Assembly (NCBI GenBank): GCA_041648665.1
Contig: JBAZOP010000002.1
Span: forward strand, 50,262-114,261
DNA: 64,000 bases
From: a bacterium
GTDB taxonomy: Bacteria > UBA10199 > 2-02-FULL-44-16 > JAAZCA01
Direction: 5' to 3'
Part shown: positions 1 through 64,000 of the stretch, in pieces
Position numbering within the stretch: the first letter of the stretch is position 1
How the letters are laid out: the number at the start of each line of letters is the position of its first letter
Program-made: the position numbers and the translations under genes
The notes under the pieces: generated by a model
Databases searched by the model: none
What the model was told of the DNA's origin: nothing
What the model saw: the letters and a program-made list of their open reading frames with translations, nothing else

Positions 1-105
1 GCTCGCCCTTCGCTGGTTTCCCACACGGAGCGCTATGGCGGCTCCATACCTCACCAGCCCCGACCATCGCCACGCACTTCTTCTCGTCAGCCATCGTCGC
101 CTCCG

Positions 106-435
106 TCACGCCTTCCGGCGGTTGCCGCGGGCCGTCACCTCGACGCGCCTCCACCGCTTCCCGCAGTCCACGCACGTCCCGACCTCGGCCCCCCGCTGGT
201 AGACCACCGTGCCGCAGCGGTGCGGCTGCGGGGGGGCATCACGCGCCATCTCGTCCCGGCAGTCGTTGCAGATCCGCTTGCGCCCGTAGTGCAGGTACGG
301 CTGGACCTGCGAGCAGTTCAGGCACACAGGCATGCCGCACCGGAAGCACCGCGAGCGCACCAGGGCGCTGCTGTTCGCCGGAGCGAGGCAGTCGATGTCC
401 ACGACATTGCAGTGTTCCATTCGCATCGTCATGCG
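106..435 (-). CDS. Cys-rich zinc-ribbon protein (about 109 aa, several CxxC pairs)
   Basis: The ORF track 106..813 is a GC-rich run-through. The plausible start is the internal MTMRMEHC, which overlaps the stop of the upstream SWIM gene. CxxC pairs: CFRCG, CLNC, CNDC, CVDCG. Confidence 0.4.
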   Translation of the reverse strand, partial: RMTMRMEHCNVVDIDCLAPANSSALVRSRCFRCGMPVCLNCSQVQPYLHYGRKRICNDCRDEMARDAPPQPHRCGTVVYQRGAEVGTCVDCGKRWRRVEVTARGNRRKA

Positions 436-863
436 GTCCTCCTCGCTGCTGCTGCGGACACCGCCGCGCGCCGCCCCGCCTCTGCCACCAGGACTTCCGG
501 GCGGTACACGATCATCTCCCGATCCCGGCTCACACCACGCTCGATCATCCCCGCGTAGTGCGCCATGGCCGCGATGACGTGCTTGCAGGCGTATGGCTGC
601 GCGCCAGGGTGCGCACGGTTCCACGCGTGCCCCCGATGGAAGTAGTCGGCGCAGGAGCAGTACAGGACGCCATCGCTGCCCAGCCGCAGGACGTAGTAGC
701 CGCCCCCGTGAACGCCCGCCCCCCCCAGAGGGCGCCCGCAGACCTCCTGGCGCTGGCCCCGGCGCGTGCGCCGGTACAGGGCCACCACGTTCGGGTGGCC
801 ATCGGAGTCGCACAGGCGCCGCAGGTGTCTACCTGGCGTGCACGCGTGCAAGTACATGGCCAC
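429..863 (-). CDS. SWIM zinc-finger domain protein
   Basis: CSCADYFHRGH...CKHVIAAM matches the SWIM CxCx(n)CxH signature. A good promoter motif lies upstream at about 897-940. Confidence 0.55.
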   Translation of the reverse strand: MAMYLHACTPGRHLRRLCDSDGHPNVVALYRRTRRGQRQEVCGRPLGGAGVHGGGYYVLRLGSDGVLYCSCADYFHRGHAWNRAHPGAQPYACKHVIAAMAHYAGMIERGVSRDREMIVYRPEVLVAEAGRRAAVSAAAARRTA

Positions 864-896
864 CTCCTTCGCCCAGCATCCGCGCCGGGCCTCCGC

Positions 897-940
897 TCAC
901 ACCCCTATATTAACCACTGAAACAGGTTTGTCAACAGGAA
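897..940 (-). promoter_or_regulatory. sigma70-like promoter (TTGACA, 16 nt, TAATAT) inside conserved CTGTTGACAAAC motif
   Basis: Minus-strand read CCTGTTGACAAACCTGTTTCAGTGGTTAATATAGG. It belongs to the 7-member motif family. Confidence 0.4.
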
Positions 941-943
941 AAG

Positions 944-1555
944 TTATGCAGCATCCCAGCGCTGCCAGCAGGCGAGGCAGAGGAGGTTGGTCGCGCCCGA
1001 AGCCCAGGCACGAACGCGCGCCTCCAAGATATCCGGAGGTGCCGTGCGCCGCAGATAGGCGCACGTGGATCCTGACAACCGGCGCTCCACCTGCGCCCCG
1101 CACCCAGGGCACTTCCACCCGACAACGATCGATCCGTCCCGTTGGACTTCCGCCTCATACTCGACCGGCCCACGGGTCCCCGTCCAACCGAATGGCCACT
1201 GCTCCGGGAGCGGCCGCTTCGCGTGAACACGCATCTTGCCCAAGCGAGCGCGGCCAGCCTTCTTGGGAATGGCAACGAACGAAGATTTGCGAGCTGCAGC
1301 AGCTTCCTCGCGAGCAACCGCTTCGATCTCTCGAATGCGGGCCAGCGCAGACGCCCGCTCGTGCTCTGGCGTGCCGCTATGCGCCGCCAGGGACTGGAGC
1401 CGCTGCAGCAGCTGAGATCGATTCACCTCGATCCTCCTCGCCGATCTGGCGGGACGACCTGGATCACAAGCGGCTCCGTCTTCTCGCGGAACAAGGCCCC
1501 AGCCGCGTACAGCCGCGTCTGCGCCTGCGCCTCCGGCAACCCACTGGGGTACCAC
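944..1555 (-). CDS. hypothetical protein with C-terminal zinc ribbon (CPGCG...CLAC); the true start is probably internal (about 1440)
   Basis: Long ORF; its N-terminus overlaps the 3' end of the phosphoesterase gene. The coiled region followed by CxxC...CxxC looks like genuine coding sequence. Confidence 0.4.
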   Translation of the reverse strand: MVPQWVAGGAGADAAVRGWGLVPREDGAACDPGRPARSARRIEVNRSQLLQRLQSLAAHSGTPEHERASALARIREIEAVAREEAAAARKSSFVAIPKKAGRARLGKMRVHAKRPLPEQWPFGWTGTRGPVEYEAEVQRDGSIVVGWKCPGCGAQVERRLSGSTCAYLRRTAPPDILEARVRAWASGATNLLCLACWQRWDAA

Positions 1556-2163
1556 GTGTAGCGCTCCTTGTGCTCGTGGCCCATCAGCACGATGTCGGCC
1601 CGCCCCAGGACCACCTCGAAGAACTCCTTCGCGTCCTTCAACCGGCAGAACCAGTCGGTGTAGTACGGGTTGTGGTGCAGGGCCACCACGCTCACCGCCC
1701 GGTGCTTCTTCATCTCATCCAGCTTCCACCTCAGCCTGGTGCGCTGCCAGAACCCCACGCGGCCCTGCGCGAAGTCCACGATGCTGCCGGTCCGCAGACA
1801 GGTGTCGAGGCCAATGATCTGCCCCACAGGGAAGCCATCCACGCGGAACATCCAGTTCGTCTCGGCAGCCAGCGCCACCCGCAGCGTGGCGAACCGCCGC
1901 ACGCAGTCCGCGCTGTAGAAGTTGCCCAGCCGCCCGAAGTCGTGGTTCCCGGGAACCAGCATCAGGCGCCCCGTGAACGGCGCGAGGAGCACTTCCGCCT
2001 TGGCGTACTGATCCTCCTTGCCGTCGTCCGTGATGTCGCCGGTCGCCACCACCACGTCGCCCGCCGTGAACATATCCAGGATGCCAGCGAGCTTCTCGCG
2101 CACCACGGCGTTGTCCTTGTTATTGCCGCGGATGTGCAGGTCGCTGATGTGGATGATGCGCAT
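1423..2163 (-). CDS. calcineurin-like metallophosphoesterase
   Basis: MRIIHISDLHIRG...ATGDITDDG...VPGNHD...ALHHNPY...MGHEHK are the classic metallophosphatase motifs. The start was taken at the internal ATG (M160 of the ORF-track product), which overlaps the upstream gene as ATGA. Confidence 0.75.
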   Translation of the reverse strand: MRIIHISDLHIRGNNKDNAVVREKLAGILDMFTAGDVVVATGDITDDGKEDQYAKAEVLLAPFTGRLMLVPGNHDFGRLGNFYSADCVRRFATLRVALAAETNWMFRVDGFPVGQIIGLDTCLRTGSIVDFAQGRVGFWQRTRLRWKLDEMKKHRAVSVVALHHNPYYTDWFCRLKDAKEFFEVVLGRADIVLMGHEHKERYTWYPSGLPEAQAQTRLYAAGALFREKTEPLVIQVVPPDRRGGSR

Positions 2164-2164
2164 T

Positions 2165-2653
2165 TCAGTCTTCCTTCCAACGCCAGGTCCAGATGTGGGC
2201 CGGCCGCAGGCTCCCGATCGGGGGCGATCGGAAGATGAACAGCGCGCTCTCGCGCGGGTTGCTCGTCTGCTTGATACCGGGGGGCGCCACGAACTGCACG
2301 CGCGGCGACAGCAGCCGAATCTCGGCGCCGGCCGCCACCGCCGCCCGCCACCACGCCGTCGAGGGAGCCACGAGGCCCACCAGCACCGCCGTGGACCGTG
2401 GTTCCCGACCCACCTCCGCAATGGCCTTCTGCACCCACCGCTCCATCCCGCTAAAGCCCGGGTTGCACCACACCGTCTGGGAACACAGGGGCGTGCAGCA
2501 GTCCTGGTCCGCCCCGTAGCCCTCCCGATGGACCGGGACCACCCGCGCCTGGCCCACGCCGAACCACGGCCGCGCCAGGCCATCCAAATCCGCGTCGAGG
2601 TAGTACGGAACCACAGCGTTGTCCGCGCTCGCAGCCACATCCAGGTCGAACAA
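2165..2653 (-). CDS. hypothetical protein
   Basis: ORF coupled to the phosphoesterase start. Only a TTG start with a weak SD is available. Confidence 0.4.
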   Translation of the reverse strand: MFDLDVAASADNAVVPYYLDADLDGLARPWFGVGQARVVPVHREGYGADQDCCTPLCSQTVWCNPGFSGMERWVQKAIAEVGREPRSTAVLVGLVAPSTAWWRAAVAAGAEIRLLSPRVQFVAPPGIKQTSNPRESALFIFRSPPIGSLRPAHIWTWRWKED

Positions 2654-2742
2654 GAACTCGGGCTGTAGAGCCCGCAGCAGATCGATCGGCGTGCGCCACT
2701 CCTACCGGATACTATGTTCAGACTCTACTTGCGCGTTTTCCA

Positions 2743-3024
2743 TCATCGGTCAGCTCCTCGCACGACCAAGGTGATCTCTAGTCGGTAATCTACCTCCGGA
2801 TGCAGCGCATAGAAGCTCTCGTTGGAGATCTTTTTTGTGCTTGCAACTGGATGCCCCATCTCTTCGAGAACCACATCTTGCGCCACAATGAGATCAGAAT
2901 GCTGAACTAGGCGCTGGTCATAGAGCGCACGCGCAGCAGCGAGGATCTCGCCTATCAGGCGATCTCGCTCGCGACGCGTTGCATCAGACATCTTCGCGAT
3001 CTGGTATCCGCCGCGTCTCGGCAT
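2743..3024 (-). CDS. hypothetical small protein (alternative start 2991)
   Basis: MPRRGGYQIAKMSDATRRERDRLIGEILAAARALYDQ... Two candidate ATGs follow the stop of the radical SAM gene. Confidence 0.4.
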   Translation of the reverse strand: MPRRGGYQIAKMSDATRRERDRLIGEILAAARALYDQRLVQHSDLIVAQDVVLEEMGHPVASTKKISNESFYALHPEVDYRLEITLVVRGADR

Positions 3025-3034
3025 GACATGCCAC

Positions 3035-3790
3035 CTACTTTCCTCGGGGCGCGGGGCGTCCCGCCTCCAGCAGGTCGTGCTTGAACAGGTGCGCGCGCCC
3101 CTCCAGGAGCCGCGTGGCCGCAGCGAGGAACTCCGGCCAGCTGATGGCCCGGGCCCGCGCGTCGTGGTTCCACTTCCCGACCTTGACAAGGTCGGTCCGG
3201 TCCCGCACCGCGTCGATCGCCCGCAGCCCCTCCGCGGCGTCCAGCACCGGCTCGACGCTGACCCAGGTCCGCACGCCCGCGTCCCGAGCCAGATCGAGGG
3301 CACGGAGGCGCTCCGCGATGGGCGGCGCATGCGGCTCCCAGTGCTGCCGCATCGCCTCGTCCAGGAAGCAGATCGTGGTGCCCAAGCTCCAGCCGCACCG
3401 ATGGAGCTGCGGAAACAGCGGTACCACAGCCAGCGGGTTCTTGGTCAGCACCGTGACCTGGAGCAGCTCACGCTCGGCGATCTCTAGCGCGACCCCGAGG
3501 GCCTCCGCCTGCTCCGCCGTGCCGAGCGGGTCGGTCGCGAAGCTAAACAGGATCTCCCGGGGATCGCCGCGGTGCGCCGCAGCCGATGCCTCGAACCGCG
3601 CCCGCCAGTTTAGCTTCGGTCGCACCGTGGGCCAGTCCTCGGGGCGCACGCGAAGAGCGGCAGACGCATAGCAATAGCGACAAGCGTGGGCACAGCAGAT
3701 GGCGAGGTTGCACGCCAGCGGGGCGTACTCCAGGGCGCGCCCCCGGGGCGTGTAGATGAGATCGTCGCGCGCGGCCATGCGGTCATGCAT
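3035..3790 (-). CDS. radical SAM protein, SplB/DNA-photolyase-like (COG1533-like)
   Basis: CCAHACRYCY fits CX3CX2C with the CYCY signature. The ORF-track start at 3814 is the TTG of the TTGACA -35 box. The real start is probably ATG MHDRMAARD (3790) or MAARD (3778), possibly leaderless. Confidence 0.6.
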   Translation of the reverse strand: MHDRMAARDDLIYTPRGRALEYAPLACNLAICCAHACRYCYASAALRVRPEDWPTVRPKLNWRARFEASAAAHRGDPREILFSFATDPLGTAEQAEALGVALEIAERELLQVTVLTKNPLAVVPLFPQLHRCGWSLGTTICFLDEAMRQHWEPHAPPIAERLRALDLARDAGVRTWVSVEPVLDAAEGLRAIDAVRDRTDLVKVGKWNHDARARAISWPEFLAAATRLLEGRAHLFKHDLLEAGRPAPRGK

Positions 3791-3817
3791 ACGACAGCGG
3801 TGGGCGTTTGTCAACGA
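3775..3817 (-). promoter_or_regulatory. promoter, TTGACA, 17 nt, TATGCA (conserved motif family)
   Basis: CGTTGACAAACGCCCACCGCTGTCGTATGCATGACCGCATGG on the minus strand. An ATG 7-13 nt after the -10 suggests a leaderless transcript. Confidence 0.4.
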
Positions 3818-4098
3818 GGAAGTGGGCCGGCAGCCGCGAATGATACCTGCTGCAATATGTTGAACAGTTTTCTGCCACGCTTCCGCCGCACTCGCTCTGC
3901 TTCCTGTTCCTCTGGCGTTAGGCTATCCCACCATTCCTGCGCCTTGCGCTTCACCTCTGCCTGCTCCCGCTCCCGCCGTTCCTCTGTGCGCGACCCGATG
4001 CCGTGCGCCCTTCGCCACTTCGCTTCGCCCATGGGTAACCTCATCGCTTTTCCAGCATACCTCTCCGTTGGCATGCCGATCAACCGCGCAGGCGCCAC
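3811..4098 (-). CDS. hypothetical basic/acidic small protein
   Basis: Strong SD GGAGGAAAGGGG about 8 nt upstream of ATG (MAPARLIG). The stop overlaps the radical SAM region. Confidence 0.45.
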   Translation of the reverse strand: MAPARLIGMPTERYAGKAMRLPMGEAKWRRAHGIGSRTEERREREQAEVKRKAQEWWDSLTPEEQEAERVRRKRGRKLFNILQQVSFAAAGPLPR

Positions 4099-4511
4099 AT
4101 CGGGCGCCCCTTTCCTCCACGAGGCCCAGACTCAAACCCAGCCGACGCCAGTCGCCCCTGACGCGACAGGCGCCCCAGGGCGGCCGCCACCCGCAAGGCC
4201 GCATCGGGAGCAACGGCAACCCCTTCGGCCAGGGCCCGATCTACCAGCGCTGCGCAGGTCTGCGCCTCACCCTGGAGGGCCCCCGCCACCCATGGCGCCA
4301 GCGAGCGCGCAAGTGCCGGGGGCTTCTGACAGCGCAGGCCGCCAACCTTAACCAGTACCTCCCGGGGCGCGTCCTCCCCTGGCAACTGGGCCTCCACCAC
4401 CACGCCACGTGGATCCACGCGCAGCACACGCACAGACAGGTTGGGACGCACGAGGCGAGCTTGGAATGGACCCCCTTGCATCAGCGCACGCACAGTACTC
4501 CAACGCACCAT
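4080..4511 (-). CDS. hypothetical protein
   Basis: ORF lying between the MazG-like gene and the 3811..4098 gene. No recognisable motifs. Confidence 0.4.
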   Translation of the reverse strand: MVRWSTVRALMQGGPFQARLVRPNLSVRVLRVDPRGVVVEAQLPGEDAPREVLVKVGGLRCQKPPALARSLAPWVAGALQGEAQTCAALVDRALAEGVAVAPDAALRVAAALGRLSRQGRLASAGFESGPRGGKGRPMWRLRG

Positions 4512-4514
4512 AGC

Positions 4515-4925
4515 TCACATCCTTTTCCCGCCGTGCCTGTATGGTCGGCCACGGTTGAACTCGATCTTGTCCCGCAGCGCCCTGGACAGGTCGATCCCGC
4601 GCTCCCCGCAGAAGTCGAAGACTCGGATCAGCACATCCGCCATCTCCTCGGCTACCCCGGGAACCCCAGGTAGGTGATCCGATGGAGCAGCAAGCCCCTC
4701 CGGACTCCGCAGGTACTCTAACGCCTCGGACAGCTCCGAGTGCATCAGTGCGATCAGATCCCCGTCGCTCCTCGGGGCGTCCCACCAGCCGTGCTCACGC
4801 GCGATCTGGTGACATTCGGCCACCATGGCCGCGATCCCATCACACCACATCCGAGGATCGTCTCCATCTTCCTTTTTGTACACAAACGCATACGGCCCAA
4901 CCTTTTTGAATGTATCTGTCATCAC
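4515..4925 (-). CDS. MazG-like nucleoside triphosphate pyrophosphohydrolase
   Basis: ALMHSELSEALE ... EEMADVLIRVFDF ... KIEFNRGRPYRHGGKRM are the typical all-alpha MazG/HisE motifs. The start is GTG-ATG (MM). Confidence 0.65.
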   Translation of the reverse strand: MMTDTFKKVGPYAFVYKKEDGDDPRMWCDGIAAMVAECHQIAREHGWWDAPRSDGDLIALMHSELSEALEYLRSPEGLAAPSDHLPGVPGVAEEMADVLIRVFDFCGERGIDLSRALRDKIEFNRGRPYRHGGKRM

Positions 4926-5098
4926 TGGCCTCTATTGCGGATCTTCACCGTTCGATCCTCGCGCCTCCGAACCTCACACTCGGCCAACTCCAGCAGATCG
5001 CGTAGCTGGTCAGCGTCCACCTCCACCTCGCTCCAATCGTCGTCGGACTCTGCCAGTCGCTTACGGAACGCATCGACCAATGTTCTCTCCTCACTCAT
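4922..5098 (-). CDS. small acidic protein (58 aa, below the ORF-track cutoff)
   Basis: Hand-translated: MSEERTLVDAFRKRLAESDDDWSEVEVDADQLRDLLELAECEVRRREDRTVKIRNRGQ. Its stop overlaps the MazG start (TGATG) and its start sits 7 nt after the upstream stop. Confidence 0.3.
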   Translation of the reverse strand: MSEERTLVDAFRKRLAESDDDWSEVEVDADQLRDLLELAECEVRRREDRTVKIRNRGQ

Positions 5099-5104
5099 CT
5101 CATC

Positions 5105-5383
5105 TCATCCATTCTTCGATGTGGAATCTCGCAGCAGATCGCCCAGGTTCGTCCCGATCTTCGGTCCGCGATGCCCACGATGCTTCCCATTGTCATGAAC
5201 TGAAGTACACGACGTCATCATTTCGCCCAACGGAAGAAGCTGTTTTGCCACCTTCATCCGAACCACCTGCTCCCACGCTTCCTCGACATCGGCATCCGTC
5301 GCCAGCCCAGCTTCTCGTTGCGCCAAAACCGCTTCCAGTCTCGCATTCGCATCGAGAAACTCCTTCTGCTTGGACTTCAACAT
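5105..5383 (-). CDS. hypothetical protein
   Basis: 92-aa ORF, coiled/charged. Confidence 0.4.
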   Translation of the reverse strand: MLKSKQKEFLDANARLEAVLAQREAGLATDADVEEAWEQVVRMKVAKQLLPLGEMMTSCTSVHDNGKHRGHRGPKIGTNLGDLLRDSTSKNG

Positions 5384-5391
5384 GAACGCTC

Positions 5392-5940
5392 CTACGACCT
5401 CGCGTGCGTCAGGATCTTGCGGAACTCACGCTGGTCGAAGATCGCCTGCCGCACCGTCGTCGCGATCTCCGTCTGACGCTCGACCGGGACAAGGACCTGC
5501 ACCGCGCCACCGGTCCGGTCGCTGGACCGGAAGATGAGCAACGACCACCCCATCAGCTTCATCCCGATGGGCGAATTGATGCCGAAGTCGTCGATCCGGA
5601 ACAGCTCGATGTTCTCACCGCCCTTGCTGAGCCAGCCCGTCTCGATGCCCAGCCGCTGCGTCGTGATCGTGAACCGGTTCGACGCCGACTCGTACCAGCG
5701 GCAGATCAGGTAGACCAGCCCGGGGATGACGAACAGCAGCAGCAGGAAGATCAGCAGGATGATCTGCCCGACGCTGTAGAACACCGGGATTTCCCCCTTG
5801 TAGACCAGCTTCTCCTCGGAAACCTCCTGGCGCTTCGCGTTCGCCACGAGGTCCTCGCCGCAGAACCGGCACTTCTTCGCCACCGCCCGGATGGGCTCCC
5901 CACAAATCGGGCACGGGATCAGGTCGTTCGCTTCGGACAT
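5392..5940 (-). CDS. zinc-ribbon plus transmembrane plus bacterial PH-like domain protein
   Basis: CPICG...CRFCG at the N-terminus and a hydrophobic helix IILLIFLLLLFVIPGLVYLI. The C-terminal region resembles a bPH/YdbT-like domain. Start taken at M23 (MSEANDL) because the track N-terminus overlaps the tRNA. GC is visibly lower than in neighbouring genes. Confidence 0.5.
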   Translation of the reverse strand: MSEANDLIPCPICGEPIRAVAKKCRFCGEDLVANAKRQEVSEEKLVYKGEIPVFYSVGQIILLIFLLLLFVIPGLVYLICRWYESASNRFTITTQRLGIETGWLSKGGENIELFRIDDFGINSPIGMKLMGWSLLIFRSSDRTGGAVQVLVPVERQTEIATTVRQAIFDQREFRKILTHARS

Positions 5941-5976
5941 GATTGCTCTCCCTTCGGTTGCGCGCCTACTCCTCGA

Positions 5977-6050
5977 TCGGGGCGAGAGGATTCGAACCTC
6001 CGACATCCAGCTCCCAAAGCTGGCGCGCTACCAGGCTGCGCTACGCCCCG
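5977..6050 (-). tRNA. tRNA-Pro (anticodon TGG)
   Basis: Minus-strand read CGGGGCG-TA-GCGC-AGCCTGGTA-GCGC-G-CCAGC-TTTGGGA-GCTGG-ATGTC-GGAGG-TTCGAAT-CCTCT-CGCCCCG-A. All four stems pair, with U8, GG in the D-loop, TTCGAAT in the T-loop and anticodon TGG. No encoded CCA. Confidence 0.8.
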
Positions 6051-6053
6051 TCG

Positions 6054-6533
6054 TCACCTCAATCCTTGGCCTCCACCCTCCCTTTCGGCGGCGCAATCGC
6101 AGAAGGAGCGCGCGGCCCCGACGACGCGCCAGATCTCCTCGGGCGGCTCCGCGTCCATGTAGCCGCAGAGCTGGCGGGCACCCCCCCCACACCGGGTGCC
6201 GGGGCACCCCTGCGCGACGAGGGCCTTGCAGCGCGCCAGCTCCCGCGCGTACCGGCTGGCGATCGCCCGGGCATCGTCCAGCTTGGCGCGCAGCGCCGGC
6301 CCTGGGTCGGCCCCCGGGGAGGGATCCGCCCCCGCGGCGGGCCCCGCGTCCGCACACGCCGCGCACCCGCAGGGATCGCGCGCCGGATCCTCGGCGAAGT
6401 CCTCCACGAAGATGACCCCCAGGAAGAAGAACCCGACCGCCGTCGCCAACTCCCCCAGGATCGGCGCCACGCACCGATCGAAGAAGCTTCGCGCCGGGAT
6501 CTGGTACCATCCGCCGCCTGCCCTCCGCGCCAT
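6054..6533 (-). CDS. Cys-rich membrane protein
   Basis: Start at MARRAGGG with SD AAGGGAG. TM helix ILGELATAVGFFFLGVIFV. Several CxC/CxxC clusters. The upstream part of the track ORF is GC-rich low-complexity sequence. Confidence 0.45.
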   Translation of the reverse strand: MARRAGGGWYQIPARSFFDRCVAPILGELATAVGFFFLGVIFVEDFAEDPARDPCGCAACADAGPAAGADPSPGADPGPALRAKLDDARAIASRYARELARCKALVAQGCPGTRCGGGARQLCGYMDAEPPEEIWRVVGAARSFCDCAAEREGGGQGLR

Positions 6534-6666
6534 GCCGCTCCCTTTCGCGCTCAAGGGCCCCGGGGCGCCCCCACCTGCGGGGGCCACCCCGGGATCCCAC
6601 ACAACCTGTAAGCAACCACGGGGCGCCGCTCGCTCGGCGCCCCGTCTCTCCACGTGGGCCGCGGTG

Positions 6667-6918
6667 CTAATCGTACCCGTCGGTGGCCTGCCCGGCCCTA
6701 TCCCGCACGCGGAGCCGCCGCGCCATCCCGTGCGCCAGCGCGGCCCTCCGGTGGCCCCAGCCCAGCGAGCCCGGCCCCCCCGCACGCGGGGGGTGCGCGC
6801 CGCCACGTGGCGAGAGCGACGCCCGGATCTCGCCCTGCGTCCGAACCGCCCACTGCCGCACGGGCCGGCCCCATCCCAGGGCCGCACGCACCGTCCGGAG
6901 CAGCGGGGAACGTAGCAT
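6667..6918 (-). CDS. Arg-rich small protein (83 aa)
   Basis: Internal ATG preceded by the strong SD TAGGAGGGG about 9 nt upstream. Otherwise a GC-rich region. Confidence 0.3.
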   Translation of the reverse strand: MLRSPLLRTVRAALGWGRPVRQWAVRTQGEIRASLSPRGGAHPPRAGGPGSLGWGHRRAALAHGMARRLRVRDRAGQATDGYD

Positions 6919-6931
6919 CGTCCTGCCCCTC

Positions 6932-7363
6932 CTACGCCTTGACCGCCCGCGCGCGCACCGCCGCAGCACGCTGTTCCCGCAGCTCCACCGCGAACGCCGG
7001 GAACCACCGCGGCGCCCCCGGCTCGTCCCGCCAGCGGCGGCCCGCGCGTTCCTCCTGGTCGTACTGCTCGCGGAGCGCGTCCAGGCCATCGATGACGATG
7101 TCCATCACCTCGTAGAACGCGGGCCCCCCCCCGGCCCTCTCCAGGATGATCCCCCGCTCGATCGGCGCCGACCGCAGTCGGCTCCGCGCGATCTGCCGGC
7201 CCCGCGTCCGCGAGAACCGACCCAGGTCCGGCGGCGAGCAGAACGCGCAGCCCACCCGGTACAGGGTGATGGGCCGGGGGGCCGGCCGCTGCTCCCGCTC
7301 GATGGCGAACGTCATCGCCCCGTACGCCGTCCGGTAGTGCTTGTAAAAGATCCCGTCCTGCAT
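6932..7363 (-). CDS. hypothetical protein
   Basis: Start at MQDGIFYKHY with SD GGGAGGG, directly downstream of the TTGACA-17-TATACT promoter. Confidence 0.45.
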   Translation of the reverse strand: MQDGIFYKHYRTAYGAMTFAIEREQRPAPRPITLYRVGCAFCSPPDLGRFSRTRGRQIARSRLRSAPIERGIILERAGGGPAFYEVMDIVIDGLDALREQYDQEERAGRRWRDEPGAPRWFPAFAVELREQRAAAVRARAVKA

Positions 7364-7398
7364 GGTAGCCCTCCCGCCGCGCATCCTACGCGGCATGC

Positions 7399-8478
7399 TC
7401 ACCCAGGAGTATAACCGCCGCTGGCGCGTTTGTCAACAGGTAAAACGCCTGGTTCCAGCGCACACGTGTGCGCCCCCTCCCCAGCGGGCCCCCACCCCAC
7501 GTCCAGCGGCTCCGCAGGTGGCCGGTACTCGCCCGCGTCCCGCCCGGCCGCGCGCCCCCGCTTAGCCCCCCCGGGGCCCGGGGCCAGGAACAGCCGCCAG
7601 AACCCCCCCACGAGGGCCTCGATGCTGGGCGCCGGGGCCAGCCGGCCCTGCGTGGTGGCCGCCACCGCCTCCCACCGCCCCACCGCGGCCCCCACCGTCC
7701 GCGCCACCAGCGCCTCCCCGTGCGCCCCCACCAGCGCCGCCACGCGCGCCCGGGTCCGGGGTGCCCACGCCGGCTCCGCCGCCACAGCGGGGCCGTAGCG
7801 GGCCTCCAGCGCAGCCACGTACACCGCCCGGATCCGATCCACCGCCCCCGGATCCCCCTCCCCTCCCTCGCTGCTGCCTTCTTCGATCTCCGTTTCGAGA
7901 TCGATCGCGCGCGCTACGCGCGGGGGGGGGATCTGTTCCTGTTCCTGTTCCTGTTCCTGTTCCTGGATCGGGGATGGCGTCCCGATGCCATCCGGTATGC
8001 CATCCGGTATGCCATCGAGAAGGCATCGCGCATGGCATCCGGAAGGCATCCGGAACGCCTTCCTGAAGGCTTTCAGGAAGGCAGGGGAGAGCCCCTCGCA
8101 CAAGGCTTCCAACAGGTGGAAAAAACTGCCCTTTAGCGGGCTACTGGGCAGCTCATCGAACGCCCGCGCCCACGATTTCAGCGCGTTCAGACTATTGGGC
8201 GTGTTGTACCGCAGGAAGTGCGGCAGCAGCACGACCTGGGCGTGCTCGTCGTACAGGGCGAACCCCTGCGCTTCGGCCTCCCGGAACGCGGCGATGTAGC
8301 GATCGAAGGGCCAGCGCTTCTCCGCCGCCAGCGCCTCCAGGCTGGCCTTGTACAGGCCGAACGGCGACGAGAGCGGCGTGGTTAGCAGGTGCAGGAAGAC
8401 CAGCTGGCAATCATCCGAGGCAAAGGGGAACTTGTCGTCGTTCCAGAGCAGGCAGTGCACCGTGCGGTACCGGCTCAT
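7399..8478 (-). CDS. putative replication initiation / replisome-organiser-like protein with internal repeat linker
   Basis: The N-terminal domain HCLLWNDDKFPFASDDCQLVFLHLL resembles phage replication-organiser N-domains. A DGIPDGIPDGIG and EQEQEQEQEQ linker follows. The C-terminal tail is translated across the promoter and palindrome, so the true 3' end is uncertain. Start at MSRYRTV overlaps the RHH stop as ATGA. Confidence 0.4.
   Translation of the reverse strand: MSRYRTVHCLLWNDDKFPFASDDCQLVFLHLLTTPLSSPFGLYKASLEALAAEKRWPFDRYIAAFREAEAQGFALYDEHAQVVLLPHFLRYNTPNSLNALKSWARAFDELPSSPLKGSFFHLLEALCEGLSPAFLKAFRKAFRMPSGCHARCLLDGIPDGIPDGIGTPSPIQEQEQEQEQEQIPPPRVARAIDLETEIEEGSSEGGEGDPGAVDRIRAVYVAALEARYGPAVAAEPAWAPRTRARVAALVGAHGEALVARTVGAAVGRWEAVAATTQGRLAPAPSIEALVGGFWRLFLAPGPGGAKRGRAAGRDAGEYRPPAEPLDVGWGPAGEGAHTCALEPGVLPVDKRASGGYTPG
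7403..7440 (-). promoter_or_regulatory. promoter, TTGACA, 17 nt, TATACT (conserved motif family)
   Basis: CTGTTGACAAACGCGCCAGCGGCGGTTATACTCC on the minus strand. The palindrome GCGCACACGTGTGCGC lies about 15 nt upstream of the -35 box. Confidence 0.5.
7933..7962. repeat. (CTGTTC)x5 hexanucleotide tandem repeat (encodes EQEQEQEQEQ on the minus strand)
   Basis: Read directly from the sequence. Lies inside the putative replication gene. Confidence 0.8.
7985..8017. repeat. 12-nt tandem repeat ATGCCATCCGGT, about 2.7 copies (encodes DGIPDGIPDGI)
   Basis: Read directly from the sequence, adjacent to the hexamer repeat. Confidence 0.75.
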
Positions 8479-8687
8479 GCTCCACCCCCCGGCGTGCACA
8501 CGTGTTCGCTCGGTTGCCCGGGATCCAGGTCCCGCAGGGTGCCCGCCTGCGCCTCGCGCTCGAACGCCTCATTGACCAGGGCCGACATCAGGTCCTGCAT
8601 GTTGACGCCGCGCACGGCGGCGAGCAGCTTCAGGCGCATCCGGGCTTCCGCGCCCAGGTGCACCGCCTTCCGATCATCGCTCGGCAT
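8475..8687 (-). CDS. ribbon-helix-helix (Arc/CopG-like) DNA-binding protein
   Basis: MPSDDRKAVHLGAEARMRLKLLAAVRGVNMQDLMSALVNEAFERE shows a beta-strand followed by two helices. SD GGAGGG sits 6 nt upstream. It is the first gene of the RHH-replication operon and diverges from the IS. Confidence 0.55.
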   Translation of the reverse strand: MPSDDRKAVHLGAEARMRLKLLAAVRGVNMQDLMSALVNEAFEREAQAGTLRDLDPGQPSEHVCTPGGGA

Positions 8688-8884
8688 TCTGTCCCTCCGG
8701 ATTGTGGAGGCAGACGGTACCATACCCAGATCACGGCAGGCAAGTACTTTCCGTGGGAAAGTGACGCGGCCTACTCTTCCTGCTCGCTGTTGTGGGATCG
8801 GTTGCCGGACATCAATGCCTCCGCGAGGGGACCGTCGTCTTTAGGCGACGGGAGAATCGCGGCCCCTCTCCGCTTGCTTTTCTG

Positions 8885-10115
8885 TTGACTTTCATCTGTT
8901 CATATGGGACTCTTGCATTGTGAGACGGACAATCATCATCGCGCTTGAGCCAGCCAACGAGCAGCTTGCTGCACTCACGGAGACCTGCGACCTGTTCACC
9001 GAGGTCTTCAACGCCGTCTGCACAGGCGGGTGGCAACACGCCGAAAAGAACGGGGTCCGCCTCCACCACGCCTTCTACCGGCCCCTCAAGGCCCAGCACC
9101 CGACCCTCGTGAGCGACCTGCATGTCCAGGCCCGCGTCAAAGCTACGGAGGCTATCCGAAGCGCGTTGGCCCTCAAACGCAAAGGCAAGAAAGTCTCCTG
9201 CCCGCACTCCACCTCTTGCCCCCCGCGCTACAACCTGCACACCTTCAAGATCGACTGGGCTTCCCGCACCGTGCGCCTGTCCACTACGGCGGGGCGCCAG
9301 ACCATCCGGTTCGCCGTCCCCGTTCACGCGGAGCGGTACGCCGAGCATCCAGTGGACACTGCCGATCTCGTCTGCTGCGAAGGTCGTTGGGCCATGCACG
9401 TCTCCGTCACCGTGCCTGCGCCCGCCGTCGATCCCGTCAATGACGTGGTGGGCGTGGACCTCGGGCTGGCCCAGCCAGCCGTCACGTCCAACAACCAGTT
9501 CCTGGGCAAAAAGGCATGGCGCTCTATCGAGAACCGGCTCTTCAAGCTGAAGCGCAGGCTGCAAGAACGAGGAACCAAGAGCGCCAAGCGCCATCTCAAA
9601 AAGATCCACAAGTCGCAAGCCAGGTTCCGCAGAGATTGCGACCACGTGCTCTCCAAGAAAGTTGTCCAGGCTTGCCCCGCTGGCGGCACGATCGTCTTGG
9701 AAAACCTGACCGACATCCGCAAGCGGGCACGGGCCAAGAGCAACACCGAAGCCAAGCGCCGCCTTCACGGGTGGTCCTTCGCGCAGATCAAGATCTTCAT
9801 CGCGTACAAAGCCGAGGAACGGGGTTGTACGGTGGCCGGGGTCGATCCCCGGCATACCTCGCAACGATGCTCTCGCTGTGGACACACGGCGAAGAACAAC
9901 CGCCGCTCCCGCGCCGTGTTCAAGTGTCGGAAGTGTGGATTTTCCCTCCACGCCGACTTGAACGCAGCTCGCAACATCGCGGCCAAGTACCAGACCCACG
10001 TCGGCATGCCCGATATGGGTGGGCACCCTGTCAACGTGCCTATCGCGGGAGTGGGTGAACTCGTTCATTCAGCTACCTGCAAGCCGCCCGCTTTAGCTGG
10101 CGGTCGTTGACGTAG
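8885..10115 (+). mobile_element. IS200/IS605-family TnpB-only insertion (IS1341-like); ends not defined
   Basis: Carries the intact TnpB gene, has lower GC than its flanks, and the CTGTTGAC promoter-like motif sits at its 5' side. Its 3' end overlaps the convergent gene 10073..10810. Confidence 0.5.
8920..10110 (+). CDS. tnpB: TnpB (OrfB) RuvC-like RNA-guided endonuclease, IS200/IS605 family
   Basis: RuvC-I VVGVDLGL, RuvC-II TIVLENLTD, zinc finger CSRCGH...CRKCG, RuvC-III HADLNAARNIA. All catalytic D/E/D residues are present. Confidence 0.8.
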   Translation: MRRTIIIALEPANEQLAALTETCDLFTEVFNAVCTGGWQHAEKNGVRLHHAFYRPLKAQHPTLVSDLHVQARVKATEAIRSALALKRKGKKVSCPHSTSCPPRYNLHTFKIDWASRTVRLSTTAGRQTIRFAVPVHAERYAEHPVDTADLVCCEGRWAMHVSVTVPAPAVDPVNDVVGVDLGLAQPAVTSNNQFLGKKAWRSIENRLFKLKRRLQERGTKSAKRHLKKIHKSQARFRRDCDHVLSKKVVQACPAGGTIVLENLTDIRKRARAKSNTEAKRRLHGWSFAQIKIFIAYKAEERGCTVAGVDPRHTSQRCSRCGHTAKNNRRSRAVFKCRKCGFSLHADLNAARNIAAKYQTHVGMPDMGGHPVNVPIAGVGELVHSATCKPPALAGGR

Positions 10116-10810
10116 CAGCGGCGCTGGAGCAGGTGGATGGGCTCCCCAAGTGCCGCCGGCTCCCCCGCCCGGGCCTGCACGGCCTCCTCGCTGAGCCCAG
10201 CGTAGAGGTCCAGAGACAGCAGCCGCTGGTCGATGCCAGCGCGGACCTCCCGCTGGTCGGCGATGACGGCCTCCACCGGGATCGTCTCGGCATGCATCAG
10301 CCGCCCGAGCCGCTCCGAGGTGTCCCGGATTTGCTTGTACAGGGCGGGGATCTCCTCCGCCTTGGCGCGCTCCAGGGCCTGCCGGTAGGCGGGGATCGGC
10401 TCGTCGCCGCGCAGGGCCAGCGCCGCGGCCTCCCCGCCGCCACCCTCCTCGGGGAGCGCCCGCCCGGGGGCCACGCCAAGCCGCAGCATGAGCGCCTCCA
10501 GGTCGCCAGTCAGCGCCCGCAACTGCTCCTTCTGCCGGGCGCCCGCGGCCCGGAGGACCGCTGGACCGTCGGGGCACAGCGTGCACGATGCCGCCAAGGC
10601 ATCGTAACTAATGCGCGTCACATACTCACCGGCGCCATCCTCGATGACACCACGCAGCAGGACGTAGTTGCTGCCTAAGCGGACGACGCAACCGAGCCAG
10701 CGCTGCCCATCGTCCGGATCCATTACCCAGTACCACTCGCCCACCAGTGGCAGGTCTTCCGGCCGCTCGCGTGTTTTTGTAGGCGCGCACACCTTGTCCA
10801 AGTTGCTCAT
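10073..10810 (-). CDS. hypothetical protein
   Basis: Start MSNLDK with SD GGAGG, directly downstream of a perfect TTGACA-17-TATAAT promoter. Confidence 0.5.
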   Translation of the reverse strand: MSNLDKVCAPTKTRERPEDLPLVGEWYWVMDPDDGQRWLGCVVRLGSNYVLLRGVIEDGAGEYVTRISYDALAASCTLCPDGPAVLRAAGARQKEQLRALTGDLEALMLRLGVAPGRALPEEGGGGEAAALALRGDEPIPAYRQALERAKAEEIPALYKQIRDTSERLGRLMHAETIPVEAVIADQREVRAGIDQRLLSLDLYAGLSEEAVQARAGEPAALGEPIHLLQRRCYVNDRQLKRAACR

Positions 10811-10859
10811 CGCGCCTCCGCAGCAGGTTCGCCGCCAGCATCCTCACTGGCCATTTCCT

Positions 10860-10896
10860 TTCAATTATAACCAGTCGGTATGCGTTTGTCAACATA
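10860..10896 (-). promoter_or_regulatory. consensus sigma70 promoter, TTGACA, 17 nt, TATAAT (conserved motif family)
   Basis: ATGTTGACAAACGCATACCGACTGGTTATAATTGA on the minus strand. Confidence 0.6.
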
Positions 10897-12594
10897 TTAG
10901 GATCGCGTCGTGACGCGCAGAATTTCACCGCTGCGGAGGCCGACCACGGTGTCCCCGGCCGCGACCAGCCGCAACCCGGCGACCGCGGGATCGGCAATGC
11001 GACGGCCGACCTGCGCCCCGCGCTCGGGGAAGAGGGACAGCTCGCCGCCCTCGTCGATCAGGGCCACCACGCCCCGGGCAAGTCGGGCGACGTTCAGCGC
11101 GCCATGACCCACGTTACGATCGGCCCAGCGCAGCTGGGCGCCCGCACTGCCCACCGCGTACACGTAGCGGTCGACGCTGCCCCCGCGCTCGGCCAGGACC
11201 AGCAGGGCGCGCCCCCCGGCCCAGGCGTCCACCACGCGGGCGCCGTCCAGATCCGCCAGCCGCACCTGGTCGCTGCGGCCCGGGGCCGGGAACACGTTCG
11301 CGTACCACGCGCCCAGCACGCTCTGGAGGGCCACGCCGGGGTACAGCTGCGTCGCCAGGGGCGCCACGTTGGCCACCACGCGCGGGGCGGCAACGAGCTG
11401 CCCCCCCAGGCGCGCCAGCTGCACCTCGACCACGTGCTCGCCATCGTGGGCGTACAGGCGACCCTCGGCGGTGGTCAGCGCCGCAGCCTGCACGACGAGG
11501 GGCACCTCCGCCCCGCCATCCAGGGCGCGCATCCGGAGGCGCTGGCGGTCGATCCAGGCGTAGAGCGGCGTGCCGTCGGGGGCCCATGCCAGGGATCCCG
11601 CGCCATCCACGGGGACCTGCCGAGGAGGCCGGGTGCCGTCCCATAGCGTCACCGCGCACCCCGCTGGTCCCCGGACCAAAGCTGCCTCCGCGCCGCCGGG
11701 GATCGCCACGTACTCCAGCACATCCCCATCCACGACATGGAGCACGCGCAGGTCCACGTGCCCGGCGCTCGAAGCAGGCCGCAGCCCACGCATGGGCGCG
11801 CTGGCTTGGGCGCTGGCGGGCGGGGGATCGCGGCGGCCGGCCTCGAACACAGCGCGGTACCAGTCGCGATAGGCGCTCGGGATCACGTCTAGGGGCGGCA
11901 CCAGCGGGGGCACCGACACGGCGGCGTTGAACACCGAGAGGTTGGCGCGCATGCGATCGGGCAGACCACGCACCGTGGGGTGGCGCCCCTTGTAGGGGTG
12001 GATGCCAACGAACAGCTGGAAGGTCACGATGCCCCAGGAAAACCAGTCGGATCCTGTGGTCCAGCAGCCCTGGGCGTGCCAATCCCGCACGCTCTCCATC
12101 AGGGCGGTGGCCGGGAAGCGAGGCGTCTGGTAGGAGTCCACATCGATGAAGCACACCTCCTCGAAGGTGGCGGTGGCCAGGAAGTTCATCTCGTTGGCGT
12201 CCACCACCAGCACGCGGGCGGCGTGCACTGCCTCCATGCTGGCGCGCATGCGCTGCACGAGGCGCAGCACCGTGGAGCCATCCAGGCCGTGCCGCGCCTG
12301 GAATGCCCGGGTGAAGAGCTGGCAGAGCGGGAAGGCATCCGGAACACGGCGCATGCTGTAGCCGACCGGGCGCCCCCGGCCGTCCAGCAGCACGCGCTGC
12401 GGCCGGATCACGCTGTCGTCAGCGATCGCGCTCAACTCGTCGATCTTAGCCTCGGGGACCATGCGCTCGGGCTTCAGGTAGACCTTGAACGCCTCGTCCC
12501 CGTGAGCGTAGACCTGCCCCTCGCCGCCCGCGCCCAGGAAGTTGGCCTGGGTCAGCACGACCTCGCCGCCCCCCCGCATTCGGTACTTCGTCAT
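10897..12594 (-). CDS. Ser/Thr protein kinase-like protein with C-terminal repeat/beta-rich domain
   Basis: Gly-loop LGAGGEGQVY, AFKVY lysine, a D-x4-N catalytic loop (VVDANEMN), DVD in the DFG position, and DWFSWGIVTFQLFVGIHPY as the subdomain IX equivalent. Last gene of the vWA-PP2C-kinase triad. Confidence 0.6.
   Translation of the reverse strand: MTKYRMRGGGEVVLTQANFLGAGGEGQVYAHGDEAFKVYLKPERMVPEAKIDELSAIADDSVIRPQRVLLDGRGRPVGYSMRRVPDAFPLCQLFTRAFQARHGLDGSTVLRLVQRMRASMEAVHAARVLVVDANEMNFLATATFEEVCFIDVDSYQTPRFPATALMESVRDWHAQGCWTTGSDWFSWGIVTFQLFVGIHPYKGRHPTVRGLPDRMRANLSVFNAAVSVPPLVPPLDVIPSAYRDWYRAVFEAGRRDPPPASAQASAPMRGLRPASSAGHVDLRVLHVVDGDVLEYVAIPGGAEAALVRGPAGCAVTLWDGTRPPRQVPVDGAGSLAWAPDGTPLYAWIDRQRLRMRALDGGAEVPLVVQAAALTTAEGRLYAHDGEHVVEVQLARLGGQLVAAPRVVANVAPLATQLYPGVALQSVLGAWYANVFPAPGRSDQVRLADLDGARVVDAWAGGRALLVLAERGGSVDRYVYAVGSAGAQLRWADRNVGHGALNVARLARGVVALIDEGGELSLFPERGAQVGRRIADPAVAGLRLVAAGDTVVGLRSGEILRVTTRS
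10903..10925 (-). terminator. possible hairpin terminator (CGCGTC-AC-GACGCG inverted repeat) after the kinase gene
   Basis: The inverted repeat sits immediately 3' of the kinase stop. No strong U-tract. Confidence 0.25.
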
Positions 12595-13403
12595 GCGCTG
12601 CCCTCCGCGCGCTCCAGGACCACCGCGCCCATGCTGAGGTCGTCATCGTGGCGCCATCCCCGCTGAGCGGCCTTCCGCAGGAACGCCTGGAGGCGCCGCT
12701 GCACAAACACGCCCTGGAGCCCCTTGAACGCCATCAACTCGCCCACGATCACCTCAGAGGGGATGGGCTGGTGGTCCGCATCCAGGAAGGAGCGCACACC
12801 ATCGCTGAACACAGCCACGACGGCGGCGTCCTCGATGGTCCGCTGGAAGGGCTGCACGCCCCGGCATCGCAGCTCCTCGCCATCCGGGCCACGCGCCACC
12901 CACTCCTCACGCTGCAGCACGGCCGCCATGCGCTGGTCGTCCACGAGGTAGTTGGCGTAGCGAGGGTATCCGTCGGGAGCCTCAACTTCCCAGATCCGCA
13001 GGGCGCCCCCCGGGTCCCGGGCGGCGATCACGCCGTCCCCGGTGCACGAGACGAAGGCCGAGGATCTTTGGCCCAGGGCGAAGACCAACGTGGCGTCCAT
13101 CGCCAATGGGTCCAGATTCCAGCACGTTTTCTGGAACAGACGGCGCCGGAGGTCGATCACCTCCATGGCGCCCCAACACCACCACGCGGGATCTGCCATG
13201 GAAGAAATGCGGCCTATTCCAACCTCGCAGCTCAGGGTGAGCAGCCGCGCGCCAACGTCCGTGTCGGGGCTGCCCGAGCAGCCGTCCGAGACGATGGCGT
13301 AGGGGCGGCCCTCTTGCGTCCGTCCGCACCGGGCGTAGTCCTGGCAGACCCGGTGGGCCGCCCCGATGACGTAGGCGCTGTCCGCGTTCGCCCGCATCTC
13401 CAT
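12591..13403 (-). CDS. PP2C-family Ser/Thr protein phosphatase
   Basis: Start MEMRANAD overlaps the vWA stop as TGATG. SDGCSG and SDGVRSF motifs, and a C-terminal DDLSMGAVVL typical of PPM phosphatases. The upstream track extension is GC-rich low-complexity sequence. Confidence 0.65.
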   Translation of the reverse strand: MEMRANADSAYVIGAAHRVCQDYARCGRTQEGRPYAIVSDGCSGSPDTDVGARLLTLSCEVGIGRISSMADPAWWCWGAMEVIDLRRRLFQKTCWNLDPLAMDATLVFALGQRSSAFVSCTGDGVIAARDPGGALRIWEVEAPDGYPRYANYLVDDQRMAAVLQREEWVARGPDGEELRCRGVQPFQRTIEDAAVVAVFSDGVRSFLDADHQPIPSEVIVGELMAFKGLQGVFVQRRLQAFLRKAAQRGWRHDDDLSMGAVVLERAEGSA

Positions 13404-14155
13404 CAGAGGCTGAAGGACATCGGCTGCGAGGGGCCGCCGGTTCCGAGCGCCTGGGACTGGGCGCTGATGCTCTTGCTCACGAAGGCCGCCAACTTGGCCA
13501 GCGTCCGCGCGCTCGCGTCCTTGGTCTCGACGTACTGTCCGATCCCAGCCTCCTGCTGGAAGGCGACCAGGGCGCCGCTCACCTGCGGGTCGTTGCCCAC
13601 CCCGACGCCCACCAGGATGGACACCTGGCTCTCCAGCGCCTCGGACTGGATGGCGCGCTCCAGCTGCGCCCGCACCTGCCCCGGGCCCCCCGCGGAGGCG
13701 TTGTCGCAGCCGTCGGAGATGATCACGGCCACCCCGTTCACGGCGTAGTCGCTGCCGACCAGGGTACGCGCGTAGTCGGCCTGCGCGTGCACGGCGTGCT
13801 CCGCCGCGTCGAACAGCGCCGTCATGCCGCCGCACGACAGGCAGCCGCGGTAGTCGTCGAGGTTGCAGTTGGCGAGCAGCTTGAAGCCGTGCACCTCCCG
13901 CATGTGGTCGTTGAAGGTGATCATCCGCAGCATCAGGTTGTCGGCCCGGGGAGACAGCTTGCAGGCGTTGACCACCTCGCGGATGGCCTGCTCCATATCC
14001 GCAGCGTAGGGCCCCACGGACCCGCTCACGTCCACGGCCAGCGTGACCAGGGTGTACTCGGCCGCCCCCAGGGCGTCCAGGCGCGTGGCGCTGTACCCGA
14101 ACGCGGTGGTCGGGAGCGCGCGCTCCTCCATGGACAGGTCGTTGATCTTCGGCAT
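13403..14155 (-). CDS. von Willebrand factor A (vWA, TerY-like) domain protein
   Basis: MIDAS motif LAVDVSGSVG. SD GAGGGAA. Start at MPKINDL (M137 of the track ORF). Confidence 0.65.
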   Translation of the reverse strand: MPKINDLSMEERALPTTAFGYSATRLDALGAAEYTLVTLAVDVSGSVGPYAADMEQAIREVVNACKLSPRADNLMLRMITFNDHMREVHGFKLLANCNLDDYRGCLSCGGMTALFDAAEHAVHAQADYARTLVGSDYAVNGVAVIISDGCDNASAGGPGQVRAQLERAIQSEALESQVSILVGVGVGNDPQVSGALVAFQQEAGIGQYVETKDASARTLAKLAAFVSKSISAQSQALGTGGPSQPMSFSL

Positions 14156-14187
14156 CGGTTCCCTCGCCTTCCTGCTAGCGCACCGCG

Positions 14188-14991
14188 CTAGCGCAGCACG
14201 TCCACCGTGGTCGACGTCTGCATCCCCTTCGCCGTCATTTCGGCGACGAAGTCCTCTTGGAGCTTCTCGAACCCGGGCACCGGGCTGAGAGCGTCGGTGA
14301 GCAGCACGAACTTCTGGACGTAGTCCGCGCTGCTGAACCCGGCCGCCACGTCCCGGATCGTGTTGGCGACGCAGTGGCTGCCCGCCTCGCCCGCGATCAG
14401 GATCAGGTCCGCCTCCTCCAGCGCCTGGATGAGGCGCAGGTTGATCTGGGTCGACGGATCTGCCGGGTCCGGCACCTCGGCCTTCACCCCGGAGTAGTGC
14501 TCCGTGAACAGGTTGCTGCCCTTGCTCACGAAGTCGATCACGCCCGGGCCCGCGGCCGCCCAAGCGTTGAGCGCCTCCAGCACGGCCGGCACCAGGGTGG
14601 CGCCCGGGCTACCGATCAGGCAGTGCGGGGGCCAGATGCACAGCGGGTACCGGTGTCCGGCCTCCAGCGCGCGCACGTAGTCGAGCATGCGGCGCGTGAG
14701 GCTGGGGATGCACGGCGTCCAGGCGCCGCTCTCCACGTCCTGTGGCGTGATGATCGTGAACGGCGTCGGCGGCTGGCCGTCGGGCCCGCGCCACATGGCC
14801 GGGTGCGCCACGTCCAGCAGGTGATGCTGGTCGAGCGTCGCGTGGATGTCGTGCAGCCGCGCCCCCAACCGCTGGACCATGGCGGCCACGCGCTGCATGT
14901 CCTCCGCGGCGCCAGGCACGAACAGCGCCCCAGTAGGGTCGCAGAAGTCGTGCTGCGCGTCGATCAGGAACAGGTCCACCTTCTTCGTCAT
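14188..14991 (-). CDS. pncA: nicotinamidase PncA (isochorismatase/cysteine-hydrolase family)
   Basis: DLFLIDAQHDFCDP matches the isochorismatase N-motif. DIHATLDQHH are metal-binding His. IWPPHCLIGSPGA matches the PncA signature WPPHCV. Catalytic Cys in GEAGSHCVANT. Confidence 0.7.
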   Translation of the reverse strand: MTKKVDLFLIDAQHDFCDPTGALFVPGAAEDMQRVAAMVQRLGARLHDIHATLDQHHLLDVAHPAMWRGPDGQPPTPFTIITPQDVESGAWTPCIPSLTRRMLDYVRALEAGHRYPLCIWPPHCLIGSPGATLVPAVLEALNAWAAAGPGVIDFVSKGSNLFTEHYSGVKAEVPDPADPSTQINLRLIQALEEADLILIAGEAGSHCVANTIRDVAAGFSSADYVQKFVLLTDALSPVPGFEKLQEDFVAEMTAKGMQTSTTVDVLR

Positions 14992-15003
14992 CGGATCCTC
15001 CTC

Positions 15004-15753
15004 TCAGGCCGGCTCCCGCCGGAAATGCGGCGGCACGCAACGCTTGTGCGCGCTCACCGTGTGCAACTCGTCGATCTTCCGCGCCACCTCCACCTCGATG
15101 GCCTCCCCGCGCAGGTAGGCGTCGATGGCGCCGTACACGTTGGACGTTCCCAGGATGCCCCCCAACTCTTCTTGGTCGGTCTGGCCGATCCAGAGGCCAG
15201 CCGTCGGGGGACGATCTACCAGCGCCTCCGGCAGCCCAAGCAGCCGCCCCAGCTGGCGCACCTCGCCCTTGTCGAACGCGAGGAGCGGCTCCAGGTCCAC
15301 CCCGTGATCGCCGTACTTCGTGGCGTACCCAATGTACGCCTCGGCCGCGTTGGTCGTGCCCACCACGAGGCCACCACGGTGGTTCGCCACCGCGTAGAGG
15401 GCCACCATGCGCAGGCGCGCCTGCATGTTGCCGCAGGTCAACGCGTTCAGCAGGGGATCACCTGTTGCGAAGCGCAGCTCCTTCTCCATCGCCTCGTATG
15501 CGCTGCGGATGTTCACCGGGAGCGCGTCCGCGGTGCACCCCAGGTGCTTCACCAGCGTGTTCGTCCACCGCACATCCGGGTCGGCCCCACACGGCATCCG
15601 GACCAGGACCGTGTGATCGCGGCCTACCGCGCGCACACACAACGCAGCCACCACGGAGGAGTCCACCCCCCCGCTGATGCCCACCACGGCGCGGTGTAGG
15701 CCGCTTAGCAGATGCTCCCGCAGCCAGCCGCACAGGGCATCCACGTCGCCCAT
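15004..15753 (-). CDS. nadE: NH3-dependent NAD+ synthetase NadE
   Basis: PP-loop GISGGVDSS. The C-terminal half of the track ORF is the real gene. The ATG lies 2 nt after the PncB stop. Confidence 0.75.
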   Translation of the reverse strand: MGDVDALCGWLREHLLSGLHRAVVGISGGVDSSVVAALCVRAVGRDHTVLVRMPCGADPDVRWTNTLVKHLGCTADALPVNIRSAYEAMEKELRFATGDPLLNALTCGNMQARLRMVALYAVANHRGGLVVGTTNAAEAYIGYATKYGDHGVDLEPLLAFDKGEVRQLGRLLGLPEALVDRPPTAGLWIGQTDQEELGGILGTSNVYGAIDAYLRGEAIEVEVARKIDELHTVSAHKRCVPPHFRREPA

Positions 15754-15755
15754 CG

Positions 15756-16928
15756 TCACGCACCCACGAGTCCCAGCGCCTGCTTGCATCGCTCCACCTC
15801 CTCTGGATCTCCCGAGTGCTTCGTGGGCACATCGGACAGCTTGACCGCGGGGCGCCACGGATTGGTCGGCCACGCCCGCGCCCGCGTCATCTTGATAACC
15901 ATGTTGAGGGGCCGCACCCCCGGGACGTCGCAGGTCAGCGACGTGCCAAGGAGGAACCGCGCCCCGATGCGTCCCTCCATCGCTGACCGAATCGCCTGGA
16001 CGTCGTCCAGGCCCAGGCCGTCGGAGAAGACCATGACCTTCGACCGTGGGTCGATGCCGAGCCGCTCGTAGTGGGCGATCACCTGCTGCGCGCACAGGAG
16101 CGGATCCCCAGAGTCCTGCCGCACGCCGTCGTAGATCCGCGCCCGGAGCCCGTTGAAGGCCCGCAAGAACACCGGCGTCGTGTAGGTGTCCAGGAGCCCG
16201 ATCCCGAGCGCTCCCCGGTAGGTCTCCACCCAGCGGTCGAGCGCGATCGCCGTCGCCTCCTCGTAGCCGAGGATTGCGCCATGGTACATGGTCCACTCGT
16301 GCGCCACGGTGCCCACGCAGGGGAGCCCCATCTCCAGTGCCATGCCCACGTTGCTGGTGGGGATGTTCAGGGCCGCGAGGACCCGCTGGTGTATCTCCCG
16401 CGAGAAGCGGCGCCGCGTGCCGCCCTCGACCACCGGCAGTTGATCCCGGCGGATGAGCAAGCCCTTGGCCGCCGCCCGGTTCACTACGTCCGCGTCGCGG
16501 GCGGGCAGGCTGCCCCCGTGCGACAGCAGGTGGTAGCGCTCGGAGATCAGCGCCATCAGCGGAACCTCCCAGAGCACGGTGCGCAGCCATGGACCGCGCA
16601 CGATCAGACGCAGACGGCGCTCCTCGTCCAAGCTGCACTCCACGATCTCGGACGGGTCGAAGCGGTAGCGCGCCAAGAAGGAGCGGTACCACGGCTGCAC
16701 CGGCAGGACGCGCCCCAGGCCGTCAACCTCGGACTCGGTGAGCGCTGGAGCCGCGACCAGCTCCTCATCGATCCAGCTGCGCAGCTGGGCAAAGGCGGCA
16801 GGCCACGCCACAGGCGTCCGCACGATCAGCTCGTACTCCGCCTCCGCCTGGGGGTAGTGCTGCCCGATGGCTTGCTGCATCGAAAACTTGTAGAGGTCGG
16901 TATCGAGCAAGTGCATCACACGCTCCAT
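15756..16928 (-). CDS. pncB: nicotinate phosphoribosyltransferase (PncB/NAPRTase family)
   Basis: N-terminal LLDTDLYKFSMQQA is the NAPRTase signature. 390 aa. Confidence 0.75.
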   Translation of the reverse strand: MERVMHLLDTDLYKFSMQQAIGQHYPQAEAEYELIVRTPVAWPAAFAQLRSWIDEELVAAPALTESEVDGLGRVLPVQPWYRSFLARYRFDPSEIVECSLDEERRLRLIVRGPWLRTVLWEVPLMALISERYHLLSHGGSLPARDADVVNRAAAKGLLIRRDQLPVVEGGTRRRFSREIHQRVLAALNIPTSNVGMALEMGLPCVGTVAHEWTMYHGAILGYEEATAIALDRWVETYRGALGIGLLDTYTTPVFLRAFNGLRARIYDGVRQDSGDPLLCAQQVIAHYERLGIDPRSKVMVFSDGLGLDDVQAIRSAMEGRIGARFLLGTSLTCDVPGVRPLNMVIKMTRARAWPTNPWRPAVKLSDVPTKHSGDPEEVERCKQALGLVGA

Positions 16929-16957
16929 TCCCGTTCGTTCATGCCTCTACGCCTGAT

Positions 16958-17536
16958 TCACCTGATGGACGCCGTGGCCCCGGCCTCGGCCAGGAGCCTC
17001 ACCGCCCGATCCGCCTCCTCCTTCGACACGCCCATCATCACCGTCGAAGGGGCGCAGTCGGTGAGGTCTTTGGAGTCCTTCAGCCCCAGGCCGGTCAACT
17101 CCCGGATCTCCTTGATGACGTTGATCTTCCTTTCGCCCACCATCTGCAAGATCACGTCGTACTTCTGCTCGGCAGATCCCGGGTGCAACCCCGCGTCCAC
17201 CTCTTTCAGGAACGCAGGCACATCGACAACGCTGCCACGCAGGTCGGCGATGGCCGCGAGGAGGCGCAGGTGATCGATCGGATCCGGCATTCGCAACCTG
17301 TCGAGGATGTCGGCGACACGCTCCCTCTGCTCGTCATCCTCCATCGCCTCCTTGGCGAGGATGCTTCTCTGTTCCTCCAAATCGTAGATTTTCTCGCGGA
17401 ACGCATCGTTCTCCGCCCGGAGTTGCGGGAGATGCTCCCGGAGGGTCGCGATCTCCGCTTCCATCTCGTCCGCCGTCTGCTGCTTCTTCTTCTTCTCGGC
17501 CATGGCATCCTCCTGTTTCGTTGTTTTGCTACCCAC
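16958..17536 (-). CDS. coiled-coil protein with ribosomal protein bL12 (L7/L12) C-terminal-domain homologue
   Basis: The C-terminus KINVIKEIRELTGLGLKDSKDLTDCAPSTVMMGVSKEEADRAVRLLAEAGATASI aligns with the L7/L12 CTD ([47 protein letters not shown]). The N-terminus is charged coiled coil. Confidence 0.6.
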   Translation of the reverse strand: MGSKTTKQEDAMAEKKKKQQTADEMEAEIATLREHLPQLRAENDAFREKIYDLEEQRSILAKEAMEDDEQRERVADILDRLRMPDPIDHLRLLAAIADLRGSVVDVPAFLKEVDAGLHPGSAEQKYDVILQMVGERKINVIKEIRELTGLGLKDSKDLTDCAPSTVMMGVSKEEADRAVRLLAEAGATASIR

Positions 17537-17999
17537 GCGCCCCGTCGTCCGCCAGCTCCCCGTCGCGGTCCTCGGACGCGCGCAGGCAGTCCTCGCAGAT
17601 ATCGCCTACTGCGCCGAACGGGATCGGCTCCCCGCAGTCGTAGCACTCCCGGTCGAGCTGCCCGGCCTCCCGCGCCGCATCGAAGGCGCCCTCGGTGGGC
17701 GGGAAGACCAGGTCCGGGTCGTCGATCCGCATCATCATCACCTTCACCGGCACGTAGCGCTGGAGCGCGCGCCAGACCGCGCGCTGCAGGTCCGTCGCTC
17801 GCGTCTCCGGCGCGCACCCCCCGGTGAGGTAGCCGTCCCCGTGGCCGTGGACGCTGAAGCGGACCGGCTGGCCCGGTGGCGCCCACATGTCGCACTCCAG
17901 GGACAGGTTCCACTCCTCCTCCAGCGCCTCCTGCGCCATCCGCTGCTCCCGCTGGGATGCCACCTCCACGTCCACCCACACACGGTATTCTCGGCTCAT
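17529..17999 (-). CDS. hypothetical protein with C-terminal zinc ribbon (CYDCG...CEDC)
   Basis: Start MSREYRV overlaps the upstream stop as ATGA. Confidence 0.45.
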   Translation of the reverse strand: MSREYRVWVDVEVASQREQRMAQEALEEEWNLSLECDMWAPPGQPVRFSVHGHGDGYLTGGCAPETRATDLQRAVWRALQRYVPVKVMMMRIDDPDLVFPPTEGAFDAAREAGQLDRECYDCGEPIPFGAVGDICEDCLRASEDRDGELADDGARG

Positions 18000-18271
18000 G
18001 CGTCCTCCTTGCCGAACAACTTGGCGAGCAGCATGGACGCCGCCGCGTGCCAGCCCGCACGCTCCAGCGCGGCGCACACCTCGCCCTGCACGGCCGTCAC
18101 GCCGCTGTCCCAGCCGCTCTCCCAGGCCGCCCGAACCAGCGCCCCCCGGGCATCCTCCGGCCAGCGCCCGCGAGTCTCTGGCACCAGGCGCGCCAGGCAG
18201 AGATCCCGCTCGGATCCGTGCTGCCGCTCAGCGATCTCGCTATCCTCGGTCCACCTGACGGTCTTGCTCAT
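17996..18271 (-). CDS. hypothetical protein
   Basis: 91-aa ORF inside the operon. Confidence 0.4.
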   Translation of the reverse strand: MSKTVRWTEDSEIAERQHGSERDLCLARLVPETRGRWPEDARGALVRAAWESGWDSGVTAVQGEVCAALERAGWHAAASMLLAKLFGKEDA

Positions 18272-18280
18272 GGTCGACTC

Positions 18281-18544
18281 CTAGAACGCCACGCACGCGC
18301 CCTGGTCGCATGGAGACCTGGGCAGCGACACCGCGCGCGCCAGATCCGCCACCGCGATCTCCAGGGCGTGGCGCACGTCCGCGTAGCACGCCTGCATCTC
18401 CACAGCCAGCTTGTCCCACGCCCACAGGCGCGCGTACACTGCATCGACGTGCTCCTCCGCCACCGCGAAGGCGTTCTCCAGTCCGCGCTCCTCCGCCACG
18501 GCCCGGGCCGTGGCCACCACCCGCTCCCTCACCTGCCGGTTCAC
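18281..18544 (-). CDS. hypothetical protein
   Basis: GTG start (VNRQVRE) overlaps the upstream stop as GTGA. The track N-terminal extension is low-complexity. Confidence 0.35.
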   Translation of the reverse strand: MNRQVRERVVATARAVAEERGLENAFAVAEEHVDAVYARLWAWDKLAVEMQACYADVRHALEIAVADLARAVSLPRSPCDQGACVAF

Positions 18545-18765
18545 CGGACCACCGCCCGCAGGAGGTACTGGGCGGCCGCGATCACCGCGATCATTCTCTC
18601 CCGCACCTCCGGGGGCGCCCCCAGTACCTCCTCGGCCGTCACGTGGGCCGCGTACTCCTCCATGTCGGAAGACACGCGGCGGAGGCGCACACGCAGATCC
18701 TGCGCGCGCTCCAGAGCTGCCGCCTGCGAATGCTGCTGCACATTGGCGCCATCGGTGTTCTTCAT
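18541..18765 (-). CDS. hypothetical protein (first gene of the long accessory operon)
   Basis: SD GGGAGGAAG directly downstream of the TTGACA-17-TAAGCT promoter. Confidence 0.45.
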   Translation of the reverse strand: MKNTDGANVQQHSQAAALERAQDLRVRLRRVSSDMEEYAAHVTAEEVLGAPPEVRERMIAVIAAAQYLLRAVVR

Positions 18766-18807
18766 CGCTTCCTCCCGGGCAGGGCATCTTCGACCCTGCC
18801 ACCGTGA

Positions 18808-18843
18808 GGATAGCTTAACCCGTTGTTATGCGTTTGTCAACAG
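18808..18843 (-). promoter_or_regulatory. promoter, TTGACA, 17 nt, TAAGCT (conserved motif family)
   Basis: CTGTTGACAAACGCATAACAACGGGTTAAGCTATCC on the minus strand. Confidence 0.5.
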
Positions 18844-18876
18844 AGAAAAAAGAAAAAAGCGCACACGTGTTCGCGC
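18844..18876 (-). terminator. intrinsic terminator: palindrome GCGCGAACACGTGTGCGC followed by a U-tract (TTTTTTCTTTTTT)
   Basis: On the minus strand the 18-bp palindrome is immediately followed by a 13-nt T-rich run and then the next promoter. Confidence 0.5.
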
Positions 18877-18881
18877 GCGGA

Positions 18882-19190
18882 TCAGGCGAACTTCTTGGCC
18901 ACGGCCTCGGCCATGCGGTTGACCTCGTCGGCGTACTTGCGGAGGGCGGGCACGAGGATGCTGTTGAACAGGTCCGGGGCCGCGCGGGTGGGCAAGCCAA
19001 TGCGCGAGTAGCCGTCCAGCTTCCGCTTTGCATTCGCGAACGCCGGCTGCAGGATCCGCTCCGCCTTGCTCTCCAGGGTATCGTACAGCTGCTTCGGATG
19101 CTCGATCATGCGACGCGCCTCGTCCTGCGGGTCCGGCGCATCCGGATCGACGGACGTCGCTTCCATCAACTGCTCGATCAGATGTCGCAT
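18882..19190 (-). CDS. MRHLIEQL-family small protein (paralogue 1)
   Basis: N-terminus MRHLIEQLMEA is shared with four other proteins in this window. Confidence 0.5.
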   Translation of the reverse strand: MRHLIEQLMEATSVDPDAPDPQDEARRMIEHPKQLYDTLESKAERILQPAFANAKRKLDGYSRIGLPTRAAPDLFNSILVPALRKYADEVNRMAEAVAKKFA

Positions 19191-19199
19191 GTGGTCCTC

Positions 19200-19532
19200 C
19201 TACGAGCGTCCAAGCGCCATCTTCGCTGCGTCGGTCCCGGGGGCGCGCAGCCTCTTCCCCACCTGTCTCCAGAGCACCTTCCAGGCCAGGTCCAGGACGG
19301 CGTCGGACCGCGGGCTGTCTATGCCTCCAGGAACAAGAGAAAAGATCTCTCCCTCCATGTCGCCCTCGAACTCCTCCATCGCGTTCTCGATGGCCGCCAC
19401 CAGCTTGTCCGCGAAGGGGCCCACCAGCCCCACCAGGTCCTTGGCCAACACGGTGCTGCTCGCCATCCCCTCGACCACGGAGGCGCTACCGTCGCGCATC
19501 ACGAAGTCGATCTGCTCGATCAGCCGTCTCAC
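19200..19532 (-). CDS. MRHLIEQL-family small protein (paralogue 2; GTG start, M-RRLIEQIDFV)
   Basis: The GTG start overlaps the upstream stop as GTGA. The track N-terminal extension is low-complexity. Confidence 0.45.
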   Translation of the reverse strand: MRRLIEQIDFVMRDGSASVVEGMASSTVLAKDLVGLVGPFADKLVAAIENAMEEFEGDMEGEIFSLVPGGIDSPRSDAVLDLAWKVLWRQVGKRLRAPGTDAAKMALGRS

Positions 19533-19894
19533 GACGCCACCATGCGCACGATCACGGGGTTGGCCGGGGCCACGACGCCCGCGGTGCCCGGGCTGGTCAC
19601 GCAGGCGAACGACAGGTGCGCGAAGCCCCACCCCTCGGGGACCACCACGCTGCGGCGCTGGTTGGCCGGCACGCGCACGACCAGCTCGGGCGCCGTCGTG
19701 CCCACGGTGGGCGCCGCGCTGTCGTACACCTTCAGGCACGCCTGATCAGCCGGGTTGCCCGTGTTGTCCACGTCGATCATGTAGAGGGTGCCCGCGCCGC
19801 CGGTCACGTCCGTGTCCGGCGTGACGCCCGCGCCCGTCTCCACGATCAGCTTGCTCCCCACCGGGGAGACCTGAGTCGAAACCGAAAGTGCCAT
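19529..19894 (-). CDS. hypothetical protein, possibly structural
   Basis: SD GAGAAGGA downstream of the TTGACA-17-TAATGT promoter. Ala/Val/Gly/Thr-rich beta-type composition. Confidence 0.45.
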   Translation of the reverse strand: MALSVSTQVSPVGSKLIVETGAGVTPDTDVTGGAGTLYMIDVDNTGNPADQACLKVYDSAAPTVGTTAPELVVRVPANQRRSVVVPEGWGFAHLSFACVTSPGTAGVVAPANPVIVRMVAS

Positions 19895-19911
19895 TTTTCA
19901 ATCCTTCTCGC

Positions 19912-19947
19912 ACCCACATTATCATATGGGTTTGCGTTTGTCAACCA
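19912..19947 (-). promoter_or_regulatory. promoter, TTGACA, 17 nt, TAATGT (conserved motif family)
   Basis: GGTTGACAAACGCAAACCCATATGATAATGTGGG on the minus strand. Confidence 0.5.
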
Positions 19948-20576
19948 TCCTGGCGCCACATGACGGCCTCGACGTCCAGGGTGGCGGGGACCCAGACCTC
20001 CCAGCGGGCGCTCGCCCAGGTGGTGCCGCGGGCCTCCTCGACCCAGGGCGCCCCCAGGGCCATCCGCGCCACCTCCGCGCCCCCCAGCCGCCACGCGCCG
20101 CGGTGGCCCCAGCCCACCAGCCGCCACAGGAAGTCCTCGGGGGTCAGCAGCCGCGTGAACGCGCTCCGCACCCGCTCCGCCCGCTCCTCGCCAACGGCCC
20201 GCAGCGCGGCCCCCAGGGCGAACCGCGCGCCGTCGTCGCAGGGGCTCGGGGCCGCCTGCGCCATGAACATCTCCGTCACCGCGCCGTCCACGCTCACGCC
20301 CGCGCCCCCGGCCCGGCTGGGGTGCACGTCGAACCGCGCCTCGCAGCGCACGCTGCCGTCCGCCTGGGGCGCCTGGCTGATGCGCTGGAGCACGCACGCC
20401 TCGGCGTCCCCCAGGGTCACCCGCAGCGGCGGCGGCCCGTCCGCCCAGCGCTCCCCATTGGGCAGCACGCCCTCGCGCAGCAGCCGGAGCGCCGCGCGGT
20501 AGGCCGGCGTCTCCACGAGGTCGGGCGTGCCGACCACCCGGAGCGCTGCCTCGCCCAACCGCCGAAGTCGTCCCAC
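19941..20576 (-). CDS. hypothetical protein
   Basis: 211-aa ORF. ATGA overlap with the upstream gene. Confidence 0.45.
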   Translation of the reverse strand: MGRLRRLGEAALRVVGTPDLVETPAYRAALRLLREGVLPNGERWADGPPPLRVTLGDAEACVLQRISQAPQADGSVRCEARFDVHPSRAGGAGVSVDGAVTEMFMAQAAPSPCDDGARFALGAALRAVGEERAERVRSAFTRLLTPEDFLWRLVGWGHRGAWRLGGAEVARMALGAPWVEEARGTTWASARWEVWVPATLDVEAVMWRQDG

Positions 20577-20578
20577 GG

Positions 20579-21220
20579 CTACGCCTCCCCTTCCAGCATG
20601 GCCAGCAGGCGTCCCATAGATCCCGCGTTGCTCTCCGCCACGTTCTTGCCCGCCGTGCTGATGCTCAGCGCGCCGCTCTTGGATCGCTTCAGCAACCCAC
20701 GCCGCACCAGCGCGTCCACCTCCGCAGGCTGCACGCGCTCGTGATCGAACACCTCCTTGCGCGCCGACGAGATGAGGCTCCGGATCGTGCGCAGGATCAT
20801 CTGCTCCCGGGGCGTCACCTCAGCGCCGGCCGGCAGCAGCGGCGCCAGGGCGTCCGGGTGCACGTAGACCGTGGCCATGGTCCGCGGGTGGCCCTGCGTG
20901 CCGACGACGATGGCGCCCCCAGGCGGGATGCGCACCGGCTTGTTGGCGAAGTCGATCTCCTGCGGGTCGTCCGGCCGCGCGCCCCCCCATCCGCCCCCGA
21001 GGTCGCGCGCGCGCCCGCTGGCGAGGTCCACCACCAGCACGAACCCCTTCTGGCCCTCCCCCGCGTAGGGGTTGGGCACCACGCTCTCCTGCGGCACCAC
21101 CGCGATGTCCGCCGCGCGGTACTCCACGCGCTTCAGCGCCGCCCGCAGGCTCGCTGGCAGATCACGCAGGGGCAGGTGTACCTGCCGCGCTTCCGTCATC
21201 CGCTGTAGCAAGTCCCGCAT
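20579..21220 (-). CDS. hypothetical protein
   Basis: Start taken at MRDLLQRM with SD GGAGGCGAG. The track start is a GTG inside the palindrome. Confidence 0.45.
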   Translation of the reverse strand: MRDLLQRMTEARQVHLPLRDLPASLRAALKRVEYRAADIAVVPQESVVPNPYAGEGQKGFVLVVDLASGRARDLGGGWGGARPDDPQEIDFANKPVRIPPGGAIVVGTQGHPRTMATVYVHPDALAPLLPAGAEVTPREQMILRTIRSLISSARKEVFDHERVQPAEVDALVRRGLLKRSKSGALSISTAGKNVAESNAGSMGRLLAMLEGEA

Positions 21221-21257
21221 GTCCGATCTCGCCTCCGTGCTGGCGAACACGTGTTCG

Positions 21258-21746
21258 CTACGCCCTCACCTCGCCCGCGATATCCTTCAGCTCGCCCGCC
21301 GCCTGCTCCAGGTCCCGCGCGAACGACGCTGCCATGTCCCGCGTGAACCGCGATCTGCCCACGTTGTCGGCGTAGGCCCGCGCCTTCTCGATGGCCCGCT
21401 CCAGCGTGGCCCGGATGCCCGCCGCCGTGATCGCCTCGTCCAGTCCCTCGGCCGCCAGCCGCCCCCGCACCGGGGGCGTGATGTCCACCACGGCCAGCTC
21501 GGTGTCGAAGATGGCCTTGGCCAGCCGGTCCAGGGCGTCCAGGGCGACCCGGAGCGCCCGCTTCACCTGCGGGCTGGCGGAGGCCACCTCCTCCTCCGGC
21601 TCCCCCTTGGCGATGGCCCGCATGGCCAGATCCCCCGCGAAGTTGCGCACCCGGCTCCCGAAGTCGTACACCTGCGCCTTGCGCACGTCGCGCGGGCCCA
21701 GCCGCTTGAATGCCGCCTCTTCCAACTGGCGTAGCAGTGATCGCAT
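21258..21746 (-). CDS. MRHLIEQL-family protein (paralogue 3; MRSLLRQLEEA)
   Basis: Internal ATG. Shares the family N-terminus. Confidence 0.45.
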   Translation of the reverse strand: MRSLLRQLEEAAFKRLGPRDVRKAQVYDFGSRVRNFAGDLAMRAIAKGEPEEEVASASPQVKRALRVALDALDRLAKAIFDTELAVVDITPPVRGRLAAEGLDEAITAAGIRATLERAIEKARAYADNVGRSRFTRDMAASFARDLEQAAGELKDIAGEVRA

Positions 21747-21759
21747 GGTACAACCTACC

Positions 21760-22044
21760 TCATTCGAAGGGCGCCCCATGGTCGAATTCCTTGGACCACA
21801 CCTTCTCCGCGAAGACTGGGAGCGCCTTGCAGGCAAACATCAGGTGCTCCTGGAGCGCGTCCAGCTCCTTCTCCGGCAGATCGGCCTCCACGATCCGGTC
21901 GATCAGGTCCCGCACCTGCCCCTCGATCTCGGCCCGCAGGTCGCGGACCGCCTTGGCCAGCGTGCGGAAGTTGTCGCGCCCCTCCGCCAGCGCCCCGGGG
22001 CGCCCGGTCACGGCCTCGTTGAGTTGATCGACCAGGTGTCGCAT
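21760..22044 (-). CDS. MRHLIEQL-family protein (paralogue 4; MRHLVDQLNEA)
   Basis: Internal ATG. ATGA overlap with 22047..22643. Confidence 0.45.
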   Translation of the reverse strand: MRHLVDQLNEAVTGRPGALAEGRDNFRTLAKAVRDLRAEIEGQVRDLIDRIVEADLPEKELDALQEHLMFACKALPVFAEKVWSKEFDHGAPFE

Positions 22045-22046
22045 CG

Positions 22047-22643
22047 CTACTCCTCCCATCCGTGAGCTTTGTTCCATTTGGTGGCTGCGTCCATGGCAAC
22101 GTCCCAGATCCAGTGCGTATCGTCATCCAGCCACTCGTCATGCCCCAGATCGTGCGCGACGTTCTCCGCGATCTGCGTCGCGTTGGCTTCCTCGTCATCT
22201 TCCAGGTCGCGCAGCTCGCGGGTCGCAGCCGCCTGCGCCTTGCGGATCAACGCGAACTGCTTCTGCTTCCACGCCTCCTGGTCCTTCTTAAAGCGCAAGC
22301 CGTCCGCGGCGCCCCACCCGCGCGGCAGAGTCAGGAAACGCTCCAGCGTTCCCTCCTCCAGCCGCCGCAGTAACTGATCCATGCTCTCTTCTTTCCCCTT
22401 CCGGCCGCGCTGCACGGCCCGCTCGAAGGCGCCCGCCTTCGCCCCCATGTCATCCTGGCCCTTGAAGTGCTTCTCGCGAGCGGCCCCCCGGGGCGTCTGC
22501 GTGCGCGCCCCCGGCTGGCTGTACCCGCTCTTCTGGCTCTGCGCCGTGCAGATGGCGAAGGCCGCGCCCAGGTCCTTCCCCTGACCGCTGACGTCCGCCA
22601 CGCACCGCTGCATGAACCGTGATTGCTTGCGGGGACCGGGCAT
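22047..22643 (-). CDS. hypothetical charged protein
   Basis: 198-aa ORF. Confidence 0.45.
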   Translation of the reverse strand: MPGPRKQSRFMQRCVADVSGQGKDLGAAFAICTAQSQKSGYSQPGARTQTPRGAAREKHFKGQDDMGAKAGAFERAVQRGRKGKEESMDQLLRRLEEGTLERFLTLPRGWGAADGLRFKKDQEAWKQKQFALIRKAQAAATRELRDLEDDEEANATQIAENVAHDLGHDEWLDDDTHWIWDVAMDAATKWNKAHGWEE

Positions 22644-22664
22644 GGGCGACCTCCTCCGAGGAGG

Positions 22665-23171
22665 TTACAGCAACCCGAAGATTTTCACAAGGAACAGCCC
22701 GACCACCACCGCGACAGCGATCACTGACCCTACCACCCACGCCACCCACGGCACCCCACGCGGCGCCAACTCACCCGAAGCCCGCTCGCGCTCCGCTCGC
22801 AGGTCCACCACCTTGCTGATCTCTCGACCCACGTCGATGTCACCGCTGTCCGACTCCGCTTTCTTCTTGGCCCGCCAGTGCGCAGGACACGACTCGACGT
22901 GGGCCTCGATAGCCTTGCCGATCTCCTCATGCACCGTCTTGATGTCCGGCTGCACATCGGCGCGGATCGTGTGCCACAAGCTCTTGATGCTAGACCCGTG
23001 CTCGCCCTGCTCGCGGATGAACGTCTTCACGTCCTTTCGCAGCTCGCGCACCTCCCCCAGCAACGTCGCGTTCTGCTGGGTCAGCATGGCGAACATCCGC
23101 GAGCACCCGGGGCGAATATCATCTGGAATTGAAAGATCTGGGGCCGGAGCGTAGCTGGATCCGTTTCCCAC
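22665..23171 (-). CDS. hypothetical protein with C-terminal transmembrane anchor
   Basis: C-terminus VAWVVGSVIAVAVVVGLFLVKIFGLL. Confidence 0.45.
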   Translation of the reverse strand: MGNGSSYAPAPDLSIPDDIRPGCSRMFAMLTQQNATLLGEVRELRKDVKTFIREQGEHGSSIKSLWHTIRADVQPDIKTVHEEIGKAIEAHVESCPAHWRAKKKAESDSGDIDVGREISKVVDLRAERERASGELAPRGVPWVAWVVGSVIAVAVVVGLFLVKIFGLL

Positions 23172-23234
23172 TTGTGACTCCTATGCAGATGCCGTCAGTA
23201 GGCTCATGCAAGGCACGGAACAAATGGCTACAGC

Positions 23235-23687
23235 CTACGTCAGGCGCCAGCCGATGGAGTGGAACAGGTCGGCCGAGGTCGGACCACCAGCGTCGGCCTG
23301 CGTCCAGATCACCGTGATCAGGTCGCCCGCCACGAAGTCGTCCGCCGCCGGGTCCACGGCGCCCTGCTCCACGCCAGTGCCAGAAGCCGCGTTGATCACG
23401 TACGGCGCCGTCAGGCAGCTCACGCCGCCGATCTGCACGTCGATCGTGACCGTCTCGCCAGCCGCACACCCGGTTCCGAGCGCCGCAGCCGCAGACAGGA
23501 TGGTCCCGGCCGCGGGGGCGATGAAGCTGTTGACGGTAGTCGGGCCACCGACGAGAGCGCCCGCCACGATGTCCGACTTGGCGCCAGGTCCACGGCCAGC
23601 GGCGATGTCCGCAACCGCTGCAGCAGCATCGACGATCGCATCACGCACATCGTGGGAAACAAGTTGTCCAATCATTTCTTCCTCCAT
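23235..23687 (-). CDS. hypothetical protein sharing a C-terminal domain with 23765..24922
   Basis: AAGTILSAAAALGTGCAAGETVTIDVQIGGVS...FVAGDLITVIWTQ compares with AAGTIVACSAETGTAAAAGESMTFDVQIAGVS...FAAGELITVVRTY. Confidence 0.45.
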   Translation of the reverse strand: MEEEMIGQLVSHDVRDAIVDAAAAVADIAAGRGPGAKSDIVAGALVGGPTTVNSFIAPAAGTILSAAAALGTGCAAGETVTIDVQIGGVSCLTAPYVINAASGTGVEQGAVDPAADDFVAGDLITVIWTQADAGGPTSADLFHSIGWRLT

Positions 23688-23764
23688 CCGTGGTCGCTAC
23701 GTGCGCCACGATCGATCCAGTTGTTGCACTAGGGGCGACCGCAGCCGCCCCAGATCACGATCCG

Positions 23765-24922
23765 CTAGTCGAACTGAACTTCGATGTCGCACACCGTGTC
23801 GCGCATCGGAGTCGGGCCACCGCCAGCGACGTAGGTCCGCACAACCGTGATCAGCTCGCCAGCCGCGAAGGCGTTCGCGGCCGCGTCCACGACGCCCGCC
23901 ACCGGAGTGTCGATGACCGTGGTGTCATCGACCGTGATGACGCCCGTCAGGGCCGACACGCCCGCGATCTGCACGTCGAAGGTCATCGACTCGCCAGCCG
24001 CAGCTGCTGTGCCGGTCTCCGCCGAGCAGGCCACGATGGTCCCAGCCGCCAGGGCCCGGAACACCCGCATGGTCTCCGTGGCCGCCGCCAGCTGCCGCGA
24101 GTCGGCCTGGCTGCGCCCGGCGTCGATAGCCGCGAGCCGCGCCGTCGCGGTCTGCATCTCGGTCCGGTTGGCCACGATCACCCACACCCATGTCCCGGCA
24201 CCGGTCTGCGCAGCCTCCAGCAGCGCCCCGCCGTAGTTCGTGTTGAGCACGAGCGTCGCGGCGCCGTTGATCGTGTTCGCGCCGTTCGGCGTGATCGTGA
24301 TCGGGTTCGTCCCACCAGCACCCTGCGAATCGACGACCAGCACCTGCTTGCCGAGGATGGCCGCGGACAGCGCGGGCAGGTTCACGACGGACGGAGCACC
24401 GATGGTCGTGGTGGCCACCTCGACGATGGCCAGATCACCACCGCCCACGGCCACGGGGGTCGCGACCGCGTACTGCCGGTACACGCCCTTGTCGGTCTGC
24501 GTGTAGTTGACGCCGTTCCAGGAGATGACCGCGCCCGCCAGGAACGCCTGCCCGGTGTTCGTGCGTGTCGGATCGTTGTCGGTCACGTCCGCCGTGACGA
24601 AGTACGTCCAGCCGTTCACGACAGCCGCTGGGGTCGGGAAGTCGGCCGCGGCCGCGATGTCCCCCTGGTAGGGGAACGCGCCCACCGGGTTCAGCAGCCG
24701 ATCCGTCAGGTTCAGCTCGACGCCCGCCTGGCTCTTCATCCGGATCGAGTCGTCGGCCGCCATCGCGTACAGCAGGCTGGACGGCTTGTCCGTGGTGGAC
24801 GTCGGGGCCGCAGCCTGGTGGACCAGCTCCACGAACGGCGTCTCCACGTCGCCCGCGAACTGCGCCTCGGTGTCGCTGATCACGGACTGGTTCAAGCGGA
24901 TGGTCTTGTCTTCGTCGGTCAT
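23765..24922 (-). CDS. hypothetical structural-type protein (385 aa)
   Basis: Beta-rich Ala/Thr/Val composition. Shares its C-terminal domain with 23235..23687. Confidence 0.45.
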   Translation of the reverse strand: MTDEDKTIRLNQSVISDTEAQFAGDVETPFVELVHQAAAPTSTTDKPSSLLYAMAADDSIRMKSQAGVELNLTDRLLNPVGAFPYQGDIAAAADFPTPAAVVNGWTYFVTADVTDNDPTRTNTGQAFLAGAVISWNGVNYTQTDKGVYRQYAVATPVAVGGGDLAIVEVATTTIGAPSVVNLPALSAAILGKQVLVVDSQGAGGTNPITITPNGANTINGAATLVLNTNYGGALLEAAQTGAGTWVWVIVANRTEMQTATARLAAIDAGRSQADSRQLAAATETMRVFRALAAGTIVACSAETGTAAAAGESMTFDVQIAGVSALTGVITVDDTTVIDTPVAGVVDAAANAFAAGELITVVRTYVAGGGPTPMRDTVCDIEVQFD

Positions 24923-24990
24923 CGTTCTACTCCTTGTTGCTCACGGCCATCAGGATCCCACGTGGATCCCACACTGACACCCCCACGCTA

Positions 24991-25932
24991 TCACCCACTT
25001 ATGCCTGCGTCAAGAACCTGGGGTGCGCGCACGAACAGCACGCCCTCGTTGGACGCCGTCTCAGCGATCTCGTTCCACCGCTTCCGGTTCTTCTCCCACG
25101 ACATCTCGCCCATGAACCGCAGCGCCTCACCGAAGTTTGGGTTGATCCCAATGGCCTGGAGGCAACTCTGCCGCGCCTCCTGCCCGCGTCGGAGCATCCA
25201 CAGGCACCGGGCTTTCATCAGACACGCGTCCGCGATCTCCGGCGCCCACTTGGCCCTAGACAGGTAGTCGTCGTACCAGCGCACGGCCGTCTCGTACTTC
25301 CGCCTGTACCAGTACTCCCTGGCCAGGTAGTACGCCTCGCGCACGAGAGTCGGATCGCGCGCCATCTCCTTCTCCAAGATCCGCAACGCCCTATCCGGGT
25401 CGTTCTTGTGCGCCTCGCTGTAGCCGTAGGTGACCACGACATCGCTCTCGTATTCAGCCAGCGCGCTCAGGTGGTTGTGAATCGCCCCCTGCCAGTACAC
25501 CTCGGGGCAACGCCGGAAGGCTCGGACGGATCGATGTTCCTGCCCCGACGATTTCGCCACGGTTCGGAAACTGATGGTTCTACGCACGTCGCTAGCGAAG
25601 AAGACCGGACGAGCACTGACGTCTGCAATTACACCTCTTAACTTATCTATACCACCCGGTTCTAGCACCTCGTCTGCGTCGATCACGAGCACCCAGTCCC
25701 CTGTGCACTGGGCCAGCGCGTAGTTCCGCGCCGCCGCGAAATCGTCACGCCATGGGAAGGAGAACACCCGTGCGCCTGCGTCCAGCGCAATCTCCCGCGT
25801 TCGGTCTGGCGGATCCCCCGGTAGGCTCGTGTCCACGACCACCAGCTCGTCCGCCCCAGCCACCGAGGCCAGGCACGCAGAGAGACAGGACTCCTCGCCC
25901 CGGACGATCATGCTCACGCTCAGCCGCATCAT
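24991..25932 (-). CDS. family 2 glycosyltransferase (GT-A) with C-terminal TPR-like region
   Basis: VSMIVRGEE, DDFAAARNYA and the DADE (DxD) motif. C-terminal helical repeats. Confidence 0.65.
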   Translation of the reverse strand: MMRLSVSMIVRGEESCLSACLASVAGADELVVVDTSLPGDPPDRTREIALDAGARVFSFPWRDDFAAARNYALAQCTGDWVLVIDADEVLEPGGIDKLRGVIADVSARPVFFASDVRRTISFRTVAKSSGQEHRSVRAFRRCPEVYWQGAIHNHLSALAEYESDVVVTYGYSEAHKNDPDRALRILEKEMARDPTLVREAYYLAREYWYRRKYETAVRWYDDYLSRAKWAPEIADACLMKARCLWMLRRGQEARQSCLQAIGINPNFGEALRFMGEMSWEKNRKRWNEIAETASNEGVLFVRAPQVLDAGISG

Positions 25933-25938
25933 CCCCTC

Positions 25939-28803
25939 CTACTTCGACAACACCAGCGCACAGGCGTCATCCGCCTTGCTCTCCGCCGCCTTCAACTTCT
26001 CACCCATCGTGTTGGCCCCGTAGTCCACCGCCGCCGACGCCGTCCACACGTCCAGCGCCGACGCCAGCGTGGCAATCGGGGGCGTCACCGGGAGAGCCGC
26101 GTCCCAGATATCCAAGCCTCCCAGGTTGAGCGCCACGCCCGCCGGGTAGAACACCGAAGCGTCGTCCCAGTAGAAGTACCGGTCCGTTCCCGTCGCGTCC
26201 GTCTGCCCGCTCAACGTGACCGTGATCTTGCCCGTGGCCGTCGCAGGCGTGAACGTCACCGAAAGCAACTGCCAAGCCGTCGTCTGCGCCGCCGCCGCGT
26301 ACACCTCCGTCCCCCCGTCGTACTCCACCGTCAGCCGGGGCATCTCATGCGTCCCCGCCCAGTACGCAGCGTTGTTCAGCTTGCACCAGATGGCGATCAC
26401 CATCGTCTTGGTCTGGATATTTCCGGTGGGCACATCGAACGCCCACTCGAACGTCTCCCCAGCAGTTGTCGGCTCGAACCGCATCGCGCTGCCCCCCGCC
26501 GTGTGCACCGTGGTGTCGGCCAGCGCGGCGTTCGTCCGCTGCGTCTTGCCCAGCGTGTAGATCCGCCGGTCGTCCGTGGCCGTGTCGTCGTAGTCCGCGA
26601 ACCCGACGCTGAACCCCTCGACCATGTCGGGCACGTTCCCCTCCGAGAGCGTGAGCGCCCCGGTGGGCGAGTCGAACGTGTAGGAGGGCATGCACCCGCT
26701 GTCGAACCCGATGTCCACCGTGTTGGCCGCCTCCGCGCCGAACTCGCTGTCCACGTCTACCGCGTTCCGCTGCGTGTTGGGGTAGAACACGACGGCGCAG
26801 AGGCAGTTGTCGTAGTGGTTCCGGGCGACCTCGATGGGGTTGATCAGCTGCCCCACGCCGACCGCCCCGCCCGTGCTCGGACTGTCCACGTTCTCGTCCT
26901 GGGCGCTCCCCCAGACGTAGTTATCGGTGAACTGCGACTCCGTGCCGCAGATGCAGAACGCCCCGTAGGCCGCGGTCGCATGGGCCCGCATGTTGTGGGA
27001 GTAGTTGCCGGTAAAGGTCTTCCGCAGCGCACCGTCCGTCCCGGGGTGGTAGCCGTAGATCGCCGCTTCTACGCTGTCGCGCAGCGTGAAGCGCCCCGAG
27101 ACGTGCCCCAGCTTGTTGAAGGCGGTGGTGCTATGTGTCGCGTGCCGGTTCCAGCCGTAGTAGCGCTCCACCAGCAGGCCGTCCGGCGGTACGCGCGGGG
27201 TGACCAAAAAGTAGCCGTTCGCCGCGCCCGTGACCCACGACACCACGTCCCGGATGAGGTACTGGCTTCGACAGGCGGCGTCCAGCGCGGCCAGATGTGG
27301 CTGATACGAGAGGCTCCCAGCTGCCCGGAATACAGCGGTATCCACGTCCACCCCCTGCAACTGGTAGTTCGCGGCAGTCCACAGGTTGTTATCGACCGTC
27401 GCCACTGCGTTCTTGATCTTCACCCCGCAGCGGTCCAGGCGGATGACCCAGCCGCCCGCGATCCGGTCGTAGTTCGCCACGTTGCCCGTGAGCGTGATGT
27501 CCGCCCCGGCAACGCCCTGGACCGTGTACGACGCGTAGGAGCCCTGTCCCTGCACGTCCTGCTTGGTCATCACCACGGTGTCGCCGTTGACCCAGTCCAC
27601 CGCGTCGGCAACGAGCAAATGCGCCTGTCCGACCACCGCATCGTTGGTCAGCTGCGTCGCCATGTAGCGCGGGATCTGGCCGTAGGCGAACAGGCTGTTC
27701 CGCCCCGCCCAGTCGTAGGCGTTACTCGTGCGCTGCGTAATGCTGGGGGCCGCCGTCCCGGCCGCCGCCGCGACGAAGTCCAGGATAGCGCGCTCGGCGT
27801 AGGGGATGTTCCCCCAGACCAGCGTGTGCGTGCCGTCGCCGTCCGAGGTCGTGTCGATGGCTGCGCCGCCCGAGGTCGCCGACACCGTGAACGTGTCCGC
27901 CGTGGGCGTGCTCTCCACGTAGTAGTAGACCCCCCGCGTGTCATCAAGCGGCGCCGGTAGCGTGCCCGTCGTCCGGAACGCGATCAGTTGCCCGACCGCC
28001 AGCCCGTGGCCAACCTTCGTCACCACGCCGGGGCTCGCGTGCGAGATGGTACACGTAGACGTCTCCTCGGACCCGATCCGTATCCCGGTGAGCCCACCCA
28101 GCACCAGCTTGCCCTTGACCGTCAGCGTGTACGCCGCCGCCGGGGGATTCTCCCACTCCAGCAGCGCTACCGTGGCGATCTCCGGGGCCGCCACGTTCGA
28201 GCACACGACGCATGCTATACCGTTCACCGCGTCGCCCGTCCCCAGGACGGCCCCGAACGACGTGGTGGCGTCCACCGTTACCTTGTCCTTGCAAACCAGT
28301 ACATCGTCGGCGTTCCAGGACAGCGCGTTGTCGCACCACGTCGCGTAGAACGGCGCCGTGCCGTTGCTCGTAGCGAGGTTCCACGTGCCCACGCCCGCAC
28401 CGTGGCTGATCTCGAACCGCCACTTGCCCGCCGCGACGTCCACCGCGTAGGGTGCGCCGAACACGCACGGCGTGACGTACTCGCCCCTATACTGGTAGGT
28501 GCCGCTCGTGCACGTGCCTGCGATGTCGGTTGTGGACATCGTGACCGAGGCGCGGTCCGTCCACACCGCCCCCACCAGCTCCTGGAGCTTCACCACGACC
28601 TCGCGGTCGGTCATCGAATTGGTCAGCAGGCCGAGCACCACGCCCTGGCAGTTGCCCGCGTTGGCGAACGTCACGGCGATGGTCCGCGTGGTCGTCAGCG
28701 CGAGGTTAGTTGTGCCGAACCACGACAGGTTGTGGGCTTCCACCCGGTAGAAACCGTTGACTGTAGATAGGCTGGTCGGTCCGTTGCTGATGATCACGCT
28801 CAT
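25939..28803 (-). CDS. large tail fibre / tailspike-like structural protein (954 aa)
   Basis: Long beta-rich ORF in the fibre region next to the glycosyltransferase. Confidence 0.5.
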   Translation of the reverse strand: MSVIISNGPTSLSTVNGFYRVEAHNLSWFGTTNLALTTTRTIAVTFANAGNCQGVVLGLLTNSMTDREVVVKLQELVGAVWTDRASVTMSTTDIAGTCTSGTYQYRGEYVTPCVFGAPYAVDVAAGKWRFEISHGAGVGTWNLATSNGTAPFYATWCDNALSWNADDVLVCKDKVTVDATTSFGAVLGTGDAVNGIACVVCSNVAAPEIATVALLEWENPPAAAYTLTVKGKLVLGGLTGIRIGSEETSTCTISHASPGVVTKVGHGLAVGQLIAFRTTGTLPAPLDDTRGVYYYVESTPTADTFTVSATSGGAAIDTTSDGDGTHTLVWGNIPYAERAILDFVAAAAGTAAPSITQRTSNAYDWAGRNSLFAYGQIPRYMATQLTNDAVVGQAHLLVADAVDWVNGDTVVMTKQDVQGQGSYASYTVQGVAGADITLTGNVANYDRIAGGWVIRLDRCGVKIKNAVATVDNNLWTAANYQLQGVDVDTAVFRAAGSLSYQPHLAALDAACRSQYLIRDVVSWVTGAANGYFLVTPRVPPDGLLVERYYGWNRHATHSTTAFNKLGHVSGRFTLRDSVEAAIYGYHPGTDGALRKTFTGNYSHNMRAHATAAYGAFCICGTESQFTDNYVWGSAQDENVDSPSTGGAVGVGQLINPIEVARNHYDNCLCAVVFYPNTQRNAVDVDSEFGAEAANTVDIGFDSGCMPSYTFDSPTGALTLSEGNVPDMVEGFSVGFADYDDTATDDRRIYTLGKTQRTNAALADTTVHTAGGSAMRFEPTTAGETFEWAFDVPTGNIQTKTMVIAIWCKLNNAAYWAGTHEMPRLTVEYDGGTEVYAAAAQTTAWQLLSVTFTPATATGKITVTLSGQTDATGTDRYFYWDDASVFYPAGVALNLGGLDIWDAALPVTPPIATLASALDVWTASAAVDYGANTMGEKLKAAESKADDACALVLSK

Positions 28804-29000
28804 GGCTCTTCCTCAACGGGCGCTTCCTGCTCCCGCTCCAGCGCCGCCAGTTCCAGCAGCTTCACCCGCGCCGCGAACTCGTCCTCAGTCCGGCACCAGA
28901 TCGTGTACCGCCGCCCGCCGATCTCCACCGTGCGCTCGATGTGCGTCATGCCACGCTCCAGCTCGTGATGCGGTTGTTCGCGTCCCGCGTGAAGGTCCAC
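28800..29000 (-). CDS. hypothetical small protein
   Basis: ATGA overlap with the downstream gene. Weak support. Confidence 0.25.
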
Positions 29001-29539
29001 ACCCGCGTCCCATCGTCGGCCTCGATCAGGTAGTGGGCCGCGTTGCGCGTCAGCGTCACCGTCCGCCCCGCCGTCACCGCCACCTCCTCGATGTACCCGT
29101 CCCCGTCCCGCGTCACCGCCCCTGCGTTCACCGCCACCAGCTCGCGGGCGAAGACTGCGCCACCCACGGCCAAATCCTGGGCCACCTTGTCGTAGGTCAG
29201 GCCCGCGTCTCCCGCCGCGGCTCCACCATCGTTGAAGACGATCTGGGTGTCGATGCCCGCCACTGGGCCAGTCGGACCAGTCGCGCCGGTCGGGCCTGTT
29301 GGACCGGTAGGACCAATCGGACCTGCTGGTCCTGGAGGGCCCGTTGGACCTGTTGGACCGGTGGGACCAACAGCAGCTGGGTCGTTGTTGTGGGCCTCGG
29401 CGATGGCCCGTGCCAGCTCATCCACCCCAGCCGCGTCACGCGCCAGGTTGTAAGCCGGCCCGTACGCCTCGCGGCGGTAGCGCGCGATCAGGCCGGCTAG
29501 TCCGGTCCCTCGGACCGCATCACCCTCATCAATCGCCAC
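28946..29539 (-). CDS. collagen-like repeat tail fibre protein
   Basis: [35 protein letters not shown] is a Gly-X-Y triple-helix repeat. Confidence 0.55.
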
Positions 29540-29773
29540 GGGCCTGCTCCTCGTCCACGCGCGCGCGCAGCAGCTTCAGGGCCGCCCCCAGGGCCTCCGG
29601 CGGCGCCACCCCCAGGTCACGCGCCAGCGCCAGCACGGCGTCCCAGGCGTCCCGGGGGAACAGGACCATGACCAGGCCATCGTCTTGCGCCGGATCTGAT
29701 GTGCGGGCCGCCCGGCCTGATCCCAGCGAACACGTGTGCGCTTTCCCGTGGACGATCTGTGCGCGCATCGCCA

Positions 29774-30607
29774 CTAGGACACTTCTCCAGGATTCACGCC
29801 TCTTGGTTTACGACCAGCGCCCGGGGCGGGAACCTTGGAGCCAGCAGCGCGCCCAGCACTCTCATAGTTGGATGGCTGAACGTACGAGGTGTCCGGCGTG
29901 CGCAGCGCATACATGGATGGCGACCCGATGCTCAGCCCGCGATACAACACCCCCCTATCCTTGGTCTGCACGATCTGCCGGAAGGTCAGCGCCACCGTGG
30001 CGTTCCGCGGCACGCCGTTGGGGAACAGCAGGTTGTAGGTCACGTCGCAGCCCGTCATCACGGCGTAGATCACGTCGCCACCGGTTTCGTTCAACCCCAC
30101 CCCAGGCACGCACAGGCATGCCACCGGCGGCGGGTACGACACCGTGCTGCCATCCGCCACGTCGTAGCCGTAGCTGGGGTAGCAGTAGGCCCGCAGGTAG
30201 CGGATCTCCGCATCCACGTCCACGTTGTGGGGCCGCATGTCCTTCAGGTACTCGTTGCCGGGCGCCGTGAGCCCGAACGGGTCCAGGATCTTCTCGAAGA
30301 CCGTGCGGTCCTCCACCGGCTTCATGAACCGGTGCAGGCGCACTTCGAAGCTGATCGTGCGCCCCCCGTTGCTGTTCCACTGCGCCAGCGCGTGCGACGC
30401 CCCCGGGATCTCCTTGAAGTTCCACCCCACCTCGATGCTGTCCTGGATGCTCTCCGGCCAGAACTGGAACGCGCGCTCCGGTAGCAGCACCGCGCTGCCC
30501 GCCGGGTCCGTCGGGTCGATGCCCACGATGGACATGGAGGCGCTCTCCATGCCCTCCGGGCCGTTCATGATGGCCTCGACCAGCTGCCCAATGAACCCGC
30601 CAGCCAT
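29774..30607 (-). CDS. hypothetical tail/baseplate-associated protein
   Basis: 277-aa ORF in the structural operon. Confidence 0.45.
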   Translation of the reverse strand: MAGGFIGQLVEAIMNGPEGMESASMSIVGIDPTDPAGSAVLLPERAFQFWPESIQDSIEVGWNFKEIPGASHALAQWNSNGGRTISFEVRLHRFMKPVEDRTVFEKILDPFGLTAPGNEYLKDMRPHNVDVDAEIRYLRAYCYPSYGYDVADGSTVSYPPPVACLCVPGVGLNETGGDVIYAVMTGCDVTYNLLFPNGVPRNATVALTFRQIVQTKDRGVLYRGLSIGSPSMYALRTPDTSYVQPSNYESAGRAAGSKVPAPGAGRKPRGVNPGEVS

Positions 30608-30610
30608 CTC

Positions 30611-30958
30611 CTACTCCCGTCTCTTCCTAGAATGATCCTCCACTACATCTTCATCGCACGCCAACACGTGCATTGATGCATCCATATCGGTTGCGGTGCT
30701 CCCATCTGCGTGCAACCCAAGATCGTGCAAACGCTTGTGTAGTGTCTGGATAGCCCGATAGCGCGCCAGCAGTCGAGGTGGAACATCAACACATGTCACG
30801 CATTGCACAAATAAGTAGACACTGCGGCATGTCGGGCATATTGGAAACTCCACAACGCGACCGCGCACACGCAAGTCGGATAATGGAAACGAGTGATCGT
30901 GCCCACACCCAAACACGACACTTGCCGTATCTCTTGTAACTCTATATAGGCCCATAGT
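30611..30958 (-). CDS. Cys-rich small protein, possibly a tail-fibre assembly/chaperone protein
   Basis: Sits immediately downstream of the fibre gene with lower GC. Internal start MGLYRVTRD; the track N-terminus overlaps the fibre gene. Confidence 0.3.
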   Translation of the reverse strand, partial: TMGLYRVTRDTASVVFGCGHDHSFPLSDLRVRGRVVEFPICPTCRSVYLFVQCVTCVDVPPRLLARYRAIQTLHKRLHDLGLHADGSTATDMDASMHVLACDEDVVEDHSRKRRE

Positions 30959-30960
30959 TC

Positions 30961-33198
30961 CTAATCCTCCACTGTCAAGTGCCCGTGGCACCACAGAACA
31001 TCTCCTTGTGTCCATGTCCGAATTTTCGAGACTGCCTGCACATGGCATCCCCATTCATCTGGCAATGTAGCCAAAACACTTCCGGTTGACCAATCCGGAT
31101 TACCCGGAGGATTTTCTGACTCCGAGTCAATGAACACGTTGATTGTGCTCGGAGTGGTAGCATAGTGAGAATGCCACGTCACACCCTGGCAAGCAGTCTG
31201 GACTCCAGGTGCTCCCATGGTAAAAGGAGCTAAAAGAGCCCACCCGAATTTCACCTCCTCGTATGTGTCCCCATCCACCTCCATGCAAGAGAACGACTCC
31301 GGGCCAGCACCACTGGTTTGCCCAATCTTCCACTCAGTCGTCCAATCATCATCTGCCCACGGCACTGCCGTTTCGTCCAAGTGCTTCTTGCACACGATCA
31401 TCCCAAACGGATAAATTTTAACCTTGATGGCATCGAACCCAGCAAGATCCCTGGTCCACAGTCCGCTGACCCCTACACTCGGGTCCCAGGAGCAATTGGA
31501 AGCAAAGTACGTTCCGTATTGTGACATATACCGACGAAAGCGAGGAATGCCAGCGCCGAGTGGCGTTGCCTGTTCGTATAGCCCCATCTCGCTCGCATCC
31601 GCCGCCATCGGCTGGATCTGGTGATGAACATCATCGCCTGTGTCAAGGTTCCATCGCAACGGGGTACCACCAAGAACAGAATAGTTGTTCCCCACGCCAA
31701 AGGTCGAATCCCACCCCGTCACGATATCCCACGTGGTCGGTGACGCCGCGATCTTGCTAGCGCAGATGATCGCCCCGCTGGACGTTCCTCCCCGCAGGAA
31801 GAAGGCCAGCGTCGTGAACGCAGCTGCTCCAGTCCCAGCCCGCACCGTCAAGCCCCCCGCCTCGATGTAGCCGCCGACCAGGATGGCGAGCCCCTGCGTG
31901 TTGTGCCAATAGATGGAGCATGTGCCCTTGGTCACGTTGGCGTCCAGCGTGACATTGTGCGACCGCCACAGCAGCACCCAGTCCGCTGGGGCCGCCGTCG
32001 GGTGGATCGTGCGAATGCGATCATTGATGAACCCGAGGAGCGCCGCCAGCTGGGTCTCCAACACCCCCCCAGCCAGCGCCGACGGCGTCCCCGCCGCTGC
32101 GCGCGCCGCTACCTGCACCGCATGCCCCACCACCTCGATATCGCCCACCGGGAACGCCCCCGCTGGCGCGTTGTCCAGCGTGAGCAGCGTCTGCTTCTTG
32201 TAGCAGAGCAAGCGCAGCGTCCCCGTGAACGCCACGTCCACAGTCGCCGCGAAGCTGATCTCGACCCACGGATCCTCGTAGAACCCCTCCGCGTCCGCGT
32301 CGGCCGACGGCGTCAGCAGCGTGATGCCGTCCGTCTGGTACACGTCCCCCACGCGTAGCAGCCCCGCATCAGATCCCAGCAGCGGAGCGTTCTGCGTCGC
32401 CGTGCTGTGCAGCAGGCGGAAGTGCTTCGCCGCCGTGCCCACCGCCCCGGTCCCCACGAAGTACAGCCCGCTGAGCTGGAACTGAGTCACGCCTACCAGC
32501 CCCGCATAGGTCTCCACCGTGGGCTCTGCGAACGACCGCACATCTTCACCGCTGGCTGCCCCAGTTCCCAGGCACCACTTGGACACGCTGTCGAGCAGAC
32601 CCCAGAACTCGTCGCCTTCCACCAGATCACCTGGCGTCTGCCGCGCCGTCGGCGATGGCAGCGACCGCCGCTCATACATGCCCGCCAGCGGCCACAACGC
32701 GAAGTCCGGGAAGATCGTCGATCCCATGGGCATCGGGATCGCGCACAGGATAACCGCGTAGGGATCGTAGTTCAGCTGAGCAATATCGTGAGGGTCCGTG
32801 TTCTCCACGCGGTAGTGGGCCGTGGTCGTGTTGTAGGCAGAGTAGTCCGCCACGATGTAGACGTACCACGTCTCATCGGCGGGCAGCCCCATCGGAGGGA
32901 ACAGCGCCGCGCAGTCGATCTCCACGTCCATGGTCTCGCGCACCGACACAGCGAAGCCCCGATCCCGATTGGCGTAGACCGCGAACTGGTCCTCGTCCAC
33001 GTGGTGGGGGGGCGTGTATGGGTCGATCTGCAACCGCAGCACGGTGTCCGCCACCAGCCGAGGAAAGACCCAGTATCCGCGGTAAGCCCCGCGCGGGTGC
33101 GCCAGCGCGCGCTCGTTGGCGCCATCCGTGACGTACTTCTCGCGCCACGCCAACTTGATCTTGCCCTCGTCGATCAGCACGGGGATAATTCCAGCCAT
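30961..33198 (-). CDS. tail fibre protein (745 aa); distal part lower-GC
   Basis: Long beta-rich ORF. The 3' portion (about 30.96-31.7 kb) is visibly more AT-rich. Confidence 0.5.
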   Translation of the reverse strand: MAGIIPVLIDEGKIKLAWREKYVTDGANERALAHPRGAYRGYWVFPRLVADTVLRLQIDPYTPPHHVDEDQFAVYANRDRGFAVSVRETMDVEIDCAALFPPMGLPADETWYVYIVADYSAYNTTTAHYRVENTDPHDIAQLNYDPYAVILCAIPMPMGSTIFPDFALWPLAGMYERRSLPSPTARQTPGDLVEGDEFWGLLDSVSKWCLGTGAASGEDVRSFAEPTVETYAGLVGVTQFQLSGLYFVGTGAVGTAAKHFRLLHSTATQNAPLLGSDAGLLRVGDVYQTDGITLLTPSADADAEGFYEDPWVEISFAATVDVAFTGTLRLLCYKKQTLLTLDNAPAGAFPVGDIEVVGHAVQVAARAAAGTPSALAGGVLETQLAALLGFINDRIRTIHPTAAPADWVLLWRSHNVTLDANVTKGTCSIYWHNTQGLAILVGGYIEAGGLTVRAGTGAAAFTTLAFFLRGGTSSGAIICASKIAASPTTWDIVTGWDSTFGVGNNYSVLGGTPLRWNLDTGDDVHHQIQPMAADASEMGLYEQATPLGAGIPRFRRYMSQYGTYFASNCSWDPSVGVSGLWTRDLAGFDAIKVKIYPFGMIVCKKHLDETAVPWADDDWTTEWKIGQTSGAGPESFSCMEVDGDTYEEVKFGWALLAPFTMGAPGVQTACQGVTWHSHYATTPSTINVFIDSESENPPGNPDWSTGSVLATLPDEWGCHVQAVSKIRTWTQGDVLWCHGHLTVED

Positions 33199-33208
33199 GG
33201 TTCTGCTC

Positions 33209-35656
33209 CTAGCCTAGCGTACTGCGCGTCACGCGGAACGTCCAGCGCACGTCGCCGTAGGTGATAGCCCCAAACCCCTCGGCGCGCACGCGCACCCCGT
33301 CCACCTCGTCGTCCACGGAATCCGTGATGTCGCGATCAACCCACCCCGCGACTGGATACCACGTCACGGGATCGTTCACCCCGCTCTGCACCGGCAGCGC
33401 GCCCGTGTCCACCGTCGGGAAGACGGCCCCGCCCCCGATCTGGAGGATGCGCAGCCGATGGCCGTTCCCGGGCGCAGCCAGCTCGCCGCGCTGCTCCATG
33501 GTCAGCAGCACGCGCCCAGAGATCCCAAGATCCAGGAACTCCCCGCCCGTGAGCACCTTCTCGGAGAGCCGCCCCGCCAGCATGTCCAGCATGGTCAGGT
33601 CCCACTCTGTGGTGACCACCCACTCGGCCACGCGCGCATGGATGGGCAGCAGCTTGTCCTCGATCTTGGCCTGCAGCCGGGCAATGGCCACCTGCATCTC
33701 CGCATCGGTCCCGTAGTGGTCATACGCCTGGGCCTTGGGCTCGATGAGCACGCGCACGCGGTACGACCGGCAGTAGCAGCAATCCCCCTTGTCCACCTCG
33801 GGCCAGTACCGCACCGCCACGTGCGCCCCAGGCCCCGGCACCGTCGCGCCCACGCCCGTGCCCACGATGACCGTCCAGCGCCCCACGTCCTGGTCCGGGA
33901 ATCCCGGCACAGGCGCCGTCACGGTCCACGCCGCATCCTCGTAGTCGATCCAGTACACCTGATCGTCCAAGGCGGGCGGCGTCACCCCGTGCTCGTAGAC
34001 CGTCAGGCCGAAGTTGCCCCGGCGGAAGCTGAACGCATCCGCCTGGCAGCGCATCATCTCCACGGTCACGCGGTAGCCCGCTGCCAGGTTCATCGACGCT
34101 GCCTCGGTCGCGGAGAGCGCATCCGCCGCGATGATGATCGCGGGCGTGCGCGGCAGCGGGTCCACCTCCGACACCTGGCCGTAGTATCCCTGCGTCACGT
34201 CCAGCGCGAAGGCCAGCCCCACCGACATGCCGTCGGTCATCGCCGCGTCCTCGTACAGGTAGGCCCGGTCCGCCAGCGTCAGCCACGCCGGAGAGGGGAA
34301 GAGGATGGGGTCGTGGTCGAACGTGTCGTAGTACTGCTCGTCGCCACGGATGTCGTCAAACCGCAGCGACCGTGGCTCCAGGTCGGTGTACCACGTGCCC
34401 CCGTACTCGAACACGTGCGCCGCGGGCAGCATGGCGGCCAGGTCCGCGTCGCAGATGTGCCAGAGCCCCTGCACGACCACGTCGAACAGGCTGATCTCTC
34501 CACGGATGCGATAGGCGTCCTGCGCCCCCTTGCATCCGAAGTACTGCCACAAGTGCGCGATGGCCGCCCGCTGCCTATCCTCCGGGTCGTTGCGGTCGTT
34601 GTCGAAGCCGTAGTCCTTGGCTAGGTGATCCAGCACCCGCGGAGGCATGAACTGGAGGTAATACCCCCGCGCCAGCCAGTGCGCGGTCATCGGCACGTCG
34701 TAGATCGAGTAGACGCCAAGCAGGCCCAGATCGGGCACCAGGGTCCCCCCCAGGTAGTCCACGGTCCCCAGCGGATTGACCAGATCAAGAGCAACTGGGT
34801 TCATTGGATCCACCGCGCGGTAAAGCGTCCCAGTATCAGGCGTCGGATCGGGAACGTCGTAGAGCCGCAGCGGGCCTGCATCCGTGAGGATATCGAGCAC
34901 GATGGCAGCACCCAGAGCGGTGCCCGTGGTGTTCGACCGCAGCCGCACCAGCGGCCCTGGCAGCGTCACCGGGGGCACTGCCGTCCCGTCCCCACGCCCC
35001 ACCGGGACGCCAGATCCGAAGACACCAGCGTCCGTGGCCGCGTTGCCAGTCACAACCCACCCCGCCGGCCGCTGGAATGGCAGCGCCAGCTCGCCCCCCT
35101 GCACCCACACCTCGTTCGCCAGCGAGCGCCCCGCCGCGTAGATGGCCGCCTGATCGAAGCTCCGCGTCCGCACCAGAGCGACCTTGTACTCGGTCGGATC
35201 CTCCGCCCCCGTCACATCGTCAACCGCTGGGATCGTAGTGCGCCACCAGCGCGCCGTGCTGCTGATCGGAGCGTAGGGGTACCATGGGTAGCGGTCAGCA
35301 GGCCCGACCGGCGCAGCCAGCGGGTCGCCCGTGTTGGGCATCTGGGAAAAGTCCGCCTCCCCGATCAGCCTCGTCACGCTGCCCCACACGTCCGACGCCC
35401 AGGCCCGCGCCTCCCCCACGTAGAACCACTCGGACTCCGTGCTGTCCGCCCGGGCCTCGTAGGGGTCCCGCTGGATCGGCAGCTGCCCGATGGCCCCCAG
35501 GAACGCCTCCAGCTCGTCGCCGTAGATGCCCAGGAGCTGCTCCAGGTAGCCATGCGCGTCCAGCTCCCGCTGCTGGATGGGCACGTTGTCCCAGAGCACC
35601 CGGCGGCCCCAGAACCCCTTCCCGAAGAACCCGAACCCTGGCTCGCTCCAGCTCAA
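33209..35656 (-). CDS. large baseplate/tail structural protein (815 aa)
   Basis: TTG start with SD GAGGTGA, 20 nt after the 18-bp palindrome. Confidence 0.5.
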   Translation of the reverse strand: MSWSEPGFGFFGKGFWGRRVLWDNVPIQQRELDAHGYLEQLLGIYGDELEAFLGAIGQLPIQRDPYEARADSTESEWFYVGEARAWASDVWGSVTRLIGEADFSQMPNTGDPLAAPVGPADRYPWYPYAPISSTARWWRTTIPAVDDVTGAEDPTEYKVALVRTRSFDQAAIYAAGRSLANEVWVQGGELALPFQRPAGWVVTGNAATDAGVFGSGVPVGRGDGTAVPPVTLPGPLVRLRSNTTGTALGAAIVLDILTDAGPLRLYDVPDPTPDTGTLYRAVDPMNPVALDLVNPLGTVDYLGGTLVPDLGLLGVYSIYDVPMTAHWLARGYYLQFMPPRVLDHLAKDYGFDNDRNDPEDRQRAAIAHLWQYFGCKGAQDAYRIRGEISLFDVVVQGLWHICDADLAAMLPAAHVFEYGGTWYTDLEPRSLRFDDIRGDEQYYDTFDHDPILFPSPAWLTLADRAYLYEDAAMTDGMSVGLAFALDVTQGYYGQVSEVDPLPRTPAIIIAADALSATEAASMNLAAGYRVTVEMMRCQADAFSFRRGNFGLTVYEHGVTPPALDDQVYWIDYEDAAWTVTAPVPGFPDQDVGRWTVIVGTGVGATVPGPGAHVAVRYWPEVDKGDCCYCRSYRVRVLIEPKAQAYDHYGTDAEMQVAIARLQAKIEDKLLPIHARVAEWVVTTEWDLTMLDMLAGRLSEKVLTGGEFLDLGISGRVLLTMEQRGELAAPGNGHRLRILQIGGGAVFPTVDTGALPVQSGVNDPVTWYPVAGWVDRDITDSVDDEVDGVRVRAEGFGAITYGDVRWTFRVTRSTLG

Positions 35657-35689
35657 TAGTCACCTCACACAGCGAACACGTGTTCGCTG

Positions 35690-36217
35690 CTACACTCCGC
35701 CACGGGTGTTCCCTGACCCAGGCGTCACACTGGCATCCGATGATCTCTTCTTCCACAGACAGAAAAACTCGATCTCGCAATCCGTATCCGCGTCCACTGT
35801 CACGTGGAACCCAATGGTCGCACTCGCCTCCTTCTTCGGAGAAGCCAAAACAGGACAAAGGACAGACGCAGGAACCGTCACGTCTATCACGTCATACCCA
35901 GCCTTGTCCGCCAACGATGCTGCTACGCCGGTCAGGTCCGTCTTGGCAAGAATAGACCCCGCCAGCACGCCGCTACAATCCGTGCCAACTGCCGTATCTG
36001 TCAGATCCGCCGTACCGCCAAGACCACCGATATCCCATCCACACCCAGAAACGGTAACAACCTGCGAAGTATTCGTAAACACTCCCCACAACCCAACGAT
36101 TTCCACAGACCCGACTATATCAAAGCACTCATAAATGAGCGCCCCGCCGATAGCATCCCCTACCGCAACCGTTTTCGTTGACTTGTAGACAGGATCCGCT
36201 TCTGGATAGTACGTCAT
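35690..36217 (-). CDS. hypothetical protein (lower GC)
   Basis: 175-aa ORF. Confidence 0.4.
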   Translation of the reverse strand: MTYYPEADPVYKSTKTVAVGDAIGGALIYECFDIVGSVEIVGLWGVFTNTSQVVTVSGCGWDIGGLGGTADLTDTAVGTDCSGVLAGSILAKTDLTGVAASLADKAGYDVIDVTVPASVLCPVLASPKKEASATIGFHVTVDADTDCEIEFFCLWKKRSSDASVTPGSGNTRGGV

Positions 36218-36229
36218 GGCTCTACCTCG

Positions 36230-36562
36230 CTAGATGATGAATACATCTGACCCGTCGGTCTGCAATGTCACCGACGCTCCGTCCACGTTGATGACCAAAT
36301 CCAAGGCGGACCCCTCTATCAATTCCCCAGCCTCGGTCGCTACTGTAATGTTGTTCAACGACGCATTCATCCCGCTGTCCTTAACGGTGATCGTGTTCCC
36401 GCCCTTAGCAATCCACGCGGACTTCAGGTTGATCGTCACCGGAGCCGTTGCCGTATGGCTAACCAACAGCGTGGCCATGCGGTCATCCGCCAACACGTCA
36501 TAGGAAACCGCTGCAACATCGTAGTGCTCGTTGCGGATATATCGCTGTCCACCTCGCTCCAT
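36230..36562 (-). CDS. hypothetical protein (lower GC)
   Basis: 110-aa ORF. Confidence 0.4.
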   Translation of the reverse strand: MERGGQRYIRNEHYDVAAVSYDVLADDRMATLLVSHTATAPVTINLKSAWIAKGGNTITVKDSGMNASLNNITVATEAGELIEGSALDLVINVDGASVTLQTDGSDVFII

Positions 36563-39500
36563 TAGAACGCCTCCACTTCTGGGTCAATCACGTTATATCC
36601 GTCCACAATCAGATTCGTCACCGTAGCACCAATGTCGATGCCCAACCGGCAATGCGCCATCTTGATGTCCATCCCACCACCACCGGAATCGGTTATAGAT
36701 GGGTTAGCACCAGGGGTAGTTTTCCGAATCGTGCAATCGTATAGCACGGCGGGTGCGGTGTCGTCGTACAAATCAATCACTGGAAAATCACCCAGCATGA
36801 TAAGTGTACACCCAGATAGCTTATTGGAACTACCAAGGTGCCAGACATCTGTACCAGTACGAGTTGAACGGTAACATCTGATAAAGGTACACTTTTCAGC
36901 GCCACCAACCCCTCCAACCCGCGAACCCCAGCAATCCTCCCCGCCAACACAATCAGTGTACACCCCGTTGCATGAACCTGGGACAGCCGCACCGCCAGAA
37001 CCGAAGGAACGTTCACCCGCAGTACACCGAGTAACGCTGCCTTTGACCGTACAACACGCAACAGAATCAGCGGTAACGATGCACGATCCAAACGACCTAA
37101 CCCCGGCGTGACAATCAGTGGCGACCCCCTGGAACGCAGCCGTAACACCAGCAGGGGGGTTATTAGTCACACCAAAGCACCCGTCACCCCCTGTAACCCT
37201 ATTCAGAATAGCGTCACATAGCGCGTTGTTATCAACCGACGTACCGAAACATCCGTCCCCTCCAATGGTGTCCTCTATCGTCCCGCTGCAAGTTCCAGGG
37301 CTACTTGCACCATATCCAAAGGAATAATCCCCAGACTCGCAATGCTTGGCAGTTCCAGTAAACGACGCTGATGCGGGTTGCACAGTAGCAGCACCAAAGG
37401 AATAAATCCCAGCAACACAATGATCCAAATCGCCGCTACAAAGCATATCATACATCGTAGAATCATCAGCACCGCACCCAAAGCAACGCTCCGTTCCGAT
37501 GCAGTCAGACGCCTCTCCGCTGAAAGTGCTATGCCCATGTTCCGCATATCCGTAACTGTAGCCACGGGCCTCACAATCTACCATTGTCGCGGAGCACTCC
37601 GCGTTTCCACCAGTTCCAGGAGGAGCGCCGGTCAACACAGAAACACCAAACGCATAGTTGCCTGGAACAACACATCGAGTCAGCGTCCCAGCACACAACA
37701 CATTTCCACCATTGCTCGCAACACCAAAACTACATGTGCCAGCAACACAGTCCATTGCTGTACCATCAAACGTTGCCCCCACATCTGGACCTGAAGACGC
37801 GCCAAAGCTCAATGAACCCGCTGTACAATTCTTGTAAAGCCCAGTAGCAGAACCACCATAAATGAACCCGTTCAAGTCCGTGTGGCAATCGTACCATGCA
37901 GATGAACACGACACCCCCATAAGCATCACCGCATAAGGCGGCGATACACCGGTCCCACGGAAGAACAACTCCTTGAACACACTACTAGGACTATCCTTCC
38001 GCATCAACAAACAAGCCTGTCCAGGAGTAGTAGCTATTTTCAAAATGCCGATCCGCTCCATGCGACCGCTATCAGCATCCCACCCCAGATCTATCCCATC
38101 AGGCACCAAGATCCTGGTCGAAGGTGTGCGAGCATCCCCGGACGCCTCCAGCACAGGAGAACTCCCCGCGCCGACAACCGACACATACTCCTGATCCAGA
38201 TCCTTGCTGGCACCCATAACATAGGTTCCGCTCTGCAACTCAATGGTGAGCATGTTCGACGCGCTAAGTGCGACGCCTAACGAAACCCAGTTTGGAGCAC
38301 AATCATACGTGTGCTCGAACAGCCTCCACCCTGCTGTCGGATCGGAGGACAAATCCAACGACGCAGGAATCCTGACGCAATCGTGCGCTGAACGGTATTC
38401 GCTTTCCCCATTCCACCAGCCGCGACCGTAGGCTCCAAGATTATCCAACGTGAAACCGACGAAAGACAGCCCACCGAGATCGGGACACGCCATCGCCATG
38501 GTTACGAGTGACGACTCATCGAAGACGATCGCGTTGCAAGTCGTGTGGTACTGTGCATTGACACTAGGATCCGGACCCATCCCAAAGTAACTGTCGATCA
38601 GAGCCTTCGACCGATGGATCACCGCGCCCCTGACGTTTCCGTACCCGCCATCAACCCTACCGTAAGCGTACGGATTCCCAAAGATGTCCCTGTCAAAGTT
38701 TGCGAAGTACTCGCAGTCCTCCATCCAGTTGATCCTGCACACCCCACACATGAACACTGACGACCTCGCGGCATAGATATCGATACGGTTATCCTGAAAC
38801 CACCCACCAGGAACGTCACTGGTGTCAACGTGCGCACAGATCCACGAATGGTTCCCACCGTCATCTTGCGCTGGGCTGTCCTTCAAATAGAGTTTCATGA
38901 CCCTGGTGGCGTCCAACTCATCGGCAGTTCCGCTGGCGTCGTTGAAAACATAGAAGCTCTCACGGACAGCGCCATTGATCTCCACGACATGAAAATCCGG
39001 CATCGGGAAACCGCAGCCTGCGTTCGCGTTCTGAACCTGTATACTGCCATCAACCAGCCTGAACCCTTGCGGGTAATTGTCATCATGAATCTTCAACCCC
39101 GGTTCCCATCCCACAGATGGCTTGCGCACAAATCTGACCGTTGGCGCATCCTTGTCCGTAGCCAGCCCGTAGGTATTCCACAGCTGAGGATCAATCGTCC
39201 ACATGATGGCATTTGGCGTGGACAGCCGACAGTTGTCCCCCGTTATCGTGATGTGCATCCTCTGCGGAAGATACGTTGCCATCCCCTCGGCGTACACTCC
39301 GGGAGCAAGGTGGAACGTGAGGGGCTGCAAGAACACTGCAACATCCAACGGCCCAGGAATCGGTTGCGCATCACACGCCGCTTTGAACGTCTGGTACGGC
39401 TTCCCGATGGACCCGTCCCCCGTCACATCATTCCCGTCCACAGCGTCCACGTAGATCTCGCCGTTGCCGGTGATGGCCACGCTGCCTGTGATCGGCACCC

Positions 39501-39687
39501 ACGCACCGTTCATCCGCCCCACGAACTCGTTCGTCGTGGTGCTGTAGTACCATGTCCCATCGACGGGCACGCCGAGGCCGTCCTGCGTCGAGTCCCAGCG
39601 GTTGGCCAACACGAACGCCGTCGCCGCAGCGTCATCCACGAGGTTGCCGAGGAAGTTCTTGTTGCCGTAGGGATCTTGAAACGCCAT
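36562..39687 (-). CDS. Cys-rich-repeat tailspike / receptor-binding protein (1041 aa)
   Basis: More than 10 repeats of a C-x-G-x-(Y/R)SFG-type unit (GTCSFGVA, GIYSFGAAT, GDYSFGYGA, GDGCFGTS, GVRSFGSC, GERSFGSG). GC markedly lower at 36.6-38.9 kb. Confidence 0.5.
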   Translation of the reverse strand: MAFQDPYGNKNFLGNLVDDAAATAFVLANRWDSTQDGLGVPVDGTWYYSTTTNEFVGRMNGAWVPITGSVAITGNGEIYVDAVDGNDVTGDGSIGKPYQTFKAACDAQPIPGPLDVAVFLQPLTFHLAPGVYAEGMATYLPQRMHITITGDNCRLSTPNAIMWTIDPQLWNTYGLATDKDAPTVRFVRKPSVGWEPGLKIHDDNYPQGFRLVDGSIQVQNANAGCGFPMPDFHVVEINGAVRESFYVFNDASGTADELDATRVMKLYLKDSPAQDDGGNHSWICAHVDTSDVPGGWFQDNRIDIYAARSSVFMCGVCRINWMEDCEYFANFDRDIFGNPYAYGRVDGGYGNVRGAVIHRSKALIDSYFGMGPDPSVNAQYHTTCNAIVFDESSLVTMAMACPDLGGLSFVGFTLDNLGAYGRGWWNGESEYRSAHDCVRIPASLDLSSDPTAGWRLFEHTYDCAPNWVSLGVALSASNMLTIELQSGTYVMGASKDLDQEYVSVVGAGSSPVLEASGDARTPSTRILVPDGIDLGWDADSGRMERIGILKIATTPGQACLLMRKDSPSSVFKELFFRGTGVSPPYAVMLMGVSCSSAWYDCHTDLNGFIYGGSATGLYKNCTAGSLSFGASSGPDVGATFDGTAMDCVAGTCSFGVASNGGNVLCAGTLTRCVVPGNYAFGVSVLTGAPPGTGGNAECSATMVDCEARGYSYGYAEHGHSTFSGEASDCIGTERCFGCGADDSTMYDMLCSGDLDHCVAGIYSFGAATVQPASASFTGTAKHCESGDYSFGYGASSPGTCSGTIEDTIGGDGCFGTSVDNNALCDAILNRVTGGDGCFGVTNNPPAGVTAAFQGVATDCHAGVRSFGSCIVTADSVACCTVKGSVTRCTAGERSFGSGGAAVPGSCNGVYTDCVGGEDCWGSRVGGVGGAEKCTFIRCYRSTRTGTDVWHLGSSNKLSGCTLIMLGDFPVIDLYDDTAPAVLYDCTIRKTTPGANPSITDSGGGGMDIKMAHCRLGIDIGATVTNLIVDGYNVIDPEVEAF

Positions 39688-39704
39688 AGCGTCGTCCTCC
39701 TAAA

Positions 39705-40325
39705 TCAGATCACGCTCCAGGTCATCGCGCCGTCGATGTTCATGTAGATGACCCCGGTCAATGTATCACGGTAGGGCGTGCCCGCCAGGGCCGTCACCAC
39801 CCCGTTCGGGTTCCCCGCGCCCGTCATCCAGCCTGATCCACCCGTCGCCGGGAAGGCGAACAGGGTTGTAGGCGTCAGCAAGTCCAGCCGCGCACCGTTG
39901 AACCACTGGATGGTGTAGTCGTCGTTGACCACGCCGAAGACCATGCGCGAGGAAGAGATTTCCGTCTGGCTCACGTCCAGCTCCCACTGGACGGCCTGGG
40001 GACCCACGGCACCGGGCTGCAGGTCGGCGCAGATGAGACCACCCCGCACCAGCGTGAGGTCGTTGGGCCCAACTGAGATCTCGACCTGCAGCGTGCGCGA
40101 GATGAAGATGGCAGAGTCCACCTGGGTGAACGTCCAAGCTCCCGGCGCGTTCGTGACCTCGACGGTCGGAAGCTGCCGATGGATCAGTGTGAGGTGCTCC
40201 AGCAGCGCAAACGCCGTCGCATCCGCCCCCTGGGCGAAGGTGCCGAACAGCTGCTGCCACTTCTGCCAGTCCGCGTTCCACGGCGGGATCGGCCACTGGA
40301 AGCGTCCTGTGTACTCGTTGGCCAT
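39705..40325 (-). CDS. tail/baseplate protein (gpI-position)
   Basis: Follows the baseplate J-like gene. Confidence 0.4.
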   Translation of the reverse strand: MANEYTGRFQWPIPPWNADWQKWQQLFGTFAQGADATAFALLEHLTLIHRQLPTVEVTNAPGAWTFTQVDSAIFISRTLQVEISVGPNDLTLVRGGLICADLQPGAVGPQAVQWELDVSQTEISSSRMVFGVVNDDYTIQWFNGARLDLLTPTTLFAFPATGGSGWMTGAGNPNGVVTALAGTPYRDTLTGVIYMNIDGAMTWSVI

Positions 40326-40335
40326 CCTCGTCCTC

Positions 40336-42555
40336 CTACGCCGCCAGGTTGCTGATCGCCAGCGACCCCAGCGTGATGATCCGGTTGGCGGCCGGCACGA
40401 GGTTGCCCTCCGGATCGATATCCGAGGGCCCCGTGATGGCGATGTTCGTGTAGACCATGCCGACCGCGGCCTCCTCCACCACTCGGTGCAGGTCCGACAG
40501 GTACAGCGGCTCGTTGAAGTCGCGGCCCTTCAGCAGCTCCACGATGGCCGCCCGCGCCTTGGCCGCCTCCTCCTCGTACACGTAGGCTGGCCCAACGAGC
40601 AGCTCGACCTCGATCTGGGCCGGCACCAGCGCAGCGGCACCGTTTACCACCTGCACCTGCTGCGTGACCTCCTTGATGCCGTCCAGGTACGCCTGGAGTC
40701 CCATGATGAGCCCAACCGATGGCGCCACGTAGTTGCCATCGGCGTCCAGCGACAGGATGGGCACCTGCACGTAGTTGCTCAGGCAGTCGTCGCTGAACAT
40801 CTGGGCGATGCGGACGCGCATCGCATCGGTCTTGACCACGATGTTGGCCTGCAGATCCTCCGCTTTGCCGTCGATATCCGCTGCCTCAGCGCCCAGCGTG
40901 ATCACCAGCGTCTGCAAGCTCGTGGCTGCCGCATCCACGGCCACCTTGATCGCCGGGATCGAGGTGTCCGGCGCCACTGGCGCGTCGTTCGTGAGGGCGT
41001 CCAGCGTGGGGTTGAGCAGGGTGCTGACCGTCAAGTCCAGCATGCCCCCCGCCGCCTGGACCGCGGCCAGGGCCGTCGCCCCCTGCCCCGTAATGCCAGT
41101 CGCCTGGCCGATGGCCGACGTCAGCTCATCAAGTACGTGCGTGCGCGCCGCGCTCGGCGCGAAATTCGCATCATCACTGACGTACGCGTACAAAACCTCC
41201 AACGCCGTCTTCTGGTTCGCTGACGTATCGTTGACGACGGCGATGGCTGTCTCGGCCGTCGTTCCCTGCGCCCGGGCAGCCTGCACGTTGACCTTGGCGC
41301 TCGTAACCCATCCCACGAGGCTGTCCGCCCCCAAAGCCCGCAGATTCTCCAGGGCAGCCATCTGCGCCTGGATCGTGGCCACGTACGTGCTCATGGTGGT
41401 GGCCCCGGTGGCCAGATCCGCCTCCAGGGCAGCCACAGCCGCGACGTACGCTACCAAGTACGCCTCCACATCCTCGACCAGGTTGTTGAAGGTCAGGTCC
41501 GCGTAGGTGCCGCGGGGGTTGAACGCGTACGCCTTGGCCACCGACCCGTACAATGGGTCCACGAAGCTATTGGACAGGGCGTCGTAGTCCAGGGCCGTGA
41601 TGGCCGCGCCGCGCGCAGCGAACGACAGCGGGGCCAGGCGCCGGGCGTGGTCGGTCTCCTCGGGGTCCGTGCCGCCCGTAGGGGCCACCTCGTGGTCCAC
41701 CTCGAACGTGACCTCGGCCCCGCCAATGGAGAGCACGTCGATGCTGCTGCTGATGCTGTGCGCCTTGGGCTCGTTGCCCTTGATCCCGTCGATCACGACG
41801 AAGCGGAGCTTGACCTCCGCACCCGTAGGCGGGATGGCGCCCGCGATGCCATCGCCGAACCGCACGAGGGGCGGCTGCGCCGTGTAGTCCACCTCGAACT
41901 GCTCGTCGTTGGCGTAGGTGAGGAAGGTGCGCTCCTCCCACTCCAAGCCGTCCACCCAGGCTTCCACGCTCAGATCAGCCAGGTAGCGATCCTCGGGCAC
42001 GCTCGACAGCGGGTAGGTCTGGTTGGCCGCCCCGTTCGCCGTGAACGTCAGCAGGAACGTGTCGCCCTGGCGCACGCTCACTGTCCGCTGGGTTCCTGGA
42101 GCCAACGCCAGGGGCTCAACGAGCGCCGCGTAGGACTCGTAGACGAGCCCCGCCGGCCCCTGGTACCGCCACCGCGCGGGCATCGTGAAGGGCCCCGTGG
42201 TGCCATCGGGGAAGGTCAGCGAGAGTTCCACGCTGGCCGCCGCGGCCGGACGCATCTTGTAGCCCAGCTGCCGCACGATCCTGTTCGCGGCGCTCGGCGT
42301 GCGGGCTGTCTCCAGGAAGCAGTCCGACGCCGTCCGGTCCAGGTACCACTGGAGCTGCGCCGTGGCGTAGGCCATCATCTCGATGAGCATGATGCCCTGC
42401 GTCGTAGTGGCGTAGTCGTTGTACACCGTGGTATAGACCGCCTTCAGCCGCCGCAGCAAGTCGTCGAAGATCGACGCGTAGTCGCGGGCCGCGTACTTCA
42501 CCGTGTTGAGCGGCGCCCGGTCAGCTACCAGCGGCTCGTATGGATCGGTTGCCAT
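40336..42555 (-). CDS. baseplate J-like protein (gp6/gpJ/Mu gp47 family)
   Basis: N-terminal ARDYASIFDDLLRRLKAVY...GIMLIEMMAYATAQLQWYL is the typical Baseplate_J signature. Confidence 0.6.
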   Translation of the reverse strand: MATDPYEPLVADRAPLNTVKYAARDYASIFDDLLRRLKAVYTTVYNDYATTTQGIMLIEMMAYATAQLQWYLDRTASDCFLETARTPSAANRIVRQLGYKMRPAAAASVELSLTFPDGTTGPFTMPARWRYQGPAGLVYESYAALVEPLALAPGTQRTVSVRQGDTFLLTFTANGAANQTYPLSSVPEDRYLADLSVEAWVDGLEWEERTFLTYANDEQFEVDYTAQPPLVRFGDGIAGAIPPTGAEVKLRFVVIDGIKGNEPKAHSISSSIDVLSIGGAEVTFEVDHEVAPTGGTDPEETDHARRLAPLSFAARGAAITALDYDALSNSFVDPLYGSVAKAYAFNPRGTYADLTFNNLVEDVEAYLVAYVAAVAALEADLATGATTMSTYVATIQAQMAALENLRALGADSLVGWVTSAKVNVQAARAQGTTAETAIAVVNDTSANQKTALEVLYAYVSDDANFAPSAARTHVLDELTSAIGQATGITGQGATALAAVQAAGGMLDLTVSTLLNPTLDALTNDAPVAPDTSIPAIKVAVDAAATSLQTLVITLGAEAADIDGKAEDLQANIVVKTDAMRVRIAQMFSDDCLSNYVQVPILSLDADGNYVAPSVGLIMGLQAYLDGIKEVTQQVQVVNGAAALVPAQIEVELLVGPAYVYEEEAAKARAAIVELLKGRDFNEPLYLSDLHRVVEEAAVGMVYTNIAITGPSDIDPEGNLVPAANRIITLGSLAISNLAA

Positions 42556-42629
42556 GGCGATCTTACCATTTCACAAACAGGACGAGATGCCGCTTGACAT
42601 TCGCCCCAACGTGACCCATATTGTCTCCT

Positions 42630-42764
42630 ATGAGACGCGAAAACTTCAAGGTCAACCTGGATCCCGACTTGGCCGCCTGGCTCCGCGCCGAGGCCGCCCG
42701 CCGCCGCTGCTCCTTCTCGCAGGTCGTGCGGGAACTCATCGCCGCCGCCATGGCCCAAAAATGA
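42630..42764 (+). CDS. ribbon-helix-helix small protein (44 aa), translationally coupled to TnpB
   Basis: Hand-translated MRRENFKVNLDPDLAAWLRAEAARRRCSFSQVVRELIAAAMAQK. Its stop overlaps the tnpB ATG as ATGA. Confidence 0.45.
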   Translation: MRRENFKVNLDPDLAAWLRAEAARRRCSFSQVVRELIAAAMAQK

Positions 42765-43957
42765 TCCTGGCCCAGCGCATCCGGCTCGCCCCCAACAACG
42801 TCCAGGCGAGCTTCCTGGAGCGCTGCGCCGGTGCGGCCCGCTTCACCTACAACTGGGGCCTGGCCCGCTGGCAGGAAATCCACGCCGTCGGCGGCACGCC
42901 CTCCTGGCGCACCCTCAACGCCGAGATCAACGCCCGGAAGGACCGCGACCTGGGGTGGCTCCGCGATCTTCCATGGGCCGTCCCCAACACCGCCCTCGCC
43001 GACCTCGGGCGCGCCTTCGGCCACTTCTTCCGGCGGGTGAAGGCCGGCCAGCGCCCCGGCTACCCGCGCTTCAAGGCCAAGAAACGCTGCACCCCCGCCT
43101 TCGCCATCGAGGGCCGCGCGATCCACTTCGACGGCCGCCGCGTGCACCTCCCCAAGCTCGGCTGGGTGCGTACCCGCCAGCCCCCCCGCTTCCCCGGCCG
43201 CGTGCTGAGCGCACGCTTCTCGAAACACGCCGGCCACTGGGACCTCGCTATCCAAGTCGAGATCGACGAAACCCGCTGGACCTACCCCCACCGCTGCGAA
43301 ACCCAAGCAGCGGTCGGCGTGGACCTCGGCGTGGTCGACCTCGCCGTGCTCTCCACCGGCGAACACGTCCCGGCCCCCCGCAGCCTGCGGCACCACGCCG
43401 CCCAACTCCGGAGGTTGAACAAGGAACTGTCCCGCCGCACCCGCGGCGGCCAGAACTGGCAGAAAACGAAGGCGAAGCTCGGGCTCCTGCACGAGCACAT
43501 TGCCCACGTGCGGCACGCCGCCACCCACGCGCTGACCGCCTCCCTCGTCCACCACTTCCGCTGGATCGGCATCGAGGACCTGCACGTCGCCGCGATGATG
43601 CGAGGAAGGCTCGCCACCTCCCTCCAGGATGCCGCGATGGCCGAGGTTCGCCGTCAACTCGCTTACAAGGCGCCCCTCGCCGGGAGCACCGTGGTCGTCG
43701 CCGACCGCTTCTACCCGAGCAGCAAGACGTGCGCCACCTGCGGCGTCATCTACGCCGACCTCGCCCTGAACGAGCGCCGGTGGACCTGCGAAAGCTGCGG
43801 GGCCGAGCACGACCGCGACGAGAACGCCGCCGAGAACCTGTACCAATTGGCCGCCGCCCAGGCGGTGACAGCCTGCCGCCACGAGAGCGCTGGCGCCCTT
43901 CGGGACGCGCAACTCTCGCTTGGGCAGGAATCGGGCCACGCTGTTAGCTTCGGTTAG
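42761..43957 (+). CDS. tnpB: TnpB (OrfB) RuvC-like endonuclease, IS200/IS605 family
   Basis: AVGVDLGVVD, IGIEDLHV, CATCG...CESCG, HDRDENAAENL. The catalytic triad is intact. Start at MILAQRIRL; the track extension is upstream junk. Confidence 0.8.
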   Translation: MILAQRIRLAPNNVQASFLERCAGAARFTYNWGLARWQEIHAVGGTPSWRTLNAEINARKDRDLGWLRDLPWAVPNTALADLGRAFGHFFRRVKAGQRPGYPRFKAKKRCTPAFAIEGRAIHFDGRRVHLPKLGWVRTRQPPRFPGRVLSARFSKHAGHWDLAIQVEIDETRWTYPHRCETQAAVGVDLGVVDLAVLSTGEHVPAPRSLRHHAAQLRRLNKELSRRTRGGQNWQKTKAKLGLLHEHIAHVRHAATHALTASLVHHFRWIGIEDLHVAAMMRGRLATSLQDAAMAEVRRQLAYKAPLAGSTVVVADRFYPSSKTCATCGVIYADLALNERRWTCESCGAEHDRDENAAENLYQLAAAQAVTACRHESAGALRDAQLSLGQESGHAVSFG

Positions 43958-43982
43958 CATCGTTTTAGTCCCGAATGGGATG

Positions 43983-44411
43983 TCATCCACCTGCCAGCGG
44001 CAGCGTCACCTGCGTCTGCTGGGTCTGCGGCTGTCCCACCCTGCGGTACAGCACGTCCACGATGATCGCTGTCTCTACCCCGTCCGCCTTCTCGCTCAGG
44101 CGCGAGTCCACGGCCAGCACCTCCGCCTGCGGCACGAAGGTCTCGATCGCCTGCGTCACCTCGCTGGCGACGCGCGCTTGCAACAGCGGAGTCATGTTGT
44201 TGAAGATCAGCCGGTGGATGTTCACCCCCATGTCCGCATGCATCAGCCGCTCGTTCGTCCCCGTCAGCATCAGCGCCACGATCGAGCAGAACAGCGCCGC
44301 ATCCGGGTCCGCCAGCGCCGGGAACCCCTCCTTCCCCAACTGGAAGGGGAACGCGAAGGTCTTGACGACCTGCGCATCGGAGACGGGCGGTGGCGCGTTG
44401 ACCGTCGGCAT
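43983..44411 (-). CDS. baseplate assembly protein W (gp25-like, GPW_gp25)
   Basis: FPFQLGKEGFPA...NIHRLIFNNMTPLLQARVAS. Confidence 0.65.
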   Translation of the reverse strand: MPTVNAPPPVSDAQVVKTFAFPFQLGKEGFPALADPDAALFCSIVALMLTGTNERLMHADMGVNIHRLIFNNMTPLLQARVASEVTQAIETFVPQAEVLAVDSRLSEKADGVETAIIVDVLYRRVGQPQTQQTQVTLPLAGG

Positions 44412-44477
44412 CTTCCTACCCTATCACGCCAGCGCGCGAAAGGCACGCTGCTGGACCAGCGAACACGTGTGCGCCGA

Positions 44478-44819
44478 TCAGTCGAGGGGGCATCCTGGCA
44501 TCTCCGGTAGGCCCGGCAGCCCCGGGATCGCCGGGATCGGCAACCCGGGGATGGGAATCGCCAGCTTCAGCGTCGGCAACCCCAGCGACAGCCCCACACT
44601 TGGGAGCCCTGGCAGCCCTGGCAGCCCCGGGGGGGACGGGAGCGCGAACGGCAGCCCCGGCACCGGGATCGCCAGCGTCAGGGAGGGCAGCCCCAGCGAC
44701 ACGCCAAAGGACGGGAGGCTGGGCAGCCCTGGCAGCCCCGGGATCGCCGGGATCGGTAGCCCGGGCACGGGGATCGCCAGCGCCAGCGTGGGCGGCGTCG
44801 GGATCCGGCAGTTCGACAT
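44478..44819 (-). CDS. Pro/Leu/Gly-rich (GLP)n repeat protein
   Basis: Strong SD GAAGGAG 8 nt upstream of ATG. About 35-aa units (LAIPVPGLPIPAIPGLPGLPSLPSFGVSLGLPSLT) repeated roughly 2.5 times. Confidence 0.45.
   Translation of the reverse strand: MSNCRIPTPPTLALAIPVPGLPIPAIPGLPGLPSLPSFGVSLGLPSLTLAIPVPGLPFALPSPPGLPGLPGLPSVGLSLGLPTLKLAIPIPGLPIPAIPGLPGLPEMPGCPLD
44490..44800. repeat. about 105-nt tandem repeat, roughly 2.5 copies, underlying the GLP-repeat protein
   Basis: Repeated PGLPGLP / LAIP(V/I)PGLP blocks visible in the translation and in the DNA. Confidence 0.5.
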
Positions 44820-44834
44820 GGATGCGCTCCTTCG

Positions 44835-45815
44835 TCATGCGACGTACACCTTGGTCGACAGCTCCTTGCCCATCGTAGGCGGTGGCTGCGCCCCGGGGGC
44901 CACCGGGCTCCCCGGCGTTGGCGTCCCGATGAGGTGGCCCGCTGCGCCATGGGTGATGGCCCAGATCATGAGCTTAGTCCCCAGCACAGCGGGCTCGCTC
45001 GCCCCCTTGCCCAACATGACCGTGCCCGCGTTAGCCGCGAACTGCTGCGAGCAGTCGGCGACCACGTTGTCCCCCGTGATCGTGATGTTCTTGCCGTCGA
45101 TGCCGATGGCCCCGCCGCTCTTCGTGGCCAGCGTGATCTTGTCGTCGCCCAGCATCAGCAGCGACGTGACCTCCTGCTGGTCGTTGGCGGTCATGATGCT
45201 GGTCTCCGCCTTCGTAGCGCTCATGAAGATCGTGCTACCGTTCTGGTTTTCGATCTGCACCGCGCCGTCCTTGTCCATCGCCAGGAAGACCGGGCTGGGC
45301 GCCCCCGCCCCGTCGCCCTTGCACAGCATGATGTGGAGATCCTCGGGGTCGTCCGACATGCGCAGGAAGTGACCCGCGCGCGTGCGGATGCCCTTCCGCA
45401 ACGCACCCTCCGCATCAAAGGTGTCGCTGGCTTTCTCCGCGATGAGGTAGCCCCCCATGTAGACGGGAAATTCCGGGTCGCCGTGCTGGAACTGCATCCA
45501 TACCGCCGCGCCGACATCCGGCGGGTGGAACAGTCCGCTCACCTGCTTGGTTTCCGGGTCCACCGCCAGCCCCGGCATGCATGGCCAGGCCCACCACCCC
45601 TTCCCCACCTGATCGGGGCGCCGCACGCCAACGGCGGGGCACAGCGCTTGAATGCGGCCCCGGTTGTCCGGGTCGGCGTTGTTCACCACCGTGCCGGGGT
45701 AGATGCCGTAGTAGCGCTTGGCGAACCCCTCGATTCCAATGCGCGCCAGCGTATCACACAGCCACCCGATCGGGTCCAACCGGCGCCTGTTCGCATCTGG
45801 GCGGTTCCCTAACAT
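44835..45815 (-). CDS. baseplate hub/spike protein (gpV / Mu gp45-like, Phage_base_V OB-fold)
   Basis: GTVVNNADPDNRGRIQALCPAVG is the typical gpV/VgrG N-terminal motif. Confidence 0.6.
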   Translation of the reverse strand: MLGNRPDANRRRLDPIGWLCDTLARIGIEGFAKRYYGIYPGTVVNNADPDNRGRIQALCPAVGVRRPDQVGKGWWAWPCMPGLAVDPETKQVSGLFHPPDVGAAVWMQFQHGDPEFPVYMGGYLIAEKASDTFDAEGALRKGIRTRAGHFLRMSDDPEDLHIMLCKGDGAGAPSPVFLAMDKDGAVQIENQNGSTIFMSATKAETSIMTANDQQEVTSLLMLGDDKITLATKSGGAIGIDGKNITITGDNVVADCSQQFAANAGTVMLGKGASEPAVLGTKLMIWAITHGAAGHLIGTPTPGSPVAPGAQPPPTMGKELSTKVYVA

Positions 45816-45818
45816 GAT

Positions 45819-47195
45819 CTACTCCGGCACCTGTCCCGCGGGCGTCGTCTTCTTTTCGCCCTCTGGATCTACGCCGCCAGCCCCCTGGCGCATGACGGTC
45901 AGGCTCATCTCGTAGCTGCCCGGCCCCCACGTGTGGGTCGCCTTCTGCACAAGGTAGGGGCCGTTGTAGATCTCGCCGGCCCCCGCGAGGTTGACGTACA
46001 TGCCCGGGATCACCCAGGGCAAGCCCAGCGACGTGATGACGCCCTGCTGCGCTGGGTTCCCAGCCGTTTGCCGCCAATCCGCAACGTTCTGAGCGCGGCT
46101 CGCTCCTGCTGCTCCAGGAGGCATGGGCTCACTCGCGTAAACAGCTGGCGTGCCATCCTGCTTGACGCCGTCTCCGATCAGTTCTCCACCTCCCTCATCT
46201 GCGAGGGACAAATCCTGCTGGATCGCCGGCAACGACCCAGCCGTCGCCACCTGCTGCTCCTCTGGCAGCGCAACCTTCTCCACAACCTTTCCCGTGTCCT
46301 GATCGATGTAGGCGATCAGCACACCCTTGCCTGCTTGATCATCCCCACCAACCAGCCACGTCGCGCTCGCCCCTCCCCCTTCCGGGGCCCAACTCAGGCA
46401 CGGGAAGGTGGACGTAGACAAGTCCACGACCCCGCGCAAGCGAAATGTCGGCCGCGGCAACGTAGACGGATCCGCCTTAGATCCGGTCGCAGCCTGCTTG
46501 ATGAACCCGAGCGACACCTCCAGCTCAGTAGCAACGTAGACCGTGTTGATCCGCGAGCTAGGATCTGTTACGTCCGGCCCGATCCAGTAGGTCAGGTTCA
46601 TGAGAGCGCAGATCCGCTTGATCGCTTCCCAAGCCGTCAGCCTCGCATACGCCAGCGGGTGCCACATCGTTTTGAACGATGCGAAGGAGTCCGGGTCATA
46701 TGACGCAGCAATCTGACACGCATCCAGCGCCCCAGGAGAAAGCGCGGGCAGCAGACCCATCGCCGCGATGCACTTCTCCAGCATGCTCTTCGGCGACTGG
46801 TCCAGCACGACCAGCTCCTTCGAGATTGTGTAGTGCGCCCCCTCCGCTGTCACCTGCACGGTGATCTGGCCCGACAGGCCGTTCGCGTCCAACGTGAGGC
46901 CATCGCCCCCAGCCTTCAGGAATCCCCCGAACCACGGCGTCCACCAGTCGGGCCGCGATGCGTACCCGATGCGCGCCTGCGCGTGCATGCCAATGGCAAA
47001 CGGCGTGTCGCTCCCCAGCATCGCGATCGCCTCGTCGTACGGCGCATCGAACGTGAGCTGCAAGGTGGCCGTCCGGCCAAACTCGTACAGCATCGCGACG
47101 CCCGTCAGGAACGGCGCGCTCGGGGGCGCAAAGATCCACTCCCTGCCCGATTTTGGGCTCTTGAACCGAACCTGCGCCACGGGATCGGTGAACAT
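45819..47195 (-). CDS. tail protein D-like (late control D / baseplate hub)
   Basis: Right position (after TMP and X) and size. Weak motif similarity only. Confidence 0.45.
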   Translation of the reverse strand: MFTDPVAQVRFKSPKSGREWIFAPPSAPFLTGVAMLYEFGRTATLQLTFDAPYDEAIAMLGSDTPFAIGMHAQARIGYASRPDWWTPWFGGFLKAGGDGLTLDANGLSGQITVQVTAEGAHYTISKELVVLDQSPKSMLEKCIAAMGLLPALSPGALDACQIAASYDPDSFASFKTMWHPLAYARLTAWEAIKRICALMNLTYWIGPDVTDPSSRINTVYVATELEVSLGFIKQAATGSKADPSTLPRPTFRLRGVVDLSTSTFPCLSWAPEGGGASATWLVGGDDQAGKGVLIAYIDQDTGKVVEKVALPEEQQVATAGSLPAIQQDLSLADEGGGELIGDGVKQDGTPAVYASEPMPPGAAGASRAQNVADWRQTAGNPAQQGVITSLGLPWVIPGMYVNLAGAGEIYNGPYLVQKATHTWGPGSYEMSLTVMRQGAGGVDPEGEKKTTPAGQVPE

Positions 47196-47198
47196 GCG

Positions 47199-47564
47199 TC
47201 AGCTTCCCTGCGGGAGGAGCTTGCGCTCCACCCACTCCCGCCGAGGGATCTTCAGGAGGCGCCCCACGTACAACTGCACGTCCGGCAGGTCCATGCCGTT
47301 GCGTGCCGCGATGACCCACCCGCGATCGCTGCGGCTGTAGTAGCGCAGCGACAGGATGTCCAGCCGCATGCTGGGGCTGTCCACGACGTAGTCGTCCTCG
47401 TTCTCGGTCACCCCCTCCCAGGAAGGCATGACGAACGGCTCGCGGAACCGCACGGGGGATCCCACCTCCAGGTCCCACACCACCGCCTCCGCCATGAAGC
47501 GCATCGGCGATCCAGCGTCCGCCGTGAGCACGCGCGCGGGGATGGTCGGGGTCGGCGCAGGCAT
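47199..47564 (-). CDS. tail protein X-like with LysM-like domain
   Basis: MRLDILSLRYYSRSDRGWVIAARNGMDLPDVQLYVGRLLKIP fits the LysM pattern. Confidence 0.45.
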   Translation of the reverse strand: MPAPTPTIPARVLTADAGSPMRFMAEAVVWDLEVGSPVRFREPFVMPSWEGVTENEDDYVVDSPSMRLDILSLRYYSRSDRGWVIAARNGMDLPDVQLYVGRLLKIPRREWVERKLLPQGS

Positions 47565-47567
47565 TGA

Positions 47568-50500
47568 TCAGCCTCCCAGTACAACCTCTCCACCCGACCC
47601 AACCTTGCCGCGGGTGATGAGGTCGCTCTTCGCGATGGTTTCCGTGTTCGCGCGGATCTTGTCCAGGATCGCGCGCTGCTTCGCGCTCTCGTTGATGATG
47701 GCCATGGTCACCCCGGCCATCCCGGGGATGTTCAGCATGGCGCGCATCTGGGCCTTCACGTCCTCGGTTTTTCCCTCCACCGTCACCGTGCTCTGGAGCG
47801 ACCCGCCGAAGTCGCGCATCATCATGTTCGCCACGTCTGCCAGCAAGCTCTTCTTCCGCGCCAACTCCTCCATCTTGGCCTTGTAGGCGTCGAACGTCGC
47901 GTACACCGAGGCGTCCAGGGTGTCGTTCACCGCCTGGGTCACCAGATCCACGCTCGTCGTGATCCCGCTAGCGAAAGACTCCATCAGCGCCATGCCAGCG
48001 TTGAACGCCGGATCAGCCGGTCCTCCAGCTCCAACGTTTGCCAATGGTCCGTCCAGAATCGGAGAATGTGACGTCAGGCGATCCGCCACCGTCTGCGCAG
48101 CGATATCCGCTCCCTTTACCATCGCATCAATGCTCGGCTGTTCAGTCATGCCACCGGCGAACCCCAGGCTGACTTCTGCACCGGCATTCATCGCGCCCAC
48201 CGCTGCCTGCCCGAACGCCTCGCTCACCTTCTGCGCGGCAGCCTGCGCTGCAAGCTGCGCCTGCGATTCCACGTTGGTCAACCGCTGCTGGGCCTCCTCC
48301 ATCTGGATCTTCGCCTCGGCCCGGACCTCTTCCTGGCGGATGATCAAGTCCATGGCCTTCTTCACACCGACCGTCAGCGCATCGTCCTTGATGCCAGCAG
48401 CACCGGCTGACTTCGTGATCTGCGCCTGTACCCCCTTCAAGACGGCAGACGCCTTCGCTGCCTCCGTCTCGGCTTGCGTCAGCGCCGATAGCCCTTCTGG
48501 TGTAGTAATGTCCTTCCCCTGCAACCCCGACAGGGCCTTCTTGGCTTCCGCTTCCTGGTGAGCAGCCACTGACAACTTGTCCGCCTGCGCCTGCCACCCA
48601 GCCATCCACTTCTGTTCACGCTCGACCTGTTTCTTACCCTTCTTCTCGCCCGCGATGTCCGCGCCAGTGCCGATGCCAAACGCCTCCAGCGCGCCCGTTG
48701 CAGCCACCCCCTGCCCTTCCACCATCGCTGTCCAATTCTTCTTGTGCTTTTCAAACCCTTCCTTCACCTGCGCAAGACGGTCTTGCATATCCTTGGCCCG
48801 CTCTGATGCAAGTTTCGCTTCTAATTCTTTTCCCTTCTTCTCTGCGTACTCTGGATATGCCAACTGCAATACAATATCCTGCAACCCAACAGACACTTCC
48901 TGGATGAACTTCTGCACCTTCAGCGCGAACCCGTGGATGTAGTTGCGCATCGACTCCAGCATGTTGGAGAAGTACCGCGAGATCGAGACATCGCCTTCCT
49001 GGGATGCCTGATCCATTCCGCTTCCAAACATACCAGCAATGGTCTGTGTCAACCCTACTGTGCTCACTCCGGCGATCCGGATTGCTCCCTCTCCAGCGGT
49101 CATGATGCTATCACGAGCACGTCCAATCCATTTGGCCGTGGTCGTTGCCCACGATGTATCCAATTCAGCCGAATCGAACGTCGCCAGTTCATTCAAAGCC
49201 GCTTTGCGGTACTCTACGCTCTGAAGCGCGATCTGCTGCGACACCGCCGTAGACGCGCGGATACCGTTGGCGATGCCACTCACCAGCGATGATCCAGCGT
49301 CCTCCCCGGCACCCTCCAGGTTTATGTCTTTTACCAAAGACTTCGACTTTTTTACCGCATGCTCCATCCCATCATCGAAGTTATTCTTGAAGTTGTACCA
49401 CCAGTCTTCGATGGCCCATCCTGCGTCCTGCAACCCCTCCTTCACGTTGAGTTTGAACTCGCTGAACTCGGGGTCCTTCTGCAACCCATCCCACCACCCC
49501 TTGATGCTGTCGCCCATCCCGGAGAAGCTGTCCTTCACGTCCTCCCACGTCCATGAGTCCCACCACTCCGAAACGCTGTCCACGACCTCCTTGCCCAGCC
49601 CCCACAGCATCTTGCCCAGGCCCTTGGCCGCCTCCCAGATGGCGCCCCCCAGGTTCTCGATGAACTTGGTCCCAGCCTTCCCAAGCTCCCCTTCTGCTTC
49701 CTTGCCAGTGATCCACCCCCAGATGGCCTTGGGGATGAACGTGAGTGCATTCCACACGAAGCTACCGATGCTCTTTCCCACCTGCGCCCAATCGATCTTG
49801 GCCAGAAAATCGCGGATCTTTCCCGCAAGTCCTCCCACCCAATCGAGTGCTTTGGAAAAGACCTTACCCAGGTCCATCCCCCTCTTGGAAAGCATCTTTA
49901 TGCCGACCACGACGCCGCCAATCACTAACCCGATGAGTCCTAGCTTTCCAATGAATCCACCCAGTCCCCGTGTGAGCAATCCACCCGGCCCAGTCAGGAT
50001 GGACAACTGGCCGAACAACGACATGACTGGCCCCGCCGACGTTGCCACCGACCCCAACGCCGATCCTGCCAGCTCAACGATGGCCGAGAACTTGGCCATC
50101 TCCTTGTTGGACCCCTCCAAGTCCATGATCAACCCTCTGAACCCCAGCTGGTTCGCCGCCGACAGCCGCTTGATCAGCGGCCCCCATGTCTCGTCCGACG
50201 CCAGCTGCTTGGTCTGCGCTGCCACCTCGTTGTAGGCCCGCCCCATGTCTCCCACGAACCGCACCACGTCCTTGCGGGCGATAGCCCGGAACTTGGTCTC
50301 GAAGCTGGACTTCATGAGGTCCATCGACTCCTGGAGCGTGCGGCCCGTGCTGAACGCCTGGTTGGCGTAGTCCTTCAGCGAGAACTTGCCATCCGACGTG
50401 ATCTTGCTGACCCGCTCCAGCGCCTTGGCGCCAGAATCCCCGCGCTGCGCGAGGTACCCCAGCCCGTTCGCCGCCTCGCCCAGCGCCCCGCTGAGTTCAG

Positions 50501-51530
50501 ACAGCATGGCCTGCTGCTGCGCACCACCCGTGCCGAAGCGATCGAACACCCCCTGGAGCAACTGCGTGCCCTTCACCGCGTCGCGCGACCCCACCTCGAT
50601 GATGTTCACCGCCTCGTCCATCCCCACGCCCAGCTTGGTCATCCATTGGAACAGCGGAGAGTCATCAAGGGACCCGATGCCGTACTTCATCGCCCGCTCA
50701 ATCGCAACCGCCTGATCCGCGAACATCTGGGCCGTCTGCTGGCCCAACTGGACCGCCTCCTCCTCGCTGCTGCCCATGGACCGGAACGCGCCCGAGAGGC
50801 GCACGGTGGACTCGGTGAGCGCCATCATCTCGTCGCCGCTACGCCGCATCTCCGGGGGCACCTTCTCGAACGTCTTGGCCAGGCCCTCCAGGTTGCCCTT
50901 GAGCTTCTTGAGCGGTTCCACGCCCACGCCCGCCTTGCGTCCCAAGTCGGTCAAGCGATTGATGTACTTGACCTCGTCCGCCGCGCTGGCCTGCCACCAC
51001 GCCCCCAGGCCGCCCATGGCGTCGGTCAGCTGGTCCATCTCGATCCCGGTCGTCTCCGTGATCTTCACCCAGTCCTTGGCCGAGTACCCCAGCGCGTCCA
51101 GCGCCTCCTTGGCAGGCCCCGTCGCCTGGTTCATCCCCTTGAACACCTTCGCCACCGTCTCCGCGCCGACGTTCAGCGAGATCGCCATCGACGAGATCTG
51201 GCCCGTCATCCGCCGGGCTTCCTTGCCCGTCAGGTTCAGGGATGCCACAAACGGCTTGGCCGCCTTGGCGTTGGCCACGGCCATCGCCTCCAGGCTGTTG
51301 GTCAGGTTGCCCGTGTCGCCCGTCAGGGAGCGCACATCCGACGCGATGGAGGCGATGTTGAACTGCTTGATGCTCTCGAAGAACCCCGGGACGTCCGACT
51401 TCTTGGCGATCTTGGACTGGGTCTCCATCGTGTCGTTGAGCTTGTCCATGCTGGACTGCGCCGACGACATGGCGGCCTTCATCCCCACGTCCCGCGCCCC
51501 CATGCCCCATGAGATGCCCAGCAGGTTCAC
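47568..51530 (-). CDS. tail tape-measure protein (1320 aa)
   Basis: Very long helical, Ala/Gly/Lys-rich ORF directly downstream of the chaperone frameshift pair. GTG start with SD GGTAGGAGG. Confidence 0.8.
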   Translation of the reverse strand: MNLLGISWGMGARDVGMKAAMSSAQSSMDKLNDTMETQSKIAKKSDVPGFFESIKQFNIASIASDVRSLTGDTGNLTNSLEAMAVANAKAAKPFVASLNLTGKEARRMTGQISSMAISLNVGAETVAKVFKGMNQATGPAKEALDALGYSAKDWVKITETTGIEMDQLTDAMGGLGAWWQASAADEVKYINRLTDLGRKAGVGVEPLKKLKGNLEGLAKTFEKVPPEMRRSGDEMMALTESTVRLSGAFRSMGSSEEEAVQLGQQTAQMFADQAVAIERAMKYGIGSLDDSPLFQWMTKLGVGMDEAVNIIEVGSRDAVKGTQLLQGVFDRFGTGGAQQQAMLSELSGALGEAANGLGYLAQRGDSGAKALERVSKITSDGKFSLKDYANQAFSTGRTLQESMDLMKSSFETKFRAIARKDVVRFVGDMGRAYNEVAAQTKQLASDETWGPLIKRLSAANQLGFRGLIMDLEGSNKEMAKFSAIVELAGSALGSVATSAGPVMSLFGQLSILTGPGGLLTRGLGGFIGKLGLIGLVIGGVVVGIKMLSKRGMDLGKVFSKALDWVGGLAGKIRDFLAKIDWAQVGKSIGSFVWNALTFIPKAIWGWITGKEAEGELGKAGTKFIENLGGAIWEAAKGLGKMLWGLGKEVVDSVSEWWDSWTWEDVKDSFSGMGDSIKGWWDGLQKDPEFSEFKLNVKEGLQDAGWAIEDWWYNFKNNFDDGMEHAVKKSKSLVKDINLEGAGEDAGSSLVSGIANGIRASTAVSQQIALQSVEYRKAALNELATFDSAELDTSWATTTAKWIGRARDSIMTAGEGAIRIAGVSTVGLTQTIAGMFGSGMDQASQEGDVSISRYFSNMLESMRNYIHGFALKVQKFIQEVSVGLQDIVLQLAYPEYAEKKGKELEAKLASERAKDMQDRLAQVKEGFEKHKKNWTAMVEGQGVAATGALEAFGIGTGADIAGEKKGKKQVEREQKWMAGWQAQADKLSVAAHQEAEAKKALSGLQGKDITTPEGLSALTQAETEAAKASAVLKGVQAQITKSAGAAGIKDDALTVGVKKAMDLIIRQEEVRAEAKIQMEEAQQRLTNVESQAQLAAQAAAQKVSEAFGQAAVGAMNAGAEVSLGFAGGMTEQPSIDAMVKGADIAAQTVADRLTSHSPILDGPLANVGAGGPADPAFNAGMALMESFASGITTSVDLVTQAVNDTLDASVYATFDAYKAKMEELARKKSLLADVANMMMRDFGGSLQSTVTVEGKTEDVKAQMRAMLNIPGMAGVTMAIINESAKQRAILDKIRANTETIAKSDLITRGKVGSGGEVVLGG

Positions 51531-51563
51531 CGATGCCTCCTACCAGCGAACACGTGTGCGCTC

Positions 51564-52609
51564 CTACCTTCGCCTGCGCGCATGCCGCCGCGCGGATGCC
51601 GCCTGCTGCTCCGCCTGGGAGCGCCGCGACTCTTCGAGGCGCCCCTTCTGCTCCACGAACCGCTTGCGGCGGCTGTATGGCATGCCCATGATGCTGTCGT
51701 AGGTGCCACCTTGCAGCTCCATGAGGAAGAACACCTCGCTCTCCTGCGCCGCTAGGGCGCCGAGGGGAAGAAAAAACTGGGCTGCCCCAGGTTCAAGTCG
51801 TCCCGCCACTCATGCTGACACGACGGACACGCAAAGTCTACTACCGTGTCCACGTGGCCTTCGTACTGCTCGAAGAGGGCCCGGATCTCGTTGCGGTCCC
51901 GCGTGGGGAGCCCCTTCAGGCACGCCATGGCCTCCTTGTGCTTCCGATCGCGCTCGACGGGCACGCCGTCGATGGCCTCCACGCGCGTCAGCAGCCCCAG
52001 CGTCAGCGTGTCCTCCTTGCGCTTGCCCTTCGCGCTCAGCCACTCCTCGTCCGCCGCGGTCATGACGTGCCAGCGCACCACGCGCCCGGAGGACAGCGTG
52101 TGCTCCCACACCCGCTGCGTCCGATCCTGCATCGGCCGGATCTCGACCTGCGCGAGGTCCAGCGTGTAGCGCACCTCGTCGCGGCATTCCGGGCTGGGGC
52201 ACTGCACCTTGACCTCGTACTGGTCGCCCAGTGACACGCGCCGGATGGCCAGGAGGGCCACCATGCGATCGCTGGCCGTCAGCGCCGCCACCGCTGCGTT
52301 GAGCGCCGCCCGATCATCGATGTTGCCAAGCCGGTGCGTGCAGTTCAGGATGATCTGGTTGAGCCGCTGAAGCACCGGGCCCTTCGCCGTCAGCAGGTCC
52401 TCCTCGTACCCCGTCATCTCGCCCACCACCAGCTCGCTGTGCACGCTCCCCTCCCGGTCCAGGTAGCCGCACGGCAGCTCCACCGTCAGCACGGTGGGGC
52501 GGATATCGGACCGATCCCAGTCCTGCTGCACCGCTGCCAGCTTCTCCTTGGTCGGCACGATCGGCGCCTCCGGCGCCCCCTGCTCGCCCTTCTGATCCTG
52601 ATCCGTCAT
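51564..52609 (-). CDS. tail assembly chaperone frameshift fusion product (GT-like, via -1 PRF)
   Basis: A -1 slip at T_TTT_TTC joins the 285-aa frame to FFLPLGALAAQESEVFF...RRHARRRR*, which ends 34 nt before the TMP start. Confidence 0.45.
51752..52609 (-). CDS. tail assembly chaperone (G-like, 285 aa, with CxxC...CxxC zinc ribbon)
   Basis: Ends ...QPSFFFPSAP* at the slippery site. Overlaps the -1 frame ORF 51564..51809. Confidence 0.5.
   Translation of the reverse strand: MTDQDQKGEQGAPEAPIVPTKEKLAAVQQDWDRSDIRPTVLTVELPCGYLDREGSVHSELVVGEMTGYEEDLLTAKGPVLQRLNQIILNCTHRLGNIDDRAALNAAVAALTASDRMVALLAIRRVSLGDQYEVKVQCPSPECRDEVRYTLDLAQVEIRPMQDRTQRVWEHTLSSGRVVRWHVMTAADEEWLSAKGKRKEDTLTLGLLTRVEAIDGVPVERDRKHKEAMACLKGLPTRDRNEIRALFEQYEGHVDTVVDFACPSCQHEWRDDLNLGQPSFFFPSAP
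51770..51776 (-). promoter_or_regulatory. -1 programmed ribosomal frameshift slippery heptamer T_TTT_TTC
   Basis: Minus strand CCC AGT TTT TTC TTC. The zero frame stops 8 codons later and the -1 frame continues for 70 codons. Confidence 0.55.
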
Positions 52610-52803
52610 TGCTCTTGCACCTTTCTATGTGCCCGCTGCGCATCCAGCGACAGCAGCTCTGCTTCGGCGCGGCGCTCCTGCCGCACCCAGCCGACGATCA
52701 ACTCGCGCACCACGTCCGAGAGCGACCGCCCCAGGCGATCCGCGCGATCCCGGAACTCCACCAGCACGTCCTCTTGGATTTCCATATTGAGCCTCGACAT
52801 GCT
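52606..52803 (-). CDS. ribbon-helix-helix (CopG/Arc-like) protein heading the tail operon
   Basis: MSRLNMEIQEDVLVEFRDRADRLGRSLSDVVRELIVGWV. SD GGAGGTAGC. ATGA overlap with the chaperone gene. Confidence 0.55.
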   Translation of the reverse strand, partial: SMSRLNMEIQEDVLVEFRDRADRLGRSLSDVVRELIVGWVRQERRAEAELLSLDAQRAHRKVQEQ

Positions 52804-52814
52804 ACCTCCTGCGC

Positions 52815-52848
52815 ACAGTCTACGCATGATCTGCGCACGCGGTCAACC
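52815..52848 (-). promoter_or_regulatory. promoter, TTGACC, 18 nt, TAGACT, with flanking TGCGCA...TGTGCGCA inverted repeat (possible RHH operator)
   Basis: GGTTGACCGCGTGCGCAGATCATGCGTAGACTGTGCGCAGGAGG on the minus strand. Confidence 0.4.
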
Positions 52849-52876
52849 ATCCGGCCCCAAAAAAGTGCAGGCATAG

Positions 52877-52906
52877 GGTTGACAAACGCAATGGAGGCAT
52901 TATTAT
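52877..52906 (+). promoter_or_regulatory. plus-strand promoter, TTGACA, 16 nt, TATTAT (conserved motif family, only plus-oriented copy)
   Basis: GGTTGACAAACGCAATGGAGGCATTATTATAG. Diverges from the RHH/tail promoter. Confidence 0.5.
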
Positions 52907-52954
52907 AGTCCCAAGATGCCGGGCGCTAAGCCCAGGCCAACCGAGGAGGATCCA

Positions 52955-53092
52955 ATGAAGATCGAACGCATCCGACGCCGGGTCATGCAGATCACCTACG
53001 ACGGCCGCTCCCCGGAGATGGAGGCCCGGGCCAGCGCGCTCGCGCTCGCGCTGGGCGCGCGCGGCTACACCGTGACGCTGGTGAAAGCGTAG
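52955..53092 (+). CDS. small protein (45 aa)
   Basis: Hand-translated MKIERIRRRVMQITYDGRSPEMEARASALALALGARGYTVTLVKA with SD GAGGAGG. Below the ORF-track size cutoff. Confidence 0.4.
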   Translation: MKIERIRRRVMQITYDGRSPEMEARASALALALGARGYTVTLVKA

Positions 53093-53169
53093 GGAACTGG
53101 ACGCGCACACGTGTGCGCATGATCGTGCCCACAACGGTGCCACGCACCGTTCAACCAGGAGGAGAAGCC

Positions 53170-53958
53170 ATGAACGAGACCGAGACCCCCAAGACGATCG
53201 ACGGGCTGATCGTGGAGCTGCAGGAGGCCGAGGAGCGCCGCGACGACGCCCTGGCCGACTACGGCCGCGTGCTCCAGGAGAAGCTGGCGCTGGAGGCGAC
53301 CTGCGAGACCCTGCAGGTGCTCGTGGCCTCCGCCGAGGGGGCCGCCACGGGGTACAAGGCCGCGGTCGCCGACCTCGCGGCCCGGCTCCAGCTGGCCGAG
53401 GCCGAGCGCGACGCGCGCGCCCTGGACGAGGAGTGGCGGGCCAAGCGCATCGAGATCCAGAAGCTCCGCGACAAGTGCGAGCAGATGCGCAAGAACCTGA
53501 TCGCCGTGGACGCCCGGGCGGACGAGCGGTACGAGGCGCGCGTCGTCGAGATCTGCGCCGAGCGCGACCGGGCCATCGCCGCCGCCCAGGCCGACGCAGC
53601 TGCCCAGATCGCCACCGCGGAGGCCGGCGTCGCGGAGCGCATCGCCACGATCCGGGCCGAGGCCGCCCAGACCATCACCGAGCGCTGCGCCCAGTCCGAT
53701 GCCGCCGCGCGGCTGGCCACGGTCGCGCACGGGGAGGCCGACGCCCGGGCCGCCGCCGCCACGCAGCGGGCCGAGATCGCGGAGCGCAACCTGGCCATGG
53801 TCCGCCAGGCCAACGTCCACCGGGTCGATGCCCTTCGGGACGCGGTGGCCCTGACGTTCGCCTGGGAGCGGCGCGACACGCGAAAGGTCAAGTCGGCGGA
53901 CGACCTGATGCAGCAGCTCCAGAAGACGCTGTACCAGGCGATCGCCGTGGCGCGGTAG
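53170..53958 (+). CDS. coiled-coil protein (263 aa)
   Basis: Start MNETETPK with SD AGGAGGAG. The palindrome GCGCACACGTGTGCGC lies about 50 nt upstream. Ala/Glu/Arg-rich heptad-like sequence. Confidence 0.5.
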   Translation: MNETETPKTIDGLIVELQEAEERRDDALADYGRVLQEKLALEATCETLQVLVASAEGAATGYKAAVADLAARLQLAEAERDARALDEEWRAKRIEIQKLRDKCEQMRKNLIAVDARADERYEARVVEICAERDRAIAAAQADAAAQIATAEAGVAERIATIRAEAAQTITERCAQSDAAARLATVAHGEADARAAAATQRAEIAERNLAMVRQANVHRVDALRDAVALTFAWERRDTRKVKSADDLMQQLQKTLYQAIAVAR

Positions 53959-54029
53959 GTGCGGAGGATCCCCCCTCCCCCTGGGCAGAACCTGCGAGGT
54001 CCGGCATGGCCGGGCGAAGGAGAAGAAAG

Positions 54030-54251
54030 ATGGACCGCAGCGACTTGGGAACCGACACGACCCTGGTGATCAACCTCGACGCCGAGATCTGGGCGGCCTG
54101 CCCCGACGAGCCCCTCAGCGCGGCCCCCCCGCTGCGCCTGGCGCCCGACCTGCGCTGGCGCGACCTCTACGACGAGGACGAGCCGGGATGCCTGTTCGAC
54201 CGCTACCCGCGCACCGGCCGGGCCCGCAGCCGCCGGCGGCACGCCGCGTAA
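54030..54251 (+). CDS. hypothetical small protein (73 aa)
   Basis: Strong SD GGCGAAGGAGAAGAAAG before ATG (MDRSDLG). Confidence 0.45.
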   Translation: MDRSDLGTDTTLVINLDAEIWAACPDEPLSAAPPLRLAPDLRWRDLYDEDEPGCLFDRYPRTGRARSRRRHAA

Positions 54252-54254
54252 CCA

Positions 54255-54659
54255 CTACTGCGCAGGAGACAGCACGGGATCGGCGGCTGGATCGACGGTG
54301 GGATCGGGGGCGGGCCCGGGCGCCTCCTCGGCCTGGGCCATGCCCCGCAGGGCGGTCCGCACGGACGCGGCGCTGGCGCCGCTCACCTTGCCGCCCACCC
54401 GCTGGAGGCAGTTCACGATCACGGGGTAGAGCGCCTGCCGCAGCTCCGCCAGGACGGCCCCCGCGTCCCCCTCCTTGCCCACCACGGCCTGGAGGCGGGG
54501 CTTGACCTGGCTCCCTCCCAGCAGCGCCTCCAGGAGGCGCTCCACCTCCGCCTGGCTGGTGCGGAACGCGGGCGCGCCCTCCTCCAAGGACTCCTGGCGG
54601 GGCTCCCGAGTGGACTCCCGCATGAGCTGCCGCAACTGCCGTGCCTTCTCCGTCAACAT
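54255..54659 (-). CDS. hypothetical protein
   Basis: 134-aa ORF. Confidence 0.4.
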   Translation of the reverse strand: MLTEKARQLRQLMRESTREPRQESLEEGAPAFRTSQAEVERLLEALLGGSQVKPRLQAVVGKEGDAGAVLAELRQALYPVIVNCLQRVGGKVSGASAASVRTALRGMAQAEEAPGPAPDPTVDPAADPVLSPAQ

Positions 54660-54681
54660 CGTCGCACCGTCCTTTCGTTCA

Positions 54682-55425
54682 CTAGCTGCGGGCCGCGCCC
54701 TTCAGCTCGCGCGCGCCCTTGGAGAGCACCCCTGCCGACACCGTGGCCCCGGCCGCCGCCAGCGCCTTGGCCACCAGCGCCTCCAGCGGGCCCTGGATCA
54801 TGCCCGCGAACATCTGCGCCTGCCCCTCGTCGTCGAAGGTCCGGGTGAGCAGCACCTCCAGCTTGGGCGCCCCCAGCATGGCCTCCGCCATCCGCCCCAC
54901 GACGCCCGCGCTGACCGCCTCGTCCACGCCATCCAGCTCGCGCAGGATGTCCTCGAAGCGAACCCCCATTGGGGCGCGCGCCGGAGCGGATGGCGCAGCA
55001 GCACCGGGCCTCTGGGCAACTGTCTTCTTCTCTGCCTTCCTCTTTTTCTCCCGAGCCTTGTTCACTTTGAGCAAGGTATTTTTTTGCCCCCGTTCAAAGT
55101 GACCGACCACACTGGCCTTCACACACTTCCCGAAGACCATCTTCATTCCAGGCGGACACCCGCGCCCCAGCGCCTCGTCCATCTCCTCCTGCGTCGCCCC
55201 CGGAGCCGCCCCCTTGGCCCGGGCGATCTTGGCGCACAGCGCCTCCGGGTCGTCCACGCCGCCCTTACAGCGCATAAACTCGACGCAGCTCTGGAAGCGC
55301 TCCCCCTTCTCCCCCTTGAACCGGCCCGTCTCCGAGTCGATGTACTTGGCCTTGCACGGCTCGTCGGCCTCGGCCATCAGCACTTCCACCTCGACCTGCT
55401 CCAGGATCTCTCGCATGCTTCCCAT
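54682..55425 (-). CDS. Lys/Ala-rich protein (paralogue of 58320..59156)
   Basis: Shares PG(M/T)KMVFGK(C/I)VK and an acidic N-terminus (VEVLMAEADE vs ALALLMEADGD). Confidence 0.45.
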   Translation of the reverse strand: MGSMREILEQVEVEVLMAEADEPCKAKYIDSETGRFKGEKGERFQSCVEFMRCKGGVDDPEALCAKIARAKGAAPGATQEEMDEALGRGCPPGMKMVFGKCVKASVVGHFERGQKNTLLKVNKAREKKRKAEKKTVAQRPGAAAPSAPARAPMGVRFEDILRELDGVDEAVSAGVVGRMAEAMLGAPKLEVLLTRTFDDEGQAQMFAGMIQGPLEALVAKALAAAGATVSAGVLSKGARELKGAARS

Positions 55426-55590
55426 GATCCATTCCTCCAGATCCCTACGGGGATCCCGTAGGCGAAACCGCGGGCAGCGGCGCGCCGGTGCTCACCGACA
55501 CGGGCAGCGGGACAATCCCGCTGGTCTGACGTAAGCGCGGGTCCCGCCGACGGCGCCGACGTTTTCCCTGCTGCATGTCCACGATACCCT

Positions 55591-55941
55591 TCACCGACCT
55601 CGCTCCCGTGGCCGCAGGGCCACCTCCGCTCCGCGATCCGTGCGCTGCGCATCCGCGCGATCAACATCTTCCACCATCGCGAAGATCTTGGCAAGCTGCT
55701 GGGCTACCATCATGGCGTGGCGCCCCTCGATCTGCATCGTGATCGCCATGGGTCCCGCCGGCGTGGGGCGCGCTGCAAACCTATAACTGGACACCAGCCG
55801 CCCCCGCACCGCGCGCTCCCCACGCATGCGCAGGAAGCTCAGCAACCGGCTCTCCGTGCGCGTGAGGGCGCGCTCCTTTGCTGCCGCGACCGGGGGAACC
55901 TCGTCCAGGAGCGCCCGCAGGCGCTCGCTCTCGCGGGCCAT
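55591..55941 (-). CDS. hypothetical protein
   Basis: Start MARESERL, 2 nt after the amidase stop. Confidence 0.35.
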   Translation of the reverse strand: MARESERLRALLDEVPPVAAAKERALTRTESRLLSFLRMRGERAVRGRLVSSYRFAARPTPAGPMAITMQIEGRHAMMVAQQLAKIFAMVEDVDRADAQRTDRGAEVALRPRERGR

Positions 55942-55943
55942 GC

Positions 55944-56624
55944 TCACGGGATCGCATCCATGAGATGGTCCAGCAGGTAGCGGCCATCTGCATGCCCAGC
56001 GAAGTCGCGGTGCGCCACGATGCCAGGGCCCGGCTTCGCGGACCACCCCAGTGGGGGCTTGCGCCACCCCCGGATCCGCGGCTGGGGCGCCCCCAGGTCG
56101 CGCGTGGGGAACACCACGGGGATCCCCAGGTGGTCGCACAGCCAGGGCACCAGGACCACCGTCACCGCCAGCTGGATCGGCAGCGGAGTCACGTAGAGGC
56201 GCTTGGCCCCCTTGGGCACCCAGCACCACCACGGCGCCGACACGATGATGCCGTGCGGCTCCCGCGCCAGCTCCGGCCGGTACGGGTTCACCACCTCCAG
56301 GCCCACCGACACCTTGTTGACCTGCCCCGCGTGCCAGCACACCTCCGTCGCCAAGTCCGCGTGGTTGTGGATCACGCCGTCCTTCCCCAGCACGAGGTGG
56401 ATGCCCAGCTTGCGGCGCCGGATCGTGTCCGCGCAGCCCGTCGCCGAGTTGCCCGCCGTCTCGTGCAGCACGAAGGTGGTCAGCAGCTTCAGGCGCTCGG
56501 CGTTGGCCAGGTGCGGCTCGCCGTCGTCCTTCCAGTTGCGCGCCGTGCCCCCCGCCTCCAGCACGATCCGTGGCAGCGGCAAGCGCTCGCCACGCACGAT
56601 GAGGTTGTTCGATGGCTCGCTCAA
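55944..56624 (-). CDS. N-acetylmuramoyl-L-alanine amidase (Amidase_2/PGRP-type endolysin)
   Basis: FVLHETAGNS...GIHLVLGKDGVIHNHADLATEVCWHAG...NKVSVGLEVVNPY...IVAHRDFA. TTG start with SD GGAGGTG. Confidence 0.7.
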   Translation of the reverse strand: MSEPSNNLIVRGERLPLPRIVLEAGGTARNWKDDGEPHLANAERLKLLTTFVLHETAGNSATGCADTIRRRKLGIHLVLGKDGVIHNHADLATEVCWHAGQVNKVSVGLEVVNPYRPELAREPHGIIVSAPWWCWVPKGAKRLYVTPLPIQLAVTVVLVPWLCDHLGIPVVFPTRDLGAPQPRIRGWRKPPLGWSAKPGPGIVAHRDFAGHADGRYLLDHLMDAIP

Positions 56625-57052
56625 ATGACACCTCCTGCCTTCCGGATGCGCCGGAACGCCCGGACCATGGACCGCAGCGGCACGCTGCCCTCCGCCGTCC
56701 ACTGGACCGCCGTCAGGACCATGCCCACGCCCACGAGGTCGGCATCCTCGGGCGCCTCCACGGCCCCGAGCTTCCCCTCCTTCTCGAACCAGAATCCGTA
56801 GGCGTCCCGCGTCCAACGCACGGTCGCCGTTGCGGGCCCCGCCGGATCGTGGGGCACCAGGACGACCACGCGCAGGTCGCCCACCTCCTTGCCCTTGGGC
56901 CCCCGCAGGCGCGAGGCGAAGCGCGCCGTCGCCCGGGCCACCCCGTCGGACGGCCGCTGTGGCAGGCGCGCCCGGGCCGCCAGGCGGCGGTCGAAGATCG
57001 CCTCCATGATGCGGTCAAGAATGCCCGCCGCTACTGCCGTCCGCGCATCCAC
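56621..57052 (-). CDS. hypothetical protein
   Basis: 143-aa ORF overlapping the amidase start. Confidence 0.4.
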   Translation of the reverse strand: MDARTAVAAGILDRIMEAIFDRRLAARARLPQRPSDGVARATARFASRLRGPKGKEVGDLRVVVLVPHDPAGPATATVRWTRDAYGFWFEKEGKLGAVEAPEDADLVGVGMVLTAVQWTAEGSVPLRSMVRAFRRIRKAGGVI

Positions 57053-57053
57053 G

Positions 57054-57359
57054 TCAGATCTTCCCGGCCTTGCGCTTCGCGCTCAGCTCCCGCCGCAGCC
57101 CCTCCGGACTGGTGTCCTTCTTCCGGGCCTTCTTCATGGCCTTCGGCATGCCAAGTGGCTCCCCGCCGTCGTCCGGGAAGAAGATCTCGCTGCCGTTCAC
57201 CGTGCGCCAGTGCCCCTTCTTGCCCTGGAACTCCCACGTGTCGTCGCCGACCTTCTTGGAGACCGTCCTGCGCTTGGCCTTCCGCAGCGCATTCCAGAGC
57301 TTCTCCGCGCCCCCCGCCTCCTCCAGCGCCTCGAACACCTGCTCCATCGTCACCGACAT
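57054..57359 (-). CDS. hypothetical basic protein
   Basis: 101-aa ORF. Confidence 0.4.
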   Translation of the reverse strand: MSVTMEQVFEALEEAGGAEKLWNALRKAKRRTVSKKVGDDTWEFQGKKGHWRTVNGSEIFFPDDGGEPLGMPKAMKKARKKDTSPEGLRRELSAKRKAGKI

Positions 57360-57363
57360 GGCA

Positions 57364-58278
57364 TCACCCTGCTTTCCAGGAGGCGAAGAGCTTCTGGGCC
57401 TGCTTCAGCATGGCCTCCAGCGCGTCCACCTCCTCGTCGTGCTGCTTGTTCAGCTCCTCGCGCTCGCGCTTGTCCTTGGCATCCATCGGCGTCCCAGCCC
57501 CGTAGATGCGCGCCCGCAGATGCTGGATCTCCTGCCAGTGCCGCTGCAGCTCGGACAGCGCAAGCGAGAACCGCGCCCCCTCCCGGCTCTCCTCCATCAG
57601 CGCCCGCTTGGGATCGGCCGCCGCCGCCTCTGGGATCGTCACGCGCACGGTCTTCCCCGCGCTGTGCTTCACCGGGTAGGTCGGCACCCGGCCCGAGTTG
57701 CTGAACCACGCCCGCACGCCGTCCAGCAACGCCTGGGCCTTGTCCTCCAGCGCGTGCATGGCAGCCTCGTGCTGCTTCCAGTTCTTTTTGGCCTCCTGCA
57801 GCGCGACCTCCTTCCACGCATCGCCCAACCCATTCACGATGCTAGCCAGTGCGGCCTGGGACCCGTGCGACGCTTCTGGCGCTGGCACGCCAGCCAGCGA
57901 TGCCAGATCCTTGGCGATCCACTTGCCGTCCCGCGCGCTGTCAAGCACCCTTCGAACAGCCCGGTCGATCTTGAACTTGTCGATGGGCTTGTCAGACGGA
58001 AGCTCGTCGATCACGGCATCCGCGAAGTGGCGGCCGCCCTTCCCATCCAGGAACTCCCGGATGGCCTTGGATGGGATGCCCTGATACTTCTGCACGAACA
58101 CCCGGAACGCTCCGTTCCACGCCTCATCCGGAGGTACAGATCCAGACGGAGCGTCTGATAGTCTGCTCGACATTGTCCCGAAGAACCCCCACGACGTGTT
58201 CTCCGTGGGCAACACCTGCCCCTGCCGCTTCCCTACCGCTTCGCAGATCTGCTGCCCCAGCTGCCGCAACGTTCCCAT
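57364..58278 (-). CDS. hypothetical protein
   Basis: Start taken at MGTLRQLGQQ with SD AAAAAGGAGAAG. The track start is a GTG inside the palindrome. Confidence 0.45.
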   Translation of the reverse strand: MGTLRQLGQQICEAVGKRQGQVLPTENTSWGFFGTMSSRLSDAPSGSVPPDEAWNGAFRVFVQKYQGIPSKAIREFLDGKGGRHFADAVIDELPSDKPIDKFKIDRAVRRVLDSARDGKWIAKDLASLAGVPAPEASHGSQAALASIVNGLGDAWKEVALQEAKKNWKQHEAAMHALEDKAQALLDGVRAWFSNSGRVPTYPVKHSAGKTVRVTIPEAAAADPKRALMEESREGARFSLALSELQRHWQEIQHLRARIYGAGTPMDAKDKREREELNKQHDEEVDALEAMLKQAQKLFASWKAG

Positions 58279-58319
58279 CAGCTTCTCCTTTTTCTCAGCG
58301 AACACGTGTTCGCCATCTA

Positions 58320-59156
58320 CTACGCGCGCTCCTCCAGCACACGGAACACGTCCTCCATCGACTCCTTGCGGACCCGCGCCTTCCCCTTGCTCCTCCCCTT
58401 GGGCGCCGCCCCGCGCTTGGGCGCCACGGCCGGCGCACCCTTCTTCTTGCCCGGGGCCGCCCCCTTCTTAGCGGGGGCCTTCCGGGCGCCCTTCGCGGGC
58501 GCCGCAGCGGCCTGGGGAGCCCGCTTCTTGGCCGGCGCCTTCGCCGCGCCGCCCGGGCCGTACGACGCCGCCCGGGCTCCCTTGCCCGCTCGCTCCTGCG
58601 CGCGCGCGGCCTGCCCGGACGCGAACGCGTGCGTCTCGCCTGCCCGGGACGCCGCTTGGTAGGTCCCCTTGGCCGCCGCGTAGGACGCCTTGCCAGCGGC
58701 CCGCCCCTTCACGTCGCGCACCTTCTTGGCCGCCTGCCGGGCCTGCTTGCCCGCCTGTGTGAAGCGGAAGCTGTGCGCCTGCACCCCCCGCTTGGCCGTG
58801 ACGGCCGCCTTGCCCACGGCCTTGGCCGCGCCCGCGACCCCCTTGCCCACCTTCACGATCTTGCCGAAGACCATCTTGGTCCCGGGCGGCAGCTTCTTCT
58901 TGACGGCCGCCGCCTTGCCCTTGAGCCAGCTGCCCAGCCCCTCCAGCGCCAGCTCCTGCTGCGCCGTCAGCGGGCCATCCGCAGCCGCCTCCAGCAGGTC
59001 CGCCAGGAAGTCCAGCCGATCCGCGTCCGCCTCCTCGAAGAGATCTGCCAGCATGTCGCCGTCCGCCTCCATGAGGAGCGCCAGCGCCTCCTCCCCCTCG
59101 ACCTCGAACAGCGGCCCCCCCTCGATTCCCTCAAACACGTCCTGCATCGTCCTCAT
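58320..59156 (-). CDS. histone H1-like Lys/Ala/Pro-rich protein
   Basis: AKAPAKKRAPQAAAAPAKGARKAPAKKGAAPGKKKGAPAVAPKRGAAPKGRSKGKARVRK. Acidic N-terminal domain. Paralogue of 54682..55425. Confidence 0.45.
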   Translation of the reverse strand: MRTMQDVFEGIEGGPLFEVEGEEALALLMEADGDMLADLFEEADADRLDFLADLLEAAADGPLTAQQELALEGLGSWLKGKAAAVKKKLPPGTKMVFGKIVKVGKGVAGAAKAVGKAAVTAKRGVQAHSFRFTQAGKQARQAAKKVRDVKGRAAGKASYAAAKGTYQAASRAGETHAFASGQAARAQERAGKGARAASYGPGGAAKAPAKKRAPQAAAAPAKGARKAPAKKGAAPGKKKGAPAVAPKRGAAPKGRSKGKARVRKESMEDVFRVLEERA

Positions 59157-59166
59157 GGCGACCCTC

Positions 59167-59634
59167 CTACTCTGCTTCCTCTTGTAGCGCACGCGCCGCT
59201 AGCTGGTCCAGATCCTTCGGCAACGAAGCCGCGCGCGCTGGCATGGGCGCAGCAGTCACGGGCACTACCTCCACCACCGGAGGAACCGCTCCCCCCTGGC
59301 CAGCCCCGGCCACCATGGGCATCCGCATGTAGCCCGTGCTCACAGACGCACGCTGGAGCAACATCGCGTTCACCGTCTCGCGCAATGCAGTTTCCGCAGC
59401 ATCCATCCGCTCCATGCGCTCGCACATCGACTCTATGCGCGCCTTCAGCAGCTGGTACGCCACATCCGCCTTGGCCTCCGCCTTGTCATCCGTGTCGTCC
59501 AAGAATTCCCAGAACCCTGGCACCCCCATGGCCGCCACAAGAAGGACTGCAACCGTAGGGAGCCCAGCACGCTTCAACATGGAAGCCTTCTCCGCGATCT
59601 CGGAAATTCCACTCTGCTTGTCGGTCTTCGCCAC
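59167..59634 (-). CDS. membrane protein (possible holin/spanin-type lysis accessory protein)
   Basis: TM helix LPTVAVLLVAAMGVPGFW. Confidence 0.4.
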   Translation of the reverse strand: MAKTDKQSGISEIAEKASMLKRAGLPTVAVLLVAAMGVPGFWEFLDDTDDKAEAKADVAYQLLKARIESMCERMERMDAAETALRETVNAMLLQRASVSTGYMRMPMVAGAGQGGAVPPVVEVVPVTAAPMPARAASLPKDLDQLAARALQEEAE

Positions 59635-59646
59635 GGTACACCTCTC

Positions 59647-60126
59647 CTAAACTTCGTCTGGCTCGGTATCGTATCCACCGCACTTCGGACACTTCACCTC
59701 GAACGTGCTCTTGCCCAGCTTCTTCCGAAAGCGCGCGCCACACTCGTTGCACAGCATCCGCGTGCCAACAGCCTCGGCAACGATGTCCTCGCTGACAACC
59801 TTGGTCGCGCCAATGACCACCGTCGTCTCGTCGCTCAGGAAGCCGCCCGTGATGCGGAACAGCACGCCGTCCCCCTGCCGCTCCCACCGCACCTGCACCG
59901 GCCGGTACGCCGGGTCTCCACCCTCCTTCCGGTGGTGGAACTCCGCCACCTCGCGCTCCCGCAGCGGCCCCCGGCCGTTCCACCACTCGCCCCCCAGGCC
60001 GATCTCCAGTGCCCCGTCCAGGGGGTGCCAGATGAAGTCCAGCAGCCCCTTCGTGGCCGCGATGCGCAGCGTCGAGGCGAAGCCCTCGTTCACCGCTCGG
60101 TCCAACTGCTCGATCAAGTGCCTCAT
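59647..60126 (-). CDS. MRHLIEQL-family protein with C-terminal zinc ribbon (paralogue 5)
   Basis: MRHLIEQLDRA N-terminus. CNECG...CPKCGG. Confidence 0.5.
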   Translation of the reverse strand: MRHLIEQLDRAVNEGFASTLRIAATKGLLDFIWHPLDGALEIGLGGEWWNGRGPLREREVAEFHHRKEGGDPAYRPVQVRWERQGDGVLFRITGGFLSDETTVVIGATKVVSEDIVAEAVGTRMLCNECGARFRKKLGKSTFEVKCPKCGGYDTEPDEV

Positions 60127-60129
60127 GAT

Positions 60130-60714
60130 TTAGAACCTCCCAGCTAATCCCTCTCTCGCAGAGAAGATCCGCAGTTCGGTGAACGCTTCAACTTGAACAT
60201 CGAGTTCCATGATGCTGACCTCGCCAGAGGTGGCATCCATATCAGACCCTGGCTTGTACCTGGTCGGAATTGCGTTCCACAATAACCAAACTCTACCTGG
60301 AAGAAACTGCGATGATTCCCATGCCTCAATAGCAATCGGAAGCATAACTTCCAAATCGTCCTTGTTCTTTGTGTTGATGTTCGTGAACTGGATCAGCAGC
60401 AGGTTGCGCGGCACCATGTCGATACCGCGGAGCGCGCGCGTGATCCACTGGTAGAACGTGTCGTCGTAGCAGCGCGCGCCGCGCATCAGCGTGATCGCGC
60501 CCACGCTCCCCCCGCTGTACACGTACTTTTTGTACATGGAGTTGACCTGCTTGACCTCGTCCACCTCCAGCGTCAGCTCGGGCATCGTGATGCTCTGGTA
60601 GCCCATGATGGGCGACCCCAGCACGAAGAAGGGGAACGTGGACGAGGGCACCAGGTCCAGCAGCCAGAAGCGGTGACTTTGGAGGAGGTCCTCCAGCGGG
60701 TGACGATTCGGCAT
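60130..60714 (-). CDS. tail tube protein (gp19/FII-like), lower GC
   Basis: QSITMPELTLEVDEV...DATSGEVSIMELDVQVEAF. Paralogue of the next gene. Confidence 0.6.
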   Translation of the reverse strand: MPNRHPLEDLLQSHRFWLLDLVPSSTFPFFVLGSPIMGYQSITMPELTLEVDEVKQVNSMYKKYVYSGGSVGAITLMRGARCYDDTFYQWITRALRGIDMVPRNLLLIQFTNINTKNKDDLEVMLPIAIEAWESSQFLPGRVWLLWNAIPTRYKPGSDMDATSGEVSIMELDVQVEAFTELRIFSAREGLAGRF

Positions 60715-60741
60715 CTTGGGCGCCTCCTCGCCCGCCGGGGA

Positions 60742-61275
60742 CTAGGAGTTGAGCAGCTCGACCTTCTCCAGGGCGAAGTCCACCTCGGCCAGCGACACCT
60801 CGCCAGACATCGAGTCGAAGTCCGCGGACGGCTTCACGCGCATGGGGATGCAGTTGTGGCACACGACGCGCCGGAAATCCGTGCTCTGCGCAGATTGCGC
60901 TGCATCGGCCATTTCCGCGCGCTGGTAGTGCCAGATGGTCACGTCAGACCGGAACTTCTCGCCAGTGACAGCCCGCATCACCCAGTCGTAGAACGCCATA
61001 TCCCGCTTCGCCACGCCCCGCATCAGCGTGCAGTCGGACACGGTGGGAGGCCCCGCGTACTTCTGCGTCCAGGTCCAGGTGCCCTCCCTGTACTCCGACG
61101 CCTCCAGCGAGATCTCGGGGATGGTCACCGACTGGAAGCCCGCCTGGCCGCCACCCTCGAACGGTTCGAGGCTTGCCCCACGCTCGGGCGTCTGGAGCAG
61201 ATCTGTCCCATCCTCGTTCACCGCCGAAGCGTGGAACCGGAAGCCCTGCATGAGATCGTCTACCGTCGCGCGCAT
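60742..61275 (-). CDS. tail tube protein paralogue
   Basis: QSVTIPEISLEASEY...DSMSGEVSLAEVDFALEKV. Confidence 0.6.
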   Translation of the reverse strand: MRATVDDLMQGFRFHASAVNEDGTDLLQTPERGASLEPFEGGGQAGFQSVTIPEISLEASEYREGTWTWTQKYAGPPTVSDCTLMRGVAKRDMAFYDWVMRAVTGEKFRSDVTIWHYQRAEMADAAQSAQSTDFRRVVCHNCIPMRVKPSADFDSMSGEVSLAEVDFALEKVELLNS

Positions 61276-61295
61276 GTCACTCTCCTTCGCTCGCG

Positions 61296-61778
61296 CTACC
61301 GCCCGGGCGGGTAGCTCTCCGCGCCCAGGATGGGCGCCATGTCAAACGTGTTCTGGCTCCAACCCGGCCCCGTGAACACGACCACCCGGCCGTTGCCCGG
61401 CGCCATCACTGCCGCCGAGGTCACCTGGATCGCCCATCCCGGCGGCACCAGGATTCCGCCCCCCTCGCGCGACACGTACTCGCCCGACGCCGCCGCCACC
61501 TGGTTCAACTGGTAGATCACGCCGTCCGGGTCCACCAAGTTGATCGTGATGTTGCCGCCGCCGTTCAGGTTCCACACCACCCGCTCCAGGCGCCACCCGT
61601 TCCCGAAGCCCACCGGCAGCTGGAACAGGCCCGCCACCGTGCACGCCATCCAGCGCCGGTAGCCGCCCCGGAACAGCGTCTCCTCGCTGTCGGTCCCGTC
61701 GGGGGCCACCCCCGTGAGCTGGTTGCCCGCCGCGATCTCGTGGACCATCACCTGCGGGATGCGCCGGATCTCAGCCAT
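61296..61778 (-). CDS. hypothetical tail protein
   Basis: 160-aa ORF between the tube and sheath genes. Confidence 0.4.
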   Translation of the reverse strand: MAEIRRIPQVMVHEIAAGNQLTGVAPDGTDSEETLFRGGYRRWMACTVAGLFQLPVGFGNGWRLERVVWNLNGGGNITINLVDPDGVIYQLNQVAAASGEYVSREGGGILVPPGWAIQVTSAAVMAPGNGRVVVFTGPGWSQNTFDMAPILGAESYPPGR

Positions 61779-61819
61779 GCTCCACCTCGAACCTATTTAC
61801 ACATCTTCCAGTCATGTGC

Positions 61820-63964
61820 CTAACCAATCGAACGTTGGCTGAACCGGAAACAAATATATTCCGCCGGCTTGTTGCAGGCGATGCCCACGTCGCAGTAGAC
61901 GATGCCCTGGTCGACTGTGTTCTGCGGGTTGTTGGACCGGTTGCAGATCACGAAGAAGGCCTCCTCGGGGGTGCTGCCGGCGAAGTAGCCGCCCTGGTAG
62001 AGGCCGGACAGGAAGTTGGTCAGCTGGGTGGTGATCGCGTTCCAGAGCGGCGGCCCGTTGTTCTTGAAGACGTGGATGTGGGTGGCGTTGAACACGCTCT
62101 TCTCGACGAACATGAACAGCCGCCGCATCTGGATGTAGGGCCACTCGCCACCGGCCACGTCCAGGGAGCGCACGCCCCAGACCACGCGGCCAGTGATGGG
62201 CCACTCTACGAGGCAGTTGATCTTGTTCTCGGTGCAGTAGCCCACCTGGGCCTGCGTGAGCGTGTACTCCAGGCCCTGCGACCAGGACAGGGATCCGTCC
62301 TCCATGCCGCCGGGCGCCTTGCCCACGTTCTTGTTGCTGTCCGTGCGCGCGTACACGCCCGCGACGTGGCCGCCCGGGGGCACGTCCACCACGGTGGAGG
62401 TGATCGGGTCGCGCACCTTGATGTGCGGGTAGTAGATGGCGCCGAAGGAGCTGTAGCGGTTGAGCGTGAAGCGCTTCCAGGTCACGGCCTCCTGGTACTC
62501 CAGGCCGAACGGCACCGCGCAGATGACGAACTTGTCCTTCATCAGCTCAGCGTAGGTGAGCAGCGCGTCGATGACGTAGGGGTCGGTCTGGAAGTCGGCC
62601 GCCACCAGCTGCATCAGCTCGTCCACCTTGCCGAAGGCGTACAGGCCGCGCATGTCGGCCGCCAGCAGCGGGCTCACGATGTCGTCGCTGTCGGTAGCGG
62701 ATCCATCCAAGCCGCCGGTCAGCAGACCCTCGATGGACGAATCCGGCTCGGCGTAGTAGTCCGCCAGCTCGCCGCCCGTGAGGGAATCGGCACCGAACAC
62801 GTCCAGCGGCGCCGTGATGCCCAACGCGGTGAGCGTACCCGCGGGCACCGGGTTGGAGAAGGTCAGCTCGGCTGTCGCCCCGGTCAGCAGCGTGCGGGTG
62901 GTCTGCGTGCCGTCGCCGTTGTCATCCACCACCACGACCCCGGGCAACCCGGCCTCGACCAGCGCCTCGTATTCATCCGCGCGCACCGCTTCGATGTCGT
63001 CCACGTCGCCGGTGCCATTCACGGGCGGGTTAAGCCAATCCAGCAGCGCGTCCGCCGTCCCGCCAGCGACGTGGGCCACGGTGGAGTTGAGCCCCCACAC
63101 GTCGGACGTGACGCGCATGTTGACGCCGTCCAGGGACGCGAACGCCCCGGGCACCTGCGCGTTGACCGCGTTGATCGCATCCGCAACCGCCCACACGCCA
63201 CCCAGCGGCGGCGTGAACGTCACCGTGCGCTGCGTCCCGCCGATGTCCAGGATCGTCGTCAGGCCATCCAGCAAGAGGCCCGCACCCCACACCGTCGACT
63301 CGGTGAGGTACCCCTGCGTGGCGTTGAACGTGATCGTGGCGGGGGCGCCCAGGCCGTTTGCGTCGAGATCGAAGCTGCAGCCAGGAGTGAGGACCCACGG
63401 CCCCGCCGTCGAGGTCTTCGATGCGGCCGTGGCCGTGGTGAACGTGCCGGCCGGCCCGGCCGCGGGGTCGCCCGCGATCTTCCAGGTCAGCACGATCTCG
63501 CCGGTGTCGTAGTCGATCGTGTTGGTGCCCGACGTGTTCAGCTCGAACTTGGTCGGGGATCCCACCACCGGAGGCGTCAGCGTGGCCGGGTCGGCGATGC
63601 TCAGCACGCCGTTGCCATCGTCGATCACCGTCACGGGCTGCGCATAGGTGCAATCGATCAGCACCGCGGAGTCCACCACGAATGTGTCAGCCGCTGGCGT
63701 GAGGTCGATCGCGATGGCGCCGGTGGTGTAGGTGATGGTGCCGACGCCGAACCCGCCATAGGTCAGGTTTCCAGCGCCGTCGTCTACCAGCACGCTGCCA
63801 GGGCCGCCGCCCGTGAGGTTGGCGGTGATCAGCACGCTGCCCGCCACCAGCGCCGCCGGGGTCCACGTCAGGTTGGGCACCGCCGTGATCGGGTTGGTGC
63901 CCGTGCCGATGCGGGTGAGGTGCTCGATGAAGCGGAACTCGGCCACGAACGTGGTCGGGAACAC
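61820..63964 (-). CDS. tail sheath protein (N-terminus may lie beyond the window)
   Basis: The C-terminal domain ...VICAVPFGLEYQEAV...GVYARTDSNKNVGKAPGG...VVWGVRSL... is typical of contractile sheath proteins. Confidence 0.7.
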   Translation of the reverse strand: MFPTTFVAEFRFIEHLTRIGTGTNPITAVPNLTWTPAALVAGSVLITANLTGGGPGSVLVDDGAGNLTYGGFGVGTITYTTGAIAIDLTPAADTFVVDSAVLIDCTYAQPVTVIDDGNGVLSIADPATLTPPVVGSPTKFELNTSGTNTIDYDTGEIVLTWKIAGDPAAGPAGTFTTATAASKTSTAGPWVLTPGCSFDLDANGLGAPATITFNATQGYLTESTVWGAGLLLDGLTTILDIGGTQRTVTFTPPLGGVWAVADAINAVNAQVPGAFASLDGVNMRVTSDVWGLNSTVAHVAGGTADALLDWLNPPVNGTGDVDDIEAVRADEYEALVEAGLPGVVVVDDNGDGTQTTRTLLTGATAELTFSNPVPAGTLTALGITAPLDVFGADSLTGGELADYYAEPDSSIEGLLTGGLDGSATDSDDIVSPLLAADMRGLYAFGKVDELMQLVAADFQTDPYVIDALLTYAELMKDKFVICAVPFGLEYQEAVTWKRFTLNRYSSFGAIYYPHIKVRDPITSTVVDVPPGGHVAGVYARTDSNKNVGKAPGGMEDGSLSWSQGLEYTLTQAQVGYCTENKINCLVEWPITGRVVWGVRSLDVAGGEWPYIQMRRLFMFVEKSVFNATHIHVFKNNGPPLWNAITTQLTNFLSGLYQGGYFAGSTPEEAFFVICNRSNNPQNTVDQGIVYCDVGIACNKPAEYICFRFSQRSIG

Positions 63965-64000
63965 GTCGTGCGCGAGCTGGTACTGCCAGCCCTTCCAGAC

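Follow-up and report, generated by a model that had tools for sequence, protein, structure and literature searches.

The analysed window is a 64,000-nucleotide part of a 161-kb contig from an uncultured large tailed phage (myovirus) with no close cultured relative. A promoter-like box recurs in it seven times (Table 1). Six copies lie on the minus strand, all at 1–20 kb, where they head non-structural operons; the genes around them encode a radical SAM protein, a Dam-like methyltransferase, a metallophosphatase, tRNA-Pro and PP2C, together with VWA, NadE, NAPRTase and L7/L12-CTD proteins. No copy was found within the minus-strand tail genes at 20–52 kb. The seventh copy, on the plus strand, precedes a small cassette that runs antisense within the tail module and is divergent from the promoter of an Arc-like ribbon-helix-helix gene (TTGACC-N18-TAGACT, 52817–52846, minus strand). 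All seven copies are co-oriented with the adjoining genes and stand at gene boundaries or operon heads.

Table 1. Positions of the seven promoters, their leader elements and their targets in the window.
Feature	Position	Strand	Details
P1 promoter	907–935	-	box GTTGACAAACCT 924–935; −35 929–934; spacer 16; −10 TAATAT 907–912
P1 leader hairpin	871–890	-	GCCCGGC-gcggau-GCUGGGC; ends 3 nt before GGAGG
P1 target	429–857	-	SWIM-like zinc-finger protein; ATG 855–857
P2 promoter	3786–3815	-	box 3804–3815; −10 TATGCA 3786–3791
P2 target	3035–3778	-	radical SAM gene; ATG 3776–3778, 8 nt after −10
P3 promoter	7408–7437	-	box 7426–7437; −10 TATACT 7408–7413
P3 leader hairpin	7375–7395	-	UGCCGCGU-aggau-GCGCGGCG; GGGAGGG directly after; 28.6 bits
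P3 target	6932–7363	-	ATG 7361–7363
P4 promoter	10864–10893	-	box 10882–10893; −10 TATAAT 10864–10869; 12/12 consensus matches
P4 leader hairpin	10834–10851	-	GCCAGU-gaggau-GCUGGC; AAAUG before; 13.8 bits, E 0.14
P4 target	10073–10810	-	
P5 promoter	18812–18841	-	box 18830–18841; −10 TAAGCT 18812–18817
P5 leader hairpin	18778–18800	-	GGCAGGGU-cgaagau-GCCCUGCC; ends 1–3 nt before GGGAGG; ATG 18763–18765
P5 target	18765 down to 10897	-	~8-kb operon; L7/L12-CTD, NAPRTase, NadE, VWA, PP2C genes
P6 promoter	19916–19945	-	box 19934–19945; −10 TAATGT 19916–19921
P6 target	19529–19894	-	ATG 19892–19894
P7 promoter	52878–52906	+	box 52878–52889; −10 TATTAT 52901–52906; spacer 16
P7 leader	52914–52937	+	AGAUG, then degenerate hairpin CCGGGC-gcuaa-GCCC(A)GG
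P7 target	52955–54251	+	cassette

Several copies are tightly fitted to their surroundings. P3 overlaps the last ~25 codons (3′ end) of the upstream ORF 7399–8478, leaving no true gap, and at P6 the TGA within TTGACA is the upstream ORF's stop codon (19941–19943). A terminator-like palindrome with a T-run (18859–18879) lies just upstream of P5. The predicted radical SAM ORF (3035–3814) begins at 3812–3814 with the TTG of the P2 −35 box, as the first-pass annotation had remarked. Its statement that each promoter is followed by a Shine-Dalgarno sequence (SD) and a start codon fails at P2, where neither an SD nor a hairpin is present. Because the ATG lies 8 nt after TATGCA and lacks an SD, the radical SAM mRNA is probably leaderless.

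Architecture and conservation of the promoter box

Six copies are exact GTTGACAAACGC and the seventh (P1) is GTTGACAAACCT, which ends in CT instead of GC. This agrees with the sevenfold recurrence originally noted, whose coordinates were correct to within 1–2 nt. Allowing up to two mismatches, 10 matches were found in the window against a shuffle mean of 3.95, and none of 100 shuffles reached 10. The two-mismatch matches at 4878, 48271 and 48672 were rejected as members, being intragenic and without a −10 partner.

The extended consensus of the seven copies is G-TTGACA-AACGC, then 16–17 bp, then TANNNT. The spacer is 16 bp at P1 and P7 and 17 bp at the other promoters, and a −10-like hexamer follows in 7/7 copies (TANNNT in six, TATGCA in one), in line with the hexamers and spacing first listed. 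The window has 66% GC and a TANNNT frequency of 0.0023 per position; on that background, six or more of the seven copies would have TANNNT at spacing 16–17 with a binomial probability of about 7e-14. Exact TTGACA occurs 18 times in the window and is followed by AAC in seven cases; all six exact TTGACA sites with a TANNNT partner at 16–18 bp are among these seven, the remaining one being the P2 copy with TATGCA. In promoter coordinates, G occupies −36, TTGACA −35 to −30, AAC −29 to −27 and G-C −26 and −25, with TANNNT 12 bp further on. Identity ends sharply at the box: information is near 0 in the spacer, the upstream region and the leader sequence, and neither an UP element nor TGn conservation was found among the promoters. 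The P4 and P5 spacers share 8/12 bases. Taken as sequence signals, the seven sites are supported as sigma-70/sigmaA-type promoters.

Conservation was also assessed in relatives chosen independently of the motif, namely contigs found by homology to the tail sheath or to a 565-aa protein alone. The box reads G-TTGACA-AAC(G) in sheath-related IMG/VR contigs of 34–68% GC, where the spacers are likewise unconserved, and the sheath proteins of box-bearing contigs share 43–70% identity. GTTGACAAACGC is present in three copies in L002, while L015 and L018 (both 35% GC) have GTTGACAAACTC/TT, L001 has GTTGACGAACGG and L145 has GTTGACAAACGA/CCG. AAC follows six of nine exact TTGACA-N16-18-TANNNT sites in the motif-independent relatives. 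Variant boxes upstream of hairpins detected by a covariance model (GTTGATGAACGC and GTTGAATAACGC) keep GTTGA and AACGC, and the CA of the hexamer varies. Low-GC relatives show TT or TC at the terminal GC position; conservation of this GC is partly ascertained, because much of the sample of relatives was fetched using the 12-mer itself. The persistence of the box over 34–68% GC, in presumably very different hosts, speaks for a phage-encoded reader no less than for one supplied by the host.

The first-pass annotation had proposed a conserved extension due either to common origin or to an added recognition element. Conservation beyond TTGACA extends to the relatives, the opposite of the outcome that the annotation had named as refuting its proposal, while the CT prefix of the proposed 14-mer form is confined to three of the seven copies (P1, P3 and P5), and P1 lacks the terminal GC. 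Since spacers and flanks are unconserved, the preferred explanation is selection on the box, not recent duplication, and the extension appears to be under selection across the phage clade. Positions outside the sigma-70 hexamer would then carry information, because selection keeps them clade-wide.

A conserved hairpin in the leaders

A GC stem of 6–7 bp capped by an NNGAU loop, with a further RGAU 12 nt upstream, was found in 4–5 of the 7 window leaders and in 21 of 34 leaders across the clade, against 0.3–0.8 expected. It is missing at two promoters, P2 and P6, the latter with a short leader of roughly 14 nt. At P7 the loop is degenerate and without GAU; L015 and L018 carry a promoter at the equivalent position, and their counterpart loops are u(a/g)agauu. 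The P1 hairpin, which was outside the training set, scored 19 bits (E 0.004) with the covariance model, and an orthologue of its target gene lies behind the same promoter and hairpin in L068 (promoter at 3464).

The stem sequence is free to vary, and pairing is maintained: 91.8% of stem cells were paired, compared with 62% in shuffles and 36–45% in slid controls, and 7/7 stem pairs covary, with double changes. The loop GAU is invariant in the alignment (A1), and both it and the upstream GAU at its 12-nt spacing are conserved from 35 to 68% GC; 12 of 22 loops have the form GNGA+U. Judged singly, the window hairpins show no stability beyond that of GC-rich shuffles (z −0.3 to −1.5), and no matching Rfam family was found. 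With the covariance model (R1), relatives totalling 600 kb yielded 44 matches, and 894 kb of unrelated contigs that share the 12-mer yielded one.

A box (up to three mismatches) lies within 75 nt upstream of 28 of 36 hairpins, compared with about 3% of random positions, and three hairpins in relatives are intercistronic without a promoter upstream. The distance from the hairpin end to the SD is 0–9 nt (median 2–3 nt). In about half of the leaders RGAU starts 7–9 nt after the −10 hexamer (+1 to +3), placing the stem within 3–5 nt of the 5′ end; in the other half, 4–10 extra unpaired nt precede the element. The coupling of this hairpin to the promoter is what is new here, the promoter family itself being a fairly ordinary phage control signal.

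Interpretation and comparison with known systems

We consider it likely that these sites form a family of strong −35/−10 promoters for non-structural genes, used by host RNA polymerase, with the leader hairpin as a cis-acting RNA element. By analogy with known phages, polymerase carrying the primary sigma factor would most likely read all seven, starting non-structural, probably early, transcription units as well as the antisense cassette in the tail module. AACGC and the preceding G may optimise polymerase binding, as has been proposed for the added consensus of T4 early promoters, or serve as the site of a clade-encoded regulator sitting on the −35 element. Most of the transcripts would present RGAU, the GC hairpin with its NNGAU loop, 0–9 nt, GGAGG and the start codon, in that order, and the hairpin would set translation of the first cistron and/or stability, probably by binding a trans-acting factor.

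An unlikely alternative is that a transcription factor encoded by the phage recognises the box on the DNA, TTGACA being merely part of a 10–12 bp recognition sequence. Such a factor could be an activator with sigma appropriation of the T4 MotA/AsiA type, making these middle rather than early promoters, or an operator/stoperator-type repressor that shuts them off. The conserved block from −36 to −25 coincides with the MotA box footprint, and exactly 12 bp separate the end of the 12-mer from the −10; the box is kept in phages of 34–68% GC, and its variants retain GTTGA..AACGC while hexamer positions 5–6 change. However, a perfect sigma-70 −35 lies inside the box, whereas MotA boxes replace the −35. 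The asymmetric ~12–13-mer, in many copies and always transcription-oriented, resembles stoperators (PMC9283540), but each copy is paired with a −10 at a constant distance. Two ribbon-helix-helix genes, one of them beside P7, would suit this reading, yet the apparent operator of the Arc-like gene consists of another repeat (GTGCGCAG, twice), and a scan of ORFs from 64 of the contig's 161 kb detected no MotA, AsiA, L5-gp71-like or sigma-like protein. That the extension is functionless, the promoters being copies of one ancestral cassette in which AACGC has simply not mutated so far, seems very improbable. Six copies are indeed identical over 12 bp and the P4/P5 spacers are similar, but identity stops abruptly at the box, and neutral bases would have randomised over the divergence at which it is kept (43–70% sheath identity, 34–68% GC).

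For the hairpin, a purely structural role without a specific factor, blocking RNase E/J-type decay and keeping the SD single-stranded, is possible but rather doubtful. It would suit the freely varying stems, the strong GGAGG directly after the hairpin and the leaders with RGAU at +1 to +3 and the stem 3–5 nt from the 5′ end. A clamp needs neither the conserved loop GAU nor a further GAU placed precisely 12 nt ahead of it, however, and the other half of the leaders have 4–10 further unpaired nt before the element. Less probable still is a nut/boxB-like site loading an antitermination factor on polymerase leaving each promoter, for read-through of the clade's conserved CGAAC-N4-GTTCG palindromes, taken as terminators. 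In agreement with this proposal, hairpins occur singly, one to a transcript, immediately behind the promoter; the linear RGAU is placed like boxA; and the window has ten intergenic palindromes, of which two closely precede P3 and P5. The boxB of lambda N-boxB folds with a GNRA-like loop, and the GNGA+U loops equal a GNRA tetraloop plus one base. Yet most of these palindromes have no U tract, and they occur in hairpin-free late operons as well; the tight SD juxtaposition would be needless, three hairpins are intercistronic, and no arginine-rich N-like protein was identified, the 45-aa product of 52955–53092 being no more than suggestive.

The family that we favour, read by host polymerase, resembles the early promoters of T4, a large lytic myovirus, known as 'über' sigma-70 promoters, whose consensus extends past the sigma-70 elements (Hinton 2010, PMC2988021). 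In both cases a large myovirus carries many copies among its non-structural genes, and these combine an excellent −35/−10 match with conserved positions outside the canonical elements. Unlike in T4, the extra consensus here adjoins the −35 (AACGC 3′ and G 5′), without a conserved TGn or UP element, and a conserved hairpin in the leader accompanies the promoter. The middle promoters of T4 carry a MotA box at −35 to −26, with 12±1 bp separating it from the −10 (PMC2988021), and share with the present sites a ~10-bp phage-specific box at about −36 to −26 and a fixed ~12 bp to TANNNT. Here, however, the TTGACA within the box is perfect and could be bound by sigma region 4 unaided, and no MotA/AsiA homologue was seen in the window. 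The operators/stoperators of cluster A mycobacteriophages (L5 gp71, TipsytheTRex repressor) are asymmetric 12–13-bp repeats, strictly transcription-oriented (PMC9283540). The present box is likewise asymmetric and oriented with transcription, and overlaps a TTGACA-type −35 as at the early promoter. Stoperators, in contrast, are mostly not promoters, whereas each copy here stands at the head of a transcription unit and has a correctly spaced −10, and no cognate repressor came to light.

At the RNA level, lambda/P22 nut sites (boxA plus boxB) similarly combine a linear element with a GC hairpin and a GNRA-like pentaloop in the 5′ leader that directly follows an early promoter. The present element differs in having RGAU for boxA and an NNGAU loop, in a hairpin that abuts the SD and in its many promoters per genome, and no N-like protein was identified here. 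Phage translational operators (the MS2 coat-protein hairpin, T4 RegA, and RegB cleavage at GGAG) also place a conserved RNA signal at or near the ribosome-binding site. Translational-operator and RegA/RegB signals mark a defined temporal class of messages. RegA/RegB act at unstructured sites overlapping the SD or AUG, whereas here a covarying GAU-loop hairpin precedes the SD.

Promoter copies and gene starts in the window

The 12-mer G-TTGACA-AACGC, here called the box, contains the −35 hexamer TTGACA and occurs in seven copies (P1 to P7). The exact form GTTGACAAACGC was found at six sites, and the seventh copy carries the variant GTTGACAAACCT. When up to two mismatches were allowed, the box count was reached by none of 100 dinucleotide-preserving shuffles of the window. 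All seven copies have an exact TTGACA. Re-reading each in its own orientation returned the −10 hexamers listed by the first-pass annotation, namely TAATAT, TATGCA, TATACT, TATAAT, TAAGCT, TAATGT and TATTAT, with a spacer of 16 or 17 bp. TANNNT stands at 16-17 bp in six copies, and the remaining copy has TATGCA at 17 bp; given a TANNNT frequency of 0.0023 per position in the window (66% GC), a correctly spaced TANNNT in six or more of the seven copies has a probability of about 7e-14. Every exact TTGACA-N16-18-TANNNT of the window bears the AAC extension, while the remaining 11 exact TTGACA have neither extension nor −10. Each copy is co-oriented with its downstream gene, with the start codon 8-55 nt past the −10. 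All seven therefore present the features of a primary-sigma (sigma-70) promoter: the −35 hexamer, a −10 at 17 ± 1 bp, and the position and orientation of a gene start. Of the 14-mer originally proposed, the CT prefix is present at only three sites.

Two further points of the first-pass annotation concerned gene starts. The listed TTG start of the radical SAM gene (3812-3814) does coincide with the −35 box, as had been noticed, and the true start is ATG 3776-3778 on the minus strand, its first base 8 nt past TATGCA. The statement that each −10 precedes an SD and a start codon holds for the start codons and fails for the SD at this copy, as none lies ahead of the radical SAM ATG (3776-3791, minus strand). 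An ATG 8 nt past the −10 and lacking an SD makes a leaderless message probable. The P6 leader is about 14 nt long and includes GAAGGA; the other five promoters have leaders of 45-55 nt with GGAGG-type SDs. Packing is tight: P3 lies inside the final ~25 codons of ORF 7399-8478, and the ORF upstream of P6 ends on the TGA within TTGACA. The same TGA closes ORFs entering two more promoters, so that the signal doubles as a stop codon.

The window is phage DNA and encodes tail sheath, baseplate wedge and hub, and tail proteins, with nearly all genes on the minus strand. One window protein is 100% identical to an NCBI entry from a contig of 161,166 bp. All six minus-strand copies lie at 1-20 kb, amid non-structural genes (radical SAM, Dam-like methyltransferase, metallophosphatase, tRNA-Pro, PP2C phosphatase, VWA, NAD synthase, NAPRTase and a protein with an L7/L12 C-terminal domain), and the tail genes at 20-52 kb have no minus-strand copy. 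P7, in a 169-bp divergent region, heads the sole plus-strand gene cassette (52955-54251). Opposite P7 is the weaker TTGACC-N18-TAGACT promoter of an Arc-like ribbon-helix-helix gene. The back-to-back promoters belong to a divergent control region (52606-52954) inside the tail module, and the direct repeat GTGCGCAG flanks the −10 hexamer of the Arc-like gene's promoter on both sides.

Several other features of the window were recorded. The L7/L12-domain gene belongs to the P5 operon and adjoins NAPRTase and NAD synthase, a NAD salvage pair. Two stretches of collagen-like Gly-Pro-Thr / Pro-Gly repeats (GGTCCnACnGGTCC...) probably come from tail-fibre proteins; one of them was missed by the crude gene caller. 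Two islands of the tail module have a GC content of 0.52-0.58 against 0.66 overall, the larger encoding a 1041-aa tail protein, and may be horizontally acquired host-range determinants.

Coordinates of promoter boxes, leader hairpins and other features (window positions unless a related locus is named)
Feature	Position	Strand	Remarks
P1 box	924-935	-	variant
P2 box	3804-3815	-	exact
P3 box	7426-7437	-	exact
P4 box	10882-10893	-	exact
P5 box	18830-18841	-	exact
P6 box	19934-19945	-	exact
P7 box	52878-52889	+	exact
TGA stop within TTGACA	931-933	-	
TGA stop within TTGACA	3811-3813	-	
TGA stop within TTGACA	19941-19943	-	P6
Leader hairpin, P1	871-890	-	covariance model match 864-896
Leader hairpin, P3	7375-7395	-	
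Leader hairpin, P4	10834-10851	-	covariance model match 10826-10858
Leader hairpin, P5	18778-18800	-	covariance model match 18766-18791
Leader hairpin, P7	52918-37	+	degenerate
Leader hairpins in relatives (among others)	L002 3778-3809, 5391-5422; L068 498-529; L018 10113-10144		
Hairpin upstream of P1	948-965	-	terminator-like
Palindrome copies	7458-7473, 8494-8509, 18859-18874, 21243-21258, 29726-29741, 35672-35687, 44459-44474, 51546-51561, 53103-53118, 58298-58313		
Dam-family N6-adenine DNA methyltransferase	2165-2653	-	PF05869, E 2e-16; L068 orthologue 48% identity
Protein with N-terminal coiled-coil-like region and ribosomal L7/L12 C-terminal domain	16958-17503	-	PF00542, E 3e-22
Arc-like ribbon-helix-helix gene	52606-52785	-	PHROG 6506, E 4e-6; own promoter
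Collagen-like repeats	29264-29528	-	missed by gene caller
Collagen-like repeats	44478-44819	-	
Low-GC island	30608-30960		
Low-GC island	35657-39704		larger island
1041-aa tail protein	36562-39687		in larger island

Conservation of the box in relatives

When 32 kb of the window was compared by megablast with 50,697 phage records, no match was returned, and the best tblastn match of the sheath to a cultured phage had 33% identity. With no cultured close relative, there is by these searches no annotation to borrow. A scan of 185,579 genomes for host inference via NadE found no relative, and NAPRTase homologues among named bacterial proteins were at most 46% identical (e.g. Halomonas) and uninformative on the host.

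Metagenomic relatives were retrieved without regard to the motif: 27 IMG/VR loci by tail-sheath homology (43-71% identity) and five by homology to a 565-aa protein, together spanning 34-68% GC. The first-pass annotation had staked the extended motif on its conservation in related genomes, and at these motif-blind sites AAC is kept after six of nine distinct exact TTGACA-N16-18-TANNNT; the other three have CAC or AGC and all come from the most distant relative. G precedes six of the nine. Individual boxes include GTTGACAAACGC in three copies at 68% GC (locus L002), GTTGACAAACGA and GTTGACAAACCG at 55% GC (L145), and GTTGACAAACTC and GTTGACAAACTT at 35% GC (L015 and L018). The L015/L018 site adjoins the baseplate-hub gene and is directed away from it, as is P7 in the window, and the L068 orthologue of gene 429-857 (57% identity) is preceded by the same promoter.

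In 24 sites whose spacer is 17 bp, taken from a scan that required the nine bases TTGACAAAC, information was about zero within the spacer and on both flanks of the promoter, and high at G-36 (23 of 24 sites) and at the G and C after TTGACAAAC, so that the hexamer is followed by AAC, G and C. No TGn element was seen (T at −15 absent, G at −14 in only 12 sites), nor an UP element (upstream columns below 0.5 bit). Because spacer and flanks carry almost no information while the box is kept in relatives, its extension appears to be explained by selection and not by recent duplication. The terminal GC of the box is typical of mid- and high-GC members. As part of the relatives' sample was fetched with the 12-mer itself, only G-TTGACA-AAC-(G) is taken as securely conserved.

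Scanning the collection for the 12-mer plus TANNNT was rejected as evidence of conservation, since the more than 117 contigs obtained are about what chance would give on a rough estimate of collection size. Many of these contigs are unrelated low-GC phages with promoter families of their own; second 12-mer copies in unrelated contigs stem from such phage-specific families and from ascertainment, and do not point to a universal extended −35. PHROGs annotation of the genes downstream of the L002 promoters gave zero matches, and a literature search for TTGACAAACG brought up nothing but primers and further unrelated uses.

A covarying leader hairpin and conserved palindromes

The leaders of P1, P3, P4 and P5 contain a GC hairpin downstream of the −10, with a loop ending in GAU and a 3' arm beginning with G; the P7 leader has a degenerate version. 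The architecture consists of RGAU, a covarying stem of 6-7 bp and an NNGAU loop, and ends 0-9 nt ahead of the SD. The succession of box and hairpin recurs in relatives at all GC contents (34-68%), as in the leaders GGAUG-CCCGGC-gcgau-GCCGGG-GGAGG of L002 and AGAUA-GUCGA-uaagauu-UCGAC-AGAAAGGA of L018. Under strict criteria the hairpin was present in 21 of 34 leaders, against 0.3 expected from shuffles and 0.8 from random windows of the same loci.

An ungapped alignment of fourteen pentaloop instances places a second GAU exactly 12 nt 5' of the loop GAU, and all seven stem pairs show compensatory double changes. Pairing reached 91.8% of cells versus 62% in shuffles and 36-45% with a slid partner; since the set was assembled by hairpin search, the paired percentage is partly built in, and the argument is carried by the slid and shuffle controls and by independent model matches. 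Taken singly, the window hairpins are no more stable than shuffled GC-rich sequence, and the case consequently rests on comparative data. A generic hairpin scan proved too permissive (~100 matches, mostly intragenic), and a covariance model was used instead. The model recovered three window hairpins on which it had not been trained and found no other convincing match across the window. It gave 44 matches in 600 kb of relatives versus 1 in 894 kb of unrelated 12-mer-bearing contigs. The new matches again lie 0-9 nt ahead of an SD and ATG; most are preceded by the box variants GTTGATGAACGC, GTTGAATAACGC, GTTGACAGTCGC and GTCGACAAACAT, and three are intercistronic, without a promoter. Anchored on the hairpin, 28 of 36 instances have a box (up to 3 mismatches) within 75 nt upstream, versus ~3% of random positions. 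Rfam searches (gathering threshold; E up to 5 over 700-20100) found only tRNA-Pro and no family matching the hairpin. Supported by covariation and without a counterpart in Rfam, the leader hairpin is a candidate for a new family of cis-regulatory RNAs.

Another hairpin, GCAGC-gcugggau-GCUGC followed by AUAACUUUUCCU, stands 12 nt upstream of P1; it is terminator-like, yet has the GAU-G loop signature of the leader hairpins.

The palindrome GCG[CA]ACACGTGT[GT]CGC, one written form of which is GCGCACACGTGTGCGC, has ten copies in the window versus 0.09 expected. Most copies occupy the gap from a stop codon to the following SD, in non-structural as well as tail regions, and two are just upstream of P3 and P5. 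Whatever their GC content, relatives contain CGAAC-N4-GTTCG at a density of 1.5 per 10 kb, versus 0.09 in unrelated contigs, and in some relatives it replaces the GAU hairpin in the promoter leader (L068 5524, L012 15677). As its arms are conserved in sequence, the palindrome may bind a protein, terminate transcription or serve as a processing signal.

We favour reading the leader hairpin as a protein-binding operator, which would control translation and/or stability of the first cistron, because the loop GAU is invariant, the second GAU keeps a fixed register, the stem covaries freely and abutment to the SD is constant. A factor-independent 5' stabiliser remains an alternative, the element beginning at +1 to +3 in about half of the leaders. 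So does an antitermination site of nut type. The lambda nut site has a boxB, a short stem with a GNRA-like pentaloop, preceded by boxA and recognized by the arginine-rich N protein. Here, the stems have 6-7 bp, and 12 of 22 loops read GNGA+U, which amounts to a GNRA tetraloop with one extra base; AAGAU, AGGAU and loops of 6-7 nt make up the rest. The palindromes conserved between genes of the clade could, moreover, serve as terminators. Against a nut site, the upstream element is RGAU instead of the boxA CGCUCUUA, and no N-like arginine-rich protein was recognised in the window. CsrA/RsmA targets present GGA in a hairpin loop, and a site of this kind was rejected because about 13 of the 22 instances, with loops such as GCGAU, GAGAU and AAGAU, have no GGA. 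Leader peptides, Dam (GATC) sites and sigma-dependent pause elements were also discarded, none fitting all instances.

Possible readers of the box and comparison with known systems

The parsimonious reading, given the perfect fit to universal sigma-70 elements, is that the host primary-sigma holoenzyme would use this strong −35/−10 promoter family to start the non-structural operons. Gene context at 1-20 kb indicates that these operons are probably early. A clade-encoded DNA-binding factor, whether an activator with the geometry of a MotA box or a repressor of the operator type known from cluster A mycobacteriophages, is a serious if rather unlikely rival, since the box persists from 34 to 68% GC and variants retain GTTGA..AACGC though hexamer positions 5-6 change. 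Such a reader is disfavoured by the intact −35 within the box, by the −10 at every copy, and by Pfam and PHROGs scans of ~50 window ORFs, which gave no candidate protein. Two readings of the box were rejected: the ECF-sigma reading of AAC, as the conserved downstream positions are T-A-N-N-N-T and not CGT, and the palindrome GCGgTTGaCAAaCGC, whose upstream half is unconserved in the window.

We would give only a minor chance to a more extensive proposal, in which phage-encoded proteins read box and hairpin as the two parts of a control module specific to the clade, a new temporal switch of an uncultured large-myovirus lineage. GTTGA..AACGC at −36 to −25 would be the target of a DNA-binding or sigma-remodelling factor, and the RGAU-stem-NNGAU leader that of an RNA-binding factor. 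The RNA-binding factor might work as an N-like antiterminator at the CGAAC-N4-GTTCG palindromes, or shut down first cistrons as a repressor or nuclease of the RegA/RegB type. A phage-encoded reader would explain the survival of the box despite widely differing GC content and, presumably, host phylum. If true, box and hairpin would be DNA and RNA targets of phage regulators in a previously undescribed temporal switch.

Phage-specific promoter families with an extended consensus are well known; what this family adds is the clade-wide demonstration, the corrected gene starts and the coupling to an undescribed covarying leader RNA motif. From the sites, the transcription units of an uncultured ~160-kb phage can be mapped; at least one gene start is corrected, that of radical SAM, and a leaderless mRNA is predicted. 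Together, G-TTGACA-AAC and the hairpin model allow operon heads to be located across the metagenomic phage clade. Retention of the promoter extension and of a 30-nt leader RNA at 34-68% GC suggests that the phages carry their own readers for both, to which the two motifs offer a direct way in, as bait DNA or bait RNA or through reporter mutants.

Early promoters of T4 type have a TGn extended −10 and an A/T-rich UP element and are active immediately after infection; the box family differs in having neither element. The consensus of T4 early promoters also reaches beyond the sigma-70 elements (PMC2988021), and the box is similar in this respect, with conserved positions outside them (G-36, AAC, G, C). 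No MotA- or AsiA-like protein turned up among 50 ORFs of the 64-kb window scanned with Pfam and PHROGs. At MotA-dependent middle promoters, which use phage MotA and AsiA, a phage box centred near −30 replaces the −35, whereas the present box holds a perfect −35 and only the geometry (12 bp to the −10) agrees. Most cluster A stoperators are intergenic, lack promoter elements and act on elongation; unlike these, each box copy has a −10 at fixed spacing. The operator/stoperator of cluster A phages is an asymmetric 13-mer in many copies, with orientation tied to the direction of transcription (PMC9283540), and the 12-mer resembles it in its seven copies, all co-oriented with transcription.

What the first reader, a model, noticed from the sequence alone, without database searches (positions are those of the whole stretch)
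1423..4925. Nucleotide-metabolism cluster: metallophosphoesterase, SplB-like radical SAM (leaderless?) and MazG-like pyrophosphohydrolase
Three enzymes that act on nucleotides or DNA lesions are clustered with small zinc-finger proteins. Phage MazG-like and phosphoesterase proteins have been linked to alarmone or cyclic-nucleotide signal degradation (anti-CBASS/anti-Pycsar style) as well as house-cleaning. The radical SAM gene appears to start immediately after its -10 box, making it leaderless.
Basis: partly seen in the sequence, partly recalled or inferred. Interest (0 to 1): 0.5.

Follow-up and report, generated by a model that had tools for sequence, protein, structure and literature searches.

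The report
Phage accessory genes, not an operon
The three enzymes are real genes in the early region of an uncultured high-GC tailed phage. They are an ordinary mosaic of independently mobile accessory genes; the only notable one is a small, widespread, uncharacterised radical SAM enzyme whose nearest characterised relatives act on DNA.

Summary
The three enzymes exist on the minus strand:
- A metallophosphoesterase (1423-2163) with all five catalytic motifs.
- A 247-aa radical SAM protein (3035-3778).
- A MazG-like pyrophosphohydrolase (4515-4922) with intact acidic motifs.

It carries an in-frame TAG exactly where homologs have a conserved glutamine. The zinc-finger proteins lie outside the span.

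- The radical SAM protein's best solved match is spore photoproduct lyase. It is somewhat closer to Pseudomonas phage M6 gp53, a DNA hypermodification isomerase. It fails every curated cut-off and has Phe in place of the lyase's catalytic Cys.
- The phosphoesterase resembles Rv0805 and GpdQ phosphodiesterases, not SbcD.

The cluster is not a conserved unit. Around 164 relatives of the radical SAM gene, the phosphoesterase, MazG and Dam families each appear in at most one locus. The recurrent partners are a ParB-N protein and an abutting Trm1-like methyltransferase, often just upstream of terminase.

The leaderless claim rests on a 3-of-6 match to the -10 hexamer and is unsupported. The anti-CBASS reading has no specific support. 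Verdict: ordinary phage accessory region. The one real lead is the possible DNA-directed chemistry of the radical SAM family.

The parts
944..1426 (-). 160-aa Cys-rich (CxxC...CxxC) protein. Its start overlaps the MPE stop codon.
   Evidence: ORF and translation. Gene call in the identical Logan contig L085. 43% identical homolog just downstream of the MPE in related phage contig L086.
1423..2163 (-). Metallophosphoesterase, 246 aa, class-III phosphodiesterase-like (Rv0805/GpdQ type).
   Evidence: Pfam Metallophos 1e-18. Motifs D8-x-H10, G42-D43, G72-N73-H74, H163-H164 and G195-H196-x-H198 are invariant. Profile against PDB: Rv0805 1e-14, GpdQ 4e-13. AF2 model pLDDT 94.5; Foldseek top hit Rv0805 at 3e-13.
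2165..2746 (-). Dam-family (PF05869) N6-adenine methyltransferase gene interrupted by an in-frame TAG (2702-2704) at codon 15.
   Evidence: Translation reads MMENAQVESEHSIR*EWRTP.... ATG 2746 overlaps the upstream stop as ATGA. The TAG sits at the nearly invariant Gln of the R-Q-E-W-R-T-P motif in 16 homologs. The read-through version scores 78.6 bits against 60.6 bits.
2743..3024 (-). 93-aa protein of unknown function, with no Cys motif.
   Evidence: ORF. L085 gene call. 55% identical homolog in L086, where it lies next to an SNF2 gene. No Pfam, PHROG, NCBIfam or PADLOC hit.
3035..3778 (-). 247-aa radical SAM enzyme of the SPL / COG1533 / DUF5131 clan (alignment A1 family).
   Evidence: PF04055. 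C29-x3-C33-x2-C36 invariant, with Y35 and Y37. AF2 pLDDT 94.9. Best PDB fold is SPL 4FHC. Homology to M6 gp53. NCBI's own call of the identical protein starts at ATG 3778.
3779..3814 (-). Short spacer upstream of the radical SAM start, holding TTGACA-N17-TATGCA and no Shine-Dalgarno motif. The upstream ORF's stop codon TGA (3811-3813) lies inside it.
   Evidence: Sequence read directly. Not called by the promoter scan. No SD-like motif here, whereas 35 of 47 gene starts have one.
3811..4032 (-). 73-aa highly charged protein of unknown function.
   Evidence: ORF. L085 gene call. No family hit.
4080..4511 (-). 143-aa protein of unknown function.
   Evidence: ORF. L085 gene call. Only sub-threshold hits.
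4515..4922 (-). MazG-like all-alpha NTP pyrophosphohydrolase, 135 aa.
   Evidence: phrog_3301 at 3e-31. E63/E66/E69 and E93/D96 invariant. Profile against PDB: 4QGP 2.5e-8, DCTPP1 1e-6, MazZ 6e-5. 12,248 cluster representatives at E<=1e-3. 221 cultured phage records.

Best explanation
The span is part of the early or accessory region of an uncultured high-GC phage with a contractile tail. It holds four unrelated enzymes, each acquired independently, plus small proteins of unknown function. They probably share a polycistronic transcript but do not form one pathway.

Likely roles, all inferred:
1. The MazG-like protein hydrolyses (d)NTPs or an alarmone to monophosphate plus pyrophosphate.
2. The metallophosphoesterase is a binuclear-metal phosphodiesterase of the Rv0805/GpdQ type. 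It acts on a small phosphodiester such as a cyclic or linear nucleotide. It is not an SbcCD-type DNA-end nuclease.
3. The radical SAM enzyme binds a [4Fe-4S] cluster and cleaves SAM to a 5'-deoxyadenosyl radical. It most likely abstracts a hydrogen from a nucleobase substituent in DNA, as its two characterised relatives do. Its exact reaction is unknown, and it is neither spore photoproduct lyase nor QueE.
4. The Dam-type methyltransferase gene is disabled or strongly attenuated by an amber codon.

Shown here: gene presence, intact catalytic motifs, fold and family placement, and the lack of conserved linkage. Inferred: substrates and co-transcription.
For: Phage context:
- Tail sheath, baseplate, tube and DnaD-like loader hits; nearly all genes are on one strand.

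Catalytic motifs intact:
- MPE, radical SAM, MazG.

Family placement:
- MPE is closest to Rv0805 and GpdQ by profile and by fold.
- The radical SAM protein is closest to SPL by fold. With the same profile and database size it scores 32.5 bits against M6 gp53 and 21.1 bits against SPL. M6 gp53's activity on DNA is reported in PMC8989533.
- Bacterial COG1533 relatives are LexA-regulated in several phyla (PMC4951493).

No conserved linkage:
- By tblastn, only one of 84 loci holds the MPE, 7 kb away.
- By HMM, MPE, MazG and Dam occur in 1, 1 and 1 of 84 loci and in 0 of 80.
- The closest radical SAM relatives (51-67% identity) have different neighbours.
- In related phage contig L086 the MPE keeps its downstream neighbours. 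The methyltransferase there is an MT-A70 type, and the radical-SAM-like gene is a DUF5131 about 8 kb away.

Tight packing suggests co-transcription:
- ATGA and TGATG overlaps and gaps of 10-50 nt.
- No terminator-like site falls in a gap between two genes of the span; counts were 3 found against 2.7 expected.
Against: - A weak parallel exists between this phage and L086: a radical-SAM-like gene, then a homolog of the 93-aa ORF, then an N6-adenine methyltransferase of a different family, then the MPE. This could reflect functional linkage rather than shared ancestry of the region.
- Other nearby genes fit an anti-defence island better than a random mosaic. They include a NAPRTase at 15756-16928, and an HD_4 hydrolase just past the window's left edge in L085.
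- No substrate was tested.
- Only 64 kb of a contig of about 161 kb was visible, so pathway partners could lie elsewhere.
Confidence: 0.65

Rival explanations
1. Anti-defence island. MazG depletes (p)ppGpp like Atd1. The phosphoesterase degrades cyclic nucleotide immune signals. The methyltransferase blocks restriction. NAD salvage counters NADase effectors.
For: - The MPE's closest solved relatives are cyclic-nucleotide or phosphodiester hydrolases.
- A phage MazG-like protein, Atd1, was reported to deplete (p)ppGpp and protect against TIR-STING toxicity. In that study anti-defence genes lay near methyltransferases and NAD biosynthesis genes (bioRxiv 10.1101/2022.06.09.495361).
- A NAPRTase lies in the window, and an HD_4 domain protein lies just beyond it.
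Against: - No specific similarity to any known anti-CBASS or anti-Pycsar enzyme.
- PADLOC and NCBIfam matches of the MPE cover only the generic N-terminal metal-binding motifs.
- A cyanophage MazG does not hydrolyse magic-spot nucleotides (PMC6850273), so MazG substrates cannot be read from family membership.
- The MazG family is extremely common.
- The methyltransferase gene carries a stop codon.
- The genes are not co-inherited.
Confidence: 0.2
2. DNA modification module. The radical SAM enzyme installs or remodels a base modification on phage DNA together with a methyltransferase. MazG biases the dNTP pool, as MazZ does in Z-genome phages.
For: - Homology to M6 gp53, a DNA-acting radical SAM isomerase.
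- In relatives the gene abuts a Trm1-like methyltransferase (32 of 84 and 12 of 80 loci) and a ParB-N protein (41 of 84 and 12 of 80 loci), often just before terminase.
- Other neighbours include C5 and N6/N4 methylases, DpdA/TGT, Mom and TAGT.
- MazZ is among the PDB matches of the MazG profile.
Against: - No homologs of M6 gp51, gp52, gp54, gp55 or gp58 in the window.
- No ParB-N or Trm1-like methyltransferase in the window.
- The adjacent Dam gene is interrupted.
- The MazG profile matches DCTPP1-type enzymes better than MazZ.
- Contig L092 has both this family and a full gp53-like cluster, so the two are not interchangeable.
Confidence: 0.25
3. DNA repair module. The radical SAM enzyme is a light-independent lyase for UV or radical lesions, like SPL, and the phosphoesterase processes damaged ends.
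For: - SPL is the best solved fold and profile match.
- The Tyr residues flanking the third cluster Cys (Y35, Y37) are conserved, as Y96 and Y98 are in SPL.
- Bacterial COG1533 genes belong to SOS regulons.
Against: - SPL's hydrogen-donor Cys140 aligns with an invariant Phe.
- The protein is about 90 residues shorter than SPL and scores 13.9 bits against a 400-bit cut-off on the SPL model.
- The MPE is not Mre11/SbcD-like.
- The spore photoproduct forms in dehydrated spore DNA (own knowledge), which is not an obvious substrate in a phage.
Confidence: 0.1

Closest known systems
Spore photoproduct lyase (SplB; PDB 4FHC)
   Same: Radical SAM partial TIM barrel. CX3CX2C motif followed by the conserved C-x-Y-C-Y tyrosines. 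Best solved fold match (TMq 0.72). A shared 'EPG' region in the profile alignment.
   Different: 14% identity. About 90 residues shorter. The catalytic Cys140 is replaced by an invariant Phe. Far below the TIGR04070 and PF20903 cut-offs.
[quoted passage not shown]
   Same: Homologous radical SAM core (hhalign 96.7%, 22% identity over 175 columns). Shared FS(F)xTDP and (E/S)PGA motifs. Phage-encoded.
   Different: gp53 is 480 aa, with N- and C-terminal extensions. It works with a 5-hmdU pathway (hydroxymethylase, kinase, amino-acid transferase, PLP enzyme) that is absent from this window.
COG1533 bacterial radical SAM proteins (PA0069, Rv2578c) and PF07505 DUF5131 (phage Gp37/Gp68)
   Same: Same clan: weak NCBIfam hits, and 14 of 35 family members touch PF07505. 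All are uncharacterised. JGI labels them 'DNA repair photolyase'.
   Different: Scores are far below the curated cut-offs (37 against 360, 22 against 430). The window protein itself does not match PF07505.
Rv0805 / Icc-CpdA / GpdQ class-III phosphodiesterases
   Same: All five metallophosphoesterase motifs. Full-length profile and fold match. Similar size of the catalytic domain.
   Different: 23-24% identity. Below the CpdA model cut-off (39.9 against 225 bits). Substrate unknown. The family is found almost only in uncultured phage-like contigs.
Phage MazG-like pyrophosphohydrolases (phrog_3301; Atd1; cyanophage MazG; MazZ)
   Same: Single all-alpha MazG domain with the acidic metal-binding motifs. 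Very common in phages of Actinobacteria and Pseudomonas.
   Different: Substrate preference (dNTP, dGTP/dATP or ppGpp) cannot be assigned. Identity to any characterised member is low.

Membership tests
Spore photoproduct lyase (SplB, TIGR04070 / PF20903) | Score above the curated model cut-off | tested here: not met
   TIGR04070 13.9 bits against 400. PF20903 12.2 bits against 27.
Spore photoproduct lyase (SplB, TIGR04070 / PF20903) | CX3CX2C [4Fe-4S] motif with flanking Tyr residues (Y96/Y98 in the Geobacillus enzyme) | tested here: met
   C29, C33 and C36 invariant. Y35 invariant, Y37 in at least 90% of sequences. Aligned to CMGHCHYCY of 4FHC.
Spore photoproduct lyase (SplB, TIGR04070 / PF20903) | Hydrogen-donor cysteine (Cys140/141) | tested here: not met
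   In the profile alignment, Cys140 of 4FHC (Ala in the C140A entry 4FHE) pairs with the invariant Phe80.
Spore photoproduct lyase (SplB, TIGR04070 / PF20903) | Overall fold similarity | tested here: met
   Foldseek top hit 4FHC, E=7.3e-7, TMq 0.72, TMt 0.54.
QueE (7-carboxy-7-deazaguanine synthase) | Match to QueE models | tested here: not met
   No QueE family among the Pfam or NCBIfam hits at E<=0.1.
Radical SAM mobile pair (TIGR04470 protein B with TIGR04471 protein A) | Score above cut-off, and a partner protein A next to it | tested here: not met
   45.7 bits against 410. None of the seven other ORFs of the region that were scanned (944-4925) matched TIGR04471.
M6 gp53-type DNA hypermodification isomerase | Homologous radical SAM core | tested here: met
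   hhalign probability 96.7%, E=3.3e-10. hmmsearch 32.5 bits.
M6 gp53-type DNA hypermodification isomerase | Partner genes of the 5-hmdU pathway (hydroxymethylase, 5-HMUDK, amino-acid:DNA transferase, PLP enzyme) and a ~480-aa architecture | tested here: not met
   tblastn of M6 gp51, gp52, gp54, gp55 and gp58 against the window found nothing below E=0.008. The protein is 247 aa. Only 64 kb of the contig was visible.
Class-III cyclic nucleotide phosphodiesterase (Icc/CpdA/Rv0805) | Five metallophosphoesterase motifs and best fold/profile match | tested here: met
   Motifs invariant. Rv0805 1.1e-14. Foldseek 3e-13.
Class-III cyclic nucleotide phosphodiesterase (Icc/CpdA/Rv0805) | Curated CpdA model cut-off; hydrolysis of cNMPs | tested here: not met
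   NF008359 39.9 bits against 225. Enzyme activity cannot be tested with these tools.
SbcD/Mre11 DNA repair nuclease | Full-length similarity, including the nuclease capping region | tested here: not met
   Profile matches are limited to residues 1-75 (E about 1e-5). TIGR00619 20.6 bits against 77.65. Mre11 folds rank well below Rv0805.
Cluster A mycobacteriophage MPE (Bxb1 gp47 / A10ZJ24 gp48; PMC12287305) | Sequence relationship beyond the shared motifs | tested here: not met
   hhalign probability 6.8%, with only the GHxH motif aligned. tblastn of the MPE found just 2 weak hits in 50,697 phage records.
Acb1 / Apyc1 anti-CBASS and anti-Pycsar nucleases | 2H-phosphoesterase or metallo-beta-lactamase fold (from the literature, own knowledge) | tested here: not met
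   The MPE model has a calcineurin-like fold. No 2H or MBL family hit for any ORF scanned.
MazG all-alpha NTP pyrophosphohydrolase | E-x2-E ... E-x2-D metal-binding motifs and a family match | tested here: met
   E63/E66/E69 and E93/D96 invariant. phrog_3301 3e-31. Profile against PDB chain 4QGP 2.5e-8. Pfam PF12643 alone is below its cut-off (14.6 against 27).
MazZ of Z-genome phages | Partner PurZ and DatZ genes | not tested
   No adenylosuccinate-synthetase-like hit among about 30 ORFs scanned. The window was not scanned exhaustively and the rest of the contig was not seen.
Phage Dam (PF05869 / TIGR01712) | Family match and an intact reading frame | tested here: inconclusive
   The domain match is clear: 78.6 bits when the TAG is read through. 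The frame is broken by a TAG at the conserved Gln15.

The most novel reading that the evidence does not exclude
The 240-aa radical SAM family represented here would be a third kind of DNA-directed radical SAM enzyme, after spore photoproduct lyase and M6 gp53. In its usual setting it would work as a three-gene cassette: a ParB-N protein, a Trm1-like methyltransferase and the radical SAM enzyme. The cassette would be expressed next to the packaging genes and would install or edit a base modification on phage DNA before encapsidation. In this phage the enzyme would have been separated from that cassette and would sit beside an amber-interrupted Dam gene.
Probability: 0.25. Interest if true: 0.65.

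Novelty: new member of a known kind. Interest (0 to 1): 0.3.

Why it matters

The part worth keeping is the radical SAM family.
- It is small and widespread: 472 IMG/VR contigs and 231 of about 185,600 species genomes. It is rare in cultured phages (10 of 50,697 records) and is uncharacterised.
- Its two nearest characterised relatives both act on DNA.
- It has a recurrent, tightly coupled methyltransferase and ParB-N partner.

If it does perform new chemistry on DNA, it would add to the short list of radical enzymes that act on DNA. It would also add to the catalogue of phage DNA modifications that defeat restriction.

Tried and rejected
- DNA-level similarity of 900-5400 to 50,697 phage records: none.
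- Exact look-up of the radical SAM protein's contig: not on record. The MPE look-up returned only an 8.7-kb Logan contig. It is 100% identical to window 1-6006 and extends 2.7 kb past the window start.
- TAG-to-Gln recoding as an explanation for the amber codon in Dam: rejected. TAG is the commonest stop of coding-like ORFs (25 of 39). Read-through extensions of TAG-terminated ORFs are mostly short or lack coding-like composition, and the longer coding-like ones run into the next gene. Only a tRNA-Pro was found.
- Thymidine hypermodification pathway of the M6 type: no partners in the window.
- Relationship of the MPE to the host-DNA-degrading MPE of Cluster A mycobacteriophages: rejected.
- Defence-system membership: only generic N-terminal MPE motif matches.
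- BFVD fold search for a close viral structural relative of the radical SAM protein: only generic radical SAM folds.
- Literature searches for DUF5131, COG1533 in phages, and a ParB plus radical SAM plus methyltransferase cassette: no functional study found.
- ParB-N or Trm1-like methyltransferase in the window: none at E<=10.

Full report
**Context.** The window is 59-75% G+C, about 67% overall. Almost all coding-like ORFs are on the minus strand. Hits identify a tailed phage or phage-derived element. They include a tail sheath (61820-63964), a baseplate wedge (40336-42555), a contractile-system tube protein, a T4 gp9/10-like protein and a DnaD-like helicase loader at 7399-8499. One tRNA-Pro(TGG) lies at 5977-6050. 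The proteins of the finding are 100% identical to proteins from a contig of about 161 kb that NCBI labels 'MAG... [bacterium]'. A Logan contig, L085, is 100% identical to window 1-6006 and continues 2.7 kb beyond the window start. No cultured phage shares DNA similarity with 900-5400.

**Anatomy of 900-5400, minus strand, in order of transcription.**
- MazG-like, 4515-4922. Its ATG shares one base with the stop of the upstream 58-aa ORF.
- A 143-aa ORF, 4080-4511.
- A 73-aa charged ORF, 3811-4032.
- The radical SAM gene, 3035-3778.
- A 93-aa ORF, 2743-3024.
- A Dam-type methyltransferase gene, 2165-2746.
- The metallophosphoesterase, 1423-2163.
- A 160-aa Cys-rich ORF, 944-1426.

Gene limits agree with an independent gene call on L085, with two exceptions. 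L085 starts the radical SAM gene four codons earlier, at ATG 3790, and starts Dam at GTG 2638. The zinc-finger proteins are real but lie outside 1423-4925.

**Metallophosphoesterase.** Pfam Metallophos matches at E=1e-18. In an alignment of 35 homologs, all five motifs (DxH, GD, GNH, HH, GHxH) are invariant, so the protein should be active. A profile of the family matches Rv0805 (1e-14), GpdQ (4e-13) and Lmo2642 (9e-12) over the full length. It matches SbcD and Mre11 only over the first ~75 residues (about 1e-5). A confident AF2 model (pLDDT 94.5) gives the same ranking. The protein is unrelated beyond the motifs to the Cluster A mycobacteriophage phosphoesterase, which is reported to damage host DNA (PMC12287305). 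It has essentially no BLAST relatives among cultured phages, although more than 800 relatives exist in metagenomes. It falls below the curated CpdA cut-off. The supported label is therefore 'phosphodiesterase of the class-III type, substrate unknown'.

**Radical SAM protein: family and start codon.** PF04055 is just above its threshold. Weak matches go to TIGR04470, PA0069, Rv2578c and SPL, all far below their cut-offs, and none goes to QueE. The family is compact, about 240 aa. It starts 3-7 residues before a conserved IYEPKGRAxEYAPLACN segment. This fits a start at ATG 3778 (NCBI's call) or ATG 3790 (the Logan call), not TTG 3814.

**Radical SAM protein: relatives.**
- The AF2 model is confident (pLDDT 94.9). 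Its best solved match is spore photoproduct lyase 4FHC (E=7e-7, TMq 0.72), ahead of generic radical SAM folds.
- The family profile also finds SPL first in the PDB (21 bits, E=0.002).
- In that alignment the tyrosines around the third cluster cysteine are conserved. SPL's hydrogen-donor Cys140, however, aligns with an invariant Phe.
- With the same profile and database size, Pseudomonas phage M6 gp53 scores 32.5 bits, and hhalign gives 96.7% probability. M6 gp53 is the radical SAM isomerase that converts N-alpha-glycinylthymidine to the C-alpha form on DNA (PMC8989533).
- RadicalSAM.org groups SPL, MJ0683-like and DUF5131 proteins in one megacluster. 14 of 35 family members touch DUF5131.
- Bacterial COG1533 relatives are LexA-regulated in several phyla (PMC4951493).

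The protein is not an SPL, and its characterised relatives all deal with DNA.

**Is the cluster a unit?** No. I collected 84 loci around relatives from viral and metagenomic contigs and 80 from species-representative genomes.
- With tblastn, the window's phosphoesterase appears in one locus (L002, 44% identity, 7 kb away). Dam and MazG appear in none.
- With family HMMs, the counts are 1, 1 and 1 of 84, and 0 of 80.
- The closest relatives (51-67% identity) sit among NikA-like, SMC-like and unknown genes.

What does recur is a ParB-N protein (41 of 84 and 12 of 80 loci) and a roughly 190-aa methyltransferase. That methyltransferase has a Trm1-like D-x-D-x-Y-G-S-P motif (32 of 84 and 12 of 80 loci). 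It usually abuts or overlaps the radical SAM start, and the terminase large subunit often follows downstream. Other neighbours include C5 and N6/N4 methylases, DpdA/TGT, Mom and TAGT. Neither partner is in this window. Contig L092 carries both this family and a full gp53-like cluster: an ADDT-family (PF18724) protein, a PLP enzyme and a 459-aa radical SAM protein. The two radical SAM types are therefore distinct. Related phage contig L086 keeps the phosphoesterase and its downstream genes. There, however, the methyltransferase is an MT-A70 type and the radical-SAM-like gene is a DUF5131 about 8 kb upstream.

**MazG.** The acidic motifs are invariant. The family is very large, with 12,248 cluster representatives and 221 cultured phage records. 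Profile matches to an archaeal pyrophosphatase, DCTPP1 and MazZ are all distant. Published phage MazG proteins differ in substrate. Atd1 depletes (p)ppGpp, while a cyanophage MazG does not hydrolyse magic-spot nucleotides (title of PMC6850273). No substrate can be assigned here.

**Leaderless claim.** The sequence TTGACA-N17-TATGCA-N7-ATG is present. The second hexamer matches the -10 consensus at only three positions, and the scan did not call it. There is indeed no Shine-Dalgarno motif before ATG 3778, whereas 35 of 47 gene starts have one. However, the gene lies 30 nt after the stop of a co-directional ORF in a tightly packed array. Read-through transcription with re-initiation is the simpler reading. 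Only 5'-end mapping can settle it.

**Dam gene.** Read from ATG 2746, which overlaps the upstream stop as ATGA, the frame is MMENAQVESEHSIR-TAG-EWRTPIDLL.... In 16 homologs this position is the nearly invariant Gln of an R-Q-E-W-R-T-P motif. Including the N-terminal segment raises the Pfam score from 60.6 to 78.6 bits. TAG is not reassigned in this genome, because it is the commonest stop codon (25 TAG, 11 TGA, 3 TAA among coding-like ORFs of 150 or more codons). The simplest reading is a CAG-to-TAG change. It leaves either a pseudogene, an N-terminally truncated product, or a low level of read-through product.

**Verdict.** The interpretation as one functional nucleotide-metabolism or anti-signalling cluster, with a leaderless gene, is not supported. 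The region is an ordinary mosaic of phage accessory genes. The radical SAM family and its methyltransferase/ParB-N cassette are the one lead worth an experiment.

Noticed in passing
window 2702-2704 (within 2165-2746, minus strand): In-frame TAG at codon 15 of the Dam-type methyltransferase gene. It sits exactly at the nearly invariant Gln of the R-Q-E-W-R-T-P motif. It is either a nonsense mutation or an attenuating read-through site.
   Followed up: yes
whole window, minus-strand ORFs of 150 or more codons: TAG is the dominant stop codon (25 TAG, 11 TGA, 3 TAA), which is unusual for a genome of about 67% G+C. This argues against TAG recoding.
   Followed up: partly
window 15756-16928 (minus): Nicotinate phosphoribosyltransferase (Pfam NAPRTase 7e-40 plus the N-terminal domain). 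A phage NAD-salvage gene could counter NAD-depleting defences.
   Followed up: no
window 16958-17536 (minus): 192-aa protein whose C-terminus matches the ribosomal protein L7/L12 C-terminal domain (3.7e-22). It may be a phage-encoded ribosomal protein domain.
   Followed up: no
window 12591-13835 (minus): 414-aa protein with a PP2C-type protein phosphatase domain (5e-9).
   Followed up: no
window 24991-25932 (minus): Family-2 glycosyltransferase fused to TPR repeats, lying between tail and baseplate genes.
   Followed up: no
window 36000-40000: Segment of lower G+C (53-58%) holding a 1041-aa ORF (36562-39687) with weak codon-position bias. It may be a recently acquired tail-fibre-type gene.
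   Followed up: no
L085 6679-8731 (same phage, beyond window position 1): Downstream of the phosphoesterase the phage encodes an HD_4 domain protein (147 aa), SEC-C and KTSC domain proteins, and a Cpn10/GroES homolog. The same set recurs in related contig L086.
   Followed up: partly
L007 6589-8693, and about 40 other loci (for example L016, L021, L052, L096, L097): Recurrent cassette of a ParB-N protein, a Trm1-like methyltransferase (D-x-D-x-Y-G-S-P motif) and the radical SAM gene, often directly upstream of the terminase large subunit.
   Followed up: partly
L092 11430-14834: A contig carrying a relative of this radical SAM protein also carries a cluster resembling the M6 thymidine-hypermodification genes: a faint ParB-N hit, PF18724 (ADDT), a PLP enzyme and a 459-aa radical SAM protein.
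   Followed up: no
window 5392-6050 (minus): The 204-aa ORF 5392-6006 (zinc ribbon plus bacterial PH domain) overlaps the tRNA-Pro gene at 5977-6050, so its real start must lie further downstream. L085's call gives 182 aa.
   Followed up: no

Follow-up and report, generated by a model that had tools for sequence, protein, structure and literature searches.

The window analysed here, 64 kb long, comes from the 161-kb contig of a myovirus that has a high GC content and no close isolate. Genes for tRNA, RF-1, RNA ligase, RtcB, and NAD salvage occur in this phage group, and Pfam scans of the window, the 10 kb beyond it, and 150 proteins of relatives showed no integrase; with this gene content, the group looks virulent. 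A search of the window allowing up to two mismatches yielded ten matches to the palindrome GCG(A/C)ACACGTGT(T/G)CGC (Table 1), exactly the number given in a preliminary description of this DNA, against 0.35 expected (0.35 ± 0.66 in shuffles, none of 100 reaching ten). That description had pointed to the right copies, with positions 0-8 nt off. Its portrayal of them as perfect palindromes holds for five (7458, 21243, 35672, 53103, and 58298); at 18859, 29726, 44459, and 51546, a non-complementary position 4/13 is the sole departure from the dyad, and copy 8494 shows two asymmetries. Flanking bases lengthen copy 35672 to 20 bp. The core ACACGTGT occurs ten times versus 0.73 expected, always within a palindrome copy. 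Isolated half-sites are found at chance level (9 observed, 9.9 expected), and arm-matching sites with a different centre, searched for in the window, were not found. Half-sites assort independently within the window, with CGCAC in place of CGAAC in 9 of 20 and half of the copies mixed.

Table 1. Palindrome copies and adjoining promoters, with positions counted within the window.
Feature	Position	Strand	Context
Palindrome GCGCACACGTGTGCGC, perfect	7458..7473	.	3' tail of ORF 7399-8478; ends 21 nt before minus-strand -35
Sigma-70-type promoter TTGACA-17-TATACT, extended -35 TTGACAAACGC	7408..7436	-	Immediately downstream of copy 7458
Palindrome GTGCACACGTGTTCGC, 1 mismatch	8494..8509	.	End of small RHH-like ORF 8475-8687; 15 nt before ATG of 7399-8478
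Palindrome GCGCACACGTGTTCGC, position 4/13 non-complementary	18859..18874	.	Begins 7 nt past stop of 18882-19190
Sigma-70-type promoter TTGACAAACGC..TAAGCT	18812..18840	-	18 nt downstream of copy 18859
Palindrome GCGAACACGTGTTCGC, perfect	21243..21258	.	1-nt overlap with TAG stop of 21258-21746; 22 nt before ATG of 20579-21220
Palindrome GCGAACACGTGTGCGC, mixed half-sites	29726..29741	.	104-nt gap after tube-like gene 29774-30607
Palindrome GCGAACACGTGTTCGC, perfect	35672..35687	.	2 nt past stop of 35690-36217; 15 nt before start of 33209-35656
Palindrome GCGAACACGTGTGCGC, mixed	44459..44474	.	3 nt past stop of 44478-44819; upstream of gp25-like baseplate gene 43983-44411
Palindrome GCGAACACGTGTGCGC, mixed	51546..51561	.	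Between 56-aa gene 51564-51734 and 1320-aa tape-measure-like gene 47568-51530
Palindrome GCGCACACGTGTGCGC, perfect	53103..53118	.	Plus-strand three-gene cassette; 10 nt past stop of 52955-53092; 51 nt before ATG of 53170-53958
Palindrome GCGAACACGTGTTCGC, perfect	58298..58313	.	6 nt past double stop of 58320-59156; 19 nt before ATG of 57364-58278

Eight copies lie in non-coding DNA, which makes up 7.3% of the window in our own gene model (binomial P=3.3e-8), and two within ORF ends, 7458 in the last ~25 codons of 7399-8478 and 8494 in the last ~8 codons of 8475-8687. The earlier assignment to short gaps or ORF tails is thus confirmed. Copies 8494, 21243, 35672, 51546, and 58298 end 15-22 nt 5' of the next start codon and lack a T tract, in agreement with the 15-25 nt described for the last four; the plus-strand gene 53170-53958 lies 3' of copy 53103, as had been stated. 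The gap between palindrome end and start codon measures only 11-22 nt and contains the ribosome-binding site, so that no space is left for a downstream promoter. The hairpin end is located 1-8 nt 5' of the Shine-Dalgarno sequence in most copies. Where intergenic gaps are long, the element adjoins the upstream stop codon (0-14 nt) and not the downstream start. Copies also sit midway through baseplate and tail operons.

Of the 11 sigma-70-type promoters seen in the phage, only 3 are close to a copy, and the notion of a master operator defining transcription units was therefore overstated. Proximity to a -35 box had been correctly noticed at 7458 and 18859, but the distances to TTGACA are 21 and 18 nt, respectively, rather than about 15 nt. 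On the minus strand, copy 18859 is followed by TTTTTTCTTTTTTCTCTG and then by the promoter, also as described, and is the only window copy with a T tract. Just beyond the window on the same contig, the site at L043 12387 begins directly after the -10 of a TTGACAAAC-type promoter, and the site at position 617 of the relative L022 does likewise. Both span about -6 to +10 of their promoters and overlap the transcription start sites.

A pattern search in relatives, as had been suggested, found the exact 16-mer again in the closest metagenomic ones. The arms CGAAC-N4-GTTCG are present at orthologous late-gene junctions in relatives of 34-68% GC, with the 4-nt centres ACGT, ACGA, TCGA, TCAA/TTGA, TCCA, and CCGG; asymmetric centres occur in both orientations at one orthologous junction. 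Orthologous junctions retain a site while neighbouring intergenic bases diverge, e.g. around copy 58298, which is kept in the relative L028. At the 51546 junction, CGAAC-N4-GTTCG is present in all related clades that were examined and whose neighbouring baseplate protein is at least 49% identical. Intragenic copies encode R-T-R-V-R via codons rare at this GC content (ACA, CGT, GTT), and one in a head gene is kept in five relatives with protein identity down to 61%. In two other clades, these junctions are occupied by unrelated palindromes, TGCGCAYGCGCRTGCGCA in one and TTGCAATCATGATTGCAA, four times, in the other. Sites are also gained and lost between relatives. Both conservation and turnover of the sites across relatives are documented.

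With a probability of about 0.5, the copies are DNA operators of two-fold symmetry for a dimeric sequence-specific protein, probably phage-encoded and co-evolving with its sites, and serve as roadblocks or insulators near stop codons. An operator for a dimeric regulator was among the readings of the preliminary description, and it is favoured by the weak hairpins without covariation described below, the conserved arms with varying centres, the abutment to the -10, and the rare-codon intragenic copies. Fixed arms around centres that vary and flip at orthologous junctions are the pattern of a dimer reading two arms, and different palindromes at the same junctions in two clades are expected of a co-evolving regulator/site pair. 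The enrichment of full dyads only, with half-sites at chance, lends further support. Across the wider phage group, the protein would recognise the arm pair, and in this lineage the site may have been enlarged to the 16-bp form. The sites directly follow one cistron's stop codon and precede the ribosome-binding site or sigma-70-type promoter of the next. The bound protein would block an RNA polymerase newly without its trailing ribosome, and the roadblock would insulate neighbouring gene blocks against read-through. At sites adjoining the -10 hexamer, it might also occlude transcription start; once the protein is removed or titrated, the structural genes downstream would be opened. We infer protein binding, the kind of protein, and its effect on transcription, and what a roadblock would achieve in a lytic cycle is conjecture. 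An RNA 3'-end or terminator element would be expected beside the upstream stop codon just as naturally, and position and hairpin potential, common to the three palindrome types, also fit a structural RNA role. A site at a promoter start point could equally let the promoter's own transcripts escape a hairpin that halts upstream transcripts.

LexA/S24, Cro/CI-type, ParB, and integrase domains are absent by Pfam from the 64-kb window and the 10 kb beyond it on the 161-kb contig, and from the 150 proteins of relatives. The RHH proteins, previously suggested as binders, are poor candidates: RHH-1 and RHH-2 give only sub-threshold RHH matches, and RHH-3 gives none. In a clade whose junction palindrome is completely different, the N-terminal strand of the RHH-2 orthologue is almost unchanged (RLNVE/RLNVQ); this conservation regardless of palindrome type counts against RHH-2 as binder, and the suggestion finds no support.

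A hairpin alone, formed in RNA or transiently in DNA, could act directly after stop codons as a U-tract-less or partial terminator, attenuator, or 3'-end stabiliser and tune the relative expression of adjacent cistrons. We consider this rather unlikely. The U-tract-less terminator acting alone, proposed earlier, is disfavoured, but the position of the element beside the upstream stop codon, even in long gaps, speaks for it; moreover, promoters, where they exist, come after the palindrome, copy 18859 with stem and T tract scores terminator-like, folding energies of perfect copies are -9.6 to -13.9 kcal/mol, canonical terminators show no excess elsewhere, and position plus hairpin potential is the trait common to three unrelated palindromes. 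Against it stands the weakness of the predicted RNA hairpins, which range from -5.4 to -13.9 kcal/mol in the window, two copies being no better than shuffles, and from -4.4 to -9.2 kcal/mol in relatives, low-GC ones reaching only -4.4 to -6; in addition, 9 of 10 window copies lack a T tract. Among 58 non-redundant copies from the window and its closest relatives, stem and loop vary little or not at all outside positions 4 and 13, which form A-T in 38 and C-G in 6 and are non-complementary in 14 (24%). Covariation at this pair is not above shuffles in these copies (69 of 500 reach the score); the non-complementary ones carry an A.G or C.U mismatch in the middle of a 6-bp stem. Invariant stems with variable loops are the opposite of structure-only selection, copies are kept inside essential head and other genes, and copies also occur midway through baseplate and tail operons. 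The anti-terminator or processing site, also raised before, has no specific support. Distinctly improbable is a phage-encoded protein that reads the element as an RNA hairpin, be it an endoribonuclease cutting polycistronic late transcripts or a translational repressor masking the ribosome-binding site. Sequence-specific conservation combined with hairpin potential, hairpin ends close to the Shine-Dalgarno sequence, and clade-specific sequences consistent with a co-evolving protein would fit. Yet stems are mismatched in 24% of copies, loops vary and flip orientation, the 5' arm would be missing from transcripts of the two abutting promoters, cutting or blocking would be expected at intragenic copies, the ribosome-binding site is distant in long gaps, and no Rfam family matches the element.

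The sites might also be SOS boxes for the LexA repressor of a Gram-positive-type host (a member of the Bacillota, Actinomycetota, or Chloroflexota). Phage genes would then be held back until RecA-stimulated LexA cleavage, linking structural-gene expression to host DNA damage, much as alphaproteobacterial phages carry CtrA boxes of their hosts and phage GIL01 is controlled by LexA. The family consensus CGAAC-N4-GTTCG is the Gram-positive LexA box, represented by CGAACACGTGTTCT at Staphylococcus aureus umuC (PMC11442139). Constant arms in phages of 34-68% GC are expected of a factor with specificity conserved across hosts, the phage NadE has its closest cellular homologues in Bacillota, Armatimonadota, and Dehalococcoidia, and strong Shine-Dalgarno use likewise fits such hosts. 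Host-regulator boxes have precedent in lytic phages (PMC9437464), and LexA represses the GIL01 late promoter, where a phage LexA-domain homologue also acts (PMC6182141). Given the matching arms, LexA control is a rival to be taken seriously, as is an RNA-level role, but it appears unlikely. The CGCAC half-sites depart from the box, T follows CGAAC in most clades versus A or G in every S. aureus box quoted (PMC11442139), within a lineage the whole 16-mer, with its centre and outer G/C, is fixed, far more information than in LexA boxes, and most copies lie away from promoters. Genes beside the exact 16-mer at 45 loci of Actinomycetota, Bacillota, and Chloroflexota genomes show no SOS enrichment, with one RuvB and one AlkB-like protein among 29 and neither recA nor lexA adjacent. 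To our knowledge, the junction palindromes of the two sister clades resemble no LexA box. Non-transcriptional roles at the DNA level, i.e. parS-like loading of ParB/KorB-type clamps, module-shuffling recombination, or cleavage/nicking, are highly improbable. The resemblance to parS lies in the 16-bp palindrome with its CACGTG core, and recombination hot spots shuffling gene modules have reportedly been proposed for T4-type promoter/stem-loop cassettes, which the stem-loops with early promoters at 7458, 18859, and L043 12387 resemble. Copies flanking gene blocks, their gain and loss, and the tolerance of intragenic copies would fit as well, but no ParB, nuclease, or recombinase is linked to the sites, only the arms and not the CACGTG core are conserved in relatives, and the strict post-stop-codon placement would stay unexplained.

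Several known systems share features with these sites. Arbiol et al. (2010) are said to have described the T4-type cassettes as an intergenic pairing of a short stem-loop and a sigma-70-type early promoter; the present phage is likewise a large myovirus with a T4-like baseplate and shows the pairing at the three places named, but most of its copies are promoterless, map to the late structural region, and share a single fixed sequence. The start-associated sequences (SAS) and extended SAS of Cluster K mycobacteriophages reportedly comprise conserved repeats, including imperfect 17-bp inverted repeats, just 5' of the ribosome-binding sites of many genes. SAS are asymmetric and include the Shine-Dalgarno sequence, whereas the present element is linked in position to the stop codon upstream and contains no ribosome-binding site. 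Gram-positive LexA boxes have identical arms and spacing (PMC11442139, PMC4551915, PMC6182141), and GIL01 places its early and late promoters under LexA and the phage LexA-domain homologue (PMC4551915, PMC6182141). In contrast, the copies here are far more uniform, include the CGCAC variant, and lie between cistrons rather than over promoters; sister clades have non-LexA-like palindromes, and no LexA-like gene was seen.

In Cluster A mycobacteriophages, stoperator sites and repressor co-evolve between lineages. Stoperators of the L5 gp71 type likewise form multiple near-identical sites in short intergenic gaps, plus an early-promoter operator, and are proposed to halt elongating RNA polymerase (PMC9283540). 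They are, however, asymmetric, 13-14 bp long, recognised by a monomer, and point in the direction of transcription, whereas those described here are symmetric and orientation-free. Stoperators maintain lysogeny in temperate phages; here, neither repressor nor integrase was found, and the virulent look of the group makes a lysogenic role unlikely. Cluster O mycobacteriophages carry 17-bp palindromic repeats, TGTTCGG-N3-CCGAACA, for which a dimeric DNA-binding protein is predicted and the function is called unknown (Cresawn et al., 2015; PMC4351075). Both sets consist of many near-identical dyad repeats spread along a phage genome, many intergenic and some intragenic, with copies beside strongly predicted sigma-70/SigA-type promoters in phages that are not obviously temperate, and their arms hold the identical hexamer CGAACA/TGTTCG. 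The arm order is reversed (TGTTCG..CGAACA with a 3-nt spacer in Cluster O, CGAACA..TGTTCG here), and Cluster O phages are Mycobacterium siphoviruses with ~70-kb genomes, >30 copies, about one third of them intragenic, and no tight placement beside stop codons; no protein or DNA homology links them to this phage. If the operator reading is true, the sites would be a palindromic analogue of stoperators in mycobacteriophages and also of the Cluster O repeats.

The palindrome is found at exactly ten places in the window, the number given in the preliminary description, when the pattern GCGMACACGTGTKCGC is searched over the whole window with up to two mismatches. Dinucleotide-preserving shuffles yield an expectation of 0.35 copies; the observation is genuine and far from random. 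Perfect 16-bp palindromes make up five of the copies, and four are mixed, with A or C at position 4 and T or G at position 13 forming a non-complementary pair. Copy 8494 (copies are named by their start coordinates) carries one change beyond the mixed type. CGAAC is read by 11 of the 20 half-sites in the window and CGCAC by almost half of them. Elsewhere in the window, the 8-bp core ACACGTGT does not occur, isolated half-sites appear at chance frequency only, and no site combines the same arms (CGAAC/GTTCG) with a different centre, i.e. the 4 nt between them.

Genes were delimited with a self-trained codon model that matches the gene calls of the public contig. Eight of the ten copies lie in the 7.3% of non-coding DNA (P=3e-8), and the remaining two fall within the last codons of the ORFs 7399-8478 and 8475-8687. 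The claimed placement at gene junctions is thereby borne out, and the density inside coding regions is not similar. Along the direction of transcription, a typical junction consists of a stop codon, 0-10 nt, the palindrome, 1-8 nt, a Shine-Dalgarno sequence, and the start codon. The start follows the palindrome by 15-22 nt without a T tract, in line with the 15-25 nt reported before for some copies. In long gaps (29726, 44459, 53103, 18859, and many sites in relatives), the palindrome adjoins the upstream stop codon, not the downstream start. The motif is a reliable cistron-boundary marker for annotating these phage genomes.

A family of sigma-70-type promoters, composed of an extended -35 element TTGACAAACGC, 17 nt, and a TATAAT-like hexamer, has seven members in the window and four more just outside. 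The promoters are near-consensus, with an extended -35 reading TTGACAAAC(G/C)(C/G/T), and most of them are found in the third of the phage that holds the early genes. Over 37 nt, the promoter at 18830 is almost identical (TTGACAAACGCATAACAACGGGTTAAGCTATCCTCAC) to that at 13154 of L043, a stretch of the same contig just outside the window. Promoters had been described about 15 nt from copies 7458 and 18859; they are present, but the distance from the palindrome to the TTGACAAACGC promoter is 21 and 18 nt, respectively. The T tract and subsequent promoter noted after copy 18859 are confirmed. All copies in the window are clear of -35 and -10 elements. Two family copies, one of this phage (L043 12387) and one of an 89.8-kb relative (L022 617), begin right after the -10 of a TTGACAAAC promoter. 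At either site, a bound protein would mask the transcription start, and the 5' arm of the palindrome would be missing from the transcripts of these promoters. In the relative (L022 617-700), a tRNA-like sequence (GGGACGTGGCTCAGTCTGGTAGAGCAC) comes immediately after a TTGACAAACG promoter whose start site bears a palindrome variant, so that a tRNA gene may be under the control of this palindrome-bearing promoter. A role of the palindrome itself as late promoter was rejected, since there is no space for a -10 and a start site before the ribosome-binding site; a conserved AT-rich element is lacking as well. A resemblance to sigma-54 promoters was rejected by eye, the GG-N10-GC spacing being absent.

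The window is part of a 161,166-bp contig (ENA ERZ27247363 k141_1852669, which shares an identical TnpB), and nearly all of its genes lie on the minus strand. The left third carries early-type genes (NAPRTase, NAD synthase, PP2C, a Dam-like methylase, a metallophosphatase, an L7/L12-domain protein, tRNA-Pro), and the right two-thirds carry contractile tail and T4-like baseplate genes. An auxiliary metabolic block encodes a PP2C phosphatase, vWA-like and isochorismatase-like proteins, NAD synthase plus NAPRTase (NAD salvage), and a 181-aa protein with a ribosomal L7/L12 C-terminal domain. Two genes for IS605-family TnpB, an RNA-guided nuclease, run opposite to the phage genes. The second sits between gp6-like and gp25-like baseplate genes; its product is 100% identical to NCBI MFA4971274.1, and metagenomes contain many relatives of about 70% identity. 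The minus-strand tail module encloses a plus-strand cassette (45 aa, a 262-aa coiled-coil protein, 73 aa), whose promoter stands back-to-back with that of RHH-2, one of three small RHH-like proteins. The convergent gene 54255-54659 ends at a distance of 3 nt from the cassette, and nothing resembling a terminator lies in the gap. The tail module also encodes a collagen-like GPTGPT repeat protein and a 113-aa proline-rich LPGLP-repeat protein. Between 36000 and 40000, the GC content falls to 53-58% (about 67% elsewhere) across a 1041-aa tail-fibre-like gene, which suggests a recently acquired host-recognition module. Among GenBank phages, megablast of 7 kb gave no match, and tblastn with the sheath protein gave at best 33% identity over 42% of the protein; there is therefore no close isolate relative. 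Domains of integrases, repressors, ParB, partition proteins, LexA/S24, and Cro/CI were absent from about 74 kb of the contig (essentially all proteins of the window, and 10 kb beyond its left end). Domains of these kinds were likewise absent among 150 proteins of relatives (Pfam, PHROGs), which include RF-1, RNA ligase, RtcB, MT-A70, and Tad2-like proteins. Given these absences and a gene content typical of virulent phages, the phage looks virulent. The portal gene of one relative contains an apparent HNH/intein-like insert (VVTPDHQF... HHIDDRKRNN..., by eye from the translation).

Positions of the palindromes, promoters, and genes, and palindrome centres by clade (L043, same contig just outside the window; other L numbers, relatives)
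Feature	Position	Remarks
Palindrome copies, starts	7458, 8494, 18859, 21243, 29726, 35672, 44459, 51546, 53103, 58298	pattern search
Promoters in the window	907-934(-), 3804-3814(-), 7408-7436(-), 10864-10892(-), 18812-18840(-), 19934-19944(-), 52879-52889(+)	
Promoters of the same family just outside	L043 12357, 13154, 14480, 19948	
Intragenic copies	L008 2800, L023 438, L034 11823, L007 1311, L032 3832; L043 17744	
Sister-clade palindromes TGCGCAYGCGCRTGCGCA and TTGCAATCATGATTGCAA	L186 7567, 13704, 20400; L187 7636, 14603; L205 2594, 3802, 4991, 8120	
Sheath gene	61820 to beyond 64000	right part of window
Tail/baseplate products		right part; two gp19-like tube proteins, gp5-like spike, gp25-, gp6-, gp9/10-like proteins
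Further products		right part; 1320-aa tape-measure-like protein, amidase
Auxiliary metabolic block	12591-17503	
TnpB genes	8920-10110(+), 42761-43957(+)	
Plus-strand cassette	52786-54251(+)	
RHH-2	52606-52800	
Tail-fibre-like gene	36562-39687	
Collagen-like protein	28946-29539	
LPGLP-repeat protein	44478-44819	
Portal gene with insert	L008 2-2467	
Sigma-like gene	L008 13215-13946	identical in L006
Centre TCGA		clades of 34-35% GC
Centres TCAA, TTGA, TTAA, TTGT, AATA		clades of 43-58% GC
Centre TCCA		clades of about 51-54% GC
Centres CCGG, CCAG, CTGG		clades of about 60-64% GC

The exact 16-mer is present in 41 IMG/VR stretches, mostly a few high-GC contigs with several copies each, parts of which are 73-84% identical to the window. 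Synteny by tblastx is too noisy at this GC content for quantitative use. Fifty-eight non-redundant copies, oriented by local gene direction, vary at position 4 (A 46, C 12) and position 13 (T 44, G 14) and show a recurrent T10A change. The remaining positions are invariant or nearly so, and the flanks add a weak A...T extension. Copies in relatives are mostly intergenic or in ORF tails, and at orthologous junctions the palindrome forms an island of identity amid diverged intergenic DNA. Intragenic copies are always framed as Arg-Thr-Arg-Val-Arg. One such copy, in a 290-aa head gene flanked by the portal and scaffold genes, is shared by five relatives with protein identities as low as 61% and is written in ACA, CGT, and GTT codons, which are atypical of DNA with this GC content; another is found inside a gene just beyond the window.

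A wider set comprised 27 loci with sheath homologues (43-71% identity, 34-68% GC) and 19 with baseplate homologues. Compared across these loci, the 16-mer turns out to be a local version of an element that is much older. Nearly every clade has several copies of CGAAC-N4-GTTCG with a centre of its own, and the consensus of the wider group is exactly CGAAC-N4-GTTCG. The order stop codon, palindrome, Shine-Dalgarno sequence, start is common to all these clades, with the start 11-20 nt downstream. Two junctions can be traced across clades, one about 2.5 kb upstream of the sheath gene and the other between a gene of about 56 aa and the tape-measure-like gene (window copy 51546). At these two junctions the asymmetric centres TCAA and TTGA are interchanged, so the element is not oriented with respect to transcription. 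Other palindromes occupy the same stop-codon/ribosome-binding-site junctions in two further clades, TGCGCAYGCGCRTGCGCA in one and TTGCAATCATGATTGCAA in the other, the latter a perfect 18-mer with four copies in 8.8 kb. Among the IMG/VR genomes, CGAAC-N4-GTTCG is represented for example by IMGVR_UViG_3300029258_002326, 3300028840_003497, and 3300037067_016086, a TGCGCA-type palindrome by 3300037042_006682, and TTGCAATCATGATTGCAA by 3300005099_000039.

The placement close to stop codons and the hairpin potential shared by three unrelated palindromes would suit an action at the RNA level, as terminator, cleavage site, or otherwise. The variable stem pair tells against it: positions 4 and 13 are A-U in 38, C-G in 6, and unpaired in 14 of the 58 copies, and the covariation score does not exceed that of shuffles (69/500). 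All other stem positions are invariant, and conservation by compensatory change is not seen. Predicted hairpins reach -5.4 to -13.9 kcal/mol in the window, where two of ten are indistinguishable from shuffles, and -4.4 to -9.2 kcal/mol in relatives. The U tract expected of an intrinsic terminator stands behind copy 18859 only and is absent in the nine others; inside genes, a copy that terminated or cleaved transcripts would do harm. Among Rfam models run over the window, only tRNA-Pro reaches its gathering score, and the palindrome is unmatched. As stems are invariant and loops vary across relatives, the pattern fits two arms contacted by a dimer, and selection on structure alone would give the opposite. 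RNA-level roles, all taken together, are regarded as possible but doubtful, and the operator of a dimeric regulator, proposed from the outset, is the best-supported reading.

As to the protein that would bind such operators, the arms equal the Gram-positive LexA box CGAAC-N4-GTTCG, and one box of S. aureus is CGAACACGTGTTCT (PMC11442139). LexA together with a LexA-domain homologue controls phage GIL01 (PMC6182141), and CtrA sets a precedent for boxes of a host regulator in lytic phages (PMC9437464). The closest cellular NadE homologues come from Bacillota, Armatimonadota, and Dehalococcoidia, which is a weak hint at a host in Bacillota or Chloroflexota; relatives of TnpB and cluster names carried no taxonomic information. 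Host LexA is nevertheless improbable as the binder: CGCAC half-sites are frequent in the window, the sites are far more uniform as a whole than those of a LexA regulon, and in most clades CGAAC is followed by T, against A/G in the boxes quoted in PMC11442139. Most copies also lie away from promoters, between stop codon and ribosome-binding site, and sister clades have unrelated palindromes at the same junctions. Among 185,579 species genomes, the exact 16-mer has at least 120 matches; among the matches listed, all are single copies from many phyla, without prophage-like clusters; recA and lexA do not lie next to them, and SOS genes are not enriched in their neighbourhood. The 45 loci in Gram-positive-type genomes are not beside SOS genes, apart from one RuvB. 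Because of these several observations against host LexA, a phage-encoded, co-evolving regulator is favoured. The RHH proteins suggested as binders in the preliminary description do not withstand scrutiny. Their Pfam matches are sub-threshold, RHH-1 and RHH-3 were not seen in the relatives compared, and RHH-2, which at best resembles ParG weakly (E=0.003 in Pfam, 0.019 in a PDB sequence search), was rejected since it keeps its strand (RLNVE/RLNVQ) in a clade with a different palindrome, TTGCAATCA. A 243-aa sigma-like protein of relatives combines an XRE-type HTH (HTH_31) with two Sigma70_r4 stretches, and a palindrome copy begins 5 nt after the stop of its gene. It was dismissed as a candidate, having no homologue in the window or the sheath loci.

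Taken as a whole, these data could mean that large, apparently virulent, uncultivated myoviruses (34-68% GC) divide long co-directional gene arrays by clade-specific palindromic stop sites recognised by a dedicated phage regulator in rapid co-evolution with them, with the sequence of a host SOS box in most clades; a probability of roughly 0.3 is given to this reading. Across the group, junctions keep a palindrome, arms are conserved over a wide range of GC content, centres drift, and whole clades swap the palindrome. This natural experiment yields testable predictions and should allow the binder to be found as a small ORF that changes together with the palindrome type. The main value lies in this comparative series, which makes binder and mechanism directly testable. 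The question is also raised whether LexA boxes are put to use by lytic phages whose hosts are of the Gram-positive type. If the binder were LexA or a LexA-derived phage protein, the DNA-damage signal of the host would set the time at which a lytic phage expresses its structural genes, a novel form of regulatory logic that parallels CtrA-based lytic deferment.

Dispersed identical palindromes were known from phages before, above all from Cluster O mycobacteriophages, and are still without explanation; the same kind of element can now be traced through a deep uncultivated phage group. The Cluster O repeats are 17-bp dyads in more than 30 copies, many of them intergenic; they are predicted to be bound by a dimer, and their function is unexplained. 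These phages are not obviously temperate and have SigA-type promoters elsewhere (PMC4351075). They are the closest described case, sharing many dyad copies of 16-17 bp (mostly intergenic here), a non-temperate phage, and separate SigA-type promoters, a likeness of kind only, without homology to the window phage. Gram-positive LexA boxes match in their arms but overlap the regulated promoter, which no window copy does. The 16-bp palindrome with a CACGTG core resembles a parS site, in this lineage only, as relatives have the core replaced; a ParB domain was not found in about 74 kb of the contig or among the 150 proteins of relatives. Cluster K SAS/ESAS and T4-type promoter/stem-loop cassettes are each similar to the palindrome in some respects and unlike it in others. 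Cluster A stoperators resemble it in their many near-identical sites in short intergenic gaps and a site at an early promoter. They are, however, asymmetric and oriented with transcription, whereas the palindrome is dyad-symmetric and orientation-free, and they belong to temperate phages with a site-binding immunity repressor, none of which was found in about 74 kb here or in the 150 proteins of relatives. A functional analogy of the palindromes to the Cluster A stoperators, not membership among them, is proposed.
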